Shown: positions 1 through 50,006 of the stretch, one piece after another | Layout: every line of letters starts with the position of its first letter | Position numbering within the stretch: the stretch's first letter is position 1 | DNA from: a virus | Lineage: Duplodnaviria > Heunggongvirae > Uroviricota > Caudoviricetes | DNA: 50,006 nucleotides | Strand: one strand, 5' to 3' | Virus record (IMG/VR): IMGVR_UViG_3300025697_002467 | Made by a program: the position numbers and the translations under genes | The notes under the pieces: model-generated | What the model was told of the DNA's origin: nothing | Databases searched by the model: none | The model's input: the letters and a program-made list of their open reading frames with translations, nothing else

Positions 1-88
1 TCTCCTCACCTATTTGGACATTTTCTTCATCCGACTCAAAACAGCCTGTAAGACTTACCACAAGTACCAGTAAAATTAAATATTTCAT
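1..88 (-). CDS. small hydrophobic hypothetical protein, runs off window start
   Basis: AGGAG RBS then ATG at 88; MKYLILLVLGVVVLQAVLSR..., no stop before base 1. Confidence 0.55.
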   Translation of the reverse strand, partial: MKYLILLVLVVSLTGCFESDEENVQIGEE

Positions 89-99
89 CTTTATCTCCT

Positions 100-627
100 T
101 TATTGTTTATATTTCAACATTTCTTTTTGTTCAGATATTAATCGTTTTTCCTCTGCCTTATAAGACACTCCGAACTCAGGTGATTTTTCTTGTATTGTTT
201 CAAGGATAACATCCGAGTCTATTAGTATCTGAATACCTTGATCGACAAACTGTAAGGATTGTTTGAGTGCTTCTGATGTAAAGTCGTTAAGCTCCATTTG
301 AGCTGCTTTTATAAGTGCTGTTGTTTTAACAATGTCTTCTCCACAGAGGTCCTTATGAAGAATACAAATTTGTTTACCGTAGATTTGAAACTTATCTAAT
401 AACAAGATAGCCTGTAATCCGCTGTTTCTTGGGACGGGGTCAATTTTATCCCCAAGACGGAGAATATTTATCAGAACCTCAATAGCACCCAGATTACGTC
501 CGGCCATTTTATGTAACATGGATGGCATCCATTCACCATTATTATCAATTTGCAAGGCATCAAGTTTACAATATTCACTTATAGAGCCCATCACTTTCTC
601 CCTATTAGTATTGCTTATTTGGTTCAA
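100..627 (-). CDS. phage hypothetical protein, paralog of 1209..1631
   Basis: shares NLGA..VL.NIL.LGD.IDP..RN.G..AILLLD.F.IYG.QI..LHK..CGEDIVKT.ALI..AQM with the 1209..1631 product. Confidence 0.8.
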   Translation of the reverse strand: MNQISNTNREKVMGSISEYCKLDALQIDNNGEWMPSMLHKMAGRNLGAIEVLINILRLGDKIDPVPRNSGLQAILLLDKFQIYGKQICILHKDLCGEDIVKTTALIKAAQMELNDFTSEALKQSLQFVDQGIQILIDSDVILETIQEKSPEFGVSYKAEEKRLISEQKEMLKYKQ

Positions 628-817
628 GAGAGAAGAATAAGCAGATGATTTTTAAGTTTGGTTTATTTTGTACGTGTTTGTCTAAAAGGGCCTGGTAGAC
701 AGCTTCTCTTGTTTCATTTTTTACTTTGACTATCCCTCTGGCAGTGTGTGTGTATTCTTTCCAGCCATCATTTACTCTTAAAGTTATTATGTAGAACAAT
801 TTAATTGGTTCTTTCAT
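605..817 (-). CDS. hypothetical protein
   Basis: 70-aa ORF packed in a minus-strand run. Confidence 0.6.
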   Translation of the reverse strand: MKEPIKLFYIITLRVNDGWKEYTHTARGIVKVKNETREAVYQALLDKHVQNKPNLKIICLFFSLEPNKQY

Positions 818-1143
818 TTTTCTCTCCGTTTTTCGTCTTCACGTTTATCGTGGGCTTTATATTCCTCTTTGTCCACAAACCAAGGCACTATCCAACTCTG
901 TGCAAGAGGCCGATTTTGTGAATCATAGGCTTGTTTACCACATCTCAGGGATGGTAGGTCTGGATGTTTCAGAGAATAATCTTTACCGGTCGGGTAGTTA
1001 CTGAAAAAGACTTCATTTTCCCTGCATTCCGGGTGTTGGCTATCGGTACGATCATTGTAATAATTATTACCATCACCCTTTATACTGAATAAGGGACGAG
1101 ACTTATTTTTAGGTGTCCACTTTAGTTTAAACTCTTTTGTCAT
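814..1143 (-). CDS. phage hypothetical protein
   Basis: 109-aa ORF directly downstream of a motif copy; 4-nt overlap with next gene. Confidence 0.75.
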   Translation of the reverse strand: MTKEFKLKWTPKNKSRPLFSIKGDGNNYYNDRTDSQHPECRENEVFFSNYPTGKDYSLKHPDLPSLRCGKQAYDSQNRPLAQSWIVPWFVDKEEYKAHDKREDEKRREK

Positions 1144-1176
1144 AATCTGTTCCTCTTTTTAAGGGTTGTCAATCAC

Positions 1177-1216
1177 TTCTTACTACAACAACCCACAAAA
1201 GTTGGAAACTAAGCCA
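1177..1216 (-). promoter_or_regulatory. repeated 40-bp motif, copy M1
   Basis: TGGCTTAGTTT-CCAACTT-TTGTGGGTTGTTG-TAGTAAGAA; its TAG is the stop codon of 1209..1631. Confidence 0.85.
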
Positions 1217-1631
1217 TTTTAGGCATGATTTCTCCAAGTTTTGGTAATCTCTCTTGAACTGTCTTAAGAACAGCATCTATATCCAGTGTGATTTCGATAC
1301 GTTGGCTAACAAACTGTACGGCTTGTTTAAGTGCCTCTCCGGTCATTTCTTCAAGATCCATCTGAGCCGAGCGTATGAGGGCTATTGTTTTTACAATATC
1401 TTCTCCACAGATGCTTTTGTGGAGAACCCAAATTTGTTCACCATAGATCTCAAACCGGTCTAATAACAGAATAGCCAGTGAGCCCCCATTTCTTGCATCT
1501 GGGTCAATTCGATCACCAAGGTTAAGAATATTCACCAAAACCTTAGTAGCACCCAGATTTCCCTTGGCCATCCTTACGATAGCATTAGTTGACCAATCCC
1601 CAGTAATTTGTAAGTCGTTTAGTTCAGGCAT
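1209..1631 (-). CDS. phage hypothetical protein, paralog of 100..627
   Basis: start re-called at MPELND; clear similarity to 100..627. Confidence 0.8.
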   Translation of the reverse strand: MPELNDLQITGDWSTNAIVRMAKGNLGATKVLVNILNLGDRIDPDARNGGSLAILLLDRFEIYGEQIWVLHKSICGEDIVKTIALIRSAQMDLEEMTGEALKQAVQFVSQRIEITLDIDAVLKTVQERLPKLGEIMPKMA

Positions 1632-1846
1632 TTTTCTCCATCCAATACACATTTCTTGAACCGTTTGACGGTTTGATTGAACCCGACAAGTTTGCCTGTT
1701 AGTTCTTCATCGTAGGCAGAACAAACCCATTTCTCATCTTCTTGAATAGTAAAGACACAAAACGGGCAAGTGATTCCGTTTATAGAGCAGTGTTTTTTGT
1801 CTGCCGGTTTGATTATAACAGAACCAGGTTTTTCAAATTGTATCAT
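1619..1846 (-). CDS. small Cys-rich hypothetical protein
   Basis: 75 aa, C-x5-CPFC-x11-C. Confidence 0.65.
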   Translation of the reverse strand: MIQFEKPGSVIIKPADKKHCSINGITCPFCVFTIQEDEKWVCSAYDEELTGKLVGFNQTVKRFKKCVLDGEKCLN

Positions 1847-1883
1847 TGTTTTTTCCTATTAATTGATTAGTTAAAAAATATCT

Positions 1884-1923
1884 CTCTTACTACAACAACC
1901 CACAACTTTTCAAAACTAAGCCA
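1884..1923 (-). promoter_or_regulatory. repeated motif, copy M2
   Basis: TGGCTTAGTTT-TGAAAAG-TTGTGGGTTGTTG-TAGTAAGAG. Confidence 0.85.
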
Positions 1924-1968
1924 AAAAGCACAACCCCCGTAAGCAGGATTACTCACAGGGGTTGTTAA
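1924..1968 (-). terminator. probable intrinsic terminator abutting motif M2
   Basis: minus strand ACAACCCCTGT...ACGGGGGTTGT stem followed by GCTTTTT. Confidence 0.7.
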
Positions 1969-1969
1969 A

Positions 1970-2130
1970 GCTTCGGTCAGTCCTACAATTAAAACAGTCC
2001 CGACTCGAACAGACTGCAAAAGGAGTCTATATCAAATACAAGAACTATCTGGCAGCTTTTGATATAGACGGAAGGATCATAGAAACCTCAAAAACAACAC
2101 ATGCTGCCAGCACCGCACCATTACTATATT
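1970..2130 (-). ncRNA. candidate structured non-coding RNA
   Basis: gene-free interval; perfect 12-bp stem 2025-2036/2058-2069 whose loop (2049-2056) is complementary to 2103-2110; CAGTC/GACTG hairpin with TTCGAGT loop; upstream TATAAT; downstream terminator. Confidence 0.45.
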
Positions 2131-2167
2131 ATACCCTACTTCTCGTAATTATAGAATTTCTTTAAGG

Positions 2168-2380
2168 TCATACCGTAGGTTCTCCTTTCAAGGCCAACAG
2201 CCTTGGGCAATCATCTGGGATTCTGAGCCCACTTATCATATTGTCAGGTAATACTTTCTCTTGGCAGGCATAACCAACGAAATGTTCAGTAATGACCATA
2301 TCATAGCAATCAGGGCAATCACTACACCATTCTATCGTCGTGGCTGGTATCAGAACGGTATTTTTCTTCTTTTCAGTCAT
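2168..2380 (-). CDS. small Cys-rich hypothetical protein
   Basis: CSDCPDC...C...IPDDCP. Confidence 0.7.
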   Translation of the reverse strand: MTEKKKNTVLIPATTIEWCSDCPDCYDMVITEHFVGYACQEKVLPDNMISGLRIPDDCPRLLALKGEPTV

Positions 2381-2699
2381 TCTTTGGCCCTCTCAAGGCT
2401 GCATATAAAATTTCAAGAGTGTCTTCTTCAATGGTTCCTGGAAGACGGTCGATGGTGTACTCCAACTGATTAAGTTTATCCTGCATGATTCGTTGCCACT
2501 CTCCGATATTCTGGAGATGCTCCATAGCATGTTTTGCCCAACCATCTGTCTCTGACAGGTAACCGTCTCGGCTACCGTGGTCTGGGATAGGTTCAGGATG
2601 CATGTTCAGAGCTGATTGAGCACTGATAATCTCACTGGATATTGTTTCAAGGATGTCTTTCATTCCCTTGGTATTATCTGGTTTTACAGGTGTTCCCAT
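2373..2699 (-). CDS. hypothetical protein
   Basis: start re-called at MGTPVK with GGAG RBS. Confidence 0.7.
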   Translation of the reverse strand: MGTPVKPDNTKGMKDILETISSEIISAQSALNMHPEPIPDHGSRDGYLSETDGWAKHAMEHLQNIGEWQRIMQDKLNQLEYTIDRLPGTIEEDTLEILYAALRGPKND

Positions 2700-2709
2700 T
2701 ATTCTACTC

Positions 2710-3093
2710 CTATTCCACTCCACAGTCAGGGTCGATGATAAATTCGGCATCAGCAAACAGTTCCGTGATATCAATCAACATTTTCTGGGTTTTGTTGTTT
2801 TCTTCTTGAAGGGCATACTCACGTTTGATACGTTCTAATTTCCATGCAAGCAAATGTATTCTCATACCTGCCGGTATGCCTTTGAGGGAGTCCACATTGA
2901 AGCTGATTCGTCCTACTACTAAATTACCGGGCTTGATGACTTCCAAGTCTATTTCCCAACCATCACTGTCTTTATTGGTTTTATTGTTGCCTTTCGGGGC
3001 ATTGATGACACCTCTGATGGTCAAATCACCGACAGTGGTATTAAAGCCTCTGTTGTTGAATCCAGGTCTAGTTTTACCGATTTCTATTTTCAT
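2710..3093 (-). CDS. hypothetical protein
   Basis: start re-called at MKIEIG; TAATG coupling with upstream gene. Confidence 0.7.
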   Translation of the reverse strand: MKIEIGKTRPGFNNRGFNTTVGDLTIRGVINAPKGNNKTNKDSDGWEIDLEVIKPGNLVVGRISFNVDSLKGIPAGMRIHLLAWKLERIKREYALQEENNKTQKMLIDITELFADAEFIIDPDCGVE

Positions 3094-3395
3094 TATGCGT
3101 TTCCTTGTCCTTTCCAGTACCAGCAATGTTTTCCGATAGCTGCTAAGAGCTTGAGTTCCACGAGAACCCGACGAAAATGAGAGGTCATTTCATCATTGTG
3201 ATCGAAAGCATTGTTGAAGGGGTATCCAATAATTTGGCATTTCTTCTGCCAATATTCTTTCATGACGGCTTTAAGGGTGGCATCAGGGATGTATTCGTCA
3301 AGTTGTGGCCCGACTTCACTCATAGCCTGTTGAAATTTCTTGGCTTGGGCTTGGTCATTTGATAGTAAGGTTTGTTCATAGTTTTTCATGGCCAT
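3093..3395 (-). CDS. hypothetical protein
   Basis: AGGAG RBS; 100 aa. Confidence 0.7.
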   Translation of the reverse strand: MAMKNYEQTLLSNDQAQAKKFQQAMSEVGPQLDEYIPDATLKAVMKEYWQKKCQIIGYPFNNAFDHNDEMTSHFRRVLVELKLLAAIGKHCWYWKGQGNA

Positions 3396-3400
3396 ACTCC

Positions 3401-3655
3401 TTATTTGAGGGGCTTACCGACTTCAACACGAATGACTGGTCCTGAGCCGATGGTGAAGTCTTCAATACCAACGGAAACTAGAACACCACCAGTATAAGAA
3501 AAGTCTCCACAGACAACGTAGGGTCGGAACATCTGGATACTGCCATCAGGGTTGATACATTTGACCGTAGCGTGGCCGTATGACCCCTCAAGGCTTATAT
3601 CAAGTACGTCACCAAGGTTGATGTCTTTCAAGTCTTGTAGTTTTTCAGGTTTCAT
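3401..3655 (-). CDS. hypothetical protein
   Basis: AGGAG RBS; first gene after motif M3. Confidence 0.7.
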   Translation of the reverse strand: MKPEKLQDLKDINLGDVLDISLEGSYGHATVKCINPDGSIQMFRPYVVCGDFSYTGGVLVSVGIEDFTIGSGPVIRVEVGKPLK

Positions 3656-3687
3656 TGTTCAACTCCTATTTTGAAGGTTTTGTTGCC

Positions 3688-3728
3688 GTTCTTACTACAA
3701 CAACCCACAAAAACTAGAAACTAAGCCA
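3688..3728 (-). promoter_or_regulatory. repeated motif, copy M3
   Basis: TGGCTTAGTTT-CTAGTTT-TTGTGGGTTGTTG-TAGTAAGAA. Confidence 0.85.
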
Positions 3729-3854
3729 CAACCTATTTATCTGGGAGGGGATGGATCATAGTGTCCATATTGAATCCTTTTAGGTTCTGTACTGGCTACA
3801 TTGAGGGTAATTGATACAGACATCTATGGATTTCTCAAAATGTTTGTTCATAAT

Positions 3855-4076
3855 TTAATCCTTTTCTGGGTAAACAGTTGTTTCAGCATCTGCCATAAAG
3901 TCCTCTTTTTCAATAATACCCTCATCCTTGGCACACTTGGGGCACAAGACAGTACTCTCATACCCTGAAGGTGTCCAACCAATCTCACCAATCAAACGAT
4001 TGACGGTGTACGCCGGAGTCGTTACATGTATTTCTTTAGTTCTCCCACAACCTTTACAGATTATATTCAGTTTCAT
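3855..4076 (-). CDS. zinc-ribbon hypothetical protein
   Basis: CKGC...GW...CPKC; start re-called at MKLNII. Confidence 0.7.
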   Translation of the reverse strand: MKLNIICKGCGRTKEIHVTTPAYTVNRLIGEIGWTPSGYESTVLCPKCAKDEGIIEKEDFMADAETTVYPEKD

Positions 4077-4080
4077 AATT

Positions 4081-4767
4081 TTAATCCTTTTCATCCTTGT
4101 GTTCAAGGATATTTCCAAGTTTAACTGTAAGATCCTTTATAACAGCAATCCGGGCATCCTCATAAGAGGTAATGAGCCCTTTGCTTTCAGTGTTTTCGGC
4201 TGCCTTAACCACTTTAGTCAGACCTTGAAACAGGTCTTCCAACTTGAGTAGCCCAGCAACAGCATCCCAACCTTTCCGTACATCACCAAAGAAAGCATCT
4301 ATGGCAAAGTCCATAACGTCTTCTGATAGTTTGTTGTCAAATCCCATGTAATCCTGAATATTTTTCCTTATGTTGAGGCCTTTATCATTAACAATGCCTG
4401 CTATGTTTCTTACATAGAATTCTATCAGAAATGAGATGATTTCCGGTTTCGGGATCATTTGAGGTTCATGGACCAAAGGACAGAACTTACTTAGTTCTCC
4501 GGGCGGAGTTGCTTTTTGTTCATCCGACAAGGGTGCATAGAATGTAGTCCGACCGATATGTTCAGGGTGTTTACAGGTAGTGTAGCCTCGGACAGGTGGG
4601 TCTGATAGGGGTCTTGATAGGGGTCTGTAGCCCGGCCCCGCTGGTTTTGATAGAGGGCAATCCTCACAACGGGTGATTTTCATCTGTAGAAGTCGAGGTG
4701 TTTCTTGTTTTTCTTGTTCAAGAAATAAAGTTTTGTTTGGGTCACCTAAAGTATGTTGTGGTTTCAT
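4081..4767 (-). CDS. hypothetical protein, paralog of the N-terminal half of 9479..10552
   Basis: C..CP..C.HP..CPL...P.P..I.FL.EFY and SY..AR blocks shared. Confidence 0.75.
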   Translation of the reverse strand: MKPQHTLGDPNKTLFLEQEKQETPRLLQMKITRCEDCPLSKPAGPGYRPLSRPLSDPPVRGYTTCKHPEHIGRTTFYAPLSDEQKATPPGELSKFCPLVHEPQMIPKPEIISFLIEFYVRNIAGIVNDKGLNIRKNIQDYMGFDNKLSEDVMDFAIDAFFGDVRKGWDAVAGLLKLEDLFQGLTKVVKAAENTESKGLITSYEDARIAVIKDLTVKLGNILEHKDEKD

Positions 4768-4778
4768 AATAGTTTTCC

Positions 4779-5099
4779 TTAGTGAATTATCTCCTTAGCA
4801 AGAGGGTCTACCTGTCTCATAACACTCGGCCCTTTACACATATCACGGGCAAATTCGTTAACTTTGATGATAAATTCAAGGGTGTTATACTCAGAGTCTT
4901 GGAAACAACCCCACTCTGTAATCAGATACTGGAGGAATACAACACCTTCGATATCCCCTCTCACAGATAAAAGATTAATGTAAGCAAAGGTGTCCCAAAA
5001 GGCATCCAGTAACTCATTCGTGGCTCTGGGGTCATTTATACTATAGCCTATTCGGGTTGCTGTTGCTTCTCTTCGTTTCTTTAGTTCTTCCCGTTTCAT
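4779..5099 (-). CDS. hypothetical protein
   Basis: start re-called at MKREEL; overlaps upstream stop. Confidence 0.65.
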   Translation of the reverse strand: MKREELKKRREATATRIGYSINDPRATNELLDAFWDTFAYINLLSVRGDIEGVVFLQYLITEWGCFQDSEYNTLEFIIKVNEFARDMCKGPSVMRQVDPLAKEIIH

Positions 5100-5728
5100 T
5101 TTGGGAATACTCCTTTGGCACATTCCCCACCATACCGCATGAAGGATTTTTTCAGGATATCGTCTTCAAATTCTTGGTCTCGTTCGTCAGATTGTCTCAG
5201 GGCATTGGAAATGGCAGTTGCAATCAACAAAAGTCTGCTCTGAGGTACCATTGGGGCACCGTAGTATTCAGAACGCGTGTAACACTCCGGTAGGGAAAAC
5301 ATACCCAGAGTGATTAGTTCTTCACGAGATACGTCAGGAGGAACTGTGATATAATTAATAATGTAGTTGTTAAGTGTAACTGTTCGGACTTCTGAACTAC
5401 CTTTAACATCAGTCTCCTCATCCCATTTGACCTCTAGGACAACTTTTTGAAGGACTGAATGCCGTCTGTCCAGTTCTCCGATCAATCCGTTGATCTTCAT
5501 TCTGGTTTTATTAGGTACGCTTTCCAGATCAAGGGTCTTGAAAGTGACTGTTTCATCCACATGGTAGGGTGGGTCACTTCGAGCAATATTATATTCTCCG
5601 ATAATACGGGCTTCAACGTGATACCCAGCGTTATGTTGAATCACTGTGCCTACAATTTTGATTTTCTGAAACGCGGGTTCTGTGAAGTCCCAGCGTCTAG
5701 TAGTCCCAGGTGCTTGAATTAGTCTCAT
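5096..5728 (-). CDS. hypothetical protein
   Basis: 210-aa ORF in minus-strand run. Confidence 0.75.
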   Translation of the reverse strand: MRLIQAPGTTRRWDFTEPAFQKIKIVGTVIQHNAGYHVEARIIGEYNIARSDPPYHVDETVTFKTLDLESVPNKTRMKINGLIGELDRRHSVLQKVVLEVKWDEETDVKGSSEVRTVTLNNYIINYITVPPDVSREELITLGMFSLPECYTRSEYYGAPMVPQSRLLLIATAISNALRQSDERDQEFEDDILKKSFMRYGGECAKGVFPK

Positions 5729-5729
5729 A

Positions 5730-5942
5730 TTAAAAACTTTCTGTTTTGAGTAAGTCGTATCTTGCTTTTTCCTTATTTAGTCTCGTAAATTCTACCCCTA
5801 TAGAATCCAATTCCTTCATAGCCAAATGATGAGGCATTTGAGACTCTTTAAGAGTTTTCACTCTTGATTCCAACTTTTCCATATCTTGTCTTAGGAAAAA
5901 GGCACAAGTAAATGTTTCGATTATTCCATCTGTTGTCATCAA
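5730..5942 (-). CDS. hypothetical protein
   Basis: 70-aa ORF with GGAGG RBS. Confidence 0.65.
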   Translation of the reverse strand: MMTTDGIIETFTCAFFLRQDMEKLESRVKTLKESQMPHHLAMKELDSIGVEFTRLNKEKARYDLLKTESF

Positions 5943-5948
5943 GCCCTC

Positions 5949-6266
5949 CTAAAAGACAGGGTTTTTCTTTATTGTCTCTTGAGTTTTTTTGGTTGTCTCT
6001 GTTTTACCACAGAGATTACAAATCCTTGTCCATTGAGGTGTTTCAGTACCAGAAACATAATGAGGCAATCGACGGTCAATTCCCATAGTGCCTACAGGAT
6101 CACCCTCGATTTGGTATCCTTTTGTAATGATCGGGTCATAGACGGGATCACTCCATTGGTGGTTGCAGTTATGCTCACAAGCATCAAGTTGTCGTTTGAG
6201 GCTTTCAAGATTATCCTCAGCTTTCGTTATTTGTTTTCGTAGGTAGCTTGCATCAATTATAGTCAT
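5949..6266 (-). CDS. hypothetical protein with coiled coil and CxH/CxxC motifs
   Basis: start re-called at MTIIDA with AGGAG RBS. Confidence 0.7.
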   Translation of the reverse strand: MTIIDASYLRKQITKAEDNLESLKRQLDACEHNCNHQWSDPVYDPIITKGYQIEGDPVGTMGIDRRLPHYVSGTETPQWTRICNLCGKTETTKKTQETIKKNPVF

Positions 6267-6300
6267 CGGGTTCTCCTTTTCATAATATCTTACCCCATTT

Positions 6301-6615
6301 TTAGGCATCAGAAGTGAGTTTAGCTTGAATGAGTTTAATGTCCTCATCGGTCAGGTCTTCATTTTCACCAGTGTCCATGTTGCAACGGACAATAGCAAAA
6401 TCACCATGGATCATGTCTTGGAGTTCGGGGATAAAGCGGTTGGGGAGTAAATTAGTGAGCTTGCCTTCTTCATTACAGATAATAGCAAGGGGTTCATTCA
6501 TCTCGAACCCGACCATTTCAATGGGTCCACCAACGACGTTTTGCAGCCCTTCAAGGCTGTTCTCAATATCAGTGATTTTAGGTTCATTTCCTACAGGGAC
6601 AATTATAACTTTCAT
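6301..6615 (-). CDS. DUF3846-family protein
   Basis: LEGLQNVVGGPIE...ICNEEGKL..LLPNR...IHGDF signature. Confidence 0.8.
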   Translation of the reverse strand: MKVIIVPVGNEPKITDIENSLEGLQNVVGGPIEMVGFEMNEPLAIICNEEGKLTNLLPNRFIPELQDMIHGDFAIVRCNMDTGENEDLTDEDIKLIQAKLTSDA

Positions 6616-6639
6616 AGTTTCTCTCCTTGGTTGTCAGTA

Positions 6640-6679
6640 TTCTTACTACAACAACCCACAAAAAAGAGAAACTAAGCCG
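6640..6679 (-). promoter_or_regulatory. repeated motif, copy M4
   Basis: CGGCTTAGTTT-CTCTTTT-TTGTGGGTTGTTG-TAGTAAGAA. Confidence 0.85.
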
Positions 6680-6684
6680 TAGGA

Positions 6685-7011
6685 TTATTTGAGTGTCTGT
6701 TTTACTGTTGCAAAGAACTTAGCATACAGACTTTTAACTATAGCATTATAAACAGGAGGTGAGAGATCAGTAAGGCCTATAACATCAGGATTCCCGTATT
6801 TTTTGAGCTGTCTGAGAGCAATGTCTGCATCCCCTGTCAGGAATCGAACGAAAGCATCAAGAACCCAGATCATTTTCGTGTTGTTAAAGTGAATGTCAAA
6901 ATTAGCCTGTTTCAAGATCGGAACGATGTGTTTCCGAGTCTCAGGGCGTTTATTGGCTATCTTGGTCAGTTTTTTAATAGAATCGGTCATAATATCCTCC
7001 AGTCGTTTCAA
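6685..7011 (-). CDS. hypothetical protein
   Basis: 108 aa; ends 6 nt before motif M4. Confidence 0.7.
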   Translation of the reverse strand: MKRLEDIMTDSIKKLTKIANKRPETRKHIVPILKQANFDIHFNNTKMIWVLDAFVRFLTGDADIALRQLKKYGNPDVIGLTDLSPPVYNAIVKSLYAKFFATVKQTLK

Positions 7012-7044
7012 CTACTAAGAGGGATTGATAGGCTGATTATTGCT

Positions 7045-7629
7045 TTAGACTCTTTCTATAACCTTGAGGCATTTCAAGGCTAATTGTCGTCCAAGCTGCT
7101 TTGCACCTGAAAGATTTCTGTTAACCCACATAATTTGTTCAGTGTAAATACTGGAACCTTCAGCTTTACTAGCTCCTGAGACACGAAGCCAAGTATGAGC
7201 GTCACAACCCTTCTGGTTAGTTCGTATATGTATTTTCACTAGTCCTTTCGGGGTGTTAACATCTGCCCAAACAGCACTGTCATGACGACGTTTCCAAGGT
7301 ATTCTACCAAGAGATGTATTAGGGACGGCATCCTTCATATCCCACTCTTTATAGGTGTTCAGAGCCATTTGACGTGCAATCCTTTTGGCTTGGGCGTAGC
7401 TGCCTGTCGTGGCATAGTTCCTGATGACTTTCCGGCCATCTTCTCGTCGAGCAAAAACTCGGATATCAATAGCATCTTCACAAGTTTTATTATCACAAGT
7501 ATGACTCAGATATAAATAAATTTTCACATCAGGTAAAGGGACAATGGCCTCTACTCTTGCATTGTGTGCAAGTACAGGATTGGTTTCTGCCCACGTAATT
7601 CGTTTAGGGAATCCTTTAAGTGGTGTCAT
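7045..7629 (-). CDS. hypothetical protein with internal two-domain repeat
   Basis: halves end AQAKRIARQMALNT and SGAKQLGRQLALKC. Confidence 0.75.
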   Translation of the reverse strand: MTPLKGFPKRITWAETNPVLAHNARVEAIVPLPDVKIYLYLSHTCDNKTCEDAIDIRVFARREDGRKVIRNYATTGSYAQAKRIARQMALNTYKEWDMKDAVPNTSLGRIPWKRRHDSAVWADVNTPKGLVKIHIRTNQKGCDAHTWLRVSGASKAEGSSIYTEQIMWVNRNLSGAKQLGRQLALKCLKVIERV

Positions 7630-7659
7630 CTCTTACCTCTCTTATCATCAGATACCTTC

Positions 7660-7833
7660 TTACTTGTTAACGGTGATTAAACCATCCACATCTCGTAGGG
7701 GTTTCCGACGAGGTGTTCTGACAGGTTTGGATGTTATTTTTATACCGGACTCAGCTGCCATTTTTCTAATAGCAGCCAAAACTTCATCCAGTTCCTTTTG
7801 TCTTTCAGGAGTCGGCCTTGGTATCCAGAGCAT
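7660..7833 (-). CDS. small hypothetical protein absent from the supplied ORF track
   Basis: MLWIPRPTPERQKELDEVLAAIRKMAAESG..., 57 aa, TAATG-coupled to 7833..8297. Confidence 0.6.
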   Translation of the reverse strand: MLWIPRPTPERQKELDEVLAAIRKMAAESGIKITSKPVRTPRRKPLRDVDGLITVNK

Positions 7834-8297
7834 TATTCTATCTCCAGGAAAATGAGGAACTTATCGAACATTTCCTTGTCTGTAGTGAAAAATACATCAT
7901 TTACAATATCCAACCATGCTACAGTCTTATATTTACCCTGTAAGGATTCCCGTATCATGGCGGGTGACCCTGATTTGGCCAGAGTTTGGATGTCTTCGAT
8001 ACACTGGTCTATGACCTTTGACGGGGCAAAAATGTGAAAAGTTTTGCCACTGTATTCAACGGCTGATTTGGTGTAATCTTTCTGATTTCCGTTGATCCGA
8101 GTCAAGCATTCAGGCAGTGCTGACCACTCAAACTCAGATCGTCCCATATAATCAAAAGACAAGATTGGGATGAGTTCCTCCACGGCTTCCGGGGTCAGGC
8201 CGTGGCCACCTCCACCAAAAGGCATCTGGAATAGTCTGGGGGTCATATTAGCCTTGGGAGGCTCGATTCTTTGGATTCTCTCTGAATTTAATATCAT
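7833..8297 (-). CDS. phage hypothetical protein
   Basis: FDYMGRSEFEWSALP block; AGGAG RBS. Confidence 0.75.
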   Translation of the reverse strand: MILNSERIQRIEPPKANMTPRLFQMPFGGGGHGLTPEAVEELIPILSFDYMGRSEFEWSALPECLTRINGNQKDYTKSAVEYSGKTFHIFAPSKVIDQCIEDIQTLAKSGSPAMIRESLQGKYKTVAWLDIVNDVFFTTDKEMFDKFLIFLEIE

Positions 8298-8300
8298 GTT

Positions 8301-8549
8301 TTAAACTCCTGCCAGCCACGGTATGTAAGCTGAGAAATTGTGAGCAATGATGCTCCAACCTATTTCACAAAGGTTAAAAACCAGTAGCCCAAGAGCAAAG
8401 TTAGACAGGGCATTAAAGATCACGGCTGTTTTGTGAGTGAGTACAGGATCGTTTACAAAGAAACCTGTACAGAACTGACTGATGAATTTCAGGACAACAA
8501 ACAGAGCAAATGCTTGAGGTACTGTGGAAAAAGTTGTTTCAATGGGCAT
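8301..8549 (-). CDS. small membrane protein
   Basis: two hydrophobic segments; AGGAG RBS. Confidence 0.65.
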   Translation of the reverse strand: MPIETTFSTVPQAFALFVVLKFISQFCTGFFVNDPVLTHKTAVIFNALSNFALGLLVFNLCEIGWSIIAHNFSAYIPWLAGV

Positions 8550-8638
8550 TACATATCTCCTTATGTTTTTTGGACAATGTTATATTTCTTCAAGGTATCC
8601 AGCCGAACATCACAGGTTTTCTCTCATTTTTTTTTCAT

Positions 8639-9166
8639 TTAATTCTCCTGTAAATGTTTATTCCTGACTGTCGTGACATGTGCCACAATGGAGTCAGTTC
8701 TTGTCATCCGTTTGTCTTTGGTGTGGTGTTCAAAGGTCATATCTGTGATAACGGCTTTTGGTTTATCCAATACTTCTTGCGGGATTGAATTCGGCCATAC
8801 CGGTTTTATAGTCTTAAACTCACAGGTAACTCGGAGAGTCACATTTTTCATGTTGGGGATGTGGATAGTTGAACCACTGAGTTTCCCACCGTGTCCGACT
8901 GCTTTCAAGGCATCGTTGATGGGGCCTAAAAAATTATTTATTGCTTGGACTCTTGTATTTGTAGCCTTGTCAAAACAAGCCTTATGGTAAATACCGTTCA
9001 GCATTGGGTAATCGGTATTACCCAAACGTACCCAGTAGGCTTTAGTGCCTTTGTCTACAGGTTTTCCGCAGCAAGGGCAGCCATTTGTGGTTTGGTGGAT
9101 GAACACGAAGTCTGAGTTTTCTTTGAGGTATTCACCTTCTTCTTTGGTGTAAGTTTTCATTGCCAT
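8639..9166 (-). CDS. hypothetical protein, paralog of 9207..9410
   Basis: start re-called at MAMKTYTKEE with AGGAG RBS; CPCCG...Y.V...YH..C. Confidence 0.75.
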   Translation of the reverse strand: MAMKTYTKEEGEYLKENSDFVFIHQTTNGCPCCGKPVDKGTKAYWVRLGNTDYPMLNGIYHKACFDKATNTRVQAINNFLGPINDALKAVGHGGKLSGSTIHIPNMKNVTLRVTCEFKTIKPVWPNSIPQEVLDKPKAVITDMTFEHHTKDKRMTRTDSIVAHVTTVRNKHLQEN

Positions 9167-9206
9167 TGTTTTTCTCCTGTTAAAAAGTATCTCTCTTGTG
9201 CATAAC

Positions 9207-9410
9207 CTATTCTTTAGTAGCTTGTTTATAACAGAATATGTGGTACATAGCAGCTTCAGAAGAACCATTGCCTTGTACCCAATAACTTTCAGAGTTAGCT
9301 TGAATGATTTCCCCACAACAAGAGCAAGTGGTTGCTTGGAGGATTTTTACTCTACGAGCCAGCTCTTTCATATTTTTGATTTCATCTTTGGTATAAGTTT
9401 TCATTTCCAT
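9207..9410 (-). CDS. short paralog of 8639..9166
   Basis: MEMKTYTKDE; CSCCG...YWV...YH..C; duplicated 5' UTR. Confidence 0.7.
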   Translation of the reverse strand: MEMKTYTKDEIKNMKELARRVKILQATTCSCCGEIIQANSESYWVQGNGSSEAAMYHIFCYKQATKE

Positions 9411-9437
9411 TGTTTTCTCCTGTTAAAAAGTGTCTCT

Positions 9438-9478
9438 CTTTCTACTACAACAACCCACAATAAAGAGAAACTAAGCCA
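9438..9478 (-). promoter_or_regulatory. repeated motif, copy M5
   Basis: TGGCTTAGTTT-CTCTTTA-TTGTGGGTTGTTG-TAGTAGAA, immediately after the TAA of 9479..10552. Confidence 0.85.
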
Positions 9479-10552
9479 TTAAGATAATTTTTCCAAAACT
9501 TCGTCTGCTATCTCACGGGTTAATCCTGTATCGGTGTCCGTTAGGACAAGACGATCCATCAAATGGGCCATGTCAGTTTCGTCATCAAGGATAACAAAAC
9601 GGGTGTATTGAGGATGCTCTTTTAACCAAGCAGCAATTTCGTCTCCACGTTGTTTCCCATCCAGTTCCGGGGTCATACCGATCATATCACCGGTTATCCC
9701 ACGTCCAAAGAAAAAACTTAGTTCACGGCTGCTTTTCCTCCATGATGAAGAAATAACAATTTGAGCTCCTGTTTTATCAGTAATTTCATTAAGGAGTTTA
9801 ACACACTGAGGTGCCATCCAGTAAATGATTTTGAGCATTAATTCTTGGTCGTCCGGCTCCATGTCTACAAGACGTTCTGTGGGTTCGGGTTTCCCAAGCT
9901 TGGCCCATTCTTTTTCAGGTTCCCAATCATCCATAGGGTTCATCACCCCATCCATGTCCAAGAATATGATCGGAGGTGGTTCCATAACGCCCCTGAGCAG
10001 CCCTACAACCTCTGTTAAGGTGTCAAAGCGAGCTTCGTCATAGGACGAGAACAAATCGTGACTCTGAGGCTTGTCAGGCGTTCCGTTTATTTCGGATTTC
10101 AGTTTTTTATAAACGGTGGCCAGTCGGCCCATTCCTAAGATGGGGTCCCAACTATTCGGGATACGTTTGACTATCTCCTGTTTCGTCAGGTCCATCATCT
10201 TCTGTTTGACTATTTCAAAAGCTAACATTGTTTTCCCACTACCTTGAGTGAGAGCTAACATTTTTTTCCCTTCGTCTTTGATTTTTTCTTTTGTGTATGC
10301 ATTCATTAAGTCCTGATAAAACTCAGACAGGAATTTGATTGTATCAGGTTCAGGGAATAATGTGTGGTCAGAAAGTGGACAGGTTGAATCTGGAGTGTCA
10401 TTTTTGTAAGCTAGTTTGAGGAATTCCCCAGAAATTGGGTTATACATCCCTCGGGTGGATTTAGGGTGGTGGCAACAATCATGATGATTTTCACCCCTTC
10501 GGTTCCAAGGGCAGTCTTTACAAGATTCAATTTGAGCATATAGAGTTTTCAT
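9479..10552 (-). CDS. Cys-rich N-terminal domain fused to HAD_SAK_2 (Swiss-army-knife RNA-repair-like HAD) phosphatase
   Basis: IIFLDMDGVMN, IVISSSWR, RGDEI..WL, FVILDD, TGLT motifs. Confidence 0.85.
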   Translation of the reverse strand: MKTLYAQIESCKDCPWNRRGENHHDCCHHPKSTRGMYNPISGEFLKLAYKNDTPDSTCPLSDHTLFPEPDTIKFLSEFYQDLMNAYTKEKIKDEGKKMLALTQGSGKTMLAFEIVKQKMMDLTKQEIVKRIPNSWDPILGMGRLATVYKKLKSEINGTPDKPQSHDLFSSYDEARFDTLTEVVGLLRGVMEPPPIIFLDMDGVMNPMDDWEPEKEWAKLGKPEPTERLVDMEPDDQELMLKIIYWMAPQCVKLLNEITDKTGAQIVISSSWRKSSRELSFFFGRGITGDMIGMTPELDGKQRGDEIAAWLKEHPQYTRFVILDDETDMAHLMDRLVLTDTDTGLTREIADEVLEKLS

Positions 10553-10587
10553 ACTTCAACAACCCACAACTTTCCAAAACTAAGCCG
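10548..10587 (-). promoter_or_regulatory. repeated motif, copy M6 (ends on the ATG of the next gene)
   Basis: CGGCTTAGTTT-TGGAAAG-TTGTGGGTTGTTG-AAGTATGAA. Confidence 0.85.
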
Positions 10588-10593
10588 ATTTTA

Positions 10594-10899
10594 TTAAACA
10601 GTCATCAGTTTCTTTGTTTGATGGAGTATTTTTGACAGCCTCTGAGCATAATTCCCATGCTTGGCTATCTTGGCCAAAGCCCCTCCAAGGATTTCATCAA
10701 GGGTGCTTACATTGTAATCGTATATCTCATAAACCTCAACTTTTTGTTTCCGGCCTTTCACCAAGGTTTTGCCTGATAATATGACACGTACTTCAATTAA
10801 ATCAGGTGCTGGCCTAATTGCATTTCCCTTAAGCTGTGGTCCATTCTCAAGGGTTTTTTCAAAGGTCCAAACTCCATATGAAGTTTCTGTAATATCCAT
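10594..10899 (-). CDS. hypothetical protein
   Basis: AGGAG RBS; 101 aa. Confidence 0.7.
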   Translation of the reverse strand: MDITETSYGVWTFEKTLENGPQLKGNAIRPAPDLIEVRVILSGKTLVKGRKQKVEVYEIYDYNVSTLDEILGGALAKIAKHGNYAQRLSKILHQTKKLMTV

Positions 10900-10944
10900 A
10901 CTATCTCCTATCAGAACGGGCAGTCATCACAGGTCTCTATGAAA

Positions 10945-11169
10945 TTAATTTTCTTTGTCATCCTTAAGCCTCTCAAATGTAATTGGAGTACTTGTCATCA
11001 CGTCATTGGATTCAGGCATCTCAGGGGCTGATACGAAACATACTTCTTCTGCATAGGTGATTGTTGCTCCACAACCCATACAGGTTTGAGGGAGATCCTT
11101 GATCGGGGTCACTGTAACTCCATATAAAGTGTCAATGTAGTGAGGGAATGGGCAATTTTTATCACTCAT
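10945..11169 (-). CDS. small Cys-rich hypothetical protein
   Basis: CPF...CMGC...C. Confidence 0.6.
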   Translation of the reverse strand: MSDKNCPFPHYIDTLYGVTVTPIKDLPQTCMGCGATITYAEEVCFVSAPEMPESNDVMTSTPITFERLKDDKEN

Positions 11170-11171
11170 AG

Positions 11172-11795
11172 TTATTTCCTTTTAGGTGTAAACATTGAGG
11201 AAGGGGTCATCATTTTCTGAATTTCTTTTTGCATCATTTTCCGAGCCTCTTTTCCCATCATTTTCTGGTTATTCTGGGAGGTATTAATAAAAAGACCAGC
11301 CAATAGCGTATTTGAGTTATATAAATTCTCTTTACCCCAGTCCATAGTAGACAGCTTTGTTGTGAAACTGCCCGGGTCGATAGTTATCGTTTTACCTTCT
11401 TTTTCAATGCATTGAGGACACTTAACAGTGTCTTGTTGAGTATTATTATCATACCCTGATTTCCAACCAGCAAGCTCCAGAACCGATCCCGGCTGATACC
11501 ACTGACCCAACGGGAATGATTCTGTTCGGCCACATTGAGTACAAGTAGCCGAACAGCGGAACGGTGCTTCAGGATTTTGCTGGTATAAAGGCTTTAGAGG
11601 AATATTCAAGAACAAATCTTTAGCAGAATAACTCTTAGTGTGTATTTCGGAAGCTTGTTTACCACACCTCGGACAATCCACAATACCCTGAGCATAAAAC
11701 TCCAACCTGTGGTGAATTGTCTTAATCTGAAACAGCATCGGATCATCACAGTTTGGACATTTTCCGCTGTATGTTCTTGTCATTTCCTCTAGCAT
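11172..11795 (-). CDS. double zinc-ribbon hypothetical protein
   Basis: CPNC/CPRC and CTQC...GW...CPQC. Confidence 0.75.
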   Translation of the reverse strand: MLEEMTRTYSGKCPNCDDPMLFQIKTIHHRLEFYAQGIVDCPRCGKQASEIHTKSYSAKDLFLNIPLKPLYQQNPEAPFRCSATCTQCGRTESFPLGQWYQPGSVLELAGWKSGYDNNTQQDTVKCPQCIEKEGKTITIDPGSFTTKLSTMDWGKENLYNSNTLLAGLFINTSQNNQKMMGKEARKMMQKEIQKMMTPSSMFTPKRK

Positions 11796-12190
11796 TAAAC
11801 CAAGCCTTCCCCCAACTCTTCTGAGAAAGTCCTGATCAGAGCTGTGGCCTCTTTTACCGGCAGACTTTTAACAGCTCTCTTAATCAGGGCTGTCCGTTCC
11901 ATAATTGACAGGAAACCTGAACTCTTAGTAGAGAAATCGGGCGTCTCCTCAGATACCCGTGGGTTTCTGATTCTTAGGAGACAAGGGTGTTTCTCACTGA
12001 ATTTAATAAGATCCACCCCTTCGTAACAGCTTCGTAACCCCCCGTTGACGGGCTCAGAATAGAAAGGGACATTATAACAACGTAGCCGGGAACCGACAGT
12101 ATCAGAAGTTTTTTGGAATCCCAGTAACCTCGTTAGGCTAGATACATAGTATATCTTAGAGGGGTCTATTTTAAGATAAGTTGTTTTCAT
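11795..12190 (-). CDS. putative HTH DNA-binding protein
   Basis: YYVSSLTRLLG...YEGVDL resembles a MerR/excisionase-like wHTH repeat. Confidence 0.6.
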   Translation of the reverse strand: MKTTYLKIDPSKIYYVSSLTRLLGFQKTSDTVGSRLRCYNVPFYSEPVNGGLRSCYEGVDLIKFSEKHPCLLRIRNPRVSEETPDFSTKSSGFLSIMERTALIKRAVKSLPVKEATALIRTFSEELGEGLV

Positions 12191-12744
12191 ATTGTACCTT
12201 TTTCCAATCCTGTTGTAAAGCCTGTCAGCAATGCTTGTGCTGAATCTACACCCATACCTTCCACAGCTTTTTCAAGAAATCGGTTATTTACCGATTTTAC
12301 TGGTATGTCCTTTAATTTGTTGGGTTTTTTCACAAGCAAGGCTGCATCTTTCCCATAGTACCGTGTTATGGAAAGCTTGAACCCTGCTTGTTCTTGTTGT
12401 AGTGTTGTAGCGTTTCGAACTCCAGCTTGTATTAACCGATTTACGATAGTCGTTGTACCCATTCCGAGAATGTCTGAAATTTCAGAAAGAGTATAAAGCC
12501 TGTAAGGTTCAAAACCGTGAATCAACTCTTTTGGTTTTTCTTCCACTTTCTTAGGCATCTCGAAGCCTGGGTTAAGTATACCAAGGCCGGCACTAATAAC
12601 ATCCTCTCCTTGATAACCACCACCGTCTATTTTATAACCACGGCTTTTCATCTCTTTTTTGACTTCTTTATAACTGATGCCCAAGAGAAACGATAGGTCT
12701 GACAAAGTGTATAGGGTGTTAGGGACTACGAGGGGTTGGTTCAT
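12187..12744 (-). CDS. putative tandem-HTH DNA-binding protein (2 repeats)
   Basis: YTLSDLSFLLG...YQGEDV and YTLSEISDILG...YYGKDA. Confidence 0.65.
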   Translation of the reverse strand: MNQPLVVPNTLYTLSDLSFLLGISYKEVKKEMKSRGYKIDGGGYQGEDVISAGLGILNPGFEMPKKVEEKPKELIHGFEPYRLYTLSEISDILGMGTTTIVNRLIQAGVRNATTLQQEQAGFKLSITRYYGKDAALLVKKPNKLKDIPVKSVNNRFLEKAVEGMGVDSAQALLTGFTTGLEKGTI

Positions 12745-13337
12745 GATCTCCTCCCTGACTTTCCTGACAAAATTACCACCATGTTTTCAAACTGCTCAAT
12801 ACCTTTTTTCCGTAAAGTTTTTTGGCCTCTAGGAATCCTGGAATTTTTCAAAGAATCCAAGATGTGAGCAGCTCTTTTTTTGCTAAAAGATGCCGTTACG
12901 GTTGGAGCTGGTGGGACTCTGCCGAGATGTCTGTACACTTCAGACCTGAGATCTTGACATGTCCACGCATAAGCACCAAGCTCAATCAGGGATATGATTT
13001 CTGTTGCAGGCAACAGGCATAAAAGGTGGAAGTTGGTTTTGTGCATGTTAAGCATATGATCTTTGATTATTACATAATTACTACCTGTGAGACTGCGTAT
13101 TTCAGTCATCCGTTCATATGCTTGGATAGCCTTAGTAGCTAAGGCCGGTGAAATCAAAGAATACGTAAGGTATAGCCCCCATTTTTTGAAATATGGTTCC
13201 ATATTCCGGAAATGGTTATTCTTTTTGATATCCAAAAGTACCCCACCCATTTTGATGAGGTCATTACGTCTGCCTGTTTTCAATTTATAAACGGCAGCTT
13301 GGAGTCGAAGTGCTTTTTTAGTGGTTTTCTGTTTCAT
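12741..13337 (-). CDS. DUF3102-like helical protein, paralog of 13414..14004
   Basis: MGGVLLDIKKNNHF...F..W..YL pattern. Confidence 0.6.
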   Translation of the reverse strand: MKQKTTKKALRLQAAVYKLKTGRRNDLIKMGGVLLDIKKNNHFRNMEPYFKKWGLYLTYSLISPALATKAIQAYERMTEIRSLTGSNYVIIKDHMLNMHKTNFHLLCLLPATEIISLIELGAYAWTCQDLRSEVYRHLGRVPPAPTVTASFSKKRAAHILDSLKNSRIPRGQKTLRKKGIEQFENMVVILSGKSGRRS

Positions 13338-13413
13338 AGCTCAAGTATCCTCCTTTAAGGATTGGTAAAAAAACTTACTTATATAATTATTACCCTAAAT
13401 TTGTTGGGTATCC

Positions 13414-14004
13414 TTACAAAGCTAATAAACGGCGTTGAAGCCTGAGTTGTAATTCTTTTTTGACAATTCCTTGGTTTCTAGGGGCTTTTAGTTTATCAAG
13501 TCCTTTTATGATCAGGATTAATTCTTGATCATACACAGATAAATTTATTTGCTTTTTCAGAGGGGAGTCTCCACATAGGTTTCTGACTTTTGATCGTAAT
13601 TGTCGTTCGTTTAGTTGATTTAGCTGATTGCTTTCCACTAACTCAGCAATATCTTTAACAGGTAATCGACATAGAGTATTCAAGTTTGCTTTAGACATTT
13701 GAAACAGTTGCTTCTGTATGGAATTAGCTCTTTCAGCACCAACAACTTTAAGAAGCCCTTCAAATTTCTCCCAAGTATTAATAGCTCTATAGGCATATGA
13801 CAGTGTGAATCCTTCACTGCCTAAGTATGCTTTCAAGCTGGAAAAACTGGGGGTCATATGTTTGTACAGTTTCTTTTCTCTGATGTTATTCAGCCACTGA
13901 CCGAGACCGATGTAATCTTTCCGTCTATTATTTCTTAGTTTCTGTACCTGATTTTTGGCTTTAGACGCTTGGGTCTTTAAATTTTTCATATTGAACTCCT
14001 TCAT
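13414..14004 (-). CDS. DUF3102-like helical protein, paralog of 12741..13337
   Basis: LGQWLNNIREKKLY...FSSLKAYL pattern. Confidence 0.6.
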   Translation of the reverse strand: MKEFNMKNLKTQASKAKNQVQKLRNNRRKDYIGLGQWLNNIREKKLYKHMTPSFSSLKAYLGSEGFTLSYAYRAINTWEKFEGLLKVVGAERANSIQKQLFQMSKANLNTLCRLPVKDIAELVESNQLNQLNERQLRSKVRNLCGDSPLKKQINLSVYDQELILIIKGLDKLKAPRNQGIVKKELQLRLQRRLLAL

Positions 14005-14867
14005 TTGGATTGGGTGTGTGGCCCTCTTTTAAGAGGTTCCGCTAAATTATATTCTTTCACATAAAAATTGAGAGTTGGGCCTTCATACTTTAAGAATTGT
14101 GTACGTTCTTCGATCTGGAATGGGACACGAAGACGTTGAAGACGGAATCTAGCACTGTTACGTGTTAATCGAAGTATTGAATTGATTTCTCCAATACCGT
14201 ACAGACGATCTTCAAAGAGATCATCTGTAAGAACAAGTGGCGTTAAAAGTCCAGGTTTAAGTGTTTCTTCTTCTAATAACATTTCCCCAGAATACATAAA
14301 TTTTTTATCTATTTTGAATTTGGGCAGTCTTCGTAAATGTATTTCTTCAATTGTATGCTCACCACAGATTTCTCTTATTTGCTTGAAGGAGTAGATTCGA
14401 TCTGCTCTGATTTTTTCAAGGGTTTCTTTTTTTGTGATGGGTTTGAGTTTCTGTAAGATTTTTGGTGCTTCTTCAGCAGCCTTTAAAAGAGTAAAACCAT
14501 AATAAAGACGGTCTTTCCCTTTCACTCCACAGGAAGGGATTTCCTGCCTATCAAACATTGTTTGTGTTTGATAAACTGACTTATTAAGCATGACTGATAC
14601 ATTTTTAGCAGTGTATTTTTTATTTGATTCAAGAACAACTGAAAGTTTTCTGTCTGGGAAGGAACTTTTTTTTCCTAATACAATTTTGTTACTAAAAAAC
14701 CCCTCAGTCATAGCTTTTTTAATATCTGACCCTTGATACTTAACAGGTTTTGTTGTTTTTGGTATTTGGAATGCCAGGAGCCTGCTTTTTATGGTCCCTT
14801 TAGGTAATCCTGACATGTCGGTTAATTCTTGTAGTGAGTATCCTTGTTTTGCATTTATTTTAAGCAT
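14001..14867 (-). CDS. putative multi-HTH DNA-binding protein (about 4 repeats)
   Basis: start re-called at MLKINA; four Y-x3-(E/Q/N)...Y.G repeats. Confidence 0.65.
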   Translation of the reverse strand: MLKINAKQGYSLQELTDMSGLPKGTIKSRLLAFQIPKTTKPVKYQGSDIKKAMTEGFFSNKIVLGKKSSFPDRKLSVVLESNKKYTAKNVSVMLNKSVYQTQTMFDRQEIPSCGVKGKDRLYYGFTLLKAAEEAPKILQKLKPITKKETLEKIRADRIYSFKQIREICGEHTIEEIHLRRLPKFKIDKKFMYSGEMLLEEETLKPGLLTPLVLTDDLFEDRLYGIGEINSILRLTRNSARFRLQRLRVPFQIEERTQFLKYEGPTLNFYVKEYNLAEPLKRGPHTQSK

Positions 14868-14877
14868 GATATTCTCT

Positions 14878-14918
14878 CTTTCTACTACAACAACCCACAA
14901 CTTTTCAAAACTAAGCCG
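14878..14918 (-). promoter_or_regulatory. repeated motif, copy M7
   Basis: CGGCTTAGTTT-TGAAAAG-TTGTGGGTTGTTG-TAGTAGAA; its TAG is the stop of 14911..16314. Confidence 0.85.
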
Positions 14919-16314
14919 TGGATGATGGGAATGCTGGATTATCTACATCACCCTCAACCCATTGGATCGGTTCTGTCTGGCTAGGGCTATCAGGGTCTCT
15001 ATATTTTACTAAAGTTCCTTGCTTGATCATATTATGGATAGCAAATTTATTCCAAGCATAAAACCATGGCTCCCCCTTATCAGCATCAATTGGCCATTTC
15101 ATCGGGCCTCTGAGAGCTGTATGGTTTGGATTCAGGTACATGACCATCTGTCCAATCAGTCTTAAAGGGTGGTCATGGAACAAGGTTGTAAGAACTGTAG
15201 ATGACGATTTTGGTGAATCATATTTGTACGGAGTAAACTTAGGATCGAAACGACCAGTACCCACCACATACCCCACCCCATTAAAATCTAACCCCTGACA
15301 CGGATAATCCGAACGGATCACAGAAAGGCATCCAATGATATCACTTTCTCTTGGTCTGATAGTTTTCTGGGTAGCTACTTTTTTATTGACTTCGTATACA
15401 ATCAAGCAATGACGCACGGGATCACCGGAGGTTTCTGCTGCTTGAGAGTCATCGTATCCGTGTAGACGGATACTAATTTTGTGGGTATGATCAAGCCGAA
15501 CTTCCGATACCACTGATTTTCCCCCCAGAGTCAATGTGATATCATGTTTGGGATTGACCCATTCAAAGATGGCTCGGACAGATTTTAGAATGGTTGTCAT
15601 TACGCAAAGCAAAGCTTCTGACTCATTAGGAACAGAGATACCCATAATGTCTTCAAGGATCGTCTGTGTGGCCTGTAACAGTGGTGGGGTAGGCTTTAGT
15701 CCTGTCAGCTTGGGTGAAGGCACTACAATACGGTCTCCAAGTATATCCTGTTGAGTTACTTTATGATCTCCTGAGCTGAAAATAGAGTCTGGGATATTTA
15801 GAAGCAAATTTTTAACTGTCTCAGAAGGGATATCAATACCAATTGCTTGGTGGAAAGGTACCTTTCCTTTAATAATAAACGTAGATGGTTCACGCATCGT
15901 GTGTTTCAACTCAAAACTTGTTATTTCTGTGCAAAGCCCACGATGGATTGGTGCAACAGCTGCTGGGATTGGTGTTGGGACGTATGGAGAGTATCCTCCA
16001 GGGGATGGTAAAATTCTAGGAGTTTTATATTCTGAGGTTGTGAACCCTTTCAGCACCCCTTTTGGCTCATCGGGGTCGTCATCATCAAGTGCAGCTACAG
16101 TATCCCAGAGTTTTTTCATACCGTGGTAATCTTTTTCATTTCTTATACCGAGGTGCTCTTTAAAACTCTGAAGGTTTTTTTCATCCTTGAGATCTTCTTC
16201 AAATTCAGCCTTTGATGTCCGAGTAATGTTTTTGTTTTTTGCTACATCGTCAGAATCTTCTGAAATTATCTTGGGTGTCGATTTTCTAATTCCTAACCAG
16301 TTTCTAAAGCCCAT
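14911..16314 (-). CDS. hypothetical protein
   Basis: 467-aa ORF; C-terminal domain weakly similar to 16304..17035. Confidence 0.8.
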   Translation of the reverse strand: MGFRNWLGIRKSTPKIISEDSDDVAKNKNITRTSKAEFEEDLKDEKNLQSFKEHLGIRNEKDYHGMKKLWDTVAALDDDDPDEPKGVLKGFTTSEYKTPRILPSPGGYSPYVPTPIPAAVAPIHRGLCTEITSFELKHTMREPSTFIIKGKVPFHQAIGIDIPSETVKNLLLNIPDSIFSSGDHKVTQQDILGDRIVVPSPKLTGLKPTPPLLQATQTILEDIMGISVPNESEALLCVMTTILKSVRAIFEWVNPKHDITLTLGGKSVVSEVRLDHTHKISIRLHGYDDSQAAETSGDPVRHCLIVYEVNKKVATQKTIRPRESDIIGCLSVIRSDYPCQGLDFNGVGYVVGTGRFDPKFTPYKYDSPKSSSTVLTTLFHDHPLRLIGQMVMYLNPNHTALRGPMKWPIDADKGEPWFYAWNKFAIHNMIKQGTLVKYRDPDSPSQTEPIQWVEGDVDNPAFPSSTA

Positions 16315-17035
16315 GGTTCTTTTCCTTATCTAACGGATAACGCCGTTTAAACTCAGGGAGTTGTGCCCACCCTAAATTATTTTCATTAAGAGACACAATG
16401 TTATGTTTTTTCACATACTCAATGTTTCTGTTTTTCGGGTGAACCCATTGTTGTGTTTCCAGATCATAAAAAGTTAATTCTGTGGGTGATAATATTATGT
16501 CATTAGATGGTCGGAAATGATATTCCAAGTCTTCATCAAATTCCCTACTTAACAACATATTATCTACCCCAAGTCCATGATGTCTCATAACAGAATACTG
16601 CCGGAAGAACTGTCGGACTCCAGTGCTAACTTCATGAATGTACACCCCAAGCATTTGAGAAATACAACCAATAATGTCAGCTTCTTCGGTAGATAACACT
16701 GTCTTATCAAACAGTACCCTTTTGCTATAGTCCATTTCATCCAGTACCTGCAACATTACTTGCAGGGTGTTCTCTCCGTTAAGGGCTATAAACACTTGAA
16801 TACGAGGGGCTAGTACCCCTGATAACAACATGATATTTTTATTGACAATAATTTCCCATTCTTTAGTGATATGAACCCAAGGCAAGATTTCAGTAGCATG
16901 TGGGATAATACGGACAATTGCTATTGTATTTCTTGGTCCAGCAGAATAGTCAGAGTTACGTTCAAGCTCCTGTTGTGTAAATGTGAGTTCTTCAACTTGT
17001 TTGAGGAACTCAGGGATTTTATGCCTGACAGTCAT
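16304..17035 (-). CDS. hypothetical protein
   Basis: 243 aa; EADIIGC vs ESDIIGC shared with 14911..16314. Confidence 0.75.
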   Translation of the reverse strand: MTVRHKIPEFLKQVEELTFTQQELERNSDYSAGPRNTIAIVRIIPHATEILPWVHITKEWEIIVNKNIMLLSGVLAPRIQVFIALNGENTLQVMLQVLDEMDYSKRVLFDKTVLSTEEADIIGCISQMLGVYIHEVSTGVRQFFRQYSVMRHHGLGVDNMLLSREFDEDLEYHFRPSNDIILSPTELTFYDLETQQWVHPKNRNIEYVKKHNIVSLNENNLGWAQLPEFKRRYPLDKEKNHGL

Positions 17036-17559
17036 TTTAAATCCCCTGCCACCACTCCAAGTTTTTTATCTAATGCATTCAGTATTGCTATCAAGGCATC
17101 GGAATAGCCTTCGTTGTAAGTAGAGTATGCTTCCTTTTCTATTTGCTTTTGAAGCTGATGAATCTTGGTCAGGAGTCCTTTTCGGATTCCAGCCAGACCA
17201 CCAATAATGTTCTGGGCATCATTCCCGATGGTCAGGATGTCTTTCAAAGCAATATTGACCCGTTCTTGAGCTTCCTCTTTGATTTGATCCTCTTTACCTG
17301 ATGCAGTGAAATCAGCACTCCATGTTGAAAATGACATAGCATCTAGGGTACTACTATCAGGGAACTCAAGAAAACTTGTATCTAAAAGTGGCCTGTAACC
17401 AGGGGCTTCTGTTGCAGCAAAATGACAGCCTTGAGGGAACGGTTTTTTCAGTTTGCTTAGGACTTTTACACACTCTGGGTGTGTGCAAGGCGGATCATGA
17501 ATCGTCATCGGTGCATTCGGACACCCCTTACAAGTTGGGAAAAGCAGTGGGGGTTTCAT
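17032..17559 (-). CDS. Cys-rich hypothetical protein
   Basis: CKGCP...CTHPEC...C. Confidence 0.7.
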   Translation of the reverse strand: MKPPLLFPTCKGCPNAPMTIHDPPCTHPECVKVLSKLKKPFPQGCHFAATEAPGYRPLLDTSFLEFPDSSTLDAMSFSTWSADFTASGKEDQIKEEAQERVNIALKDILTIGNDAQNIIGGLAGIRKGLLTKIHQLQKQIEKEAYSTYNEGYSDALIAILNALDKKLGVVAGDLK

Positions 17560-17771
17560 TTTTCTGTTCCTGTCAGATCAAGTTCCATATTTTCACCAAG
17601 TTCCAAGTGAGCCTCTTCGGAAGTTGCAAATTTCTCTAGTCCTATGAGGGACTTACAGATAGGGCAGTGTTCCGTAGAAATTATGTACCACTGTTCCTTT
17701 TCATCTTGGATGTTGAGTTTCACCACCTGGAAATCCAGTTCTGTTTTACATTTGGGGCATTCTTTTATCAT
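17556..17771 (-). CDS. zinc-ribbon protein
   Basis: CPKC and CPIC. Confidence 0.7.
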   Translation of the reverse strand: MIKECPKCKTELDFQVVKLNIQDEKEQWYIISTEHCPICKSLIGLEKFATSEEAHLELGENMELDLTGTEK

Positions 17772-18223
17772 TAACAGTTTCCAGTTCTGAGTTTTAAAAC
17801 ACTTTCACCAATCATAATTGCTATAGGGATAATTTTTTCTAATGCATTAGATGCTGAAAGAGCTTCTTCGGTGTCATTGATTATGGCATCAAGGCAGTCC
17901 ATTACAAAGTCTCGGACGGCCTCAACGGAAATAGAAAATTCCCCAGTGGCTATTGGAGAGTCCATCTGGCCTATAGAACTACGTGGGTGCAGACTCCCAA
18001 TTATAATCTCTGGAGTGTCTGGGTCGAAGACAAATGCCAACATGAAAGGTCCGAGTTTTTCACTGGTAATAATAGATGTTTGACGGCCTTTTATCTGTCG
18101 AATAAAAGCATTTGGGATTGAGGCCTTTCTTAGGCCTTCGTGGATAGTCCACGCCCATAAATTCTCAGTGCCTTCTTTTACGAAGGATTCGAGAGATTGG
18201 TTGATTTTTAGGTCTGGTATCAT
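17771..18223 (-). CDS. hypothetical protein
   Basis: 150 aa, coupled to neighbours. Confidence 0.7.
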   Translation of the reverse strand: MIPDLKINQSLESFVKEGTENLWAWTIHEGLRKASIPNAFIRQIKGRQTSIITSEKLGPFMLAFVFDPDTPEIIIGSLHPRSSIGQMDSPIATGEFSISVEAVRDFVMDCLDAIINDTEEALSASNALEKIIPIAIMIGESVLKLRTGNC

Positions 18224-18226
18224 TGA

Positions 18227-18628
18227 TTAACACCATCTTTCTTTAGCTGCTTCGTAAAGCTCAACACCATATTCAAATTTACCCAGAGTCATGTTAAGTA
18301 AAGCAGTCAGGTAAGCAGCCGTGCTTTGGTCAGGTTTCAAACCAAACCTTGCAGCCACATAATCTATGGAGTGGTGTCCACCATCAATCATTGCCCATGA
18401 ATGAGCCACTTGACCGTTATAGTAGGTCACCAAGAAATGAGCATTGGTGCCACCTACCAACTCTATCAAGGAGTCAGGGAGTTTGTTGAATAGGACGGCA
18501 TAACGATAGCCGTCCCCAGGTTCCCAGACGATTGCTTGGGAGTTGGGGTCTTCAATCCCAGCATTGGTAAGTGCTACCCGACCGATTTTTTGGTCCTGTA
18601 TTTTCATTGTAGTTTTGTTTAAGTCCAT
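18227..18628 (-). CDS. hypothetical protein
   Basis: 133 aa; WEPGDGYRY. Confidence 0.7.
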   Translation of the reverse strand: MDLNKTTMKIQDQKIGRVALTNAGIEDPNSQAIVWEPGDGYRYAVLFNKLPDSLIELVGGTNAHFLVTYYNGQVAHSWAMIDGGHHSIDYVAARFGLKPDQSTAAYLTALLNMTLGKFEYGVELYEAAKERWC

Positions 18629-18951
18629 TATTTTGCTGCCTTTCTTACGAATATGTAACGATGAGTAGCATCACCAACAAACCAGCGTTTTGATGCTTCA
18701 AGAGCTTCTTCATACAACCAAGCCTCTTTTGAACCTGCCAGAATCAGGAACCCGTCCAAACCGGAGTCAGAACGAAGTACCCAGCCCTGATTGTTTTTGA
18801 CCAGTTCAGCACCACGATAGCCATCACGGAATAATTCTTCCTGAGTGTCTGTCAAAGTGGCACCGTTCGACATAGCTGCTTCGGTCAGTTCGTCTATCCA
18901 ATCGACAGTTTTCTGGCCAGCGGTAATTTCAAAATGTTTAGGGTCTAACAT
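18628..18951 (-). CDS. hypothetical protein
   Basis: start re-called at MLDPKH with AGGAG RBS. Confidence 0.7.
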   Translation of the reverse strand: MLDPKHFEITAGQKTVDWIDELTEAAMSNGATLTDTQEELFRDGYRGAELVKNNQGWVLRSDSGLDGFLILAGSKEAWLYEEALEASKRWFVGDATHRYIFVRKAAK

Positions 18952-18976
18952 GGTTTTTCTCCTATGATTGTTAGTC

Positions 18977-19016
18977 TTTCTACCCCAACAACCCACAAAA
19001 AATGAAAACTAAGCCA
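18977..19016 (-). promoter_or_regulatory. repeated motif, copy M8
   Basis: TGGCTTAGTTT-TCATTTT-TTGTGGGTTGTTG-GGGTAGAA. Confidence 0.85.
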
Positions 19017-19020
19017 AAAC

Positions 19021-19695
19021 TTATAGAGTACCTTCGAGACCCATGTCCACAAACTGGAATCCTTGAGCACATTTGACGCAGTTATCATGGGAGAGTAGTG
19101 TGTGTGTTTTAGAATCTCGTCTCATAAATAAAACCCCATCACCACAGATAGGACAATAAACACTATAAGTATCTTCATCTGTAGATGTCATACCCTTGTA
19201 TTTGGTGAAAACTTGGTTGTGATGTTTTTGGGTTTTGTCAGTAATGAAACCAGAAAGGTATTTTTCTTCTCCGAATACAATAGCACCAGGAGCTCGGTGC
19301 AGCACACTCATATGATATACTTCAGGAAGTTCAACCTTCACTGTATTGTTTCCCAGATAGGAATTGAATAATTGTGAAGGATTCCCACTGAATCTCAAAG
19401 GCTTGCTGGGGTCATAAGAGGCAAAATAACAATCTTGATGGTTAGGTCCCCAAATGTGCCAGCCTCCACCAAATTCAGGCAAGAAAACACCAACTCCAAA
19501 ACGAACAGTCCGACCTGTGGCGTCCACAAATCGAAGCTTATAAGGAGCCCCAAATTCCGGCGGGTATGATTCCCAAACACATTCTTCTTCACCAGAATAA
19601 ATGATTTTGGTTATTTTTTCACTACGATTCTCATTGGCAGGTAGCTTAATGGCCAGCCAACGGGCATCAAGTTTTAGAGTTTCAATGGGAGTCAT
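19021..19695 (-). CDS. hypothetical protein with C-terminal zinc ribbon
   Basis: CPICG...CVKC. Confidence 0.75.
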   Translation of the reverse strand: MTPIETLKLDARWLAIKLPANENRSEKITKIIYSGEEECVWESYPPEFGAPYKLRFVDATGRTVRFGVGVFLPEFGGGWHIWGPNHQDCYFASYDPSKPLRFSGNPSQLFNSYLGNNTVKVELPEVYHMSVLHRAPGAIVFGEEKYLSGFITDKTQKHHNQVFTKYKGMTSTDEDTYSVYCPICGDGVLFMRRDSKTHTLLSHDNCVKCAQGFQFVDMGLEGTL

Positions 19696-19999
19696 AAGGA
19701 ATCCTTGGTATAGGGTTTCTCAACGTCTTACCATCCTCTGACAAAGCCAGTATGAGATGGTCTCCACAACAGAACGTGACAATCTGGCCATCATGTTCCC
19801 AATCAATAACGAAAGGAATATCTTTTTTAGTCAAATATGTTAACATTTCTTCTGCCGTTTTGGGGATTTCAGACTCTACCACAGGTATCCCTTTATTGCA
19901 TACTGCACAGGATACAATGACTTCCTCTGGAGATTTCTTAGGGGTGTGTTTGTGCTTATTTCGTTTCTTTTTTGTCATCTTAATCCCATTCAAACCCAC
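19682..19999 (-). CDS. hypothetical protein
   Basis: CAVC...FCC..H; exact start uncertain. Confidence 0.65.
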   Translation of the reverse strand: MGLNGIKMTKKKRNKHKHTPKKSPEEVIVSCAVCNKGIPVVESEIPKTAEEMLTYLTKKDIPFVIDWEHDGQIVTFCCGDHLILALSEDGKTLRNPIPRIPYDSH

Positions 20000-20513
20000 C
20001 GTCCGTTAGGATAGTGGTACCTTCACTTTCAATATTAGCTAAAGGTTCTCTCTCTATACTTCGGATAGGTGGTGCTTTATCATAAGATTTCCTTCTAGGT
20101 ACTGTTTTGCCATCATGTCGTAAGTGTTCTTCAAGGACATCTTGTCTGGCCCAGTATTCGTGACCATCATAAGCTGGAGACACTTGGTATCGTTTATCCA
20201 GTTTGGTAACACTGGAATGTTTCCCATCAACAGTTGTAATGGTACGTTTCAGATCCCCAATGAAATAAGAAGGTTTGGTCTGATAACTGACAAAAACCAA
20301 CCCGTCTGTTCTACCTTCACTTCCAATGATATACCACTGGTTATCTTGAAAAACTCCATGCTCGAAACAACAATGTGCATTATTACGAGGGACAAACCGC
20401 ATCAGATAACCTACATTAGATTCCGAGGGGGCCTCAAACCATAGGTTATCCCCATCAGGGATACCGGCAGTGATGATTGACCCGTCTTGTAGTTTTATTT
20501 TTCGTCTTGACAT
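19980..20513 (-). CDS. hypothetical protein
   Basis: 177-aa ORF in minus-strand run. Confidence 0.7.
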   Translation of the reverse strand: MSRRKIKLQDGSIITAGIPDGDNLWFEAPSESNVGYLMRFVPRNNAHCCFEHGVFQDNQWYIIGSEGRTDGLVFVSYQTKPSYFIGDLKRTITTVDGKHSSVTKLDKRYQVSPAYDGHEYWARQDVLEEHLRHDGKTVPRRKSYDKAPPIRSIEREPLANIESEGTTILTDGGFEWD

Positions 20514-20701
20514 TTAAGGTGTTCTCCTCTTGCATAGAAACCTTTTGGAACTTCAAGAATTACCCAGCCCCTAGAAGATTGCCCTCGACGGGCACATTTC
20601 AGAGCTGCCTCTTTTGATTTATGTTCTCTTTTACAATACTCTTCATCGGTAGGGTTAGAGCACGTCCATCTTACAGTAGCCACAATCAGTCTCCTTTTCA
20701 A
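20495..20701 (-). CDS. small hypothetical protein
   Basis: first gene after motif M9. Confidence 0.55.
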   Translation of the reverse strand: MKRRLIVATVRWTCSNPTDEEYCKREHKSKEAALKCARRGQSSRGWVILEVPKGFYARGEHLKCQDEK

Positions 20702-20714
20702 TTAGGTTACGTCA

Positions 20715-20753
20715 CCTTAGTTCAACAACCCACAAGTTGAATAAACTAAGCCA
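20715..20753 (-). promoter_or_regulatory. repeated motif, copy M9
   Basis: TGGCTTAGTTT-ATTCAAC-TTGTGGGTTGTTG-AACTAAGG, directly after a TGA stop. Confidence 0.8.
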
Positions 20754-21776
20754 TCAAAATAAATCTTTTAAATCCTCAACTCCTGAATCAGGGCGTATCT
20801 GAGTCTTTTTCTTTGGGCTTTTCAGCTCCAACATATCAAATGTTTCGATACTTAAATCAACTCTACCCTTATTTGGATTCCTATCCAACCCGGGGTTTTG
20901 TGGTTCTGCTTCTAACAATTTATCTAAGTCATCAATTCCTGAATCCACATGAACAGTCGGATCTATCTCACGACCCCATCTTTTCCCATTGCTTCCGATG
21001 GAAATAGGGGGTCGGTTTTTGTTGTGTTGTTTCGGATATTTAGGGTAGTTATCCGGTTTCGGATATTTAGGGTAGTTATCCGAAGGGTCATACTTCACTA
21101 TTGGGGGGTCAACTGCATCGAAAATACCAGTGTGTAGTTGAGTCCTCACCCAAGATTGGGTCTCCGCTCCTGAAGTTAATGATGGGTGTAACCACGGCCC
21201 TACAGGTTTATATTCCCTATTGATTGGTCGGAGAGATGTCCGTAAGGGATTAATCTCTAACCATTTGCCTTCGGGTAGGGGGATTCCCAGTCCTGTGGTC
21301 ATATCAGGTACTACTATCCTATTTTCTATAATTTTCCAAGGTTTTTTGGACACAGGGACGGACACATACAGTAAATCAAGACCTGTCTCTTCAAAGGTAC
21401 TTCTTGCCCAAGAACACCACCCAACCATATCCGTCCAAACTTGAGGGTTGAGAGTCATATAACATTTACGTTCCATTAAAGACCCCCTCTCTTCGATAAT
21501 ACAACCAGTTACAACAGGGTGGTAAAGGGATAGGTGTATTTCGAGAGATAAGGTGTGGCTTTGGTCAAGTTGTCCCCGCAGTTCAACCCATTCAACCACT
21601 GAAGTATCTTCAATCTCCTCTATCAACCATTGGTGGATATGAACGAAATCAAATATGTCCTTAGCAAGGTCATAAATTCGTTGGATCAAGCCGGTATTGG
21701 TGAGATTGTCCGTAAAAAGCCTTAAGCTTCTGTGTTTAAGAATTTCCCCTGCTACTGAGTAATTTGAATTATCCAT
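20754..21776 (-). CDS. hypothetical protein with low-complexity C-terminus
   Basis: start re-called at MDNSNY with GGAGG RBS. Confidence 0.75.
   Translation of the reverse strand: MDNSNYSVAGEILKHRSLRLFTDNLTNTGLIQRIYDLAKDIFDFVHIHQWLIEEIEDTSVVEWVELRGQLDQSHTLSLEIHLSLYHPVVTGCIIEERGSLMERKCYMTLNPQVWTDMVGWCSWARSTFEETGLDLLYVSVPVSKKPWKIIENRIVVPDMTTGLGIPLPEGKWLEINPLRTSLRPINREYKPVGPWLHPSLTSGAETQSWVRTQLHTGIFDAVDPPIVKYDPSDNYPKYPKPDNYPKYPKQHNKNRPPISIGSNGKRWGREIDPTVHVDSGIDDLDKLLEAEPQNPGLDRNPNKGRVDLSIETFDMLELKSPKKKTQIRPDSGVEDLKDLF
21029..21082. repeat. exact 27-bp in-frame tandem duplication
   Basis: GTTTCGGATATTTAGGGTAGTTATCCG x2, giving DNYPKYPKP twice. Confidence 0.95.
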
Positions 21777-21777
21777 T

Positions 21778-21996
21778 TTAATCCTCCGATTTAGGAGCCT
21801 CATCAGGGACTGCTACAGCATAGAGTCCGCCGTCTTTGGGGTTCTGAGGCCCCATACCTTCTTGACAACGGCCTTCATTATAATCCTTAGCTAGTTGGGT
21901 TGCCTCTTCCAAGGTTGCCCCACCTTTACCAAGCATCTGACCGGTTTCTCGGTACCCGTCGAGGCGGTATCGTAAAATAATCGTTCTGTAAGTCAT
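21778..21996 (-). CDS. hypothetical protein
   Basis: 72 aa with AGGTG RBS. Confidence 0.65.
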   Translation of the reverse strand: MTYRTIILRYRLDGYRETGQMLGKGGATLEEATQLAKDYNEGRCQEGMGPQNPKDGGLYAVAVPDEAPKSED

Positions 21997-22018
21997 TTTG
22001 CACCTTTCATTAAATTTT

Positions 22019-22609
22019 TTAGCCCCACGTCAAAGGAGGGCTTAATTCTCCTATTCCGACTAACCCTCCCTGTTGGAGAGCCCGATCAATATTTTCTTTG
22101 TTCCTTCGGTCATACCAAGTCCGAGCATTGTTGATCCAACTAAAGAAGTCAATCCATGATTCATTTCTGATAACCCTTCGATTAACAGACCCTACAACAC
22201 CCAACTGGATATCAGAGTTTTCAATAACTATCATAACAGAAGTAGCTTTCTCTCCCATAACTAACCGAATTGAAATGGCAGGATCAATCCGCAAAGCTAT
22301 TGTCCCAAATCCTTTATCGGTTAATGAAGTCAGTCTCCAATTATCACTGGACACTTCTGGAAAAATAGCCCTGAGCAATGCAACTACACGAACGAAAAGC
22401 TGAGAAGAATCCATAAAACAAGGGTTTATAAGGCTTAACCATTCTCTAGTCATCACCATTGGTATATCATAATTTTTGGAAGCAAATTCATCATAAGCTT
22501 CCGAACACCCAAGGCACAAATCAAATTCATGACACCCTGGAAATTCTGTCGTTCTACGCACAGCTGCAAGAACCGACTCACAGTTGTCACACAATATTCC
22601 ATCTTCCAT
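22019..22609 (-). CDS. hypothetical protein with N-terminal zinc ribbon
   Basis: CDNC...CLGC; GGAGG RBS. Confidence 0.75.
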   Translation of the reverse strand: MEDGILCDNCESVLAAVRRTTEFPGCHEFDLCLGCSEAYDEFASKNYDIPMVMTREWLSLINPCFMDSSQLFVRVVALLRAIFPEVSSDNWRLTSLTDKGFGTIALRIDPAISIRLVMGEKATSVMIVIENSDIQLGVVGSVNRRVIRNESWIDFFSWINNARTWYDRRNKENIDRALQQGGLVGIGELSPPLTWG

Positions 22610-22655
22610 TTAAAAAACCTCCACACCTTTTACCCTAAAACGGTATAGTATCCCC

Positions 22656-23249
22656 ATGACTATTAAAAGACACCACAACTTGTCTCTGAAACTTCTCGTC
22701 GGGAGATCTTTATCCGATGGATCTCCTTGGTCTGCATCAGAGGAACGGAAACTAATCCTTAAAGAACGAGAATTATGGGATACTCTCTCAGAATCCGAAC
22801 GGTTAGAAGAACAAACTTTCCTAGCAGGCTTATGGAGTAGTTCCGAAAACAGGAACATCCTAATCCAACCTGAATGGGGCTTCGATGCCACAGGGGAAAT
22901 CCGAATAACTGATTCAGCTTTTGGTATCCCACGCCAGAGTTACCGGCCATACCCTAAAGGGTTGCCTCTTGACGAATACCCAATGTTTGTGGGTGTTGTC
23001 CAGTGGCTTTGGGGTAGAGGATTTCAAGTCATTGATATCACCAATGATATTATTGCCGTTGCCGTTCCTGGAGCTAGGGCAATACCCGAAGTCGAGCGTC
23101 TTTATAAGTTATTGGTTCAGTTTTTTGCTAACCTCCGTATCACCCCTCATGGTTCAGATGAGGGGGTTCAAATTAGAGCACTTTATGATCCTGTCAGTGG
23201 CCAAGCGTCCCTTGAAATTTCGGGACTCAGTGACGACCTGCTGACTTAA
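22656..23249 (+). CDS. hypothetical protein, lone plus-strand gene in the left arm
   Basis: 197 aa; TATAGT 6 nt upstream of ATG; stop overlaps the convergent stop of 23246..23626. Confidence 0.6.
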   Translation: MTIKRHHNLSLKLLVGRSLSDGSPWSASEERKLILKERELWDTLSESERLEEQTFLAGLWSSSENRNILIQPEWGFDATGEIRITDSAFGIPRQSYRPYPKGLPLDEYPMFVGVVQWLWGRGFQVIDITNDIIAVAVPGARAIPEVERLYKLLVQFFANLRITPHGSDEGVQIRALYDPVSGQASLEISGLSDDLLT

Positions 23250-23626
23250 TACTGTTGAGCATCGTGGATGTCTGTACAAGGCATCCCACCGAGGATACGG
23301 TATTTGTAAGGGAACACTTGGCCAGAAGTGCGTTTCAGGGCTTCAAGGAATGTATCCGCACTCTGTTCGACCATATCACCTTCAAGAGTGAGAACCATCA
23401 TACCACCCAATTCTCCAGCACTCTGTTCGTCAATGCAAAAGAAAGCATTGTGTTCAGTGCCATCAGCAAAACGGACATTACCTGAATGCAGAGCATAACC
23501 ACCACCAATGTCACTACGGCCAGCTTTACCAGCTACAAACTTACTGGTAGTTTTACCGTCTTTAATAGTGCAGATGGTTCCTTTGGTTTTGGTTTTTGTT
23601 CCATATTGTTTAGGACGACGTGCCAT
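23246..23626 (-). CDS. hypothetical protein
   Basis: first gene after motif M10; GGAG RBS. Confidence 0.75.
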   Translation of the reverse strand: MARRPKQYGTKTKTKGTICTIKDGKTTSKFVAGKAGRSDIGGGYALHSGNVRFADGTEHNAFFCIDEQSAGELGGMMVLTLEGDMVEQSADTFLEALKRTSGQVFPYKYRILGGMPCTDIHDAQQY

Positions 23627-23657
23627 TTTGATTCTCCAGTTCGGTTAAGTTTTCATC

Positions 23658-23697
23658 TTCTTACTTCAACAACCCACAAGAAATGAAAACTAAGCCA
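23658..23697 (-). promoter_or_regulatory. repeated motif, copy M10 (left member of divergent pair)
   Basis: TGGCTTAGTTT-TCATTTC-TTGTGGGTTGTTG-AAGTAAGAA. Confidence 0.85.
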
Positions 23698-23708
23698 AAT
23701 CTGTTTCA

Positions 23709-23750
23709 CGGCTTAGTTTCAAGAAATTCTGGGTTGTTGGGGTATAAGAG
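23709..23750 (+). promoter_or_regulatory. repeated motif, copy P1 (right member of divergent pair)
   Basis: CGGCTTAGTTT-CAAGAAA-TTCTGGGTTGTTG-GGGTATAAGAG. Confidence 0.8.
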
Positions 23751-23785
23751 AGGTACTTTAACTTAAACATACTAAGGAAACTATT

Positions 23786-24301
23786 ATGAAAAACAAAGAA
23801 GTTGAGACCCTTGTCAAGTTGTTAACCGAAAAAGGTTGGCATATCGTAACAATGGAGTCCTGTACAGGCGGTGCATTGGCCAATGCTATTACTAATGTTC
23901 CAGGTGCAAGTGCTGTCATCAAGGACTCTTTCATTACTTATTCTAATGAAGCCAAGATCAAATTGGGTGTTCCAGCAGAATTGATTGATAAATATACGGT
24001 CTATAGCCTTCCAGTTGCTGAAGCTATGGCTAAACAAGCTATAGCAAATTCAGTAACCGACCATCAGAAAATCGTAGGTGTTGGGATCACTGGTTCTCTC
24101 ACCCGAGAAGACCCGAACAACCCTAACTCAGAACCAGGTAAGGTTTATATTGCTATTTGTGTTTCGGGGAGTGCCAAAGGGAATGTTAATTTTTCCTATG
24201 GGATTATTGTCAATGGAGACGACAGGGAAAAAGGTAAGGAAGAAGTGCTGGAAGTTTTTCTTAAACTGACTTTGGATAGTGTTTGGATGAAATTATTATA
24301 A
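23786..24301 (+). CDS. pncC: CinA C-terminal domain / NMN deamidase (PncC-like)
   Basis: IVTMESCTGG.LA.AIT.VPGAS....FITYSNEAKIKLGV...VAEAMA...VGITG. Confidence 0.9.
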   Translation: MKNKEVETLVKLLTEKGWHIVTMESCTGGALANAITNVPGASAVIKDSFITYSNEAKIKLGVPAELIDKYTVYSLPVAEAMAKQAIANSVTDHQKIVGVGITGSLTREDPNNPNSEPGKVYIAICVSGSAKGNVNFSYGIIVNGDDREKGKEEVLEVFLKLTLDSVWMKLL

Positions 24302-24312
24302 AGGAGTGCCTG

Positions 24313-24831
24313 ATGGAAGAAATCATCTGTCAAAGATGTCAAACCTCTTTTAAATACAAATCCCTCGGTGGAAGAAAACGAAAGTTATGTCCGACATGTA
24401 TTAAGGAGAAACTAAACAAAGAACGGATATGTTGTATTTGTGGTGGAACATATTTAACAAAGGAACGGCTGTCTGATAAAAGATACCCTTTGACCACCTG
24501 TTCAGAATCGTGTGAACAGATACAACAAGAAAACAAAAAAATCAAAGATCAAGAGTACAATAAGAAGTGGTGGCGTGAAACGTATTACCCGAAAAACAAG
24601 GCTGCTATTGACAAAAAAAACAGTGATTGGGCTAAAAATAATAAAGACCGTGTTAATGAATTGGTCAGGTTAAGAAAAGCTGATAAATTAGTGATGGAAA
24701 CTCGGATTTGTAGCCATTGTGAGAAAGAATTTCAGGTTAATGAAAAAAATACGATAAAGAAATACTGTCAAATGAAATGTATGATTGCAGCAAGAAACAA
24801 ACGCTACTACAGAAAAAACAAGGAGATTTGA
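24313..24831 (+). CDS. multi-zinc-finger basic protein (AT-rich gene)
   Basis: repeated CxxC...CxxxC units; no HNH motif seen. Confidence 0.7.
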   Translation: MEEIICQRCQTSFKYKSLGGRKRKLCPTCIKEKLNKERICCICGGTYLTKERLSDKRYPLTTCSESCEQIQQENKKIKDQEYNKKWWRETYYPKNKAAIDKKNSDWAKNNKDRVNELVRLRKADKLVMETRICSHCEKEFQVNEKNTIKKYCQMKCMIAARNKRYYRKNKEI

Positions 24832-25296
24832 ATGGCTACGAGAAGCTGGAAAAGAGATGCTACTTTTATAAGAGTGTTTGGTGAGGGTGATTATGCAGAG
24901 AAAGCCTATGAATACCTTTACAAGGGACTTGTTAAAGTAGAGATCAGGGTGCCAAAAAAAGGAAGGAATTCTTATAGAGTTTATTTGGGTTGTAACAGTA
25001 CCACTTTTACATCCTGGAAAGAGGTTGTCTCAATATTACCCAAGGAATATAAAAAAGCTCTTTTGCAGATTGAAAGGACCAAGGAATATAAAAAACAAAA
25101 GCTGAAACAGATAAGGCTTCACCGGTTTAAAAAACGAGTCTATTCTAAAATAATAACCAAACAGTCTTTAGAGGGTTTATCCCAAAGAGAAACTACCCTT
25201 ATATTAAAAGATTTGGCAGCTTATAAAGAACAATTAGCTTGGAATCAGATCAATAGTGGGTACAACCCTAAAGTTGGAAACATGATTTTCGGATGA
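24832..25296 (+). CDS. basic hypothetical protein
   Basis: 154 aa directly following previous stop. Confidence 0.65.
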   Translation: MATRSWKRDATFIRVFGEGDYAEKAYEYLYKGLVKVEIRVPKKGRNSYRVYLGCNSTTFTSWKEVVSILPKEYKKALLQIERTKEYKKQKLKQIRLHRFKKRVYSKIITKQSLEGLSQRETTLILKDLAAYKEQLAWNQINSGYNPKVGNMIFG

Positions 25297-25303
25297 GGGG
25301 TTC

Positions 25304-25343
25304 TGGCTTAGTTTCTCTTTTTTGTGGGTTGTTGAAGTAAGAA
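25304..25343 (+). promoter_or_regulatory. repeated motif, copy P2
   Basis: TGGCTTAGTTT-CTCTTTT-TTGTGGGTTGTTG-AAGTAAGAA. Confidence 0.85.
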
Positions 25344-25356
25344 AAGGAGAACAGTC

Positions 25357-25548
25357 ATGAAAATGATTACCTTGATTTCAGTAGCAGATAAAAATAAAGC
25401 ACTTCGGGTACTTAAAGATACCATAGGTGTGACTACTCAGTATAGTAAATTTATCCTTCAAAGTCTCCCCAGATACAATGCTTATGTGGATGAAAAAACA
25501 TTGAGGGTTTTTGATAAAAACAATATCTATTACAAGATGATGGCTTAG
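25357..25548 (+). CDS. small hypothetical protein between two motif copies
   Basis: AGGAG RBS; ends ATG GCT TAG inside motif P3. Confidence 0.7.
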   Translation: MKMITLISVADKNKALRVLKDTIGVTTQYSKFILQSLPRYNAYVDEKTLRVFDKNNIYYKMMA

Positions 25549-25580
25549 TTTTGAAAAGTTGTGGGTTGTTGTAGTAAGAA
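25541..25580 (+). promoter_or_regulatory. repeated motif, copy P3
   Basis: TGGCTTAGTTT-TGAAAAG-TTGTGGGTTGTTG-TAGTAAGAA. Confidence 0.85.
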
Positions 25581-25606
25581 ACAACTGATAATTCAGGAGA
25601 AAAACA

Positions 25607-27559
25607 ATGAACACTACACAAATTGACCAATTAGCACTAAGAGTACGGGCTGCAAAAAATGCATATTACAATGGTAACCCTGTAATGTCCGATGCAGAAT
25701 ACGACACTCTGGAAGACGAACTCAGAAAAGCTGACTCGAATCACCCCGTCCTGAAAATGGTCGGTATGGCTCCAACAGGCGGTTCTTGGCCTAAAGCCAA
25801 ACACGAAATACCAATGGGTTCGTTGAACAAAGCTCAGGTCAAGGCTGAAGTTGAAAAATGGATCAAAGGGGCTGCTACGGCTGGTGAAATTGCAGTTATG
25901 GATAAACTTGATGGAGCTTCCATTGAGTTAACATACGAAAAACGTCATCTGGTTCGTGGTGCTACTCGTGGTGATGGTGATATCGGTCAGAACATAACCC
26001 GAAACATTCTGCTTATGCAGGGTGCTGTCAAGGTTTTGCCTTCTACCATTAACGGTCAACCAACCCCTGACAAAGTATATGTCCGTGGTGAAGTTATCGT
26101 ATCCAAATCCCTGTTTGCCAAATTCTTCAAAGGGGAGTCAAACCCTCGTAACACTGCAAACGGAACAATGACCCGTCAAACCAACCATGACAAATGTAAA
26201 CATCTGTCCATCATTGCTTATCAGTATATGCCTGAAGGTTATGGTATGGACACCAAAAAGGCCGAACTGACTACCTTGAAGGACATCGGTTTTATCACTC
26301 CCAGATGGTCAATCGTAAGCTCTCTGGCCGAAATCGAAGCTGTCTATCAGGATTACATTAACAGTATCCGTGACGGCCTTGATTACTTGATTGATGGTCT
26401 GGTTCTTGAAGTGAACAACAGAGACAAGAGAAATGACCTTGGTGACCTGAATGGTCGTCCTAAAGGTGCTATTGCTTACAAGTTCCCTCATGAGTCCAAG
26501 CCGACCCACCTGAAAGCTATCCGCTGGCAGGTTGGTAACTCTGGCCGAATCACACCGGTTGCTGAGTTTGATACCGTAAATCTGGCAGGAGCTAACATTT
26601 CTCAGGCTTCGTTGCATAACCTCAGTAACATTGCTGAAATGGTGAACGAAGTCAGACCTGGATGGAAAGAACTCTGTATTGATGATTCAATTTTGGTGAG
26701 TCGTAGAAATGACGTAATTCCCTACGTGGAGTCATTACTCTCCAGTGGTGATACGGCAGTACGTTTTAATATCCCGAAAAAATGCCCCGTATGTGGTGAA
26801 AAACTCAGCATGAATGGTGAGTACCTTGTCTGTACGAATTCAGATGAATGTGAAGCTCAGATTATCGGAATGCTGAAACGCTGGGTAACCAAACTGGATA
26901 TCAAACATATGGGTGAAGCTCTCTTGACAATGCTGATTGAAGACGGCCACATTGAAGACATTGCTGACCTCTACAGAGTTGACCCTATCAAGGTTTCAGT
27001 TATGACAATGAATGGCCGTATGGTTGGTGGAAGTGCCGACCGTGGCTTCCAGAACCTTCGTGCTAAAAAATCTATCCCTGTCGACCTCTTGGTAGGTTCC
27101 CTTGGAATCCCAATGATCGGTCGTAGTATGGCAAGAAAAATTAGTGATGCCGGATATGATACTCTCTCTAAAATGTATAAGGCTCAGATCGTTGATATTG
27201 CTCAAATCCCAGGTGTTGGCCAGACCAAAGCAGAATATTTCGTTCGTGGGTTTAGCAAAAGAATCGGTTTGATTGCCAAATTGATCCAACACCCCGACGA
27301 TGGTGGTGCTGGTATCACCATTAAGGTCACTAAGGGGCCACTGAAGGGCAAAACTTTCTGTATGACAGGCTTCCGTGACAGTGCCTTGGTGGATGCCATT
27401 GAAGGCTCAGGTGGGACGGTGAAATCTGGTGTCAGCAAAACTCTGGATTATTTGGTTGTTCAAGACGTAACCTCAACCAGTGGCAAAGCCAAGAAAGCTG
27501 CCAAGTACGGAACTGCTATCATCAGTATTGATGAAGCCAAAAAAATGGCTGGTATCTAA
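25607..27559 (+). CDS. ligA: NAD-dependent DNA ligase
   Basis: domain Ia YYNG.PVMSDAEYD; motif I KLDG; ATRGDG.G; RGE; DGLV; AIAYKF; WQVG.SG.ITPVA; C4 zinc finger; HhH; C-terminal BRCT (GKTFCMTG). Confidence 0.97.
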   Translation: MNTTQIDQLALRVRAAKNAYYNGNPVMSDAEYDTLEDELRKADSNHPVLKMVGMAPTGGSWPKAKHEIPMGSLNKAQVKAEVEKWIKGAATAGEIAVMDKLDGASIELTYEKRHLVRGATRGDGDIGQNITRNILLMQGAVKVLPSTINGQPTPDKVYVRGEVIVSKSLFAKFFKGESNPRNTANGTMTRQTNHDKCKHLSIIAYQYMPEGYGMDTKKAELTTLKDIGFITPRWSIVSSLAEIEAVYQDYINSIRDGLDYLIDGLVLEVNNRDKRNDLGDLNGRPKGAIAYKFPHESKPTHLKAIRWQVGNSGRITPVAEFDTVNLAGANISQASLHNLSNIAEMVNEVRPGWKELCIDDSILVSRRNDVIPYVESLLSSGDTAVRFNIPKKCPVCGEKLSMNGEYLVCTNSDECEAQIIGMLKRWVTKLDIKHMGEALLTMLIEDGHIEDIADLYRVDPIKVSVMTMNGRMVGGSADRGFQNLRAKKSIPVDLLVGSLGIPMIGRSMARKISDAGYDTLSKMYKAQIVDIAQIPGVGQTKAEYFVRGFSKRIGLIAKLIQHPDDGGAGITIKVTKGPLKGKTFCMTGFRDSALVDAIEGSGGTVKSGVSKTLDYLVVQDVTSTSGKAKKAAKYGTAIISIDEAKKMAGI

Positions 27560-27571
27560 AAATAAATTTAA

Positions 27572-27612
27572 CGGCTTAGTTTTGAAAAGTTGTGGGTTGT
27601 TGTAGTGTAGAA
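27572..27612 (+). promoter_or_regulatory. repeated motif, copy P4
   Basis: CGGCTTAGTTT-TGAAAAG-TTGTGGGTTGTTG-TAGTGTAGAA. Confidence 0.85.
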
Positions 27613-27668
27613 AGACAATAATGTTTTATAAATTTAACTTCTTTAATTTCTTTAAAAGGAAAAAAACA

Positions 27669-28691
27669 ATGACAAAGAAAAAAACCCCAAGATCCGTAAA
27701 TGCCAGTTACGATCCAGACATGTACTTGAAATCACACAAAAATGTCTTCAAAGGTCTGAAAACCGAATTTGTATGGCTTACCCCTAAACTAGCCAAAGAA
27801 TTTATGGCTAGAAACATCAGTAAAAACAGAACCATGAATCCTAAACGCCTTGATATTATAGAAGGTGATATGGTGGGAGGCCTTTGGGGATTTAACGGAG
27901 ATTCTCTTCGTTTTAACATTCCCAAAGACATGATTGATGGCCAGTACAGATGCCAAGCAGTCATCAACACAGGCATTACCATACCAGTAATGGTGCAGAC
28001 AGGACTCAGCAAAGAAGCCTTTGATATGTTGGATTGTCTTGGTAAATCCAGAACCTTCGGTGAAACTTTGAAAACCAAAAAATTCCAGAATGTTGATGTT
28101 TTGAATAAAACCTTAAAGATGGTGATTTCATTACGAGAGGATTTCAAACCAGGCAACGACCGTTTCCCTGATGTACATCATCAGGAAACATCCCCTGCTG
28201 TAAAACTCAAAACCATAATGTCTGAAAAAAACCTTTCCAATATTGTGGATCTTGTTTGTTACAAAGACAAGAACACCAATACCAAAAAAGACATTGAAGA
28301 AGCTGCCCCTGCCTATATGGTTGCAGCATTCTATCATGTATTCAACAAAATTGATGCTGAGAAAGCCAAAACCTTCAAGGAAGGTATGCCATTAGGTTTC
28401 ACACCACCAAACAGCCCTTCCGGTAAAATGAGAAAATACCTTGCAGCCCTTGAAGTACAGAGATTGCTTAAACCTGAGTTGAAACTCACAGGCCGAAAAC
28501 TTCTGTACAAACAGATGTATGCTATCATCGTGGCCTGGAATGCTGAAATGAAAGGTGTCCCGTTGAACCCTAAAGCATTGGAGCTTGATCTGGAAAACGG
28601 TAAAGTAAAAGAGAACCTCATGCCTATGACTGAAATAGTTGGCTCTGAGAAGTATCTGGAATGGTTGAAAGCCAACGTCAAAGGCTTTTAA
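27669..28691 (+). CDS. ParB-N-like (DGQHR-type) protein
   Basis: LTP.LA..FM..N..NR...DM..G.W.FNGD.L.F...IDGQYR.QAV; canonical DGQHR reads DGQYR; start probably MTKKKT. Confidence 0.7.
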   Translation: MTKKKTPRSVNASYDPDMYLKSHKNVFKGLKTEFVWLTPKLAKEFMARNISKNRTMNPKRLDIIEGDMVGGLWGFNGDSLRFNIPKDMIDGQYRCQAVINTGITIPVMVQTGLSKEAFDMLDCLGKSRTFGETLKTKKFQNVDVLNKTLKMVISLREDFKPGNDRFPDVHHQETSPAVKLKTIMSEKNLSNIVDLVCYKDKNTNTKKDIEEAAPAYMVAAFYHVFNKIDAEKAKTFKEGMPLGFTPPNSPSGKMRKYLAALEVQRLLKPELKLTGRKLLYKQMYAIIVAWNAEMKGVPLNPKALELDLENGKVKENLMPMTEIVGSEKYLEWLKANVKGF

Positions 28692-28711
28692 TCCCTGATT
28701 ACAACACCTAA

Positions 28712-28739
28712 ACCCCCTGATGTAATGTCAGGGGTTCTT
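28712..28739 (+). terminator. GC-rich hairpin after ParB-like gene, possible terminator
   Basis: CCCCTGA-TGTAATG-TCAGGGG followed by TTCTT (weak U-tract). Confidence 0.4.
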
Positions 28740-28751
28740 AAGGAGATTGAT

Positions 28752-29027
28752 ATGGGTCGTAAAATTACTGATGTAATAGAAGCTATCCGTGAAGCTATCC
28801 CGACTGAGGAAGCAGACCTTCATTCCAGATTGAACGCTATTGAAGAAACTGCTCAATATAGGGCACCTGAAATGATAGGAGACTCTTGGTATGACCTTGG
28901 TATCTTGGTGGGTCGGTTTGCTGACCCTAACGACCCACCCAAGAAAAATACTTGGCAGATGAAAGCTGTTTGTGCTTTGACAGGTCAAACAATAGAACAG
29001 ATGGATGAGTCCAAGGAGAATACATGA
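28752..29027 (+). CDS. hypothetical protein
   Basis: start re-called at MGRKIT with AAGGAG RBS. Confidence 0.7.
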   Translation: MGRKITDVIEAIREAIPTEEADLHSRLNAIEETAQYRAPEMIGDSWYDLGILVGRFADPNDPPKKNTWQMKAVCALTGQTIEQMDESKENT

Positions 29028-29239
29028 TTAAAATAGCCCGTAATGACCCCTGCCATTGCGGTTCGGGTAAAAAATATAAGAAATGCTGCCTACGGGCAGA
29101 TCAATATCCTGAACCCGAAGAGCCTGAACCTCGTAAAAAGGGTTCGAAGATGCAAGCCAAGATGTTGATGGCAATGATGGCAGGTTTTGAAGCCCAACAA
29201 GGTGTTCAACTCGTAAAGAGACCCAAAAAGGAAGACTAA
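29024..29239 (+). CDS. SEC-C (zinc-binding) motif protein
   Basis: KIARNDPCHCGSGKKYKKCC. Confidence 0.9.
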   Translation: MIKIARNDPCHCGSGKKYKKCCLRADQYPEPEEPEPRKKGSKMQAKMLMAMMAGFEAQQGVQLVKRPKKED

Positions 29240-29534
29240 TGATGGCAACTTCATATTTCAGAGGCTATCCGACCGTCGTGATTGACAATAAATGGTGTTA
29301 TGAAGATACCAAGGAAACTATTGAAGATCATCTTCGGCCTTGTAAGAAATGTGGGCAAGAATATGAATTCAATGCCCCTGTTTAGGTATGTTGCCTGGAG
29401 TAGCTTTTGCTTGTTGTGGTCATGGAGTTCAAAGTGAGGCCTATGTCCATTTCGTTGACAGCCCTATCCGATTGGATGATTTTACCGTAACAAGGTTGAG
29501 GTTAGATGATGCTGGGACTAAAGAAAAAATATGA
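29239..29534 (+). pseudogene. frameshifted Cys-rich phage protein (two overlapping frames)
   Basis: first frame ...RPCKKCGQEYEFNAPV* stops at 29385; the -1 frame continues PCLGMLPGVAFACCGHG...AYVHF to 29534; one added A at AATG^CCCC restores N-D-P-C-L-G. Confidence 0.6.
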
Positions 29535-30069
29535 CAAGAACAAATGCCTGGCTGTAGTCACAGATCAGGAAACTGGTTTGTTACACGGAGCTATGTATTA
29601 TAATCACCCAACCCCTTCAGGTTGTGAACGGTGGCTCTTAGGGGTTACCACAAACCCCTGTGACACTGAACTCGAAGCAGCTAAACTTATCAATAAAGCT
29701 TATCCTGATGTGAAACCTTTGAAACTCAAAGGTCTCTCAACTGAGAGTTGTGATATTTTGGAACTTAAGCTGAAACGTGGGTCGTGCATCCATTGGATGC
29801 ACCACAGAGACGGCAATAAGAAGCCTGCAAAGGGAGAAGATCCTGTTGACCCTATTGAGATTATAGAGGTCTCTAAGCCTTATAAGGAGACTGAGATTGA
29901 TCCAACTATTCAGGTGACTTCACTTCAACTGAAAAGGTTGATTGCCACAGGTAGAGTCGAGTTAGACAGTTGCCAACCTGTCTGTAGTGATCTGTACTAT
30001 TCGTATCTTCATTACCGTGTGAAACGTGGCGGAGAGAAACCAAAGGAAGTTCAAAATGTCATTGCTTGA
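29506..30069 (+). CDS. hypothetical protein
   Basis: 187 aa; HPTPSG..RWLL. Confidence 0.75.
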   Translation: MMLGLKKKYDKNKCLAVVTDQETGLLHGAMYYNHPTPSGCERWLLGVTTNPCDTELEAAKLINKAYPDVKPLKLKGLSTESCDILELKLKRGSCIHWMHHRDGNKKPAKGEDPVDPIEIIEVSKPYKETEIDPTIQVTSLQLKRLIATGRVELDSCQPVCSDLYYSYLHYRVKRGGEKPKEVQNVIA

Positions 30070-30553
30070 CGACTTCAAACTTGAAAAAATAGACACCAAC
30101 GTAGATAAGACTGAGTTTGTCATGGTGGTTATACCTCATGTAATTGATACCCCAGCCCTCGTGGATTATGAAGGGTTCAGCATTGAAACGGATGTACGTG
30201 AAGGTGGCCTGACTGCTGAAGATATGGGGTTCGGACCAACAGGTACAGCTCCAGGATTATGGATTGGTGAAGGTGTCCCTGTTTGGGTACCTACAGGTTC
30301 AATGGACGGTTACCCAGGTGAATCTGAAACCGAAGCTACATATGATAACTTCACTTGGAGACGGCCAACCTCAGAAGAAATGGAAGCCTTAAATAACGAG
30401 GGGCTTTGGGGTAAACGTAAACGATGTTTACATTGTGGTGAGTACCTCACTGAGGGTGAAGAACTGATTTTACAAGTTAAGTTAACACCTGAAGATGAAC
30501 CATCCTTTCAGAAGTTTTGTACTGAATGTTATGAAAAGGAGCTTGATAAATGA
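30056..30553 (+). CDS. hypothetical protein with C-terminal zinc ribbon
   Basis: start re-called at MSLLDD; CLHC...CTEC. Confidence 0.75.
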   Translation: MSLLDDFKLEKIDTNVDKTEFVMVVIPHVIDTPALVDYEGFSIETDVREGGLTAEDMGFGPTGTAPGLWIGEGVPVWVPTGSMDGYPGESETEATYDNFTWRRPTSEEMEALNNEGLWGKRKRCLHCGEYLTEGEELILQVKLTPEDEPSFQKFCTECYEKELDK

Positions 30554-30831
30554 ACGATAAAGACCTTGAAAATTTATGTTCAATCGAGCCGACTCAACCA
30601 TGTCCTGACTGTGGGCAAATTGCCCTTGCTACATGGGTAGACATTGGTTTTGGACCATACTCTCAGCAGGCTGGTCCTTATTCCTGTACTGAATGTGATT
30701 GGGTAGAGCCTTGTCCTTATGTGAGTCCTGAAAAATGTGATCGGTGTGTGAGTTTTGACACCTGTTACACTCGTTTGGAGAAAAAATATGTGAGTTTTGA
30801 CACCTGTTACACTCGTTTGGAGAAAAAATAA
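30550..30831 (+). CDS. zinc-ribbon protein
   Basis: CPDC..VDIGFG....GPYSCTECDW. Confidence 0.75.
   Translation: MNDKDLENLCSIEPTQPCPDCGQIALATWVDIGFGPYSQQAGPYSCTECDWVEPCPYVSPEKCDRCVSFDTCYTRLEKKYVSFDTCYTRLEKK
30747..30830. repeat. exact 42-bp tandem duplication at gene 3' end
   Basis: TGTGAGTTTTGACACCTGTTACACTCGTTTGGAGAAAAAATA x2. Confidence 0.95.
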
Positions 30832-31104
30832 GTGATGAATTTATATACTGTCAATATCCGTATTCCAAATAAAATACAGAGTATTAAAGATGATGGTTCT
30901 ATTGATGATTTGAAATGTTATCATTATTTAGTATTAGCATTAAAAAAAGATATCTACAGGTTAGTTTCAAGTATGCCTGAAATTAAGAATTTTAAAATTA
31001 AACCAGACCAACTTGAAATATCATTGTTCGATGTACCTGCTGTTTTTACGGATGTAGGGGGAAATCAGGTTTGGTTTGATATAGAAAACAATACTGATGA
31101 ATAA
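30832..31104 (+). CDS. hypothetical protein (markedly AT-rich)
   Basis: 90 aa; composition visibly more AT-rich than neighbours. Confidence 0.6.
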   Translation: MMNLYTVNIRIPNKIQSIKDDGSIDDLKCYHYLVLALKKDIYRLVSSMPEIKNFKIKPDQLEISLFDVPAVFTDVGGNQVWFDIENNTDE

Positions 31105-31510
31105 TATGCCGGATGAGAGAACAGACTTGATATGCCCCGATTGCAAAGCCTTGATGGTTCTTAGAGAAGGAAAATTCGGTTTGTTCTATGGATGCTCAAC
31201 ATATCCTGAATGTACTTGTGCTCATGGTGCCCACAAAGAAGGTGGTGCTCCGCTTGGTATTCCGGCTAACCGTGAGACTAAGGACTGGAGAATTAAAGCT
31301 CATGATGCCTTTGATGGACTCTGGAAAGTGAAAAAAGCAATGACCCGGAAAGAGGCTTACCTGTGGATGTCCGAAGTTATGGAATTATCACACAAGGATG
31401 CTCATATCGGTATGTTCGACATTGTTCAATGTGAGAAACTGATTGGTTTGGTATTTGATTTTATTAAAAAACTCCTGGATGAAGATCCGGGGATTGAATT
31501 AGAGGTGTAA
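31097..31510 (+). CDS. Topo-C4 zinc finger / DUF3268-family protein
   Basis: CPDC..MVLR.GKFGLFYGCS.YP.C..HG.H...PLG.PA...R..AH.AFD.LW..R..AY.W...HIG.F..C. Confidence 0.8.
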   Translation: MNNMPDERTDLICPDCKALMVLREGKFGLFYGCSTYPECTCAHGAHKEGGAPLGIPANRETKDWRIKAHDAFDGLWKVKKAMTRKEAYLWMSEVMELSHKDAHIGMFDIVQCEKLIGLVFDFIKKLLDEDPGIELEV

Positions 31511-32022
31511 TGATGACGAACTCTTGGAAAGAAGATATGTACAAAGGTTATCGGGTAGTGTGGTCACAAGGGCCATCTCTATCAATCCCTTCATGGTGTC
31601 TTTACACATTGGAGCAAACCCCCGGAGACAGTATGTGTGCTGATTGGTCTTTCTATAAAGGTGGTTTTGAAAAACTGAGGGATGCTCATAAATGGATAGA
31701 TGAACAGGTAAAAAAGAAAACAGCAGAGTTTTCAAGACATATGCCTTGTGAACGGACTGATTTGATTTGTAAACAATACCCTATGAAACTCCAGACTGGA
31801 AAACACGGGCTATTCTACGGCTGTACTAACCACCCGAAATGCAATGGCTCTCACGGTGCCTGTGAAGATGGGTCACCGAAAGGAATCCCAGCCAAAGCCG
31901 AGACGAGACAGTGGAGACAGAAAGCAATTGCTGCTGTGGACATTCTGGCCAACCATCTGCCGAAAGCCAACATCAAAGATTGCCAAGCTATTATTGAGCT
32001 GGCCAAGAAATTTCGATTTTAA
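31510..32022 (+). CDS. protein with C-terminal partial DUF3268/Topo-C4 paralog domain
   Basis: GKHGLFYGC.NHPKC.GSHGA..G.PKGIPA..ETR.WR.KA. Confidence 0.7.
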   Translation: MMTNSWKEDMYKGYRVVWSQGPSLSIPSWCLYTLEQTPGDSMCADWSFYKGGFEKLRDAHKWIDEQVKKKTAEFSRHMPCERTDLICKQYPMKLQTGKHGLFYGCTNHPKCNGSHGACEDGSPKGIPAKAETRQWRQKAIAAVDILANHLPKANIKDCQAIIELAKKFRF

Positions 32023-32062
32023 TGGCTTAGTTTCTCAAAGTTGTGGGTTGTTGATGTAAGAA
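32023..32062 (+). promoter_or_regulatory. repeated motif, copy P5
   Basis: TGGCTTAGTTT-CTCAAAG-TTGTGGGTTGTTG-ATGTAAGAA, directly after TAA. Confidence 0.85.
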
Positions 32063-32075
32063 GGAGAACAACAAT

Positions 32076-33656
32076 ATGCCTGAATTAAAATGTTTTTATC
32101 ATGAAACTTTAATTTATTATGACGGTATTCAAGTTTTCAAAGCATTAGATGACGCCCGTAAAAAGGTTTATCTTGGAGTTTGTGTTGAGACTGGAAGTCT
32201 AGCAGATAAGTTTTTAGTCGTTGAAGTTAAACCTGACTCTGATTTATCTATAGAAAACCTGAGAACTCTAATCCTTGAACGCCCAAACCCTGAATGGTAT
32301 CTGTTACAGACAGATGACTTTGAAGGAGCACTTCTCCTAAAACAACAATCAGGTGATATCCCTGAAGAATATTTACCAGAGAAAGAGATCAATATGCCCC
32401 TTATTTCAAAAGCAGCAAAACTTCTGGATGTTCCTGAAAAGGAACTCCAAGAATTCGATATGCCTGATACTTTCAATCCGGGCAATACCATTGCCGGATA
32501 CCTGTGCCGTCGTGGTGACCACCGATACGGAGCATTAGTCATTAATATGGTTAATGGTGTGGGTGTTGAACCTCAAGTTGTTTGGTGTACACCGAAGCTT
32601 CACTACCCCTTTGGTAGAACTGAAATGGAAGATCGTAACTACCATTTCCCCAAGAAAATCATCAGGGTTGGTGTCTATGAGAAACTGGACGGCACGAATG
32701 TTCTGGCCTACTCCTATGCAGATGCAGAGGGAACACGGTACAGGACGTTCAAGACACGGCTGACCCCTATATTGTCAGACAACCGATTCGGAGCTCTGGC
32801 TCAAATGTGGAACGAGCTTCTGGAGGATAAACATCTTCAGATGATTACGTCTGTACAAGCTCTCAAAAACCAAACCCTCAGTTTCGAGATGTACGGCTAC
32901 CGGAATCCGCATCTTGTGGTATATAAAGATATTCCGCTGTCTGCCAAGCTGTTGTTTTCAGTGGATCAGATAGACCAGTCTATCCGACCGTCTAACGGGG
33001 TGTTCTTCGAGGATTGGGGGGGTGACCCTCCATATCAAATGTATGAAGATCAAGTCATGATGTGGCCAATGGCAGTCCTGACTGCCCCTCAGTGGGTTTT
33101 AGTACCAGAAGCTACCTTAGAGTCCCCAGAAGACCTTGTGGCCTTCTACGAGTCCAAGAGGGACGAAGCAGAGGCTCAGAACAAGAGCTTCGGGGAAGAC
33201 ACCGACAAGACTATTGAAGGTATAGAAGGATTTATCTTTTATACCCTCGTGGAAGGCGGAGAATGGGAGATGTGGAAATGTAAACCACCCTCAGTGGAAG
33301 ATATTCACTGGACTCAAGGCAACTCCGTTCCGATGACTGTCATCGTACCAACGGCCTGGAATGCTCTGGAATCCTGTGATGGTGAACTGACTCCCGAATA
33401 CATTCGTAGTTTGTTGCTGGAAGAATTTAGCCCTGAGCAGGTCGGTAAATCCGAGATCCGAATCGGTAAAGCTGTAGCTTACATTAATGGCCGAGTGAAC
33501 CGGCAGATCAAAGTCAGGGCACTGTATGATGACTCTGGTTTGGATTGGGAAAAAGATGGCCGTGGGAATATTATGAGAATGCTATCAAAACATTTTGACA
33601 GCAAAGAAATGAAGAAAGTGTATCAATCTTTGACTGAAATGGGGATTGTAAAATGA
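32076..33656 (+). CDS. ATP-dependent RNA-ligase-like nucleotidyltransferase with extra N-terminal domain
   Basis: motif I YEKLDGTN, motif III SFEMYG, motif IV EGIEGFIF, motif V WKCK. Confidence 0.75.
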   Translation: MPELKCFYHETLIYYDGIQVFKALDDARKKVYLGVCVETGSLADKFLVVEVKPDSDLSIENLRTLILERPNPEWYLLQTDDFEGALLLKQQSGDIPEEYLPEKEINMPLISKAAKLLDVPEKELQEFDMPDTFNPGNTIAGYLCRRGDHRYGALVINMVNGVGVEPQVVWCTPKLHYPFGRTEMEDRNYHFPKKIIRVGVYEKLDGTNVLAYSYADAEGTRYRTFKTRLTPILSDNRFGALAQMWNELLEDKHLQMITSVQALKNQTLSFEMYGYRNPHLVVYKDIPLSAKLLFSVDQIDQSIRPSNGVFFEDWGGDPPYQMYEDQVMMWPMAVLTAPQWVLVPEATLESPEDLVAFYESKRDEAEAQNKSFGEDTDKTIEGIEGFIFYTLVEGGEWEMWKCKPPSVEDIHWTQGNSVPMTVIVPTAWNALESCDGELTPEYIRSLLLEEFSPEQVGKSEIRIGKAVAYINGRVNRQIKVRALYDDSGLDWEKDGRGNIMRMLSKHFDSKEMKKVYQSLTEMGIVK

Positions 33657-34048
33657 ACAAACCACCTAGCAGAAAATGTAGGATGCAGTGTCCATTATCA
33701 GATAGGTGTCTTAGATATGATGCAAATATGAGTATCCATGACCCAACTATTTCTATTGGATATCAGGCAGATGAACAATACTGCCCGGAACAGTTGCTTA
33801 AACCTGAGAAATCCGACGAGGACTTTCAGGCACAAGAACTGAAGCGGATACGGGATACATACAAGAATGACCCTACTATTCAGAATTTAGTTATAAGTGG
33901 CCGTCCCACAGACTTGATGGCTGTTGATGAGATTCTGGCGTTACGTGGCCATATTGATAAGATGATCGAGCTCGTTGAAACTACTTTAGAGCTTAATACT
34001 GCAGAACTTTTGAACTGGCTTAAAAAAGCCAAGAAAATTAGGAGGTAA
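33653..34048 (+). CDS. hypothetical protein
   Basis: C...CPL...CLRY...YC N-terminus. Confidence 0.7.
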   Translation: MNKPPSRKCRMQCPLSDRCLRYDANMSIHDPTISIGYQADEQYCPEQLLKPEKSDEDFQAQELKRIRDTYKNDPTIQNLVISGRPTDLMAVDEILALRGHIDKMIELVETTLELNTAELLNWLKKAKKIRR

Positions 34049-34050
34049 TA

Positions 34051-34395
34051 ATGAGTTATTATGTATTGGATAGCAACCTGAAACTGAAGTTTGTGAGAAA
34101 TCTGTCTGTCGGATGGTTACAGCATTTGGTTAGGTTTGGATTTACTGTACAGCATTTGTCAGACAGTACCATAAATATCCTAAAAAACCCCTGTGATCAC
34201 AACGAGATTGGTGGATGCTCCAGTCACATAAATGCTTTGGAAGCAGTCCAAGAATATATAGTACCAGGTTCAAAAATTACCGTAGTTTACCCAGAAAATG
34301 ACTGGACTGTCGTTCGTACCATTTTTGAGAAAAAGGGTAAAAAAGAAATTATCGGCCATATGAAACCTGTATGGAAAACTAAGGAGACAGCATGA
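34051..34395 (+). CDS. hypothetical protein
   Basis: AGGAGG RBS; 114 aa. Confidence 0.65.
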   Translation: MSYYVLDSNLKLKFVRNLSVGWLQHLVRFGFTVQHLSDSTINILKNPCDHNEIGGCSSHINALEAVQEYIVPGSKITVVYPENDWTVVRTIFEKKGKKEIIGHMKPVWKTKETA

Positions 34396-34973
34396 AACTG
34401 AAAGACCGCCTGTTGGCATTCGTTGACGTTGAAACGACTGGGTTAGACCCAGAAAAACACGAGATGATCGAGTTTGCCTGTAAAACTTCTGACGGCAAGA
34501 AAATCCAGTTCAAGATCAAGCCTCAACACATCGAAACAGCTCACCCAAGAGCCTTGGAAGTGAACGGATACACCCCAGAACGATGGAAAGATGCCATAGA
34601 GCCTAAACAGGCTGCTGCCATTATCCAAGAGTGGTTGGAAGAGGTTATCATCATCGGTCAAAGCATTAAATTTGATGTGGGTTTTATCAAAGCCTTGTTG
34701 AAACGGGAAGGTGTTGAATATGATAACAATTTCCTGAGATATTCTGGAGACACTGTTACCTTGGCACTGGCACATTTAGTCCCCAAAGGACTCACGAACC
34801 TATCACTGAAATCTATCATGCAATTCCTTAATATGGAACCTGAGCCTGATGTCCATGAGGCTATGAATGGAGTGGACTGCTGCAAAGCTGTATGGGAAAA
34901 GTTAACAGATACAGGCTTCGATGCTTCCAAGTTCCACAAACATTACTCCGGCCCGGAGTACGATAAAGAGTAA
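34392..34973 (+). CDS. DEDDh 3'-5' exonuclease (DnaQ/RNase T-like)
   Basis: ExoI DVETTGLDP..HEMIEFA; ExoII FDVGFI; ExoIII HEAMNGV (H.A..D variant). Confidence 0.85.
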   Translation: MKLKDRLLAFVDVETTGLDPEKHEMIEFACKTSDGKKIQFKIKPQHIETAHPRALEVNGYTPERWKDAIEPKQAAAIIQEWLEEVIIIGQSIKFDVGFIKALLKREGVEYDNNFLRYSGDTVTLALAHLVPKGLTNLSLKSIMQFLNMEPEPDVHEAMNGVDCCKAVWEKLTDTGFDASKFHKHYSGPEYDKE

Positions 34974-34982
34974 ACAGCTCTT

Positions 34983-35022
34983 TGGCTTAGTTTTCGTTTC
35001 CCGTGGGTTGTTGATGTAAGAA
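34983..35022 (+). promoter_or_regulatory. repeated motif, copy P6, upstream of cas operon
   Basis: TGGCTTAGTTT-TCGTTTC-CCGTGGGTTGTTG-ATGTAAGAA. Confidence 0.8.
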
Positions 35023-35077
35023 TGATGGTCTTAACTATACGGAGACAAATATTACTCTTAGAGTAATATAAAAAATA

Positions 35078-37885
35078 ATGGATAAATATCTTCAACTCAC
35101 TCAAAACATTGCAGTTTTGTCTGGTCTGTTTCATGACTGGATTAAAGCCTCGGAGTTTTTTATAACAAAACTCCGAAAAAACGAAATTGTCCAAGACCCT
35201 CTAAGACATGATTGGCTATCTGCCGTGTTTTTTTCTTCTATAGTTGGGAAACAATCCGACCTTGAATGGCTTCAACAACTTATTGATGGGAATATCCCAT
35301 CAGAATTTAAAATACCTGACAACCCATTAGAAAATCTCCCAGACACAGCTGCCGTTATATTTTGGTTAATTTTAACGCATCACAGATTACCGATAATTGA
35401 TCGATATAGAGGAAAAAACTGTGGGGATTTTCGGAATCTTTTTAAGTTTATTTCGGCTGAGTGGGGATACCAACATCTTAAAACCCAAGGCTTAGAGAAA
35501 TGTTTTAAATTCCCTAAAGGATTACCAGACCATTCCCCTATTTTAGTACAACACATCCAGAAAGCAGCTCAGGATTTATATAATTCTATAGGTACGCTGG
35601 AGGAAGTAATCCAAAAAAGAAATCTTCGTACAATCCTGACTCAAGCTCGTATGGCTCTCATGTTAGCGGATCATTTCCATTCGTCCCAAGATGCTGACCC
35701 AAACTGGCCGAAGACATATCCTGTTTTTGCTAATACGTACCGAGACACTGGTAAATTAAAGCAACGGCTTGATGAACACCTTGTCGGAGTAGCTAATCAG
35801 GCAGCCTTCAATGTGAAATTTCTGCATGAGCTTGTGGACATTAATCACAAACACCAAGCCTACCCGTCACTCGTTATTAAAAGCCCCGCTGAATTTCAAT
35901 GGCAAGAAGATGCTGTCACAGTTATCCGAAACCAGTATCAAAAAGGAGGCTTTTTTGGGGTCAGTATTGCCAGTACAGGAACAGGTAAAACATTAGGTAA
36001 TGCTAAAATTATGCAAGCTCTATCGAAAGACGGGAAAGGACTTCATTATACATCAGCCCTTGGACTCCGAACCTTAACCCTACAAACTGGATTGGAATAC
36101 CGTGACCGGATTGGATTAACGGATAAAGATATGGCCGTTCTGATTGGTTCTACTGACAACCTGAATCCATTCTATGCAGGTTCAGAATCTGAAGACTGTT
36201 TATTAGATAATGAATTGATTGGGGGCTTGGCAGAAGCAGGGTTATCCCCAGTATTACGAGATGAAAAGAGCTGTCGGTTTTTCCACACTCCTGTGGTGGT
36301 TTGTACTATTGACCATCTAGTTGGGGCTACGGAAACTAGAAAGGGTGGCCGGTATATCCTACCTCTCCTTCGATTGATGTCTTCTGACCTAGTTATTGAT
36401 GAAATAGATAATTTCTCAAATGGAGACTCCGTTGTTATTGGCCATTTAATCCATCTTGCTGGGATGTTAGGAAGAAAAGTCCTCATTTCCTCAGCCACAA
36501 TTCCTCCTGATATGGCAGAAGGGTATTTTAATGCTTATCAGGCCGGTTGGGAAGAATTTTGTAAAAACCAATCTGAAAACCCTGCTGTTAGTTGTTTCTG
36601 GACAGATGAGTTTGGAGCAACACTTGAATCTGTGGAGACCCTGACTGAGTATCGGAAATACCATCAAGAATTTGTTGAACAGCGTGTCATAGAATTAGCT
36701 AAGAAACCAATCAGACACCGAGTTAATATAGGGGAAATCCAACCTGTTAAAAATGAAAGCCGTAAAAAAACAAAAAACAGATTTTTTAAATCCATGACAG
36801 ATTGTTGTTTCGAATTACACAAGGACAATTACACTAAAGATGCCAAAACAGGTAAATTAGTGAGTATTGGTGTTATCAGAGTCAATACTATAAATACTTG
36901 TGTATCACTTACAAAACATCTCTTGAAAACCAAACTTCCACCTAATATCGATATCCGAACAATGGCCTACCACAGCCAACAAGTTATGGCCTTGCGTAAT
37001 GTTCAGGAGACTCATTTAGATAACGTGTTGAAAAGACACAAAGGTTCTCAAGCAATTTTTGATAACCCCATCATTAGAGAGCATGTAGATAATAGCTCGG
37101 CTGATCATGTGATATTTATTCTTGTAGCTACTTCAATCGAAGAAGTTGGTAGAGATCATGATTTTGATTGGGGTGTAATCGAACCATCCTCATTTCGGGC
37201 AATTATTCAGCTAATAGGACGTATATTACGACATAGGATGAAAAATGTTACACAACCTAATGTAACGATTATGCAGTATAACTTAAAAGGCTTGCTTGGA
37301 GACCGACTCCCTTTCAAACTCCCAGGCTATGAATCTACTCAGCATGTTTTCAATTCTCATGATATTACTAACCTCATTGATAAGGAGACTATCTGTGAAG
37401 GTTTGAATGCTACACCAAGAATTACCAAGAACACCCCCTTAGACCCCCAAAACAAGCTGGTAGACCTCGAACACACAATCACTCATGAAACCCTATCTGA
37501 TTACACCCAACAAGGGCCAGAGAGTCTTGCAGGCTGGGTTAAGACGTTTTGGTGGATGACTGCCACACCTCAAAAAATGAATAAGTTTCGGTCAGATTAT
37601 CCCTGCCTTCGAGTCTTCTTGATCCCCACGGATGATGGTCCTGTTTTTTTTGAAAAAACAAAAAGACATGGGATTCGAAAAATCGAATCCTTGTATGGAG
37701 TTAGGGTAAACAAGTCTGATGATGAAATGCCTTTGAAAAGATTATGGCTTCATAGAGATTTTGAAACTATTATTGATGGTTTGGACCTTATGATACACGG
37801 AGAAATCAACCTACCAACGTATGGTAAGGATAAAAATGAAATTCGTTATGAGTATTCTGACCAGTTTGGGTTAATTGCAAAATAG
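35078..37885 (+). CDS. cas3: type I-F Cas3 nuclease-helicase lacking the N-terminal Cas2 domain
   Basis: starts at the HD domain (GLFHDWIKAS, DPLRHDW, MLADH); Walker A ASTGTGKT; LGLRTLTLQTG; LVIDEID; SSAT; YHSQ; EVGRDHDFDW; QLIGRILRHR. Confidence 0.95.
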   Translation: MDKYLQLTQNIAVLSGLFHDWIKASEFFITKLRKNEIVQDPLRHDWLSAVFFSSIVGKQSDLEWLQQLIDGNIPSEFKIPDNPLENLPDTAAVIFWLILTHHRLPIIDRYRGKNCGDFRNLFKFISAEWGYQHLKTQGLEKCFKFPKGLPDHSPILVQHIQKAAQDLYNSIGTLEEVIQKRNLRTILTQARMALMLADHFHSSQDADPNWPKTYPVFANTYRDTGKLKQRLDEHLVGVANQAAFNVKFLHELVDINHKHQAYPSLVIKSPAEFQWQEDAVTVIRNQYQKGGFFGVSIASTGTGKTLGNAKIMQALSKDGKGLHYTSALGLRTLTLQTGLEYRDRIGLTDKDMAVLIGSTDNLNPFYAGSESEDCLLDNELIGGLAEAGLSPVLRDEKSCRFFHTPVVVCTIDHLVGATETRKGGRYILPLLRLMSSDLVIDEIDNFSNGDSVVIGHLIHLAGMLGRKVLISSATIPPDMAEGYFNAYQAGWEEFCKNQSENPAVSCFWTDEFGATLESVETLTEYRKYHQEFVEQRVIELAKKPIRHRVNIGEIQPVKNESRKKTKNRFFKSMTDCCFELHKDNYTKDAKTGKLVSIGVIRVNTINTCVSLTKHLLKTKLPPNIDIRTMAYHSQQVMALRNVQETHLDNVLKRHKGSQAIFDNPIIREHVDNSSADHVIFILVATSIEEVGRDHDFDWGVIEPSSFRAIIQLIGRILRHRMKNVTQPNVTIMQYNLKGLLGDRLPFKLPGYESTQHVFNSHDITNLIDKETICEGLNATPRITKNTPLDPQNKLVDLEHTITHETLSDYTQQGPESLAGWVKTFWWMTATPQKMNKFRSDYPCLRVFLIPTDDGPVFFEKTKRHGIRKIESLYGVRVNKSDDEMPLKRLWLHRDFETIIDGLDLMIHGEINLPTYGKDKNEIRYEYSDQFGLIAK

Positions 37886-37898
37886 AAAGGATTTGAAA

Positions 37899-39134
37899 AT
37901 GGATATTGAAATCCAGAAGTTTTTTGATGAACGTATCAAGAAAAAAATTAAGCATGGAAGTCAAAATATACCTGATGAACAGATGCCTGATTTTGAGAAC
38001 AAAATCAGGGAGAATTTTGTTTTGGAAACGTGGTTGCCAATAGCTGCGGAAAAAGCAAAATTCGTTACTCTCCGAACCCACTCAGGGAAAATGACTCACC
38101 CTAGTGCCCGGACATCTTCGTTCGTAGCCAAGAAACCCCAAGAAAATGATGGTTATCTTCGAACAGGGAATGTTTCTGTAGAAACAGATATGTGTGGAGG
38201 TGGGGCAGCCAGCCTAATCTATTATGCCTTCATGAACCTCAAGCTGACTGATGGGCAAACCATTTTAAGCCACCTACAAAAGTCTACTGACTATATCAAA
38301 CAGCAATTCGATATCCCTACAATGTCGTTCGATGACATCCAAAAAGGTTTTCTGGCTGTTTTTGATGAAACAGATGAAGACATTTATACTGATGGTTTAC
38401 TCCGAGAAGTATTTTTCCCAGTTGACGATGGTTATCATCTTCTGTCCATTACGAGCCCTTCTGGGATCATTTTTGCCCAAACTGACAAAATTGATAAAAT
38501 CCGTTTCTCAGAAGAAACTAAAGAAATCCGAAAACTTAAACGGCAGGGAAAACCGTCAGATAAAGGTTTTACCGAATTTTTTGACCTGACCATTGCCAAC
38601 TATGGAGGTTCTCAACCTCAGAACATCGGAGCTCTCAACAGCAAGTACAAAAAAGTATACTTGTTATCAGCTTCCCCACCTCAGTTTAAAAAACGGAAAA
38701 CCAAGCTACCCAAAACGAACTTTATGTCTATTCTGTGGGTAAAAGGCTTTCAGAGGTCTTTCCAGAAATTTCATACTCAGATAGCTATTAAAAAACAAAA
38801 CCAACATAGCCGTCTCCGACGTGATAACCATATTCGGTTCATTGTGGACCAAATCTCTAAACAGATGTGGGCAGTTCGACAGACTGAGCCTGGATGGTCT
38901 AATTCAGATACCTATAGATCATTGCCCAGACATCAAAAAATCTGGTTGGATCAACAGTATGCTGGCAACCGCTATGACAATCCCGATTGGATGGGCAAAG
39001 TAATTGCTGATATTAGCAGATGGTTCATCAACTCTTATAACACCCTGCTCGGTTCTGATGCAGAGTTGCTTGACGATACTGATTTGAGACATGTGGAAAC
39101 TATCATTCAAGAATGTGAGGAGGCCATCCGATGA
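37899..39134 (+). CDS. csy1: type I-F Cascade large subunit Csy1/Cas8f
   Basis: THSGKMTHPSA, GYLRTGNV, FFPVDDGYHLLS, NYGGSQPQNIGALNS, WSNS...LP.HQKIWLD; start re-called at MDIEIQ. Confidence 0.93.
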   Translation: MDIEIQKFFDERIKKKIKHGSQNIPDEQMPDFENKIRENFVLETWLPIAAEKAKFVTLRTHSGKMTHPSARTSSFVAKKPQENDGYLRTGNVSVETDMCGGGAASLIYYAFMNLKLTDGQTILSHLQKSTDYIKQQFDIPTMSFDDIQKGFLAVFDETDEDIYTDGLLREVFFPVDDGYHLLSITSPSGIIFAQTDKIDKIRFSEETKEIRKLKRQGKPSDKGFTEFFDLTIANYGGSQPQNIGALNSKYKKVYLLSASPPQFKKRKTKLPKTNFMSILWVKGFQRSFQKFHTQIAIKKQNQHSRLRRDNHIRFIVDQISKQMWAVRQTEPGWSNSDTYRSLPRHQKIWLDQQYAGNRYDNPDWMGKVIADISRWFINSYNTLLGSDAELLDDTDLRHVETIIQECEEAIR

Positions 39135-40024
39135 AAGACATTTTACTGATACCAAAGATACAAGCTGAAAGTGCCAATGCTCATTCCAGTCCATACTCCG
39201 GCGGATTTCCTGCTATGACGGCTTGGATGGGTTTTGCTCATTTGCTTGAAAGAAAACTTCAACAGACTTCTTATGCAGGGATCAAGTTTAAAAGTGTTGG
39301 GGTGGTGAGTCATGATTTTACTTTGAGAAATTTTAAGCACCCCAAGGATTTCTGTTCCGCTATTATTGGCAGACGTTTACCCCCTCAAAACCCTAGTCAA
39401 AAAGGGGCACCTCTGATTCCCGACTTAACCTGTGACCTAACGGTTTCTATAGTGTTGGAATGTTCAGGGATGGGGATGATAGATCATGAAGATTTCACCA
39501 ACACTATTAGGAAAATCATTTATAGTCTTAAATTGGCTAGTGGTGATATTGTAAACCTCCAAAAACCAGAAGTTCTCACCGTCCATGATGAGAAAAGCCA
39601 AAAAACCCTGCTCCGTCGGCTTATGCCAGGTAACTGTCTGATTGAACGTCGGGATCTGATACAGAAAGCTATGGAAAACGGCCAAGATGCCCTTGAAGCT
39701 GTTCTTTCTCATACTTGTATAGAACACTCATATAATGAGGTAACAGATAAGTGGGAAAGTAAACGGAAAACATCAGGTTGGCTGGTTCCAATTACTACAG
39801 GTTATCAAGGACTCACTAAATTGGGTCCTGCTGAAAACACACGAGATGCAAACGATACCCCACACCGATTTGCTGAAGCTATTGTAACATTATGTGAATT
39901 TATCATGCCATATAAAATTGTCGAACTTGATAACATGCTATGGCACTATCATTCTGATATGAACAAAGACCTTTATCTTTGTCAACAGAATAAACCTACA
40001 TACTCAGGAGAAAACTATGTCTAA
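39131..40024 (+). CDS. csy2: type I-F Csy2/Cas5f
   Basis: IQAESANA.SSPYS.GFPAMTAWMGFAH.LERKL; GWLVPITTGYQGL; HRFAE; L..MLWHY. Confidence 0.95.
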   Translation: MKDILLIPKIQAESANAHSSPYSGGFPAMTAWMGFAHLLERKLQQTSYAGIKFKSVGVVSHDFTLRNFKHPKDFCSAIIGRRLPPQNPSQKGAPLIPDLTCDLTVSIVLECSGMGMIDHEDFTNTIRKIIYSLKLASGDIVNLQKPEVLTVHDEKSQKTLLRRLMPGNCLIERRDLIQKAMENGQDALEAVLSHTCIEHSYNEVTDKWESKRKTSGWLVPITTGYQGLTKLGPAENTRDANDTPHRFAEAIVTLCEFIMPYKIVELDNMLWHYHSDMNKDLYLCQQNKPTYSGENYV

Positions 40025-41048
40025 AGTCAAAATCCCCGGGAATTTGTCATTCCGCAAGCGTTTAGAACCCTCAAAAGGAATCCTTTTTGGAACTTCCTGG
40101 GACAAACGCCGAGAAATTTGTGTCCCTTTAACCAATGAACTTATCACTGTCAGAGGTGGTAAAACTCACCACCAAAATTTCCCTGACAATCGTGAGAAAG
40201 GTGAGTCTGAGTTGGGTGATGCCAACATCCACACTCTTGATTCCTGTTTGTTGTCCAAGGATCACGATACCGTGCGTTTAACTTACACCTTGAAAGTTCT
40301 CAACGGTGTTGCCGGTATGGAAAGCTGTAATGACAAAGAATTCCTTAACCTGTTCGAGGAATGCTTAAAAGAAAAACTGGATACTGTTGGAGTGAAAGTT
40401 CTGGCCCATCGTTATGCCACCAACATTGCCAATGGTCGTCCTTTGTGGAAAAACCGTGAAGCTACCCATATTGAAACGGTCGTTCGTTGCCGTGGCAGTG
40501 AGACAGAGTGGGTTTTTGACGGTAAAGAAATCCCATTGCATACTTTCGATTATGAAAGTTCTGCATTGACAGGGCTAACTCAAGTCATTGAAGATGCTTT
40601 GTTAGGTAACACTGACCTTATCATTCTGGAAGTGTCCTCATACGCTTTGGTCGGTCAAGGTCAGCCGGTATTCCCCAGTCAAGAATTCATTCAGGATCAA
40701 GGGAATGGTTTCAGCTCGAAGAAAGACGGGAAGAAAAGCAAAGTTTTATACTTCCCCGAAGATGTAGCCGGCCTGCACCCGCAAAAAATCGGTAATGCCA
40801 TCCGTACTATTGATTCATGGTATGGAGACGGTGTCTCTCCGATTGCTGTGGAACCTTACGGTGCCCAGCCTACTTTCAATACCCATCACCGTAGCCCTTA
40901 CGAACAAAAGGACTTTTATTCCATGTTGGTGAAATTTGTGAACAAGGAAGAATTGACCGAATCCGAAGTTCATTACTTCATGGCCATGCTGGTCAAAGGT
41001 GGTGTGTTTGGTGCAGCCAAATCCAAGCCTAAACCCAAATCCAAGTAG
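40017..41048 (+). CDS. csy3: type I-F Csy3/Cas7f
   Basis: LSF.KRL.PS; RYATNIANGRPLWKNR; VFPSQEF; KSKVLY; HPQKIGNAIRTIDSWY; IAVEPYG; MAMLVKGGVFG. Confidence 0.97.
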   Translation: MSKVKIPGNLSFRKRLEPSKGILFGTSWDKRREICVPLTNELITVRGGKTHHQNFPDNREKGESELGDANIHTLDSCLLSKDHDTVRLTYTLKVLNGVAGMESCNDKEFLNLFEECLKEKLDTVGVKVLAHRYATNIANGRPLWKNREATHIETVVRCRGSETEWVFDGKEIPLHTFDYESSALTGLTQVIEDALLGNTDLIILEVSSYALVGQGQPVFPSQEFIQDQGNGFSSKKDGKKSKVLYFPEDVAGLHPQKIGNAIRTIDSWYGDGVSPIAVEPYGAQPTFNTHHRSPYEQKDFYSMLVKFVNKEELTESEVHYFMAMLVKGGVFGAAKSKPKPKSK

Positions 41049-41060
41049 GAGAAAAAGAAC

Positions 41061-41630
41061 ATGAAATACTACCAAGAAATTACGTTGATCCCTGACCCTG
41101 TTGGGATGCCCCTGAGTTATTTACAGCAACGTCTGTTCTATCAGGTTCATGCAGCCTTGGCTCGTGAACCTGGGGATAATTCCGTGGGTATATCTTTCCC
41201 TGATTACGATGGGGAAGGATGCCAACTGGGAAATAAAATAAGGTTGTTAGCTCCGACTGAGGATATTTTAAAAAACCTTCAACTTCGACACCTACTTCTC
41301 AGGTTAAGTGATTATTCTCATTTGTCAGATATCCGACAGGTGCCTGAGAAAATTGAAAGCTATGCTTTTTTTCGTCGGGTTCAACCGAAAACCAGCCTTG
41401 GCAGCATAGCTCGTCGAAAAGCTAGACGTGAAGGGATTACAGTTGATGAAGCCTTGAATCTTTTAGGACCACCTAAAAAAACACCCAAACTCCCCGCTGT
41501 TTCAATGGAGAGTAAAAGTTCAGGTCAACAATATCCTTTGTTTGTTTCCCGAGTTTTATCTGATGAGCCAGCTACGGGGTCATACAGTACGTATGGATTG
41601 AGTTCCACAGGTACTGTACCTTTATTTTAA
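41061..41630 (+). CDS. cas6f: type I-F Cas6f/Csy4 crRNA endoribonuclease
   Basis: MKYYQEITL.PD; QVH.AL; GISFPDY; LG.KIRL; RRVQPK; S.SSGQ.YPLF; YSTYGLS..TVPLF. Confidence 0.95.
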   Translation: MKYYQEITLIPDPVGMPLSYLQQRLFYQVHAALAREPGDNSVGISFPDYDGEGCQLGNKIRLLAPTEDILKNLQLRHLLLRLSDYSHLSDIRQVPEKIESYAFFRRVQPKTSLGSIARRKARREGITVDEALNLLGPPKKTPKLPAVSMESKSSGQQYPLFVSRVLSDEPATGSYSTYGLSSTGTVPLF

Positions 41631-41748
41631 TCAAAACAAAAAACCTAAGTGGTTATGGCTACTTAGGTTTTTTGCTTTTAACATTGGTAAAAACATGTAA
41701 TCATGTATAGGTCTTTGAAAACTCAATAGTTTTATGATTTATGCTCCT
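41631..41748 (+). promoter_or_regulatory. CRISPR leader
   Basis: AT-rich 118 bp between cas6f and first repeat; IHF-like CTTTGAAAACTCAATAGTTTTA at 41713-41734. Confidence 0.8.
41637..41674 (+). terminator. 14-bp perfect inverted repeat in the leader (cas-operon terminator or leader motif)
   Basis: CAAAAAACCTAAGT-ggttatggct-ACTTAGGTTTTTTG. Confidence 0.7.
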
Positions 41749-43680
41749 GTGAACTGCCGAGTAGGCAGCTTAGAATAACAGTTTGTACCGGTATTGTTTG
41801 GCAGATGTGTGAACTGCCGAGTAGGCAGCTTAGAATCTGCTCTGGAAATTTTGAGTATCCATACTGCCGTGAACTGCCGAGTAGGCAGCTTAGAATTGTT
41901 TGATTTTCTGACTCATTCCACCGAACGGGTGAACTGCCGAGTAGGCAGCTTAGAATTGTTTTGTCGAACCGACATTGATTTTTGAAAAGTGAACTGCCGA
42001 GTAGGCAGCTTAGAATTGGAGGTCAGAAAGGAAACGGTAACTATGTCTAGTTAACTGCCGAGTAGGCAGCTTAGAATTCAGACAATAATTCAAGAAAGTA
42101 TCAATTAAAGTGAACTGCCGAGTAGGCAGCTTAGAATTGGAAAACCATAGAATCAGAGAAGCTGGATTCGTGAACTGCCGAGTAGGCAGCTTAGAATACA
42201 TGTGTCGTAACCGTGTTCACGAAAAATTCGTGAACTGCCGAATAGGCAGCTTAGAATGGGTAACGATGACGTTGGAAAATGTAGACAGAGGTACACTGCC
42301 GAACAGGCAGCTTAGAATGACAGGTCGCATCGTGAATTTCTGGATCTGAAGTTAACTGCCGAGTAGGCAGCTTAGAATATTGATATTGATGCTAATAACG
42401 GCAGTGATGAGTGAACTGCTGAATAAGCAGCTTAGAATACAAGTCACAATATTGGATTAGCAAGCACATAGTTAACTGCCGAATAGGTAGTTTAGAATTT
42501 GCTTTTTTGTGACTGTACCTAGAACCTGTGGTTAACTGCCGAGTAGGCAGCTTAGAATCGAAGAACACGTCGGATCTCCCTGAAAATATCGTGAACTGCC
42601 GAACAGGCAGCTTAGAATAGTTCATCACACAAGGCCATTAGCTCGTCCACCGTTAACTGCTGAACAGGTAGTTTAGAATACAGGGAATCTGCGGACTTTG
42701 CCAACCTTGATGTAAACTGCCGAATAGGCAGCTTAGAATTGGTCAACCGAACTACACAAAATGTCTTTTGCATGAACTGCCGAGTAGGTAGTTTAGAATT
42801 GTCCTGAAATGCCTGTTGTCACAAATGAGATGTTAACTGCCGAATAGGCAGTTTAGAATTATGTGGGATCAAAGCTCTCCCAAGGGTGGGTGTTAACTGC
42901 CGAGCAGGCAGCTTAGAATCATGTATAAGTTGCTCTCAATCCACAATTTAGGTGAACTGCTGGATAAGTAGTTTAGAATAATTTAATCAGGTCATTCATA
43001 ACGGCCATTTTAGTTAACTGCCGAATAGGCAGCTTAGAATTCTTGTTGGATGCAAGTGTCTTATCAACATTTGTTAACTGCCGAATAGGCAGCTTAGAAT
43101 TGAGACAGATCCCAAAGCTGAAATCGAATCCAGTGAACTGCCGAACAGGCAGCTTAGAATAAGGAACAGAAGCAGCTAGTTCAATTGGTACTGTTAACTG
43201 CCGAACAGACAGCTTAGAATGAAATTCCTTCATCCACATATTCGGCAACTATGTGAACTGCCGAACAGGTAGTTTAGAATTTTATGGAACTCACTACGAC
43301 CGCCAGACCGGATCGTGAGCTGCCGAATAGGTAGTTTAGAATCTATTGACACCAAAGCAGATTGAATCCGCGGGAACTGCCGAATAGGCAGCTTAGAATG
43401 ATGAAACTCTATGACGAGGAACGAGTGGAGGGTGAACTGCTGAATAAGCAGCTTAGAATACAATCGAATCAATGCCGTCTAAAAGCTCCGCAGGAACTGC
43501 TGGATAAGCAGCTTAGAGTTCGTATGGAGTAACCGTGAAAAACTGCCGGACAGGTAGTTTAGAATTTAGAAATAAGGGTGTGGCATTGAAGCCGAGTGAA
43601 AACTGCCGAATAGGCAGCTTAGAATAAGCACATCAGCTATGTTAAACCGCACTGCGTGAACTGCTGAATAAGTAGCTTAG
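41749..43680 (+). CRISPR. type I-F CRISPR array, 33 repeats / 32 spacers
   Basis: 28-bp consensus GTGAACTGCCGAGTAGGCAGCTTAGAAT (CTGCC/GGCAG stem); spacers mostly 32 bp (range about 18-34); uniform at leader end, heterogeneous distally; last repeat truncated at GCTTAG. Confidence 0.99.
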
Positions 43681-43717
43681 CTTAGTTTCCAAAAGTTGTG
43701 GGTTGTTGGGGTAGAAG
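43680..43717 (+). promoter_or_regulatory. repeated motif, copy P7, fused to the last CRISPR repeat
   Basis: GCTTAGTTT-CCAAAAG-TTGTGGGTTGTTG-GGGTAGAA. Confidence 0.85.
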
Positions 43718-43751
43718 TAATTAACAATCTTAACCTATTTGGAGATAGAAC

Positions 43752-45299
43752 ATGGCCAAAACAATCATTGATAGTGTTACTTTAAATTTTACTGACCTTA
43801 CCGGTGCCAAGACAGGCTGTACCAAACTCGGTTCCAACAAATTCTGGAAGGGCTGGGTTGAAGACCTTGGAGACGGCACAGGCAATTTCGAGTGTTGCTG
43901 GGGTGCTACAGGCACACCAGGTAAAGACACCGGAAGCAAACGAGGTATTGACCTTGATGATGCCCAAACCTTGCTCAATAAGAAAGTTAAATCAAAAGTA
44001 AAAAAAGGTTATACCCTCCTTGAAGTTCGTTCCGATGAGGAAGAGGTGGCCAAGGCTGCTGACAACGGTGTAAACCTCACTGCTGACAAGAAAGCCCCCA
44101 AAAAGAAAAAAGCTGTCAAGAAATCAACTTTCAATCCTGCTATCGGAAACTTGCTGGCTACCATCTATAATGAAACCAGCCGTGTTGTCACAGCAGGTCT
44201 TTCCTCTCAGGCTGGCTCATCTGCTGATAACCCTATAGGTAACCTGTCTGATGCCCAGTTAGACGTAGGTGGTGGCATTTTGGACGATATAGAGGCATTC
44301 CTGACACAGGAACTTGGCCATGAAGACACAGCTAACCGTGTTCAAACCTTGGCTTTGTCTGCTGATGGTGTACCTTCTGATGGTGTCATTGATTTGACTA
44401 ATCAGTACATGTCGAATGTTCCGAGAGAAATTGACCGTTCACAAAGAGGTAGAGGCAACCTGCATCGTCTGGTTATTTCATCCTTTGAACGCTTGGAAGA
44501 GCAACGAAAGTTTTTACAGTTGCTTCGTGATGCTCACCTGACCAAAGGTGTCTTTAAAGCTGCTGCTAATGCTTCTACAGGTGGTAAAGAACAGATTTGG
44601 TATGAAGGCCTCAATTGCCTTATCGAATTGTGTGAGTCTGGATCAGCCGAATTCAAGAAAGTGTCAGACATATTCAACAACAACCAATCTCGTAAAAACC
44701 AGAACTGGTTCAGTGGTGGACGTTCTACTCTCCGCTTGAAACGGATTTTCAAGTTCACTCGTAATGGTACAGACAAACAGTTTGCCAAGTATGCTAAAGA
44801 GATGGCTTCCAAGCCCAATGCAGTCGGCAATATTTTTGCTTGGCACGGCACACGTACTGAGAACCTTCTCGGTATCAGTAAAACTGGCCTCTTGATGCCT
44901 GAAAACTTGCCTCGTGGTATCCACGTATCAGGTAAAGCTTTCGGCAAAGGGATTTATCACGCCCCTGATATTTCAAAAATAAGAACCATTCACGGTGTGC
45001 AAACAGATGGTACGAATGGAGCTTTGAAGTCTATGAACTATACCTCTTCAAGGGGAGCTTATTACGGTTCAAATAACACTTCAAATTCGGCCTTCATGTA
45101 CCTGCAGGAAGTTGCTTTAGGTAACGGTGATGTTCATACAGCCCCTTGCTGGGACAAACACCGTCCGAATAACTACCCGAAGAACGATTTCATTTATGCA
45201 GCAGCCGGCGGTTGTAGCACGTTATCCCATGATGAATTGGTAACTTTTTCTCAGGATGCTCAAATATTCCGCTATTTGCTTGAGATTGAAGCAAGATAA
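43752..45299 (+). CDS. WGR + PARP-regulatory + PARP catalytic domain ADP-ribosyltransferase
   Basis: WGR: SNKFW...WGATG; PARP_reg: IGNLSDAQL..G..IL...LTNQYMSNVP; catalytic H-Y-E: AWHGTR, GKAFGKGIY, KSMNY, EVALG, HDELVTF..Q..RYL. Confidence 0.92.
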   Translation: MAKTIIDSVTLNFTDLTGAKTGCTKLGSNKFWKGWVEDLGDGTGNFECCWGATGTPGKDTGSKRGIDLDDAQTLLNKKVKSKVKKGYTLLEVRSDEEEVAKAADNGVNLTADKKAPKKKKAVKKSTFNPAIGNLLATIYNETSRVVTAGLSSQAGSSADNPIGNLSDAQLDVGGGILDDIEAFLTQELGHEDTANRVQTLALSADGVPSDGVIDLTNQYMSNVPREIDRSQRGRGNLHRLVISSFERLEEQRKFLQLLRDAHLTKGVFKAAANASTGGKEQIWYEGLNCLIELCESGSAEFKKVSDIFNNNQSRKNQNWFSGGRSTLRLKRIFKFTRNGTDKQFAKYAKEMASKPNAVGNIFAWHGTRTENLLGISKTGLLMPENLPRGIHVSGKAFGKGIYHAPDISKIRTIHGVQTDGTNGALKSMNYTSSRGAYYGSNNTSNSAFMYLQEVALGNGDVHTAPCWDKHRPNNYPKNDFIYAAAGGCSTLSHDELVTFSQDAQIFRYLLEIEAR

Positions 45300-45330
45300 A
45301 TCCAGCTATTTCCATTTTGGAAACAGTTGA

Positions 45331-45360
45331 TCCCTGCCTTTACGGGCGGGGGTTTTTTTT
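45331..45360 (+). terminator. intrinsic terminator abutting motif P8
   Basis: CCCTGCCT-TTAC-GGGCGGGG then G and a long T-tract. Confidence 0.85.
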
Positions 45361-45400
45361 GGCTTAGTTTCTAATTTTTGTGGGTTGTTGTAGTAAGAAG
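45360..45400 (+). promoter_or_regulatory. repeated motif, copy P8
   Basis: TGGCTTAGTTT-CTAATTT-TTGTGGGTTGTTG-TAGTAAGAA. Confidence 0.85.
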
Positions 45401-45452
45401 GCAATGATGCCTGATAAGTTGGTTGAAGCAAGATAAACAGGAGGATACTGTA

Positions 45453-45764
45453 ATGACTAATTCAAAAAATGCTCAGAAGTTTGCCTCGTTTACCTATGCC
45501 GAGCAAAAAGAACTTTCAAATGCTCTTAGACACCACTTGAGTGAGTGTCAGGTACGAGAAGAATCTCAACGGGATGATGATCCGATCAAACTCTTTGCGG
45601 AAAGTCTTCAAAATGTCTGTAAAGATAAATTTGTAGATTTAAGCCCTGCTGCTGCTCTGGAAAAAACTACCCACGAGACAGCAAAAGAGCGGATTACTCG
45701 TGTAGCATTGATGAGCAATGCTTTGTCCTATGCTTTAAAAGAGGGTATCAATAATGAGACTTAA
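45453..45764 (+). CDS. hypothetical protein
   Basis: start re-called at MTNSKN with GGAGG RBS. Confidence 0.7.
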   Translation: MTNSKNAQKFASFTYAEQKELSNALRHHLSECQVREESQRDDDPIKLFAESLQNVCKDKFVDLSPAAALEKTTHETAKERITRVALMSNALSYALKEGINNET

Positions 45765-46131
45765 AAAAGGTGAAAAAAGGCACATAAACCCAGATGGTAA
45801 TATTGGTGGGAAAGTTAGTTTCGGTTCTTTTGTTTCGAAAGATTCCTTTATATCATATGATTCTATAGTCCAATCAGGGTCTACAGTAAAAGAGAAGTCC
45901 ACGGTAATACAATCTACTATTTCGGGTAAATCAATTATTCGGAATAATAGTTTTGTACGACGGTATGTTGTTTGGGAACAGTCTATTGTAGATAATAGTA
46001 ATGTAGATAATTCTTCAACTAATAAGGAAGAAATACACACATCCATTATACAAAATTCACAAGTGGCTAATTGCAGCCTTGTGAATTGCTACGGTATTAA
46101 AAATATGGAAATTAAAAAGGTAACAAAATGA
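45754..46131 (+). CDS. short-repeat (beta-helix-like) protein, AT-rich
   Basis: RHINPDG.IGG.V then S/I/V-rich 5-6 residue repeats. Confidence 0.6.
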   Translation: MRLKKGEKRHINPDGNIGGKVSFGSFVSKDSFISYDSIVQSGSTVKEKSTVIQSTISGKSIIRNNSFVRRYVVWEQSIVDNSNVDNSSTNKEEIHTSIIQNSQVANCSLVNCYGIKNMEIKKVTK

Positions 46132-48632
46132 TAAAAACGGAACAGTTTATCAACCAGCTTACTAAAGCCTTGGTTGAAAAAGACGTTGAGAATGTTTACC
46201 GCCAGTTATTCCAAATGGGGATACCTGACAGTGTGATTACTTCTCCCTATGGTGGTGATGGTATGTTGAAAAGTAAAGCTGAGAACCTGATAGCTCTACT
46301 TGAATTCAAATATGACTATGACTTCACCAGTCGTAAAGACACCATCAAAGTTCTGATACAGGCTTTATACTATCTTAAAAAGGCTGAGTCTGCCGGGGAT
46401 ATCCTTCCTTCAATTGTTTTTGTCGGGGATAAAAACGAATGCTTTGTTATTCATTTGAATAGCCTTCAAAAGTATTTGGATGCTGATATTGATTGGACGA
46501 TTGCCCCTTCAAGTGCTGGGGTTAAAAACCCAGAACTGACATTGGAAATGTTCAATGATAAAGAAGTGAACCCTTTCGTATTTGATGTAGGTAAAGGGTT
46601 CGATTTCTCAGAAGTTGTCAACAAAATACTGGACTTGAACAGTAATGTCGTTCGGTTGGTTCGTATCACTGAGAAAAACATCAATAACATCTTTGAATAT
46701 TTCGTTGGGAAAGTCTTGGTGACCTCAAAGAAGCTGGACACCAATGCTCAAGTAAGCCTGTTCATCAATATCCTGACCAATCCTGATGAGAACTACATCC
46801 ATCCGAAAAAGAAAAACACCCTGATTACACCTGCCGGTGAAATTACAGTTAAAGGTGCAAAGTTTGCATCCTTCTTCTCTCACTTTGAACGGGAATACAA
46901 GCCCTCAGAGAAAGAGAACCTGATAGCTATTTCCGACCGGTTAATTGAGGACGAAACCCGCCGGAGAGAGGGTGCATTTTTCACCCCAACAATCTGGGTA
47001 GATGAAGCTCATAAAATGATTACGGAGCAATTCGGCTCGGATTGGAAAGAGAAGTATGTTGTTTGGGATTGTGCCTGTGGAACAGGTAATTTGACTCGTG
47101 ATTATAAATTCAAGGAATTATATTGTTCTACCTTGGTGCAAGAAGAAATTGATATGATGATTCAGAATAGGATTAATCCTGAAGCTGTAAAGTTTAAATA
47201 TGATTTTTTGCAGGATGTACCTGAAGGGGTTGTCACAGGTTTTGGTGGTGGTTGGGAAGAGAAATTACCTGAAGGTCTGGTTAAAGCCCTTGATGAAGGC
47301 AAACCTATGATTATGTTGATCAACCCTCCTTATGGTACAGCAAGTAATCGAGACGAATCTTCTAAAAAAGGAGTTGCTTTTAACCAGGTGAATGCTGAAA
47401 TGAAAGCTGATAAATTAGGAGCTTGTTCCCAGCAACTTTATGCACAATTCATGTATAAAATTGCTCGTATTAAAGAGCATTACAGTCTAGCAGATATGAA
47501 TGTGGCTATTTTCAATAAGCCAAACTTTTTAACCGCCCCCACCTACAAGAAATTCCGTTCTTTTTGGGTTAGCCAATTCAGAATGAAAAAAGGGATGTTG
47601 TTTCAAGCTAGTAATTTCTCGGATGTTTCCACTCAGTGGGGGATTCTGTTTAGTATCTGGAAATCAGGAGGTTATGGAAAATATATGACCTGGGTTCAGG
47701 CTGATGTTAAAGAACAGGTTCCTGTTAAAGGCTTGGGTTTGAATACCATCCAAACGATAGGTACAAAAGATTTTGATAATATGGACAATAACTACCCTGC
47801 TTCAAAGTGGGTCAGGGAAGAAACCAAAAATGATAGAGTATCTTTTAAATATGTCTTATGTTTAAAGTCATCTATAAATATAGGAAACAAGATCAAAACT
47901 CTTCCTATAAATGCTTTTGGGACTTTCATATCCGATACAAATACTGTTTATCAAAACTCACAAGGGGTAGTAATACTTAACACACGAAATTCTGCAAATC
48001 AGGGTTCTTTACCTATAATCCCTGAGAATTTCCGCAAGGTTTGCTCCCTCTTTACAGCCCGTAAAACCATAACAGGGAAATATGCCAACTGGATAAACGA
48101 CAAGGATGAATATAAAAGACCAAACCAAACCCACGATGATTATGAACAATGGAACAACGATGCTATTATTTATTCTTTGTTTCACTCAGCCTCAAACCAG
48201 TCTTCACTCAGAGATATCACGTACAAAGATAAGCAGTGGGATATTGAAAACGAATGGTTCTGGATGTCTATTGAATCAATCAAAGGGTTGGCCAATGAAC
48301 ACTCCAATCAGGCCGTCTATGACGACTGTAAGGCTAAAGGCAAGGAAAGGCATGTTTGTACCCTCCTGAAGGATTTAAAGCTCTCTGACGATGCCTCAGA
48401 CCTTTTAGTTGAGGCCAACAAATTGGTCGAGAAATCTTTCAAGTTCCGTGAAATGATGAATGAAGAACACCCTGAATATCACCTCAACTCCTGGGACGCT
48501 GGCTGGTATCAGATCGTCAAGATCCTCAAGGAATACCTGCCTGATGACCTGAAAGAGTTCCGTTTAGGGTATAAGAAGCTGGAGGATAGACTCCGAAGTG
48601 GAGTTTATCAGTTTGGTTTCTTGAGGATGTAA
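46128..48632 (+). CDS. type IIG-like restriction-modification protein (PD-(D/E)xK-like N-terminus + N6-adenine MTase + TRD)
   Basis: GDGML...LLEFKYD; GAFFTP; motif I VWDCACGTGNL; motif IV LINPPY; LYAQFMY. Confidence 0.8.
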   Translation: MIKTEQFINQLTKALVEKDVENVYRQLFQMGIPDSVITSPYGGDGMLKSKAENLIALLEFKYDYDFTSRKDTIKVLIQALYYLKKAESAGDILPSIVFVGDKNECFVIHLNSLQKYLDADIDWTIAPSSAGVKNPELTLEMFNDKEVNPFVFDVGKGFDFSEVVNKILDLNSNVVRLVRITEKNINNIFEYFVGKVLVTSKKLDTNAQVSLFINILTNPDENYIHPKKKNTLITPAGEITVKGAKFASFFSHFEREYKPSEKENLIAISDRLIEDETRRREGAFFTPTIWVDEAHKMITEQFGSDWKEKYVVWDCACGTGNLTRDYKFKELYCSTLVQEEIDMMIQNRINPEAVKFKYDFLQDVPEGVVTGFGGGWEEKLPEGLVKALDEGKPMIMLINPPYGTASNRDESSKKGVAFNQVNAEMKADKLGACSQQLYAQFMYKIARIKEHYSLADMNVAIFNKPNFLTAPTYKKFRSFWVSQFRMKKGMLFQASNFSDVSTQWGILFSIWKSGGYGKYMTWVQADVKEQVPVKGLGLNTIQTIGTKDFDNMDNNYPASKWVREETKNDRVSFKYVLCLKSSINIGNKIKTLPINAFGTFISDTNTVYQNSQGVVILNTRNSANQGSLPIIPENFRKVCSLFTARKTITGKYANWINDKDEYKRPNQTHDDYEQWNNDAIIYSLFHSASNQSSLRDITYKDKQWDIENEWFWMSIESIKGLANEHSNQAVYDDCKAKGKERHVCTLLKDLKLSDDASDLLVEANKLVEKSFKFREMMNEEHPEYHLNSWDAGWYQIVKILKEYLPDDLKEFRLGYKKLEDRLRSGVYQFGFLRM

Positions 48633-48633
48633 A

Positions 48634-48837
48634 ATGAAACCCTGTAATCAAGAAAACAGATACATGAAAAAGGTAAAATACCGTCCGGCTAAGGATGGTG
48701 AGGTAGTATGCCAGGATTGTTTTCATTTCACATACCACCCATTCCCGAAACCTTGTTGTGTTGATGAAAATAATTTCCACATGTTTTTCTTAAAAGACCC
48801 AGAAAAATATACTTGTAGTAGAAGTCGGCCAGCTTAA
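48634..48837 (+). CDS. small Cys-rich protein
   Basis: CQDCFHF...CC...C. Confidence 0.65.
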   Translation: MKPCNQENRYMKKVKYRPAKDGEVVCQDCFHFTYHPFPKPCCVDENNFHMFFLKDPEKYTCSRSRPA

Positions 48838-48856
48838 TTTTCTAAGGAGAAATACA

Positions 48857-49345
48857 ATGAAAAATTTACTATTGAGAGCAGCTGCTATACTTATTTTTTC
48901 TGTGATGATATTAGTTTTATACTCATATATGACAGCAAATCCAAATAAGTTTAACTTCTCGGCCAAAGAAGCACCCTCTGAAACGATAATCTATGCCACA
49001 GGTAAAGTGGTAACAGCAACGACATGGAATGCTACTGTTATGGTACTTACACGCCCTCCAAGGGCAGGTGAGCAGCCTGAGAGGCTCACTTTTACAAAAC
49101 AGGATACCGATACAATCCACATTCAAGAGAAATTCACCCCGACATTAAATGATGAGGCATTGAAAAACAGAAACGAGCAGACTTTAAAAACCTTAAAGAA
49201 CCTGAAAAAGCTATTACCAAAGAATACCACTGTATCTTATGACCCATCTTTTGGGGGCATTGTGATATTTGCAGAAGGTCGAAGATTTGATTTTGGGGTA
49301 GCTTCTAATGAAACAATTACCTGTGATGAAACCTCTTTAAAATGA
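48857..49345 (+). CDS. membrane-anchored or secreted hypothetical protein
   Basis: N-terminal hydrophobic helix; AAGGAG RBS. Confidence 0.75.
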   Translation: MKNLLLRAAAILIFSVMILVLYSYMTANPNKFNFSAKEAPSETIIYATGKVVTATTWNATVMVLTRPPRAGEQPERLTFTKQDTDTIHIQEKFTPTLNDEALKNRNEQTLKTLKNLKKLLPKNTTVSYDPSFGGIVIFAEGRRFDFGVASNETITCDETSLK

Positions 49346-49348
49346 TTC

Positions 49349-49390
49349 TGGCTTAGTTTCGGGTAGTAGTGGGTTGTTGTAGTAGATGAA
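49349..49390 (+). promoter_or_regulatory. repeated motif, copy P9
   Basis: TGGCTTAGTTT-CGGGTAG-TAGTGGGTTGTTG-TAGTAGA. Confidence 0.8.
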
Positions 49391-49435
49391 AGATGGTCAT
49401 AACGACCTTTAACCAATTTTTAATAGGAGAAAACT

Positions 49436-50006
49436 ATGTCAAATGCAATTGATTCCCAAACAAACAAAGATGCAATCAAAGCCTCAACCGACTGGCGTGA
49501 AGCTGCTGTTGATCTAATCAGGTCTGAAATTTCAGAGGGGTTAAGCTTCTCTTCTGGTGAGATAGCTGCAATAATCCGAGTTGTCCGCCCTGAATTGAAA
49601 TTCATGGTCAGTAAAGTCGGTGAGCTTATCCGTGATAAATTCCATGATCAAGAGCTTGACCAGTATAACGATGACGGTGACGGTTATCCTACATACCCCT
49701 ATCAGGGTCTGAGGATTGCTCAAGGCTTGTTCCCTGATCGTACCCCTGCTGGAACCGAAGTGTTTGTATATGGTCCTTCTCAAGAAGCCATTGATGAACA
49801 CGATTTCGAAGTTTACATCCCAATCCCAGGTGAAAACCTGAGTGATTACCCTGACCCTGATGTTCAGGCTGCCAGTGTCCCAGCCCCTGCTGCTTCTCAA
49901 GTCGTGAGTGACCGTCTGACAAAAACAGACATCAAAGCTAAAGTCTGGCAGGACAACCGTATGTGTATCCCTCGTAAAGCTTTGGAAGCCGCAATCTATC
50001 TTGGAG
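49436..50006 (+). CDS. hypothetical protein, runs off window end
   Basis: AGGAG RBS; MSNAIDSQTNKDAIKASTDWREAA..., open to base 50006. Confidence 0.8.
   Translation, partial: MSNAIDSQTNKDAIKASTDWREAAVDLIRSEISEGLSFSSGEIAAIIRVVRPELKFMVSKVGELIRDKFHDQELDQYNDDGDGYPTYPYQGLRIAQGLFPDRTPAGTEVFVYGPSQEAIDEHDFEVYIPIPGENLSDYPDPDVQAASVPAPAASQVVSDRLTKTDIKAKVWQDNRMCIPRKALEAAIYLG

Follow-up and report, generated by a model that had tools for sequence, protein, structure and literature searches.

The window (the whole 50,006-nt stretch of phage DNA analysed here) carries 19 copies of a two-box motif, where none would be expected by chance. Copies were located with a 30-nt core, GGCTTAGTTT-N7-TTGTGGGTTGTTG, for which at most three mismatches were allowed and which had no match in 100 dinucleotide-preserving shuffles. 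The minus strand holds ten cores (1186 to 23667), the plus strand nine (23710 to 49350); 15 of the 19 are exact, three carry one mismatch and one carries two. A strong stem-loop terminator is found just upstream in 2/19 copies only. Copies and terminators are given below by strand (motif positions 1-35; the gene named is the one that the copy would drive; L008 to L024 are relatives).

1181..1215, minus: exact core; gene 814-1143; the box 1 TAG terminates the upstream ORF
1888..1922, minus: exact core; gene 1619-1846; strong terminator hairpin directly upstream (1930-1965)
1930..1965, minus: intrinsic-terminator-like hairpin, 16 pairs and a T run; adjoins the copy at 1922
3693..3727, minus: exact core; gene 3401-3655; orthologous copy in L022
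6644..6678, minus: exact core; gene 6301-6615; orthologous copy in L024
9443..9477, minus: exact core; gene 9207-9410; orthologous copies in L021 and L024
10552..10586, minus: exact core; positions 35-37 are the ATG of a 357-aa HAD-domain ORF (9479-10552)
14883..14917, minus: exact core; gene 14001-14867; ORF 14911-16314 ends in the box 1 TAG
18981..19015, minus: exact core; gene 18628-18951; orthologous copy in L015
20718..20752, minus: exact core, CTA for GTA; gene 20495-20701; orthologous copies in L012 and L015
23662..23696, minus: left member of a back-to-back divergent pair; gene 23246-23626
23710..23744, plus: one mismatch; right member of the divergent pair; CinA-like gene 23786-24301
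25305..25339, plus: exact core; gene 25357-25548
25542..25576, plus: exact core; NAD-dependent DNA ligase gene 25607-27559; the box 1 TAG is the upstream stop codon
27573..27607, plus: exact core, GTG for GTA; gene 27621/27669-28691
32024..32058, plus: exact core; 526-aa ORF 32076-33656; L008 lacks both promoter and gene
34984..35018, plus: two mismatches; type I-F cas3-csy1-csy2-csy3-csy4 operon, 35078-41630
43679..43713, plus: A for the initial G; adjoins the last degenerate CRISPR repeat; PARP-like gene 43752-45299
45329..45354, plus: intrinsic-terminator-like hairpin, 11 pairs and a T run; runs into the copy at 45361
45361..45395, plus: exact core; genes 45453-46131 and 834-aa ORF 46128-48632
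49350..49384, plus: one mismatch; ORF 49436-50005, continuing past the window end

Sequence and placement of the motif

The motif is preceded by T or C in 19/19 copies, and its two boxes (GGCTTAG and GGGTTG) start 21 bp apart. The spacer between them is fixed in length and variable in sequence, with a preference for a pyrimidine at the first base and for A or T at the fifth and sixth; the spacer TGAAAAG recurs in four copies of the window. Downstream of box 2, G33 (18/19), T34 (19/19) and A35 (18/19) are conserved, the exceptions being CTA (copy at 20723) and GTG (copy at 27573), and positions 36-41 are rich in purines. The information content (positions 0-41, corrected for small sample size) reaches 54.6 bits, while about 12.4 bits would be enough for 19 sites in the window.

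All copies are intergenic or overlap the upstream stop codon by no more than 7 nt (in three of them this stop codon is the TAG within GGCTTAG), and all 19 are co-oriented with the next gene, A35 falling 0-62 nt upstream of its start codon. The same placement rules are followed by nine further copies in 38 kb of the same genome outside the window, whose orientation tracks the genes across another convergent and another divergent switch; this gives at least 28 copies in the ~88 kb read of the 402-kb contig. Since motif orientation follows the genes through several switches, a polar sequence of Chi or KOPS type is excluded.

The original prediction had thus been exact as to the number of copies and their strand division about 23.7 kb, and right about their co-orientation, the invariant length and variable sequence of N7, the leading pyrimidine, the 21-bp offset and the non-palindromic (asymmetric) nature of the site. 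Its broader claim, that the motif organises the whole window, needs qualification, as a conserved plus-strand gene (22656-23249) sits in the minus-strand arm without a motif and several intergenic gaps of 40-390 nt are likewise motif-free.

Conservation in related phages and predicted start site

The comparison of ten orthologous promoter pairs (window versus related metagenomic phages) revealed a footprint in which the boxes are 98% identical (225/230), while the 7-nt spacer, constant in length, is identical at 19/70 positions (27%), i.e. at chance level; the L008 ortholog of the ligase-gene copy has a wholly different spacer. In the flanks of these pairs identity amounts to 42% in the 30 nt upstream, 86% at positions 31-35 and 53% at positions 42-65. 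The motif was recovered from 39 phage-like metagenome contigs, and a search of 185,579 bacterial and archaeal species, each represented by one genome, found no exact copy. As tRNA genes lie 6-15 nt downstream of the motif in several relatives (L014, L016, L041, L029, L034), it follows that the motif acts on transcription. A related phage has a 74.7-kb stretch dominated by very large ORFs, probably for virion parts, in which a single copy was found; hence, the class is probably used for non-structural genes of the early or middle period, not for late ones.

The start of transcription is predicted to lie at the conserved GTA, with the boxes at approximately -34/-25 and -17/-5, because a Shine-Dalgarno sequence with a correctly spaced start codon begins at position 35 in seven distinct copies and never earlier, the ATG of the HAD-domain ORF occupies positions 35-37, and the 5' ends of the tRNAs (in relatives) fall at motif positions 41-42. 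Given the position of its ATG, the HAD-domain ORF is predicted to have a leaderless message. Matches to sigma-70-like promoters were not enriched, and were depleted in the 20-50 kb region (counts of 30 versus 43.2 +/- 6.2 and 10 versus 20.3 +/- 3.9 in shuffles).

A candidate sigma factor and the alternative readers

The search for a phage sigma, one of the readers put forward by the original prediction, yielded an ECF-like candidate gene in the same strand arm of the 402-kb contig, some 8-9 kb past the left end of the window. Its product, P0001 (329 aa, L045:10001-10990), is predicted, from weak sequence similarity and a structural model, to be a divergent, ECF-like protein of the sigma-70 family with two domains (sigma-2 and sigma-4). 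The match to NCBIfam TIGR02937 (sigma-70 family; E 3e-4, residues 158-311) was below the NCBIfam cut-off and a Pfam search of P0001 returned nothing significant, while a profile of 38 homologues matched the sequence of the solved structure 3mzy (sigma-H) over its full length (E 3e-6). The top Foldseek matches of the AlphaFold model (mean pLDDT 80) were ECF sigmas (M. tuberculosis SigH, RpoE with NepR, SigK, SigW and E. coli sigma-E), with low TM-scores (0.3), a consequence of the different orientation of the two domains. P0001 bears an N-terminal extension of ~150 residues and an extra conserved N-terminal domain (~60 residues) without fold match; no anti-sigma partner was identified for it. 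Its family comprises at least 538 homologues, several of them on contigs of 346-528 kb, and an identical protein is encoded on a contig of 402,136 bp. A relative's contig found via the motif alone (L004) also encodes a sigma 77% identical to P0001. The phage L054, whose sigma is 37% identical, has a co-oriented two-box motif of its own, GGATCATCT-N12/13-RGAGTAG (found ahead of genes, at 7 copies per 20 kb), and the loci of more distant homologues (L053 and L055, 16-21 kb) showed no obvious repeated two-box motif.

We consider it likely that the motif serves a ~400-kb uncultivated ('huge') phage as a dedicated promoter, read by the host core RNA polymerase with P0001. The placement and orientation of the copies, the footprint, the tRNA-proximal copies and the P0001 gene all support the phage-specific, sigma-read promoter class proposed originally, although the boxes lack the ECF hallmark bases AAC (-35 element) and CGT (-10 element). 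Two other readers appear less likely than a phage sigma. The more improbable is a host alternative (ECF-type) sigma, the phage sigma then serving another promoter class: the geometry can be written as GGCTT-N16-GGGTT with a start 7-9 nt further on, which resembles ECF promoters, and the P0001 gene itself is not directly preceded by a motif copy. However, if the motif belonged to a host regulon, host genomes should contain it; the searches above found it on phage-like contigs and its exact form in none of the bacterial and archaeal genomes, and motif and sigma orthologue co-occur on the same contigs. A phage RNA polymerase (single-subunit T7-like or multisubunit phiKZ/AR9-like) would account for the near-identical copies with their very high information content, as in T7-type promoters, and for the purine-rich initial transcribed region after GTA, and ~310 kb of the genome remain beyond the ~88 kb inspected. 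It is nevertheless an unlikely reader, since the polymerase search suggested by the original prediction came back empty (Pfam found no polymerase domain among the window's large ORFs, and none was listed in the adjacent 38 kb), and a bipartite site with a neutral fixed-length spacer and -35/-10 geometry is a sigma signature, unlike the contiguous sites of single-subunit polymerases. Moreover, jumbo phages encoding sigma factors have been reported without RNA polymerases of their own (PMC7824862).

Only marginally more plausible than a host sigma is that the motif is not the promoter itself. It could instead be bound by a phage regulator, such as a T4 MotA-like activator that cooperates with the primary sigma of the host, or it could be a structural or recombination repeat. 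The surplus of information points to more than one reader, some synteny breakpoints coincide with copies, and identical spacers recur in different copies; yet the copies have no sigma-70 -10 hexamer, the would-be invariant T at position 36 being present in just 3/19, and the site is asymmetric, always co-oriented and gene-proximal, also before tRNA genes. Homology-block ends fall within 60 nt of the motif in 12 of 47 cases, an enrichment that is strong against random positions (p = 6e-6) and not significant against ordinary gene boundaries (p = 0.08), and several genes were gained or lost without a motif on either side. The PeSL cassettes of T4-type phages, to which the original prediction had likened the copies as drivers of module shuffling, consist of an early promoter plus a stem-loop (PMC2839356, PMC4122927). 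In both systems repeated intergenic sequences that carry a promoter border variable small genes in plastic regions and mark the ends of some insertions, deletions and replacements; here, however, the promoter is not of sigma-70 type and stem-loops are rare. The comparison with relatives bears out breakpoints at some copies, without a significant excess over gene boundaries, and PeSL-like recombination at the motif is weakly supported.

Known systems and a proposed mechanism

In Salmonella phage 7-11 the sigma factor gp47 and the host core enzyme read a bipartite late promoter, GTAAtg-N16-aCTA (PMC8948821). As with 7-11 gp47 and phiEco32 gp36, a divergent phage protein of the sigma-70 family would redirect the host core to private promoters (PMC8948821), which form a bipartite class that departs from the host consensus and recurs ahead of phage transcription units. 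The sequences differ, and here the boxes are much longer and invariant (10 + 13 nt plus GTA), the copies more numerous (against eight promoters in 7-11), the sigma carries the additional N-terminal domain, and the genes served look non-structural rather than late. The sigma-2 and sigma-4 architecture, the boxes near -35/-10 with their rigid spacer and G-rich 5' halves, and a start predicted 7-9 nt downstream of the box 2 GTT recall bacterial ECF (group 4) sigmas, from which the missing hallmarks, the phage origin of the sigma and its long N-terminal extension set the system apart. In Bacillus phage SPO1, gp28 and gp33/34 act at middle and late promoters. The switch of SPO1 to phage sigmas has been described (PMC13401047). 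The resemblance is that phage sigmas replace the host sigma and private -35/-10 boxes define temporal classes, whereas host group and boxes are unrelated, and the probable temporal class here is deduced from the near-absence of the motif in the relative's probable virion-gene block.

The copies, their placement, the way they are conserved and the sigma-like gene are observed; from these we infer that P0001 reads the motif, where exactly transcription starts and when it takes place. P0001, phage-encoded and ECF-like (group 4), would associate with the core RNA polymerase of the host. Its sigma-4 domain would bind box 1, GGCTTAG(TTT), at ~-34 to -25, and box 2, TTGTGGGTTGTTG, at ~-17 to -5 would be the site that its sigma-2 domain binds and melts, the 7-nt spacer merely setting the distance between them. 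The transcript would begin at GTA (33-35) and enter the purine-rich stretch, which in many copies would lead straight into the ribosome-binding site. As the information content lies far above what one sigma normally reads, a second reader may take part. On the two divergent arms, the 19 copies would head transcription units that span between one and about ten genes, and where no terminator intervenes transcripts from upstream would probably read through. Private promoters served by an own sigma are a familiar viral strategy, of which this would be an unusually uniform case.

The two-box element and the genes it precedes

The window holds exactly 19 matches to the 30-nt core GGCTTAGTTT-N7-TTGTGGGTTGTTG (at most 3 mismatches allowed), 15 of them exact, and none was found in 100 shuffles of the same sequence. 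The recount reproduces the original prediction (ten copies on the minus strand, nine on the plus strand and an N7 of fixed length), and the motif is real:

1186 to 23667, minus strand, motif copies (n = 10)
23710 to 49350, plus strand, motif copies (n = 9)

Alignment of the copies extended the consensus to Y-GGCTTAGTTT-Y-N6-TTGTGGGTTGTTG-n-A-GTA-RRAAR, and no further conservation was seen in the flanks of the window copies beyond its Y and RRAAR ends. The site carries 54.6 bits of information (with small-sample correction) against the 12.4 bits needed for 19 sites in the window, and this extreme uniformity is one of the noteworthy points. All copies are intergenic or overlap the upstream stop codon by no more than 7 nt (in three of them the TAG of box 1 is itself the stop codon of the upstream gene), the conserved A35 lies 0-62 nt before the start codon, and the next gene is co-oriented with the motif in 19 of 19 cases, as had been claimed. 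Beyond the window, 9 further copies were encountered in 38 kb of walked sequence, all of them intergenic and co-oriented, and they track gene orientation across one convergent and a second divergent switch. A polar sequence of the Chi/KOPS kind was thus rejected, as the copies are strictly intergenic and their orientation follows the genes through several switches.

Exact-protein look-ups placed window proteins on a contig 402,136 bp long and in numerous assemblies from Antarctic lakes; the source is a 'huge phage'. Most of the approximately 80 window ORFs are small and without family matches, and the genes that could be identified or merit separate mention are:

9479-10586, HAD 'Swiss Army Knife RNA repair' domain protein, between two motif copies
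22656-23249, plus strand, 197-aa ORF within the minus-strand arm
34392-35080, stretch with the DEDDh exonuclease gene, upstream of the type I-F cas genes
43752-45299, PARP-like protein (WGR, PARP regulatory and PARP catalytic domains)
window, NAD-dependent DNA ligase and CinA-like protein
window, type I-F cas3-csy1-4 operon with a 33-repeat array, no cas1

The NAD-related genes (PARP-like protein, ligase and CinA) cluster, and outside the window (contigs L045-L050) we observed NAD synthase, NAPRTase-like, nicotinamidase-like, NMNAT and NUDIX/NrtR genes, as well as a Macro domain protein, an ADP-ribosylglycohydrolase and a RelA/SpoT-like fragment. The ORF at 22656-23249 is a real gene, since it is 87% identical in L012 and L035; the ORF on the minus strand at 22610-22891 is probably a shadow of it. 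This plus-strand gene has neither a motif nor a ribosome-binding site nor a Pfam family, and a sigma-70-like TCCACA-18-TATAGT ends 7 nt before its ATG. At 41631-41748, a terminator-like hairpin with a T run stands directly 3' of csy4, and the CRISPR leader that follows (about 70 nt) has no motif copy and contains a sigma-70-like TTGGTA-16-TATAGG pair, so that the array may be transcribed from a different promoter class than the cas operon. At the far end of the array (43640-43713), the last degenerate repeat ends in GCTTAG and adjoins a motif copy starting with AGCTTAG; this likeness between box 1 and the 3' part of the type I-F repeat appears to be a coincidence, given that the motif is conserved in relatives with other cas types.

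The motif was recovered from 39 metagenome contigs in 81 distinct contexts, and several of the contigs share synteny with the window, their nucleotide identity to it being 70-87%. The exact motif was not found in prokaryotes (one genome for each of 185,579 species), IMG/VR yielded it in only one 74.7-kb contig (a single copy, looser pattern included), a megablast search of GenBank phages with 10 kb gave no match, viral contigs searched by means of the ligase returned nothing, and a literature search by box sequence retrieved only unrelated primers. Among 10 orthologous promoter pairs, identity reached 98% over the 23 box positions and 86% at positions 31-35, as compared to 53% at positions 42-65, 42% in the 30 nt upstream of the motif and 27% (chance level) in the 7-nt spacer, the length of which was never altered in these pairs and is constant in all 19 window copies and the 81 distinct contexts. 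Such a pattern is what a protein leaves behind when it recognises two boxes that must keep a set distance from each other. Back-to-back divergent motif pairs, as at 23.66-23.74 kb of the window, occur in relatives too, and at five loci the motif stands 6-15 nt 5' of tRNA genes, which argues that it acts on transcription rather than translation. In three relatives (L014:4303-4378, L016:3293-3368, L041:817-892) a tRNA with anticodon CUA, i.e. an amber-reading suppressor labelled Pyl by ARAGORN, lies 6-7 nt past motif position 35; the inspected ORFs read normally under the standard code, and TAG serves as a stop codon inside the motif despite this tRNA.

Predicted start site and promoter class

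The predicted transcription start, at motif positions 33-35, follows from three independent bounds, from the conserved GTA and from the purine-rich run behind it. No Shine-Dalgarno sequence with a properly spaced start codon begins before position 35, whereas in seven distinct copies one begins exactly there; the copy at 10557 has the start codon (ATG) of a 357-codon ORF at positions 35-37, with no ribosome-binding site before it and no other in-frame start nearby; and in relatives the tRNA 5' ends fall at positions 41-42. The message of the HAD gene is accordingly predicted to be leaderless. With such a start, box 2 would span approximately -17 to -5 and box 1 approximately -34 to -25, i.e. 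a classical sigma geometry.

Several features of a two-box promoter of the sigma-70 family are present: a fixed-length spacer of free sequence, a position upstream of and co-oriented with genes (including those for non-coding RNAs), and a sigma-like gene on the same contig. As to the start, which in such promoters falls 5-9 nt past the -10 box, the three bounds given above are indirect. The housekeeping hexamers (TTGACA-N16-18-TATAAT) do not occur at the right places in the copies. The sigma-70 -10 hexamer has an A at its second and a T at its sixth position, and at position 36, where this T-7 would have to lie, a T stands in 3 of the 19 copies. Consensus scans of the window for sigma-70 gave matches that are not enriched, and that are depleted in 20-50 kb. 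Promoters of the sigma-54 type carry GG and GC dinucleotides ten bases apart (-24/-12); here, 12 nt past either GG one finds the variable spacer or A35/A36. The earlier statement that neither consensus is matched therefore holds for the aligned copies. The site resembles ECF promoters in geometry, as it can be written as GGCTT-N16-GGGTT with a similar spacing, but the likeness stops there, for the group 4 hallmarks AAC (-35) and CGT (-10) are absent from GGCTTAGTTT and TTGTGGGTTGTTG. A phage RNA polymerase of its own had also been proposed as the reader. In promoters of the T7 kind, about 20 nt are conserved without a break up to the start site, and a T7-like polymerase gene is expected in the same genome. 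The block of the motif is split by a neutral 7-nt spacer, and no polymerase gene was found in the approximately 88 kb read of the 402-kb genome.

As for the temporal class, the 74.7-kb contig of a relative has its ORFs on one strand, with lengths reaching 3,871 aa and a single weak match to a baseplate protein. The presence of a single motif copy in this large-ORF contig is suggestive of a promoter class that is probably not the late (virion) one.

A candidate sigma factor

Pfam searches of about 55 window ORFs detected no sigma factor, polymerase or clear transcription factor, only two weak HTH_17 matches (12187-12744 and 14001-14867). The genome was walked for about 38 kb beyond the left end of the window through exact-protein look-ups, and the unannotated ORFs were tested. 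The phage sigma that the original prediction had suggested looking for was in this way matched by a sigma-like protein, P0001, on the same contig:

L045:10001-10990, same strand arm, about 8-9 kb before the window, P0001 (329 aa)

P0001 matches NCBIfam TIGR02937 (E 3e-4, residues 158-311), and a profile of 38 homologues matches sigma-H (3mzy) over the whole length of the latter (E 3e-6), aligning residues 155-311 to residues 4-160. In the AlphaFold model of P0001, with a mean pLDDT of 80, residues 143-223 and 258-317 form helical bundles, and the best Foldseek matches are ECF sigma factors (probability 1.00, M. tuberculosis SigH and RpoE-NepR). Profile and model thus agree on a sigma-2 followed by a sigma-4 helical domain, as in the sigma-70 family. 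The family counts at least 538 members, several of which are encoded on contigs of 346-528 kb. Conserved in it is an N-terminal beta-rich domain (residues 1-60, L045:10001-10180, pLDDT 86) with invariant R8, G12, T46, H48, R52, W54 and RYF 58-60, for which no fold match was found in the PDB.

We infer that P0001 reads the motif, on account of the 9 additional copies in the walked 38 kb, of the relative L004 (recovered by the motif alone), which also encodes a 77%-identical sigma, and of the distant contig L054. The latter encodes a homologue 37% identical to P0001 and has, within 20 kb (L054:1457-19560), seven co-oriented copies of GGATCATCT-N12/13-RGAGTAG before genes, in a two-box geometry that cannot be aligned with that of the window motif; inverted CTAGATTCTGTGGGT repeats were observed there as well. 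No obvious motif was seen at the distant sigma loci L053 and L055, so that co-variation of sigma and motif across distant homologues is mixed. On L055, another huge-phage contig (sigma 42% identical), a Cas3 gene and a CRISPR array (L055:1-6817) lie about 3-10 kb upstream of the sigma gene.

The gene for P0001 has no motif directly upstream and lies 6 kb downstream of a co-oriented copy. It is preceded by a non-coding gap of 485 nt with weak sigma-70-like hexamers only, for which we obtained neither an Rfam match nor any conserved stretch that could be aligned to the corresponding gaps in three distant phages. Gaps of 480-556 nt, free of ORFs and of Rfam matches, precede the sigma gene in all four phages, the sigmas of which are only 37-42% identical to each other:

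L045:9517-10000, gap before the sigma gene
L053:9523-10000, gap before the sigma gene
L054:8687-9164, gap before the sigma gene
L055:9446-10000, gap before the sigma gene

Given the missing motif and the weak sigma-70-like hexamers, the sigma gene could at first be transcribed by the host RNA polymerase, its product acting back on its own gene afterwards.

Gene exchange and wider reading

The motif copies had also been proposed to drive module shuffling in the manner of the PeSL elements of T4-type phages. Many gene gains, losses and replacements separate the window from its relatives, and some of them end at the motif: immediately after the promoters at 27573 and 45361, relatives carry different genes, and L008 has two extra genes between the ligase gene and its promoter and is devoid of both the 32024 promoter and the 526-aa gene. 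The HAD gene, which two copies flank in the window, is placed differently in L018 and L028, with three gene arrangements around its promoter. The change of cas genes behind the exonuclease gene in L008, described below, is a further case. Other events have no motif at either edge (7045-7833, 8639-9316, 29.4-31.5 kb and the L028 insertion). A motif is found no more than 60 nt away from 12 of the 47 homology-block ends, with p = 6e-6 against random positions but p = 0.08 against gene ends. Hence, the copies are mild hot spots at best, and may do no more than delimit transcription units that are complete in themselves. PeSL elements are defined by a sigma-70 promoter and a stem-loop (PMC2839356, PMC4122927). 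They combine an early promoter of that class with a stem-loop terminator, whereas the motif is not sigma-70-like and has a strong stem-loop upstream in only 2 of 19 copies:

1930-1965, strong intrinsic terminator abutting a motif copy
45329-45354, strong intrinsic terminator abutting a motif copy

The type I-F cas3-csy1-4 genes stand downstream of the DEDDh exonuclease gene, the product of which shares 85% amino acid identity with that of L008. In L008, the exonuclease is followed (L008:2-6373) by Cas_GSU0053, Cas_GSU0054 and a Cas3 with a C-terminal HD domain (type I-G/I-U-like), with no motif copy before these cas genes. As read from the two sequences, related huge phages have whole CRISPR-Cas systems of different type at this locus.

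The recruitment of the host core enzyme to private promoters by phage-encoded sigma factors is a long-established kind of mechanism, exemplified by gp47 of 7-11 (bipartite promoter GTAAtg-N16-aCTA) and gp36 of phiEco32 (PMC8948821); jumbo phages with sigma genes are reported to have no polymerase of their own (PMC7824862), and huge phages with sigma factors have been noted (PMC7162821). Besides the uniformity of the site, two things are noteworthy here: the size of the sigma family, which has no name, and the N-terminal domain of its members, which is unexplained. The P0001 family might read an unusually long promoter (at least 23 invariant base pairs, about 55 bits) with the help of the extra N-terminal domain or of a second phage factor. 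Huge phages would then own lineage-specific, mutually independent sigma/promoter pairs that use the host core enzyme with a specificity approaching that of T7, and the motif copies may in addition be preferred junctions for the exchange of cassettes, including whole CRISPR-Cas systems (type I-F here, type I-G/I-U-like at the same locus in L008). That all three parts hold together, i.e. the long promoter read by the family, the lineage-specific pairs and the copies as exchange junctions, we consider rather unlikely.

The motif provides a precise transcription-unit map for roughly a quarter of a 402-kb uncultivated phage, covering a cas operon without adaptation genes and NAD-related genes, and names a testable candidate sigma/promoter pair. 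The sigma family is large, unnamed and spread through huge phages, with at least one distant lineage (L054) having its own box sequences. Should the pairings be borne out, the family would account for the takeover of the host RNA polymerase by huge phages, and could supply non-cross-reacting sigma/promoter pairs for engineering.

Follow-up and report, generated by a model that had tools for sequence, protein, structure and literature searches.

How can a type I-F CRISPR-Cas locus without adaptation genes hold an array of 32 spacers, and is its interference machinery still intact? The question is raised by a locus on a 402,136-bp phage-like contig from Ace Lake, an Antarctic lake, of which a stretch of 50,006 nt (the window) was analysed together with about 8 kb of downstream extension. 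Signs of a phage are the size of the contig, its origin from 0.1 µm fractions, PHROG hits and a promoter-like motif that is repeated in the window; capsid and terminase genes were not seen in these 50,006 nt. In our assessment, the locus is probably a functional, interference-only type I-F1 system that a jumbo phage infecting anaerobic lake bacteria has domesticated and that operates by the mechanism proposed below. Its interference-only character had been put forward in an earlier note on this DNA and is supported, within 58 kb of the contig, by the gene set and by a Cas3 protein devoid of Cas2.

Gene content and classification of the locus

The CRISPR slot is bordered by an exonuclease gene and a PARP gene and comprises the following features (window coordinates):

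34392..34973, + strand: DEDDh exonuclease, left border of the slot; the copy of a sister phage is 85% identical
34984..35021, + strand: phage promoter-like motif, one of 19 in the window, immediately 5' of cas3 and at the usual place of cas1-cas2
35049..35069, no strand: perfect 10-bp inverted repeat between GGAG and the cas3 start codon, a possible operator or translational hairpin
35078..37885, + strand: Cas3f nuclease-helicase without a Cas2 domain, 935 aa
37899..39134, + strand: Csy1/Cas8f, 411 aa, full length, with the helical-bundle region at the C-terminus
39131..40024, + strand: Csy2/Cas5f
40017..41048, + strand: Csy3/Cas7f, unusually diverged
41061..41630, + strand: Csy4/Cas6f, putative catalytic histidine at position 30
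41631..41748, + strand: shortened leader
41749..43683, + strand: CRISPR array, 33 repeats of 28 nt (22 distinct variants) and 32 spacers
42619..42651, + strand: spacer 15, matching hsdS (type I restriction-modification) with a CC PAM
43679..43717, + strand: phage promoter-like motif overlapping the last repeat
43752..45299, + strand: WGR-PARP ADP-ribosyltransferase, right border of the slot; the sister phage copy is 88% identical

Cas3, Csy1–4, 33 repeats and 32 spacers make up a full-size type I-F1 interference module, the five cas and csy genes being uninterrupted open reading frames with neither frameshift nor stop. Csy1–4 exceed the Pfam cut-offs across nearly the full profiles (PF09611, PF09614, PF09615, and PF09618) and Csy1 aligns end to end with a bacterial Csy1; the complete set of Cascade genes and the 32-spacer array described before are, thus, borne out. 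A catalytic role of His30 in Csy4 is expected from that of His29 in P. aeruginosa Cas6f (PMC4678832). A sigma-70 promoter scan gave hits at chance level only.

Repeats of 28 nt with a hairpin and spacers of 32 nt are those of type I-F1; Cas2 fused to Cas3 and cas1 in the locus (58 kb searched), both hallmarks of this type, are absent. Other variants are ruled out—type I-F2, which has no Cas8, by the presence of Csy1; type I-F3, the CAST form with adjacent TniQ/Tns and no Cas3, by the presence of Cas3 and by the exonuclease and PARP neighbours; and the compact ICP1 type, whose short Cas8f lacks the helical bundle, by the full length of Csy1.

Loss of Cas2 and apparent absence of cas1

Against the Cas3f profile TIGR02562, the phage Cas3 scores 631.6 bits (cut-off 565.95), with an alignment that starts at profile position 115 of 1110; with P. 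aeruginosa Cas2/3, it starts at residue 115. Ahead of the HD motif there are 18 residues in the phage protein versus 122 in the closest homologues, and the deletion is exactly the 104-residue Cas2 domain. The gap between the exonuclease gene and cas3 measures 104 nt, in-frame stops lie just 5' of the cas3 ATG, and the motif-to-ATG distance is 56 nt, in agreement with the earlier description of a Cas3 that begins at the HD domain shortly after the phage motif. An N-terminal Cas2 hidden by a sequencing error, considered in that description, is excluded because two further assemblies agree with the window across the cas3 start (L002 and L003, 100% and 99.99%).

Searches of the window and its ~8-kb downstream extension for cas1 and cas2 yielded nothing at E ≤ 10 with HMMs for Cas1 and Cas2f that were made from close relatives and nothing below E 0.2 by tblastn, which upholds the reported absence of cas1 from the window. 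As the searches covered 58 kb of the 402,136-bp contig, the system might be split, with adaptation genes located elsewhere on it. We regard this as very unlikely, given that the I-F relatives examined have Cas2 fused to Cas3 and, on every contig of sufficient length, cas1 next to it, that the corresponding slot of the sister phage is free of cas1/cas2 too, and that most huge-phage systems lack adaptation genes (PMC7162821).

Catalytic residues and divergence of the Cas proteins

All six HD metal ligands of Cas3 are kept (H19, D20, H101, H102, D198, and H234), as are the helicase motifs—Walker A, DExD, SAT, and the motif VI arginines. Nuclease activity had been doubted on account of HDWIKA standing in for the usual HDLGKA. 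The HDWIKA motif is real; HDLGKA, however, is the wrong reference because W predominates among relatives (94 of 119), and only G22I is unusual. As far as conserved residues can tell, the doubt is mostly answered.

It is unlikely, in our view, that the module binds without cutting, as a silencer or decoy, or is decaying. Such a state would be in keeping with Cas3 substitutions at nearly invariant sites (G22I, D445N, P686S, V687I, and A713I), with the strong divergence of Cas7f, and with the heterogeneous repeats and shortened spacers on the trailer side of the array, but is at odds with the retained ligands and helicase motifs, the open reading frames free of frameshift or stop, and an HD domain that is modelled with high confidence. 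The AlphaFold model is middling (pLDDT 59.6, pTM 0.39); it resembles Cas2/3 structures and adds little.

The five ORFs share 43–51% identity with their best bacterial relatives. Despite this distance, just 13% of otherwise invariant columns have changed in Cas3, which points to purifying selection, versus 36% in Cas7f, which diverges at about twice the rate of the other Cas proteins; no close relative of Csy3 was found among 1.84 billion representatives.

The closest Cas proteins are bacterial and accompanied by cas1 and a fused Cas2, GC3 is lower in four cas genes (0.33–0.39) than in the phage genes tested (0.41–0.49), and hsdS on mobile islands is among the possible targets of bacterial arrays. 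All of this would suit a bacterial cassette that was captured recently, already loaded with spacers that mirror the enemies of its donor; capture of a pre-loaded array was one of the two routes named in the earlier note. We consider such a capture quite improbable, however: among billions of proteins, no relative exceeds about 50% identity; the tree shows a long separate branch; repeats 1–32 all end in a T, which is found in 0 of 68 arrays of related loci; and no spacer is shared with the 2191 spacers of those loci.

Leader and array

The repeat stems likewise speak for a functional system. Across the 22 repeat variants, the stems comprise 155 Watson–Crick pairs, 9 wobble pairs and a single broken pair (of 165), although no more than about four distinct changes underlie this stem-preserving variation. 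A search of GTDB did not turn up the exact repeat, and comparison of the array with phages and plasmids returned repeat matches only.

The leader measures 118 nt, where 32 of 38 bacterial relatives have 128–133 nt; about 12 bp have been lost. It contains a distal inverted-repeat-like element (41625–41634), a terminator-like hairpin (41638–41673) at the expected distal IHF site, a proximal inverted repeat (41684–41692) and a proximal IHF-like site (41708–41720). The distal IHF site is gone (3 mismatches versus 0–1 in 42 of 51 hosts) and the inverted repeats are spaced by 59 instead of 69–72 bp. Hence, the leader differs from that of type I-F1, in which two IHF sites and two inverted repeats stand in phase, and the earlier observation of a retained IHF-like site and inverted repeat applies to the proximal elements, not to the distal IHF site.

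These features bear on the main idea of the earlier note, namely that Cas1-Cas2/3 of the host, together with IHF, still extends the array of this same machine. The proximal inverted repeat (−65) and IHF-like site (−41) occupy the modal host positions, 7 of the first 8 repeats are identical, most repeats start with the GT needed by integration, I-F systems are present in Desulfobacterota, and one lake run contains a bacterial-type I-F repeat-spacer unit as well as a leader-like contig. The two IHF sites and the two inverted repeats have, however, all been described as necessary (bioRxiv 2023.05.26.542337), which conflicts with the lost distal site and the altered spacing. Furthermore, the recent acquisition read from the uniform leader-proximal repeats finds no support in the array comparison: three other assemblies and four runs all show the same leader and the same spacers 1–2, although this is a weak test, given a nearly clonal population and the tendency of contigs to omit rare variants. 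The sole change seen in the phage array is an internal loss of spacers 5–6. Ongoing extension by the host is weakened by these features of the leader, and we rate it as doubtful. A third route, absent from the earlier note, is that the phage once owned a cas1-cas2/3 and later lost it. Most likely, the spacers were gained in the past within the phage lineage, by its own since-lost or by borrowed Cas1-Cas2/3, and the array would now change mostly through deletion and repeat conversion.

Spacer targets and host

One of the 32 spacers has a convincing target, which lies in genomes other than that of the lake host. Two Desulfobacteria genomes contain sequences that agree with spacer 15 in 30 of the spacer's first 32 nt and have CC on their 5' side, with an expectation by chance of about 3e-5. 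The first of these matches falls within a Pfam Methylase_S gene next to hsdM, and the second is on a contig that bears hsdM-hsdS. The CC PAM is seen at these two best matches of a single spacer, where the codons partly favour CC. Given the conserved hsdS helix, a mobile island may be targeted instead of the host's chromosome. The matches suggest a sulfate reducer, and the hosts are probably anaerobic lake bacteria of the Desulfobacterota. Spacer 15 had no match among 301 genomes of the order to which a Methylococcales MAG belongs, in a search run without a positive control.

Pattern searches with spacers 1, 16, and 25 found nothing in IMG/VR; for spacer 25, 251 Desulfobacteria genomes were likewise without a match. 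Spacer 14 resembles a phage methyltransferase at the peptide level only (9 mismatches, TC flank) and was rejected, as were the partial matches of spacers 2, 3, and 6, which are at chance level.

A sister phage with another subtype in the same slot

In the sister phage, the same exonuclease-to-PARP slot holds a type I-G system in the order csb1-csb2-array-cas3g-csb3-array, without cas1/cas2 between the bordering genes. Cross-targeting between the two phages was not found in the DNA compared. Speculatively, a jumbo-phage clade may keep this one slot for class 1 CRISPR modules which are stripped of adaptation parts, swapped between subtypes (I-F, I-G), shielded from anti-CRISPRs and from the Cas proteins of the host (through removal of Cas2 and rapid change of Cas7f) and used to cut host restriction-modification genes, the mixed, stem-preserving repeats of both arrays reflecting a Cas1-independent, recombination-based upkeep. 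As the sister phages co-occur and carry different subtypes at a single site, they allow a direct comparison of how phages choose and exchange CRISPR weapons.

Proposed mechanism

During infection, the phage promoter would drive cas3-csy1-4, and the array transcript would be cut by Cas6f. Targets with a CC PAM would then be located by the Csy complex, whose Cas8f helical bundle may recruit monomeric Cas3 for the degradation of host defence loci and rival mobile elements. Cas1 is described in the literature as repressing Cas2/3; being unable to form a Cas1-Cas2/3 complex, a Cas3 without Cas2 would need no Cas1 and escape restraint by that of the host. An engineered, Cas2-truncated I-F2 Cas3 is still recruited to Cascade (PMC12956352).

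Comparison with known systems

With canonical type I-F1 (P. aeruginosa PA14; PDB 5B7I, 8FLJ), the locus shares the order cas3-csy1-4-leader-array, the full-length Cas8f, the 28-nt repeat with a 5-bp stem, 32-nt spacers, the HD and SF2 motifs, and possibly the CC PAM, seen here at the two best matches of one spacer. It differs in lacking cas1 and the Cas2 domain, in its shortened leader without the distal IHF site, in repeats ending in T, and in the phage promoter motif upstream.

The I-F system of Vibrio phage ICP1 is likewise phage-borne and aimed at host defence, and it occupies a variable locus which in other isolates holds a different counter-defence gene, Odn (PMC11656645); in the slot described here, a second CRISPR subtype takes the place of such a gene. 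In contrast to our phage, ICP1 keeps cas1 and Cas2/3 and requires Cas1 for interference because its short Cas8f lacks the helical bundle (bioRxiv 2024.03.09.584257); Cas3 identity to ICP1 is only about 30%.

Adaptation-less phage CRISPR is already known, even from Ace Lake: most huge-phage systems lack adaptation genes (Al-Shayeb 2020, PMC7162821), and the 528-kb phage CL24 of this lake, a different phage, carries an adaptation-less type I-C (PMC7416419). Interference genes and an array on a large phage (here a 402,136-bp phage-like contig), without cas1/2/4 (here no cas1 or cas2 within 58 kb), are common to all of them. Our locus is distinct in its subtype—the string "I-F" is absent from the main text of both papers—and in that Cas2 loss meant trimming a fused protein. 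Cas2-less Cas3f also occurs on other mobile elements, i.e., L019–L021, near a probable relaxase, and L129 (IMG/VR), where Cas3f begins at the HD domain and is found with csy genes and an array, without a cas1/cas2 match in the DNA examined; with 28–30% identity and a cas3 divergent from the csy genes, these are independent lineages.

A literature phrase search, with incomplete coverage of huge-phage and Cas2/3 papers, found no earlier description of a Cas2-less phage I-F1. New here are the match of spacer 15 to hsdS, which extends ICP1-style counter-defence to restriction-modification, the type I-G system of the sister phage in the same slot, and the divergence of Cas7f at about twice the rate of the other Cas proteins. 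The locus offers a natural test of whether an I-F1 Cas3 works without Cas2 and Cas1 and, for tool builders, a smaller I-F1 nuclease.

No adaptation genes in the window

The type I-F1 locus lies between an exonuclease gene and a WGR-PARP gene, and its Cas3 lacks the Cas2 domain, as an earlier note on this DNA had claimed:

35078-37885: cas3, with a TIGR02562 match beginning at profile position 115

Only 18 residues precede the HD motif of the predicted protein, compared with 122 in its closest homologues; hence, the 104 missing residues correspond to the Cas2 domain together with its linker. The 104-nt gap 5' of cas3 contains a phage motif and in-frame stops, and a sequencing error is excluded by two other assemblies (L002 and L003), which carry the same junction. 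At 35049-35069, a perfect 10-bp inverted repeat is flanked by GGAG on one side and the cas3 ATG on the other; it might serve as an operator or, by forming a hairpin, draw a distant ribosome-binding site nearer. No trace of cas1 or cas2 was found in the window, in agreement with the earlier note, or in the 8 kb beyond it, which together cover about 58 kb of the 402-kb contig. The complete Cascade and the 32-spacer array described there are likewise present, with Csy1-4 all full and 33 repeats enclosing the 32 spacers.

Signs of function

Cas3 retains its metal ligands (H19, D20, H101, H102, D198, H234) as well as the Walker A, DExD, SAT and motif VI residues. The earlier doubt about nuclease activity, raised by the HDWIKA sequence, is thereby largely answered. 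W21 is the majority residue among relatives; G22I is unusual, as are D445N, P686S, V687I and A713I. Identity between the Cas proteins and their best bacterial relatives is only 43-51%, and their branch in the tree is long; despite this divergence, their genes contain zero stops or frameshifts, and 13% of otherwise invariant columns are altered in Cas3, which together suggest purifying selection over a long time. The repeats comprise 22 variants, yet pairing is preserved at 164 of 165 stem positions, a count resting on about four distinct changes.

An engineered I-F2 Cas3 truncated of Cas2 still docks on Cascade (PMC12956352). In the Vibrio phage ICP1, interference requires Cas1 because Cas8f is devoid of its helical bundle (bioRxiv 2024.03.09.584257); in contrast, the Cas8f of the window is of full length. 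Since Cas1 holds Cas3 in check while both are part of the Cas1-Cas2/3 complex (bioRxiv 2023.05.26.542337), the loss of Cas2 would also release this Cas3 from any host Cas1.

Csy3 (Cas7f, 40017-41048) deviates at 46 of 128 invariant columns and diverges at about twice the rate of the other Cas proteins (distance ratio 2.6 versus 1.1-1.45 in the other four), with no relative closer than 45% among 1.84 billion representatives. The GC3 of its gene is phage-like (0.45). Our guess is that the divergence lets Csy3 evade anti-CRISPRs or avoid being mixed with subunits of the host; relaxed selection may also account for it.

Leader, array and origin of the spacers

The leader measures 118 nt, versus 128-133 nt in 32 of 38 relatives, and its inverted repeats are spaced by 59 instead of 69-72. 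Of the elements noted earlier, the inverted repeat on the proximal side is retained at -65, as is an IHF-like site at -41, but a terminator-like hairpin occupies the position of the former distal IHF site; both IHF sites and both inverted repeats have been described as necessary (bioRxiv 2023.05.26.542337). The same hairpin (41638-41673), which is strong and has a T run behind it, lies 3' of csy4; it likely terminates cas transcription ahead of the array, in which case the array would require a promoter of its own.

The leader and spacers 1-2 are unchanged across three other assemblies and four runs, and spacers 5-6 are deleted in one run. Some of these sources possibly derive from identical samples, the population is close to clonal, and contigs conceal rare variants; this weak comparison therefore fails to support the recent acquisition that had been read from the array. 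An array still supplied with spacers by a host we regard as rather unlikely. A terminal T, seen in none of 68 arrays of related loci, marks repeats 1-32, and no spacer is shared with these arrays. Capture of a pre-loaded array is the least probable origin; we lean towards spacers having accumulated at an earlier time within the phage lineage, with the array now nearly static.

In the lake run X2, one contig combines a related I-F repeat that has a terminal A with a spacer absent from the window array (compared at 42291-42317 and 43070), and a second lake contig is similar to the leader at 41706-41739; a bacterial I-F system may be resident in the lake.

Spacer targets and host

In two Desulfobacteria genomes, 30 of the first 32 nt of spacer 15 are matched, with CC on the 5' side (~3e-5 expected by chance). 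One match falls within an hsdS gene adjoining hsdM; the other lies on a contig with hsdM-hsdS, where weaker matches occur within that hsdS. The closest GTDB Cas3 belongs to a Desulfobacterium MAG, with Methylococcales and Spirochaetia close behind; zero spacer 15 matches were obtained in 301 genomes of the order to which a Methylococcales MAG belongs, a search run without positive control. The spacer 15 matches and the closest Cas3 make it likely, though unproven, that the host belongs to Desulfobacterota and that a restriction-modification system is the target. For the remaining 31 spacers, the sequence collections searched yielded no convincing match, and spacer 16 had no DNA match. The translation of spacer 16 (42680-42711) presumably resembles an excisionase helix-turn-helix, and that of spacer 22 (43041-43072) what we take to be the start of a PIN domain.

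Source phage and the exonuclease-to-PARP slot

The window is densely packed with genes, the majority of unknown function, and contains 19 copies of a two-box motif, each oriented toward downstream genes. Its proteins were placed on a 402,136-bp contig, and we read its source as a jumbo phage; no capsid genes lie in the window. The same DNA is present in other assemblies, whose JGI samples are recorded by Panwar et al. as anoxic-zone 0.1 µm fractions of Ace Lake from 2008, 2013 and 2014 (PMC7416419); all runs listed with it are salt-lake metagenomes. The 528-kb type I-C Ace Lake phage of that study was rejected as a different phage. An exact 42-nt tandem duplication is located at 30747-30830. 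Sugar-nucleotide genes (DegT, epimerase, WbqC, APS kinase) of the phage (L032:10516-12878, downstream extension) and a relative (L136:8244-15003) possibly form a DNA or surface modification cluster.

A sister phage from the same lake, with a ligase 87% identical and the same motif, carries csb1, csb2, a 5-repeat array, cas3g, csb3 and a second array after the orthologous exonuclease:

L138:8789-15998 (also L163, L161): sister-phage type I-G module, two arrays

As predicted from its genes, this type I-G interference module is complete; neither cas1 nor cas2 was matched. On a separate contig, whose source assembly also contains csb2 and csb3, the same repeat family stops immediately ahead of the motif and of the PARP orthologue; across these contigs, we infer that the module ends at the PARP gene. 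The sister-phage repeats are mixed, too, with compensatory changes preserving the stem, and one spacer is present in two diverged versions. The WGR-PARP-regulatory-PARP catalytic protein (43752-45299) is 88% identical in the sister phage. In a third relative (80%), the ligase is directly followed by an RNA ligase (L136:3051-6470), no CRISPR module occurs within the 15 kb examined, and the ~25 kb containing the slot in the phage of the window are absent.

Comparison with known systems

Huge-phage CRISPR systems are as a rule devoid of cas1/2/4 (PMC7162821), and an adaptation-less phage CRISPR has already been reported from Ace Lake (PMC7416419). Cas2-less Cas3f proteins are also encoded on unrelated mobile elements (L019-L021, L129), together with divergently oriented csy genes and an array; no cas1 match was obtained in the DNA examined there. 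At L008:3583-4073, a truncated cas1 is situated directly 3' of a short array, ahead of an intact cas2/3. Within an incomplete coverage of the literature, no description of a Cas2-less phage I-F1 or of an I-F/I-G swap was found. The slot, with I-F in the phage of the window and I-G in its sister, is reminiscent of ICP1, in which a single locus is occupied by either CRISPR or Odn (PMC11656645). While the locus is predicted to act as a type I-F1 interference system, it departs from type I-F1 in cas1, the Cas2 fusion and the leader; thus, we file it among the adaptation-less phage CRISPR-Cas systems, as a new variant.

Follow-up and report, generated by a model that had tools for sequence, protein, structure and literature searches.

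Spacer 15 of a type I-F CRISPR array on a putative large phage can be traced securely, by its sequence, to the coding region for a conserved helix of HsdS, the specificity subunit of type I restriction-modification (R-M) systems. The array lies in a stretch of viral DNA of 50,006 nucleotides (IMG/VR record IMGVR_UViG_3300025697_002467), here called the window, directly after a set of cas genes that covers interference but not adaptation. Near-matching hsdS genes carry a flank compatible with the type I-F PAM, CC, on the strand that corresponds to the spacer. The explanation that we favor, with somewhat better than even confidence, is that spacer 15 genuinely belongs to an interference-only type I-F system carried by a phage and was copied from a CC-flanked hsdS helix region.

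Gene content of the type I-F locus

The gene order on the plus strand is cas3-csy1-csy2-csy3-cas6f, followed by the leader and then by the array.

35078..37885, + strand: cas3, 935 aa, HD nuclease and SF2 helicase (Pfam Cas3-like_C_2, E = 5e-23)
37875..39134, + strand: csy1 (cas8f) (PF09611 Cas_Csy1, E = 9e-87)
39131..40024, + strand: csy2 (cas5f) (PF09614 Cas_Csy2, E = 1e-77)
40017..41048, + strand: csy3 (cas7f) (PF09615 Cas_Csy3, E = 5e-91)
41061..41630, + strand: cas6f (csy4), crRNA-processing endoribonuclease (PF09618 Cas_Csy4, E = 5e-45)
41631..41748, + strand: leader, AT-rich, 118 nt, between cas6f and repeat 1, read directly
41749..43683, + strand: CRISPR array, 33 repeats of 28 nt and 32 spacers mostly of 32 nt
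42591..42618, + strand: repeat 15, source of the 8-nt 5' handle of crRNA 15; two loop substitutions relative to the consensus; hairpin of -8.9 kcal/mol
42619..42651, + strand: spacer 15, 33 nt, antisense to the hsdS conserved-helix codons VDELMALCDEL
42652..42679, + strand: repeat 16, source of the 3' hairpin of crRNA 15; six substitutions; stem with G-U pairs, -6.0 kcal/mol

Type I-F systems normally have a Cas2 domain fused to the N terminus of Cas3. The Cas3 protein encoded in the window aligned with the Cas2/3 protein of Pseudomonas aeruginosa (PDB 8flj and 5b7i; E = 7e-146) and keeps the FHD, HHRLP, GxGKT (Walker A), and DExD motifs in that alignment. The alignment begins at query residue 11, which corresponds to residue 115 of the Cas2/3 chain, and runs only from there onward; the Cas2 domain is therefore missing, and the Cas2-3 N terminus used as a tblastn query had no match in the window. 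No Pfam match to Cas1 was found in the open reading frames upstream of the operon, and the best tblastn hit of an Acinetobacter Cas1f query in the 50-kb window had an E value of 0.04. Judged by gene content, the locus is interference-competent, with Csy1-4 and a Cas3 carrying HD and helicase motifs, and within the 50-kb window the CRISPR system is interference-only, having no adaptation genes.

None of 2,946 relatives was more than 44% identical to Csy3, and the cassette would therefore be old in its lineage rather than recently captured; the spacers are presumably younger than the capture of the cassette. The named relatives are mostly from gammaproteobacterial metagenome-assembled genomes (Methylobacter, Methylococcaceae, and Thiotrichales), and no Csy3 relative was confirmed in IMG/VR. 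The ESM Atlas model of Csy3 was of poor quality.

The carrier element

Most of the roughly 50 open reading frames scanned in the window belong to no family (ORFans). Those with a family match encode an NAD-dependent ligase, an HNH endonuclease, a DnaQ-like exonuclease, CinA/PncC, a HAD_SAK_2 protein, and a PARP-like protein, and the few matches to PHROG families comprise the ligase, the HNH endonuclease, the exonuclease, and three families of no known function. No virion, plasmid, or cellular housekeeping gene was seen among the scanned open reading frames, a tRNA scan of the window found none, and a 21.7-kb part of the window, compared with GenBank phages by megablast, had no match. The initial annotation had described a phage-like element carrying a type I-F system. 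The assignment of csy1-4 by Pfam and the motifs kept in Cas3 bear out the system, and the predominance of ORFans with few PHROG matches agrees with the carrier, in a window that has no virion gene.

An identical Csy3 was encoded on 12 contigs, including some from Ace Lake samples. Identical csy3 and ligase genes occurred on contigs of the 50-200 kb and 0.2-1 Mb size classes and in JGI samples 3300031227 and 3300025669, which were taken from the anoxic lower zone of Ace Lake, Antarctica (0.8-0.1 um fraction; PMC7416419 supplement). The element is most probably a large phage, an identification that is indirect, given the lack of a virion gene in the window. A 528-kb huge phage has been described from the same lake (cluster 24; Panwar et al. 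2020, PMC7416419), also from the anoxic zone and also with a CRISPR-Cas system lacking cas1, cas2, and cas4. Identity with that phage was rejected, as its GC content is 0.56 and its system is reported as type I-C, in contrast to a GC content of 0.41 and a type I-F system here.

Structure and stability of the array

The repeats near the leader are identical, whereas the distal ones are heterogeneous or degenerate. The plus strand was established as the crRNA sense because the array lies downstream of cas6f with its identical repeats on the leader side and its degenerate ones distal. A consensus scan of the leader found no sigma-70 promoter. The repeat consensus forms a hairpin of the type I-F kind ending CTTAGAAT (the CTTAGAA- terminus) that folds at -8.9 kcal/mol, and the repeats match those of I-F arrays on gammaproteobacterial plasmids in PLSDB (Photobacterium, Acinetobacter, Legionella, and Vibrio). 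Past number 8 the repeats are a mosaic of I-F variants in which the hairpin is mostly preserved, a pattern that would fit prolonged residence as well as a swapping of units with bacterial arrays. Repeat 16, being a weak variant, was counted against the favored explanation.

A second Ace Lake assembly (L020) has the same spacers 1-21, and an ENA assembly (L021) has the same spacers 1-4. Between these assemblies the leader end of the array shows no turnover, as expected without cas1, and the array could be a relic.

The mosaic of repeats raises the possibility that the unit containing spacer 15 entered through recombination with a bacterial I-F array, in which it recorded immunity against a mobile element carrying R-M genes, and was never selected in the phage. 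Repeat 10, identical at 26/26 positions to the repeats of Serratia plasmid arrays, and the absence of adaptation genes from the window point the same way, as does another Ace Lake huge phage that has spacers and repeats in common with bacterial contigs (PMC7416419). Such an import is nevertheless quite improbable, given Cas proteins highly diverged from all bacterial ones and the failure to find bacterial contigs with any of these spacers, in a search with limited coverage of the home habitat.

Origin of spacer 15 in hsdS

The only open minus-strand frame in the reverse complement of spacer 15 encodes VDELMALCDE followed by the CT of the next codon. A codon-degenerate DNA pattern for VDELMALCDE(L), using the leucine codon families of spacer 15 itself, had 19 matches: 12 in metagenome contigs (JGI/other) and 7 in GTDB contigs sampled at one genome per species. 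The same pattern had 0 matches in IMG/VR. At about 52 bits, it was expected to match by chance about 3e-4 times in the 596-Gb genome collection that contained the 7 matches. All 19 sites lie in the context ..RIVAKVDELMALCDELE.., also written ..LPPLxEQxRIVAKVDELMALCDELE.., and each of the five surrounding open reading frames tested was assigned to PF01420 Methylase_S (HsdS), with E values from 5e-21 to 1e-37. Within HsdS, the motif falls in the conserved helix at the center or in the one at the C terminus, sometimes in both, and the matches span Clostridia, Bacteroidales, Desulfovibrionaceae, and Rhizobium.

At the nucleotide level, the hsdS gene of Caproicibacter fermentans (L014) matches spacer 15 at 31/33 positions, with mismatches at crRNA positions 15 and 21 and a CC PAM. 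A metagenome contig (L004) also has an hsdS match of 31/33, with mismatches at positions 15 and 27 and a CA PAM, and a third hsdS gene (L009) matches at 30/33 with a CC PAM. The seed (positions 1-8) is perfect at all three sites, and the last of these genes contains a second site with five mismatches, a CC PAM, and an intact seed. The type I-F PAM CC is carried by 15 of the 19 near-matching hsdS sites; those 15 sites continue as CTG-GAR, which puts 5'-CC beside the protospacer on the spacer-sense strand.

Spacer 15 had been placed in the initial annotation at 42619-42651, translated in the frame given above, ascribed to hsdS, and predicted to have a CC flank if the target continued as CTG-GAA. 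The position, the spacer number, and the frame are as described, the source agrees with the HsdS context of 19/19 sites and the PF01420 assignment of 5/5 open reading frames, and the predicted flank follows from the CTG-GAR continuation at 15/19 sites. The motif had also been linked to many proteobacterial HsdS subunits: its assignment to HsdS stands, but it is not specific to Proteobacteria, as Clostridia and Bacteroidales match too. The proposed check, an hsdS match with a CC PAM, was answered by a match of 31/33 with CC, but not by one with 0-1 mismatch.

If the resemblance to hsdS were due to chance and spacer 15 unrelated to the gene, the failure to find an exact protospacer in the collections searched would be unsurprising. 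That view has to contend with an 11-residue exact peptide match to HsdS, with nucleotide matches of 31/33 that occur only in hsdS, and with 19 pattern matches where fewer than 0.001 were expected. Chance is effectively refuted by the pattern matches, the HsdS context, and the PF01420 assignments, and is left with a very small probability.

Search for the protospacer

Targets were called at 0-1 mismatch, the threshold used in PMC7162821. No protospacer of spacer 15 was found at this threshold in IMG/VR, GenBank phages, PLSDB, or metagenome and genome contigs. Coverage of the home habitat by these collections is uncertain because the scans missed both the array of the window itself and its copy in the second Ace Lake assembly, and the absence of an exact protospacer is therefore weak evidence. 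Near matches to spacer 15 included none from Ace Lake. A version of the spacer with N at every sixth position had 0 matches in IMG/VR, BLASTn against GenBank phages returned chance-level matches only, and no match in IMG/VR, GenBank phages, or PLSDB exceeded 24/28.

Among 50,697 phage records, 18 had an hsdS homologue, and these 18 included several fragments or a bacterial record; among 72,556 PLSDB plasmid records, one query found 384, of which 215 were conjugative or mobilizable. Chromosomes hold far more hsdS genes than plasmids do. A bacterial replicon is favored over a phage as the source of spacer 15 because hsdS is rare in phages and commoner on plasmids and chromosomes.

With the collections searched, 30 of the 32 spacers of the array were unidentifiable. 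BLASTn of the array against GenBank phages and PLSDB gave no full-length match for any spacer, the phage matches being at chance level and the PLSDB matches repeat-to-repeat, and no full-length spacer had a self-target in the window at up to 7 mismatches. Spacer 25 had a 23/23 match (E = 5e-3) to a gene annotated "recombinase family protein" on a Brevibacillus plasmid, which would fit a mobile-element gene. Degenerate patterns for spacers 14 and 25 had 0 matches in IMG/VR. A methyltransferase origin considered for spacer 14 is not supported by PLSDB, which yielded only gapped, chance-level matches at E = 3 in genes annotated as integrases.

Possible targets and roles of spacer 15

Under the favored explanation, the transcript of the array would be processed by Cas6f and crRNA 15 loaded into the Csy1-4 complex, where it would base-pair with any hsdS gene having the conserved helix stretch, on the coding strand; Cas3 would then be recruited and degrade the replicon bearing that gene. 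Expression, interference, the replicon hit, and a benefit to the phage are all steps that we infer. The most likely source and target would be bacterial DNA encountered in infected cells, on a chromosome, a genomic island, or a plasmid, and not a rival phage. As adaptation genes are missing from the window, spacer 15 was probably acquired in trans, with Cas1-Cas2/3 supplied by the I-F system of a host, or else exchanged with an array of the host. Several readings of what the spacer is for were weighed; the probabilities given to them overlap, and the first two below shade into each other.

The protospacer may have been on a plasmid, an integrative element, a satellite, or a prophage with type I R-M cargo, in which case the spacer would serve to exclude or destroy a competitor within a host that both occupy. 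The preferred targets of CRISPR arrays carried by mobile elements are other such elements (PMC9071438). The plasmid counts given above show hsdS to be common on such replicons, the best PLSDB match of spacer 15 (24/28) is itself an hsdS gene, on a 680-kb Pseudoalteromonas plasmid, and the recombinase gene matched by spacer 25 is typical of mobile elements. This role is possible but falls short of even odds: there was no significant full-length spacer match in PLSDB, GenBank phages, or IMG/VR, and the numerical preponderance of chromosomal hsdS tells against a plasmid source.

Alternatively, the phage may, as the initial annotation proposed, aim Cas3 at the type I R-M locus of its host, on the chromosome or in a defense island; the spacer would then be kept by selection. 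The target of spacer 15 is a defense gene, and the guide falls in the best-conserved part of hsdS, which often occurs twice per gene and is common to several phyla, so that one guide could reach many alleles. The CRISPR system of phage ICP1 against PLE is a precedent for such use by a phage, and targeting of host genes by huge phages is documented (PMC7162821). Against this stands the lack of a 0-1-mismatch match to spacer 15 in any host genome among the collections searched. A type I R-M enzyme is made in advance and attacks entering DNA before a phage Cas complex exists. Destroying hsdS cannot rescue the infecting genome, because the HsdRMS enzyme is already present at entry; the strategy would work better if the R-M genes were on an inducible island, a satellite, or a plasmid. 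In addition, a relation to R-M was seen for only 1 of the 32 spacers, no turnover of spacers is seen between the assemblies that were compared, and there is ascertainment bias, in that without the true target only spacers from highly conserved motifs can be recognized. Counter-defense of this kind is accordingly judged unlikely. In a broader form, the spacer would be an anti-restriction or host-genome-demolition guide effective against many type I R-M loci, chromosomal or on inducible islands, because it falls in the one part of hsdS whose nucleotide sequence is conserved across phyla and because the wobble positions of the hsdS codons partly coincide with the unpaired positions at every sixth nucleotide of the crRNA; spacers against R-M genes would then recur in phage arrays. 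This is a distinctly unlikely extension.

Spacer 15 may also be a neutral bystander, one of the CC-adjacent fragments of host DNA captured during lytic infection and kept because they cost a lytic phage nothing. The mean GC content of the spacers (0.42) is near that of the element (0.41) and fits DNA from the same cellular environment, most spacers (30/32) were unidentifiable with the collections searched, and CC arises from ordinary CTG-GAR codon usage. If so, spacer 15 is recognizable only because hsdS helices are so conserved. Its own GC content of 0.52 departs from this pattern, and the flanking hairpins are kept by G-U pairs and compensatory changes, which suggests continued selection on processing, though not on spacer 15 specifically. 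We regard a purely neutral origin as rather doubtful.

Phage-encoded CRISPR-Cas systems attack rival phages, a defense island (PLE, in the case of ICP1), and some host housekeeping genes. If the target of spacer 15 is the R-M locus of the host itself, CRISPR counter-defense would extend to the most widespread bacterial immune system, and how destruction of a gene helps against an enzyme already made would become a new question. If it is a plasmid or an island, spacer 15 would be a further instance of mobile elements in conflict. The literature searched yielded no report of a phage spacer against an R-M gene.

Comparison with known systems

The type I-F CRISPR-Cas system of Vibrio phage ICP1 reportedly targets the PLE anti-phage island, as Seed et al. 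are said to have found in 2013. The system described here is likewise phage-borne and of type I-F, with a Csy complex and Cas3, and the use of CRISPR against an anti-phage element of the host is a parallel that holds here as an idea only. The two systems differ in that ICP1 has retained cas1 and a cas2-3 fusion and carries out its own spacer acquisition, and in that its spacers match PLE exactly and their interference has been demonstrated experimentally. PLE, moreover, must replicate after infection, so that destruction of its DNA is effective, whereas the enzyme of a constitutive R-M system is there when the phage DNA enters. At close range the two are unrelated in repeats and Cas proteins, and 21.7 kb of the window had no megablast match to GenBank phages.

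In comparison with canonical I-F1 systems (P. aeruginosa PA14, PDB 5b7i/8flj; Pectobacterium), Csy1-4 and Cas3 are homologous, and the 28-nt hairpin repeats ending in CTTAGAA- and the spacers of 32-33 nt are alike; the CC flanks at 15 of the 19 near-matching hsdS sites would be compatible with the same PAM. The locus in the window differs in having no cas1 there, no Cas2 domain, a phage-like carrier, and a Csy3 that shares at most 44% identity with its relatives. Arrays borne on plasmids (Pinilla-Redondo et al. 2021, PMC9071438) resemble this one as CRISPR systems of mobile elements and hit cargo or backbone genes of others; here the carrier is phage-like, and a plasmid protospacer was not found in PLSDB.

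A further parallel is found in the huge phages of Al-Shayeb et al. 2020 (PMC7162821), in which CRISPR loci without cas1 and cas2 and with spacers targeting host chromosomes have been documented. Those systems lack Cas1, Cas2, and Cas4 and retain interference genes, as is the case here within the window. Some of their spacers target host genes for sigma-70 or glycyl-tRNA synthetase, or competing phages, and the mechanism proposed uses Cas proteins of a host with similar repeats (PMC7162821). An R-M target was not reported there, and the word "restriction" has 0 occurrences in that paper (PMC7162821). The present system is set apart by being of type I-F with a Cas3 stripped of its Cas2 domain. 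It falls into the class of phage CRISPR-Cas systems already published as adaptation-less, except for its long array, which has 33 repeats, whereas the huge-phage arrays are compact, with a median of six (PMC7162821).

Repeat mosaic and spacer origins

Past the eighth repeat, the type I-F array is a mosaic of I-F repeat variants that do not follow one another in sequential order.

42230-43683: repeat variants past the 8th, with GTG or GTT starts, GAGTA, GAATA, or GAACA loops, compensatory CTGCT..AGCAG changes, and G-U wobbles

Repeats in Serratia marcescens plasmid arrays are identical to repeat 10 over 26/26 positions, which, together with the mosaic, suggests either that bacterial arrays have swapped repeat-spacer units with this one or that the repeats have drifted for a long time under hairpin selection. 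A serine-recombinase-type gene is supported as the probable source of spacer 25 (43221-43252) because 23/23 consecutive bases of the spacer match a gene annotated as encoding a "recombinase family protein" on a Brevibacillus laterosporus plasmid (E value, 5e-3). For spacer 14 (42559-42590), BLASTn searches against PLSDB returned only gapped matches with an E value of 3, to genes annotated as encoding site-specific integrases on enterobacterial conjugative plasmids, and the codon-degenerate pattern had 0 matches in IMG/VR; the methyltransferase origin proposed for this spacer was not confirmed by either search.

Conservation of the array and relation to Ace Lake phages

Spacers 1 to 21 of the window array (41749-43683) were found to be identical in L020 (3657-4891), a second assembly from Ace Lake, Antarctica (sample 3300031227, November 2013), and spacers 1 to 4 were identical in L021 (1991-2202), an ENA assembly. 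No leader-end turnover was seen among the assemblies compared, a pattern that is consistent with the absence of cas1.

The published Ace Lake huge phage (528 kb; GC, 0.56), which was reported to carry a type I-C system (PMC7416419), was rejected as the source of the window, whose GC is 0.41 and whose system is type I-F. The same study lists a circular Caudovirales genome of 185,273 bp (GC, 0.40) from the same depths, assigned to cluster 113 (PMC7416419, Table S1). It is possible that this genome represents the element described here, but genes identical to those of the window are also present on a contig of the 0.2- to 1-Mb class.

Genes flanking the CRISPR locus and elsewhere in the window

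The CRISPR locus is bordered by the following genes, the second of which starts about 70 nt past the last repeat.

34392-34973: DnaQ/RNase_T-type DEDDh exonuclease directly upstream of cas3 (PF00929, E value of 1e-17; phrog_192, DNA polymerase exonuclease subunit)
43752-45299: 515-aa protein combining a WGR domain with PARP regulatory and catalytic domains

Exonucleases of the DnaQ/RNase_T type occur in some type I-E systems as fusions with Cas2 and act in prespacer trimming; the exonuclease gene found here may simply be a replication gene.

Other genes in the window included the following.

9479-10552: 357-aa protein with a HAD_SAK_2 domain (E value, 8.5e-30), also matching phrog_1818
23786-27559, all on one strand: CinA/PncC-type protein (PF02464), HNH endonuclease PHROG match, and 650-aa NAD-dependent DNA ligase

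HAD_SAK_2 is a domain of "Swiss Army Knife" RNA repair proteins.

Among the metagenome contigs with HsdS peptide-pattern matches, L005 (Ga0180433_10014909) encodes at 3827-5806 a 660-aa HsdS carrying a GIY-YIG nuclease domain (PF01541, E value of 2e-14, residues 342 to 412) inserted between its two conserved helices.

Follow-up and report, generated by a model that had tools for sequence, protein, structure and literature searches.

A type I-F locus on a phage-like contig

The window, by which we mean the whole stretch of 50,006 nucleotides analysed here, is part of a contig of 402,136 bp and has a GC content of 0.41. Judging by its size, its 0.1-micron fraction and its gene content, this contig appears to be phage-like; PHROGs matches were obtained for 2/10 window proteins, both of unknown function. 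Identical Csy3 genes are present in JGI samples 3300031227 and 3300025669, which come from the lower zone of Ace Lake (Antarctic), 0.1-micron fraction, sampled in 2013 and 2008, respectively (PMC7416419 supplement). We considered whether the contig is the published 528-kb Ace Lake phage CL24 and rejected this identity, the two being separate contigs in one sample. Ligase and Csy3 matches were uninformative as to the host. The locus comprises the following genes:

35078..37885, + strand: Cas3f, HD nuclease and helicase (TIGR02562, 631 bits for a cut-off of 566)
37875..39134, + strand: Csy1/Cas8f, full-length (Pfam, above cut-off)
39131..40024, + strand: Csy2/Cas5f (Pfam, above cut-off)
40017..41048, + strand: Csy3/Cas7f (Pfam, above cut-off), about 44% identical to its closest relatives
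41061..41630, + strand: Csy4/Cas6f (Pfam, above cut-off)

In Cas3f, the HD (residue 19), GTGKT (Walker A) and DEID (Walker B) motifs are all present, and an N-terminal Cas2 domain is absent, TIGR02562 being aligned from profile position 115 at residue 11. The above-cut-off matches of Csy1-4 are to PF09611, PF09614, PF09615 and PF09618; Csy4/Cas6f has a histidine, His30, at what we take to be the position of the catalytic one. Type I-F1 features found at the locus are cas8f, cas5f, cas7f and cas6f, Cas3f, and the repeat/spacer architecture described below. No gene of the locus matched cas1, a result that covers the window, and another part of the 402-kb contig may carry one; the gene upstream of cas3f, where a type I-F1 locus would carry cas1, is a DEDD exonuclease. 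The locus is a complete interference module without an adaptation module of its own within the window.

Two other features were noticed in this region: a copy of a motif of about 40 bp, present in about 19 copies across the window, lies just upstream of cas3 (34983-35031), and an exact 42-bp tandem duplication occupies 30747-30830.

A long and static CRISPR array

The cas genes are followed by a CRISPR array on the same strand:

41631..41748, + strand: candidate AT-rich leader, between cas6f and repeat 1
41749..43683, + strand: type I-F CRISPR array, 33 repeats of 28 nt and 32 spacers

The repeats have a 5-bp stem and a 5-nt loop, and the spacers are 32 nt long; repeat 25 is the exception to this architecture. 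Repeats 1-8 are near-uniform and the later ones degenerate. Position and repeat uniformity together suggest that 41631..41748 is the leader; since the first eight repeats are near-uniform and the later ones drift, the left end would be the leader end, and spacer 25 would belong to the older half. Six assemblies reach the array, one of which may be the window's own source; they have the same spacers from the leader end wherever it is covered, and one has all 32.

In salt-lake contigs, two spacers foreign to the array (30 and 27 nt as listed) lie between similar repeats; they may belong to a second array, to a related phage or to a host array. The last repeat runs directly into a copy of the motif mentioned above (43656-43717, about 40 bp, about 19 copies in the window), and directly after the array comes a three-domain protein, WGR + PARP_reg + PARP, at 43752-45299. 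Elsewhere, a three-repeat type I-F-like mini-array lies just upstream of the terminase gene of an unrelated 12-kb viral contig (L046:10826-10961, minus strand), which has no cas genes among its ORFs.

Repeat 25 and the predicted processing of crRNA 25

The features considered here are those that would delimit crRNA 25:

43193..43220, + strand: repeat 25, cleavage of which would yield the 5' handle of crRNA 25
43221..43252, + strand: spacer 25 (32 nt), between repeat 25 and repeat 26, antisense to a serine recombinase beta-strand/loop segment
43253..43280, + strand: repeat 26, with an intact Cas6f hairpin, 3' end of crRNA 25

The stem of repeat 25, CTGCC/GACAG, has a C-A mismatch, and the canonical hairpin is not predicted. 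Folded alone, repeat 25 has a predicted MFE of -1.8 kcal/mol (z -0.46), to be compared with -11.2 kcal/mol (z -6.4) for repeat 26 and -8.9 kcal/mol for repeat 1. In its context, the canonical hairpin has a predicted probability of about 0 at both 37 and 4 °C; instead, seven bases of repeat 25 are predicted to pair with the spacer. Csy4 processing is reportedly nearly all-or-none and strongly dependent on flanking structure (bioRxiv 10.1101/2020.11.15.384107). As repeat 25 is predicted to lack the Cas6f hairpin and to pair with the spacer, crRNA 25 is probably poorly made or still fused to crRNA 24. One has to bear in mind that Cas6f, on binding, can induce even a weak hairpin to form. At 37 °C and in context, the hairpin is also predicted to be lost in repeats 11 (42351-42378), 16 (42652-42679), 20 (42892-42919), 30 (43492-43519) and 33 (43656-43683), and crRNA 15 is among the guides that these repeats would affect.

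Spacer 25 resembles a segment of serine recombinase genes

The preliminary description of this DNA had the coordinates of the spacer, its number (25 of 32) and its translation right: its reverse complement reads IVAEYVDEGI followed by TC, which begins a Ser codon. The Y/F-x-D-x-G-x-S-G segment is thereby present together with the preceding hydrophobic strand, its final Gly lying outside the spacer. This segment is the conserved D-x-G-x-S-G loop, which reads YTDAGFSG in TP901-1 integrase (PDB 3bvp) and EYVDxGISG in Pin-like proteins; we discarded the idea that it is the catalytic-serine motif, as YxRxS lies about 30 residues upstream.

A peptide of 11 residues is too short for Pfam or protein searches. 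Searched with any codons, it had a single match in 596 Gb of GTDB genomes, inside a 205-residue PF00239 protein, for about 0.01 matches expected by chance (a rough estimate from residue frequencies). Degenerate scans gave five matches to EYVDEGISG in viral contigs and 23 to [VA][AED]EYVDEGIS+G in metagenomes, and the best plasmid blastn match, in frame and with an exact core of 23 nt, is annotated as a recombinase. The 30 natural motif matches (29 distinct proteins) all fall in serine recombinase catalytic domains, PF00239 being confirmed for 17 of them, one being assigned by its record annotation and the others by eye; the YxRxS and DRxxR catalytic motifs are present in the homologous matches where the gene is complete.

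A second line of evidence came from a profile built on 119 small serine recombinases, which had been chosen by their residues 62-150 alone, a region outside the motif. Spacer 25 scored 26.7 bits in the right column of this profile, close to the member median of 26.3, and the next spacer of the array reached 12.6. None of 40,000 natural 32-mers and none of 40,000 shuffles attained 26.7 bits; the extrapolated P for the whole array is about 2e-5 to 7e-5, with a subfamily chosen post hoc. Both the motif matches and the family profile bear out the initial reading of the spacer as part of a serine recombinase gene.

One has still to weigh a chance resemblance, in which the spacer would have an unrelated origin and a likeness to the motif would have arisen by accident in one of 192 reading frames. 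Only 11 residues are concerned, the family was picked after the peptide had been seen, and an ungapped profile of one large-integrase subfamily did not score spacer 25. This last test is uninformative, since that subfamily has a two-residue insertion that an ungapped score cannot cross; moreover, every one of the 30 database matches is a serine recombinase and none of the 80,000 nulls attained the profile score of the spacer. We thus hold a chance resemblance to be very improbable, and a derivation of spacer 25 from a serine recombinase gene, as judged from these comparisons of sequences, to be very probable. As a member of PF00239, it is read from 32 nt only, from which neither the subfamily nor the carrying element can be told.

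Searches for a protospacer

The database search that had been suggested for the spacer was run, and it brought up homologous recombinase genes but not a protospacer. Exact spacer 25 had no match in GTDB genomes, viral contigs, metagenomes (with a non-T 5' base) or E. coli genomes, and phage records gave only short matches at chance level. Synonymous and near-synonymous scans returned homologues identical at 21-27 of 32 bases, none of them a plausible protospacer; the best match anywhere is 27/32 and the best in a viral contig 26/32. With up to three mismatches, nothing was found in about 1,190 genomes around one Desulfobulbaceae and one Methylobacter genome, a choice that follows Csy3 similarity alone and may not include the host. 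In four salt-lake runs, no non-array contig over spacer 25 was among the matches listed, where short matches can escape, so that this is not evidence of absence. No RNA data set was among the carriers listed. Within the window, we found neither a serine recombinase gene motif nor a self-target of spacer 25. The 21-nt seeds of spacers 1 and 2 likewise had no protospacer match in the viral collection, which does not include this phage either. With no protospacer in the collections searched, the target first proposed, a prophage, ICE or satellite like PLE, is not supported.

These searches bear on the possibility of another target, a temperate phage or prophage that competes with the huge phage and carries a serine integrase or invertase; the guide would then serve to clear such rivals from the host that both share, as has been proposed for the arrays of huge phages. 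Spacers of huge phages directed against other phages, in systems without Cas1/Cas2, are described by Al-Shayeb et al. (2020, PMC7162821); here, five viral contigs carry EYVDEGISG recombinases and the peptide of spacer 14 (see below) occurs in a viral methyltransferase. Against it, spacer 25 matches viral contigs at 26/32 at best, no viral match came up for the 21-nt seeds of the first two spacers (in a collection that also lacks this phage), and spacer 15, which is hsdS-like, indicates cellular or island DNA. We consider a competing phage rather unlikely as the target.

The PAM and the recognition residues of Csy1

The preliminary description had reasoned that a Gly codon following the Ser codon forces C at position -2, and this codon logic is correct (112/113, 107/109 and 145/149 family members). 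The further argument for a CC PAM adds little, two of the three PAM-recognition residues being changed in this Csy1 and TCG being rare. In P. aeruginosa Cas8f, position -2 is read by Asn111 and position -1 by Asn250, with Lys247 acting as the wedge (bioRxiv 10.1101/453720). Aligned with solved Csy1 chains, with our own mapping of the residues, the Csy1 of the locus (37875-39134) has GGAA for GNAA and GGSQPQN for GGTKPQN, hence Gly at the Asn111 position and Gln at the Lys247 position, with Asn250 kept. The -2 reader and the wedge would thus be changed and the -1 reader kept, and the system may read a non-CC PAM; the PAM of ICP1, for example, is T(-2)C(-1) (PMC10161043). CC would need, for its -1 position, a TCG Ser codon, found in one of 31 homologous genes; none of these points refutes targeting, because acquisition selects for the PAM. 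The PAM is not countable as support for the target of spacer 25. What this Csy1 recognizes, given its changed residues, is a direct biochemical question.

Which recombinase and which carrier

The term "integrase", first used for the target, is not borne out, as the motif is as frequent in small Pin-like resolvases as in large integrases, which have Recombinase (PF07508) and zinc-ribbon (PF13408) domains and about 450-600 residues: about 17/30 motif matches are of the small Pin-like resolvase/invertase type and about 13/30 of the large type. In scans without length bias, the exact peptide occurs in two small proteins and one large one (L030), and length-restricted searches added four small ones. 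On this comparison, a source in a small Pin-like resolvase/invertase is at least as likely as one in a large integrase.

One small recombinase with the exact peptide has a tyrosine integrase, an HTH_17 gene and IS transposases as neighbours; elsewhere, the neighbour is an ArdC gene or a large serine recombinase. The small carriers of the exact peptide thus seem to sit in island or plasmid settings, the class of element being read from homologues in other habitats. In an Acidobacteriota MAG, two serine recombinases adjoin (L013:5499-7948, minus strand), a small Pin-like one being directly followed by a large one. Serine recombinases of about 200 residues with an unusual segment, (T/L)LELSRLGRS, replacing DRxGRS (L022-L025, L031, L034 and L036-L039) form a coherent group from several metagenomes.

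The large-type matches are those that would fit an active counter-defence of the ICP1 kind, aimed at a PLE-like satellite or at an anti-phage island that excises by means of a large serine integrase. PLEs encode large serine recombinases, and those ICP1 spacers whose targets are known are specific for PLEs (PMC9638900, PMC9040626); about 13/30 motif matches are large recombinases, L030 has the exact peptide, and the array may be enriched in defence-type targets. No satellite was found, however, and ICP1 adapts with Cas1 and Cas2-3, whereas the present locus lacks a Cas2 domain, shows no cas1 within the window and has an array that does not change, with spacer 25 in its old half, behind a broken repeat. 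We see such an active counter-defence as distinctly improbable.

Spacers 14 and 15 and the composition of the array

Two other spacers gave readable matches:

42559..42590, + strand: spacer 14, antisense to DIFREIRRVLR
42619..42651, + strand: spacer 15, whose best plasmid match is an hsdS gene (weak, E 3)

DIFREIRRVLR has one match in viral contigs, inside a beta-class DNA methyltransferase. The flank of a spacer 14 homologue (23/32, not a protospacer) equals a TC PAM. A reading of spacer 22 as PIN had no supporting plasmid match. Spacers 14, 15 and 25 are all antisense and all end two bases into a codon, three being too few to test. Taken together, these matches suggest that the three spacers point to mobilome or defence-island DNA; one has to remember the ascertainment, as peptides reveal only those spacers that lie on conserved motifs.

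In a further reading, the array would be a standing anti-defence library, in which the huge phage keeps guides against conserved motifs of host defence-island genes and works with a relaxed PAM. The library would span a serine recombinase, hsdS, a DNA methyltransferase and perhaps PIN nucleases, and one cut-only type I-F system would destroy many different resident islands or satellites. If true, this would be a second and broader case of phage CRISPR counter-defence, beyond ICP1/PLE. The ascertainment bias weighs against this reading, and we regard a standing library as improbable.

Proposed origin of spacer 25

We give about an even chance to the following: spacer 25 would be an old guide whose source was a serine recombinase gene carried by host-resident mobile DNA. 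The source element would be a genomic or defence island, a transposon, a plasmid or an ICE in the host of the phage, and acquisition would have depended on Cas1-Cas2/3 supplied by an ancestral locus or by a host. Provided that crRNA 25 is made, the Csy complex of the phage would bind matching DNA and Cas3f would shred the element processively; the whole element would be killed, the recombinase being only the address. This guide is possibly weakened, owing to the mismatch in repeat 25. The points in favour of this reading are the family origin of the spacer, the island or plasmid settings of the small recombinases with the exact peptide, the matches of spacers 14 and (weakly) 15, the static array, the missing Cas2 domain, the want of any exact or synonymous match in the viral contigs searched and the mismatched repeat 25. 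Against it, both serine recombinases and methyltransferases are also common in temperate phages, and viral signals do exist: the five viral motif matches and the viral methyltransferase match.

Several of these points would also be accounted for if the array had come with the cas cassette from a bacterial donor, spacer 25 then recording a mobile-element threat to that donor and being unselected in the phage. The window holds no adaptation genes, the array is static and its repeats are degenerate; in general, spacers against recombinase- and methyltransferase-bearing elements fit a bacterial array. On the other side, Csy3 is about 44% identical to its closest relatives, indicating long separate descent, and the intact interference genes and near-uniform repeats 1-8 suggest continued use and later acquisition. 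Inheritance from a donor is in our view quite improbable.

Comparison with known systems

A spacer against a mobile element bearing a recombinase is by itself ordinary CRISPR biology; its interest here is that it is one of three array spacers indicating genes of the mobilome or of defence. Phage CRISPR directed against host defence elements has its well-tested case in ICP1/PLE; meeting it again in a huge phage unrelated to ICP1 would tell whether this strategy is a general one. A limited search of the literature brought up no paper in which phage spacers, outside ICP1, are directed at recombinases or defence islands. What is known is that huge phages have CRISPR systems without acquisition genes, with spacers against phages and host DNA (PMC7162821), and the tested model is ICP1 against PLE.

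The locus resembles that of ICP1 in that a phage-type genome carries both an array and the type I-F interference genes, and a guide against a serine-recombinase element would fit, PLEs encoding large serine recombinases (PMC9638900). It differs in that ICP1 has kept Cas1 and Cas2-3 and adapts, whereas Cas3f here is without Cas2 and cas1 is absent from the window; ICP1 also has compact Csy1/Csy2 and proven PLE targets, in contrast to the full-length Csy1, the long static array and the candidate target of the present locus (PMC9040626, PMC9638900, PMC10161043).

With the CRISPR systems of huge phages (Al-Shayeb et al., 2020, PMC7162821), the contig shares a very large genome, the lack of Cas1/Cas2 (here, within the window) and spacers that may be directed at other phages or at bacterial DNA. 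The arrays described there are mostly short (a median of six repeats) and the term "type I-F" does not appear in the text searched, whereas the present array has 33 repeats and is accompanied by a full I-F interference set.

The nearest likeness in habitat is CL24 (Panwar et al., 2020, PMC7416419), which also comes from the lower anoxic zone of Ace Lake and the 0.1-micron fraction, and which carries cas genes without cas1/2/4 and spacers without viral matches. CL24 is 528 kb long, with a GC content of 0.56 and a putative type I-C system, whereas the contig described here has 402,136 bp, a GC content of 0.41 in the window and a type I-F system.

Follow-up and report, generated by a model that had tools for sequence, protein, structure and literature searches.

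The stretch of DNA analysed here (50,006 nt, henceforth called the window) carries a type I-F CRISPR-Cas locus whose array runs at its far end directly into a promoter-like motif of the phage itself, which raises the question of how the locus came to lie there and whether this junction records its insertion. The initial annotation had proposed that the last repeat is fused to the motif at a shared hexamer (GCTTAG), and that the locus was captured as a cassette by way of microhomology or of the motif copies on either side. The window is part of a 402,136-bp contig and is present in salt-lake metagenomes; its genes are short, tightly packed, and arranged in two arms that diverge at 23.7 kb.

The promoter-like motif and the layout of the locus

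A bipartite motif (YGGCTTAGTTT, nine variable bases, GTGGGTTGTTG, and a purine-rich tail) occurs in 19 copies in the window, all of them oriented toward genes and most with a ribosome-binding site shortly 3′. Judging by position and conservation, it is probably a phage promoter. Excluding the copy at the array end (P7), an upstream stop codon lies no more than 10 bp from the motif start in 12 of the 18 other copies, with six cases abutting or overlapping. At window positions 1216 and 14918 (minus strand), the upstream open reading frames stop at the TAG within the GCTTAG of the motif (8-bp overlap), and the copy at 45360 is placed on the T-run of a terminator. Back-to-back pairs are found at 23658–23748, where gene strand and GC skew switch, as well as at 1000–1024 of L019. 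In GC-rich distant relatives (L045, L057, L063, L066, L070), a two-box element (GGCTYAG, ~14 bp, GNGTWG) is located upstream of the PARP gene, which suggests that this putative promoter class is conserved clade-wide. A perfect 42-bp tandem duplication was additionally seen at the end of a 93-aa open reading frame (30747–30830).

Two direct motif copies, P6 and P7, bracket the CRISPR-Cas locus and enclose nothing but cas3f, csy1-4, and the array. To this extent the initial annotation was correct; however, consecutive co-oriented copies are spaced 0.2–8.7 kb throughout the window, so that bracketing alone is expected, and P7 was found to start at 43678. The features of the locus are as follows (all on the plus strand except for the inverted repeat, to which no strand is assigned):

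34392–34973, +, RNase T/DnaQ-type exonuclease gene (PF00929), left anchor of the slot
34983–35021, +, P6, promoter-like motif copy 9 bp past the exonuclease stop (motif scan)
35030–35049, +, apparent PARP-type leader remnant with an orphan GGAGA ribosome-binding site (35041–35045), 32 nt 5′ of the cas3f ATG
35049–35069, perfect 9-bp inverted repeat with a 3-nt loop between the orphan ribosome-binding site and cas3f (sequence, fold)
35078–37885, +, cas3f without N-terminal Cas2 domain (TIGR02562 above cut-off, profile matched from position 115)
37875–41630, +, csy1, csy2, csy3, and cas6f (csy4) (Pfam and NCBIfam)
41637–41674, +, long A/T-flanked, terminator-like hairpin after cas6f (−23 kcal/mol, z −5.4)
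41675–41748, +, CRISPR leader, short, AT-rich, and without a motif copy (sequence, motif scan)
41749–43680, +, type I-F array with 33 repeats and 32 spacers (Rfam RF01317, CRISPR-DR4)
43656–43680, +, terminal repeat 33, positions 1–25 (hairpin 6–20 retained with one G-U pair, final three bases gone)
43678–43717, +, P7, intact motif copy (TAGC variant), putative ancestral promoter of the PARP gene (orthologous copies in relatives)
43752–45299, +, WGR-PARP_reg-PARP gene, right anchor of the slot (orthologues 76–89% identical)

As in canonical type I-F1, genes for Csy1, Csy2, Csy3, and Cas6f are all present, and the array consists of 28-nt CRISPR-DR4 repeats and spacers of ~32 nt. The csy1 product scored 157 against TIGR02564, below the cut-off of 169, and far above the Pfam cut-off. 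The Cas2-Cas3 fusion of canonical I-F1 is absent: no open Cas2 frame precedes cas3f, and the plasmid-borne Cas3f used for comparison has ~107 more N-terminal codons and cas1f upstream. No cas1f was detected between P6 and P7 or among the adjoining genes scanned. Cas3f thus starts at its HD domain, and the adaptation genes were hence cut off at the left end. The best Cas3f matches (~40% identical) stem from gammaproteobacterial plasmids, the Cas3f of phage ICP1 is ~30% identical, and no close relative of Csy3 was found in GTDB genomes or IMG/VR. An integrative element or transposon was considered as the vehicle of the locus and rejected, given that no integrase or transposase is encoded between P6 and P7, where only cas genes and the array lie, and that near-identical end repeats are lacking (P6 and P7 match at 26 of 40 positions).

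P6 is placed to drive cas3f-csy1-4, and if it acts as a promoter, the cas genes would run under the phage's own programme as first proposed. The hairpin after cas6f, which was missed by a simple terminator scan, is likely a bidirectional terminator; its strength suggests that transcription from P6 would reach the cas genes and not the array, in which case the array would need a promoter of its own inside the 74-bp leader. The inverted repeat ahead of cas3f may serve as an operator or form a hairpin that controls translation.

The junction between the array and P7

Repeats are most uniform toward cas6f, so that 43656 marks the trailer end, where the array is degenerate (spacers 27, 30, and 32 are shortened to 29, 18, and 30 bp, respectively). 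Compared with repeats 12 and 29, repeat 33 has 24 matches over its first 25 bases; it ends at position 25 (43680) without the AAT that is present in 31 of the 32 other repeats, and continues directly into CTTAGTTT. This was confirmed as initially annotated. Since array and motif are both repeats that break assembly graphs, the point where the two meet could in principle be an assembly artefact; this is largely refuted and given almost no weight here, as the junction (65 bp) is identical in four further assemblies (L005–L008; JGI and ENA) and is spanned without differences by a Logan contig (43432–43823).

Fusion at a shared GCTTAG did not hold. The hexamer is present twice (43675–43680 and 43680–43685), with only G43680 common to both copies, whereas a single crossover within the hexamer predicts one GCTTAG and a product 5 bp shorter than seen. 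The true overlap between repeat 33 and P7 comprises 3 bp (43678–43680). With two hexamers remaining and P7 intact, the junction is unlikely to be a GCTTAG insertion scar. A shuffled repeat has a 6-mer in common with the motif boxes in 9% of cases; moreover, the Rfam CRISPR-DR4 consensus contains GCUUAG and GCTTAG also occurs in the motif of relatives without type I-F, and the hexamer therefore arose independently in repeat and motif. A scar made in two steps was also weighed, in which repeat and promoter were first joined at GCTTAG, through a crossover or a template switch, before replication slippage duplicated 5 bp. Six base pairs of homology are a better substrate than one to four, a TAGC variant of the promoter exists, and TAGCTTAG has a 5-bp period from which one slippage would yield the exact observed sequence. 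It invokes two events, however, where one suffices; the one-hexamer product would already retain both hairpin and promoter, leaving the duplication unselected; sister arrays lie at the same promoter without the hexamer; and sharing a 6-mer has a chance probability of 0.09. We consider this order of events unlikely.

P7 itself can be traced by orthology. The orthologous motif and leader are found upstream of PARP in all six close relatives (L025, L026, L027, L030, L036, L085), with or without CRISPR, and P7 is by this evidence the PARP gene's own ancestral element, presumably its promoter. It starts with TAGC instead of YGGC, a variant that recurs at L005:9601, far from any CRISPR. In the six relatives an AT-rich tract ending in TT or AT lies upstream of the motif, and in the window the repeat takes its place; the sequence upstream of P7 has an AT fraction of 0.60, compared to 0.65–0.95 at the orthologous copies. 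In the PARP tree, the window groups with L025 and L026 (support 100/99), and the CRISPR-free forms fall outside.

Leader-distal terminal repeats are generally mutated or truncated, with type I-F being the most mutated among all subtypes (PMC12839519). The window array is alike in this respect; what differs is that its erosion halts exactly at a phage promoter core, with the 3-bp overlap described above. The best supported reading, which we regard as probable, is that CRISPR modules are exchanged in the slot and that the array trailer eroded there down to the ancestral promoter. In its favour, motif copies set tight against upstream genes are usual in the window (12 of the 18 others, see above), and the I-G-family array of relatives likewise ends in a truncated repeat. 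An I-F interference module derived from a host would have come to lie upstream of P7, and deletions at the trailer end would then have removed everything between two selected elements, the hairpin of the last repeat and the promoter core. In the final join, TTAG of the repeat may have paired with TTGG of the promoter, with one exact base and imperfect flanks, which would give the tandem hexamer in a single step. Closest relatives are 80–83% identical in DNA, too distant for the pre-insertion bases to be reconstructed. Cas6f cuts at the base of the repeat hairpin and needs this hairpin to finish the last crRNA. In its predicted fold, repeat 33 retains the 5-bp hairpin, and the bases it lost would accordingly have served as handle for a spacer that the array does not have.

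Loss of AAT might instead have been selected, because an extraneous crRNA guided by the promoter sequence, of which the phage's own genome holds many near-copies, would thereby be left with a spoiled 5′ handle. The simple terminator scan found no terminator between array and PARP, the next 32 nt after repeat 33 are motif, and Cas12a arrays are kept from yielding extraneous crRNAs by their mutated terminal repeats (PMC6610086). That effect was shown in Cas12a, though, and not in I-F; an RNA of this kind would be without a 3′ Cas6f hairpin; and neutral erosion explains the loss. The PAM of type I-F is CC, and the matching stretch in the motif copies is preceded by TT instead. Selection of this sort is very unlikely. 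Taken alone, the 62-bp junction is ordinary, a trimmed terminal repeat set against a promoter.

With respect to spacer content, no convincing target was found among the relatives' loci examined or cultured phages, and the exact repeat-spacer-repeat pattern had no match in GTDB. Contigs of runs X3, X9, and X10 carry other spacers between matching repeats (window 42294–43164) and stem either from variants of the strain or from host arrays that use this repeat. In one X9 contig, possibly from a host array, the leader from 41706 onward is preceded by different sequence.

Occupants of the slot in related phages

Across related giant phages, the slot between the exonuclease and PARP genes holds different CRISPR subtypes or none, with some of the links made across contigs. 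Orthologues of the exonuclease lie left of the slot in L019, L027, L030, L082, and L083 (70–85% identical). L019 and L020 are syntenic with the window from the ligase (87%) to the exonuclease (85%), which is followed by 71 bp without a motif and then by csb1, csb2, a mini-array, cas3g, a gene for a Cas3 extension, and a long array, i.e., a type I-G system. The mini-array (L019:13290–13594, ~5 repeats between csb2 and cas3g) has a repeat that differs from that of the main array and shares its AAATTGAAG end; it is possibly regulatory or toxin-antitoxin-like. The same I-G-associated repeat family runs up to the PARP promoter in L025 and L085, and L025 and L038 have one identical spacer and the following degenerate repeat in common, plus a second spacer with two mismatches. 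The I-G cas genes, array, and PARP were linked across separate contigs and never on one. No cas1, cas2, or cas4 was seen from exonuclease to array or from array to PARP in the I-G relatives. In L036 and L041, an array whose repeat we take to resemble type I-E precedes the PARP promoter, on a contig without cas genes. In L083 the exonuclease is fused to an RNA polymerase alpha-CTD-like domain, and the gene for an HD-first Cas3 overlaps this fusion with no motif in between; only a fragment of this Cas3 is present, on a contig without the right anchor, and its best match is 48% identical, no full-length near-identical copy being found. The I-G repeats, the I-E-like repeats, and Cas3g had no match in IMG/VR.

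A single motif copy between exonuclease and PARP, as the initial annotation had envisaged for relatives lacking the locus, was found in the CRISPR-free L030 and L027. The order is exonuclease, alpha-CTD gene, one motif, and PARP in L027 and L029, and exonuclease remnant, ~90 bp, one motif, and PARP in L030. The alpha-CTD-like domain after or fused to the exonuclease was observed at L027:224–640, L082:1135–1311, and L083:637–1398, and is absent in the window and L019. In L030, an inverted gene for an 833-aa HTH and DNA methyltransferase protein (L030:1485–4165) splits the exonuclease region, leaving a 49-aa exonuclease remnant. In the more distant L004 (PARP 66%), the strand opposite to the PARP gene carries, 3.4 kb upstream of it, a type I-C system comprising cas3, cas5c, cas8c, cas7, an array, and a TnpB-family gene (L004:581–8839), and L047 (a 528,282-bp contig) shows the same context.

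One orthologous site in related phages hence carries I-F, I-G, an HD-first Cas3, an I-E-like array, or none, partly by cross-contig linkage, and the I-F locus of the window would be one occupant of a variable exonuclease-PARP slot in a lineage of very large phages. Every array seen in the slot has its degenerate end toward PARP. The last repeat of the I-G-family array is a stub of 7 bp; GCTTAG is lacking in both the I-G and the I-E-like repeats, which end 45–47 bp before the same promoter (47 bp for the I-E-like array). P6 is missing at the orthologous junction of the I-G sister and at that of the HD-first Cas3, and motif brackets are therefore not required. Of the proposed cassette capture, the variable insert stands; capture at this site needs neither motif brackets nor GCTTAG.

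P6 itself looks like a former PARP promoter-leader. The GGAGA site behind it has no start codon within range, and its 20-mer leader matches the PARP leader of L030 at 18 of 20 positions compared to a maximum of 16 among 29 non-PARP leaders, in a test that was made post hoc; by global alignment, the signal is weaker and ranks fifth among non-PARP leaders. The exonuclease tail of the window is also L030-like (YSGPEY is common to both). P6 and P7 are identical at 26 of 40 positions, in the lowest 3% of 171 motif pairs, and a recent duplication of the target, with P6 as a copy of P7, was rejected on these grounds. The two may nonetheless descend from one ancestral module. The I-F module was likely joined behind an old PARP promoter and ribosome-binding site, and PARP would have retained or acquired a second copy, whether because an empty lineage recombined with a filled one or because of an old duplication.

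The arrangement recalls the PeSLs of the T4-type phages RB49 and phi1 (PMC2839356), in which a repeated promoter flanks variable genes and a single copy is left at the empty site. By analogy, a circle with one motif and the I-F module could have recombined into the PARP promoter, so that P6 and P7 would be chimeric direct repeats and the module could leave by crossover between them. The process is demonstrated for the PeSLs of RB49/phi1 (PMC2839356), and the single motif copy at empty sites, the PARP-type leaders at both P6 and P7, and a module that is exactly one inter-motif unit all agree with it. Against it stand the 26/40 identity (longest perfect run ~10 bp, lowest 3% of pairs), the other occupants without a left motif, and the join of repeat to P7, which would be left unexplained and would need an earlier illegitimate event. 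PeSLs, furthermore, are ~100 bp long and sigma70-like with a terminator stem-loop, and their circles were demonstrated (PMC2839356), whereas the window motif is ~40 bp and not sigma70-like; neither a sigma70 match nor a terminator stem-loop was found at P6 or P7, and the other occupants of the slot are not bracketed by the motif. Joints of an empty site or circle between P6 and P7 were absent from the Logan contigs of four runs, in which rare variants are dropped. The sole joint (34981/43680) lies between opposite strands, as expected when the divergent pair of motifs at 23.7 kb maps twice. Such integration is a minor but real possibility.

For trailer erosion in an exchangeable slot, the left side would have formed when the module was joined just behind P6, an older PARP-type promoter with its ribosome-binding site, and cas1 and the Cas2 domain were lost; the cas genes would thereby follow the phage promoter class. 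Modules in the slot would move between sisters via homologous recombination in flanks of 80–83% identity. Between L025 and L085, the 343 bp upstream of PARP show no difference, and within PARP 8 of the first 606 columns differ (99%) followed by 207 of 948 (78%; p 6e-38). A crossover inside PARP has thus moved the array end onto another allele, with the reservation that mosaic contigs can be assembly chimeras. On the left, the exonuclease of P0215 combines the body of the I-G sister with the tail of the window, and a 1382-bp Logan contig (run X9, record 28; window 34392–35013) has the same switch and runs into P6. The exonuclease genes of window and I-G sister have an identical 47-bp run at the switch, because of which that of P0215 is possibly an assembly chimera. 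Together with the PARP mosaic, these observations point to homologous recombination in the anchor genes as the probable route of exchange.

Comparison with known systems and implications

The closest precedent is the anti-defence locus of phage ICP1, where a type I-F CRISPR-Cas system or the nuclease Odn occupies one site (PMC11656645, PMC8263062). Both are phage loci with alternative occupants, one of which is type I-F. ICP1, however, has retained cas1 and Cas2-3, and its alternative to CRISPR is a nuclease of another kind, whereas the occupants seen in the window lineage, putative counter-defence systems, are different type I modules that bring no adaptation genes into the slot. In the parts of the reports consulted, the CRISPR-Cas systems of huge phages (Al-Shayeb 2020, PMC7162821; type I-C of Ace Lake, PMC7416419) resemble the window in having interference genes and an array and no cas1 or cas2, and those parts make no mention of subtypes replacing one another at an orthologous site. 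L004 appears to be the published Ace Lake phage. A literature search of incomplete coverage returned no description of a single phage site at which several type I subtypes take turns. Even in ICP1, the way in which a phage comes by its CRISPR-Cas system is an open question (PMC11656645).

By analogy, spacers would probably be added in trans by the Cas1-Cas2/3 of the host. The wider proposition, to which we assign an even chance, is that the site is a dedicated CRISPR exchange slot, in which type I modules that lack adaptation genes, belonging to three subtypes or more, were captured independently, wired to the phage promoter class or operon, and traded among co-occurring sisters via recombination in the flanks, possibly matching the host's adaptation machinery or the anti-CRISPR landscape. 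L010, L019, and L083 all come from one sample (ERZ27316532). Since filled and empty alleles of one site exist, and different subtypes occur in the same samples, comparative analysis can retrace how modules were captured, shed their adaptation genes, were rewired to phage promoters, and were exchanged, and the lineage allows a test of whether the CRISPR subtype of the phage tracks the Cas1-Cas2 of its host.
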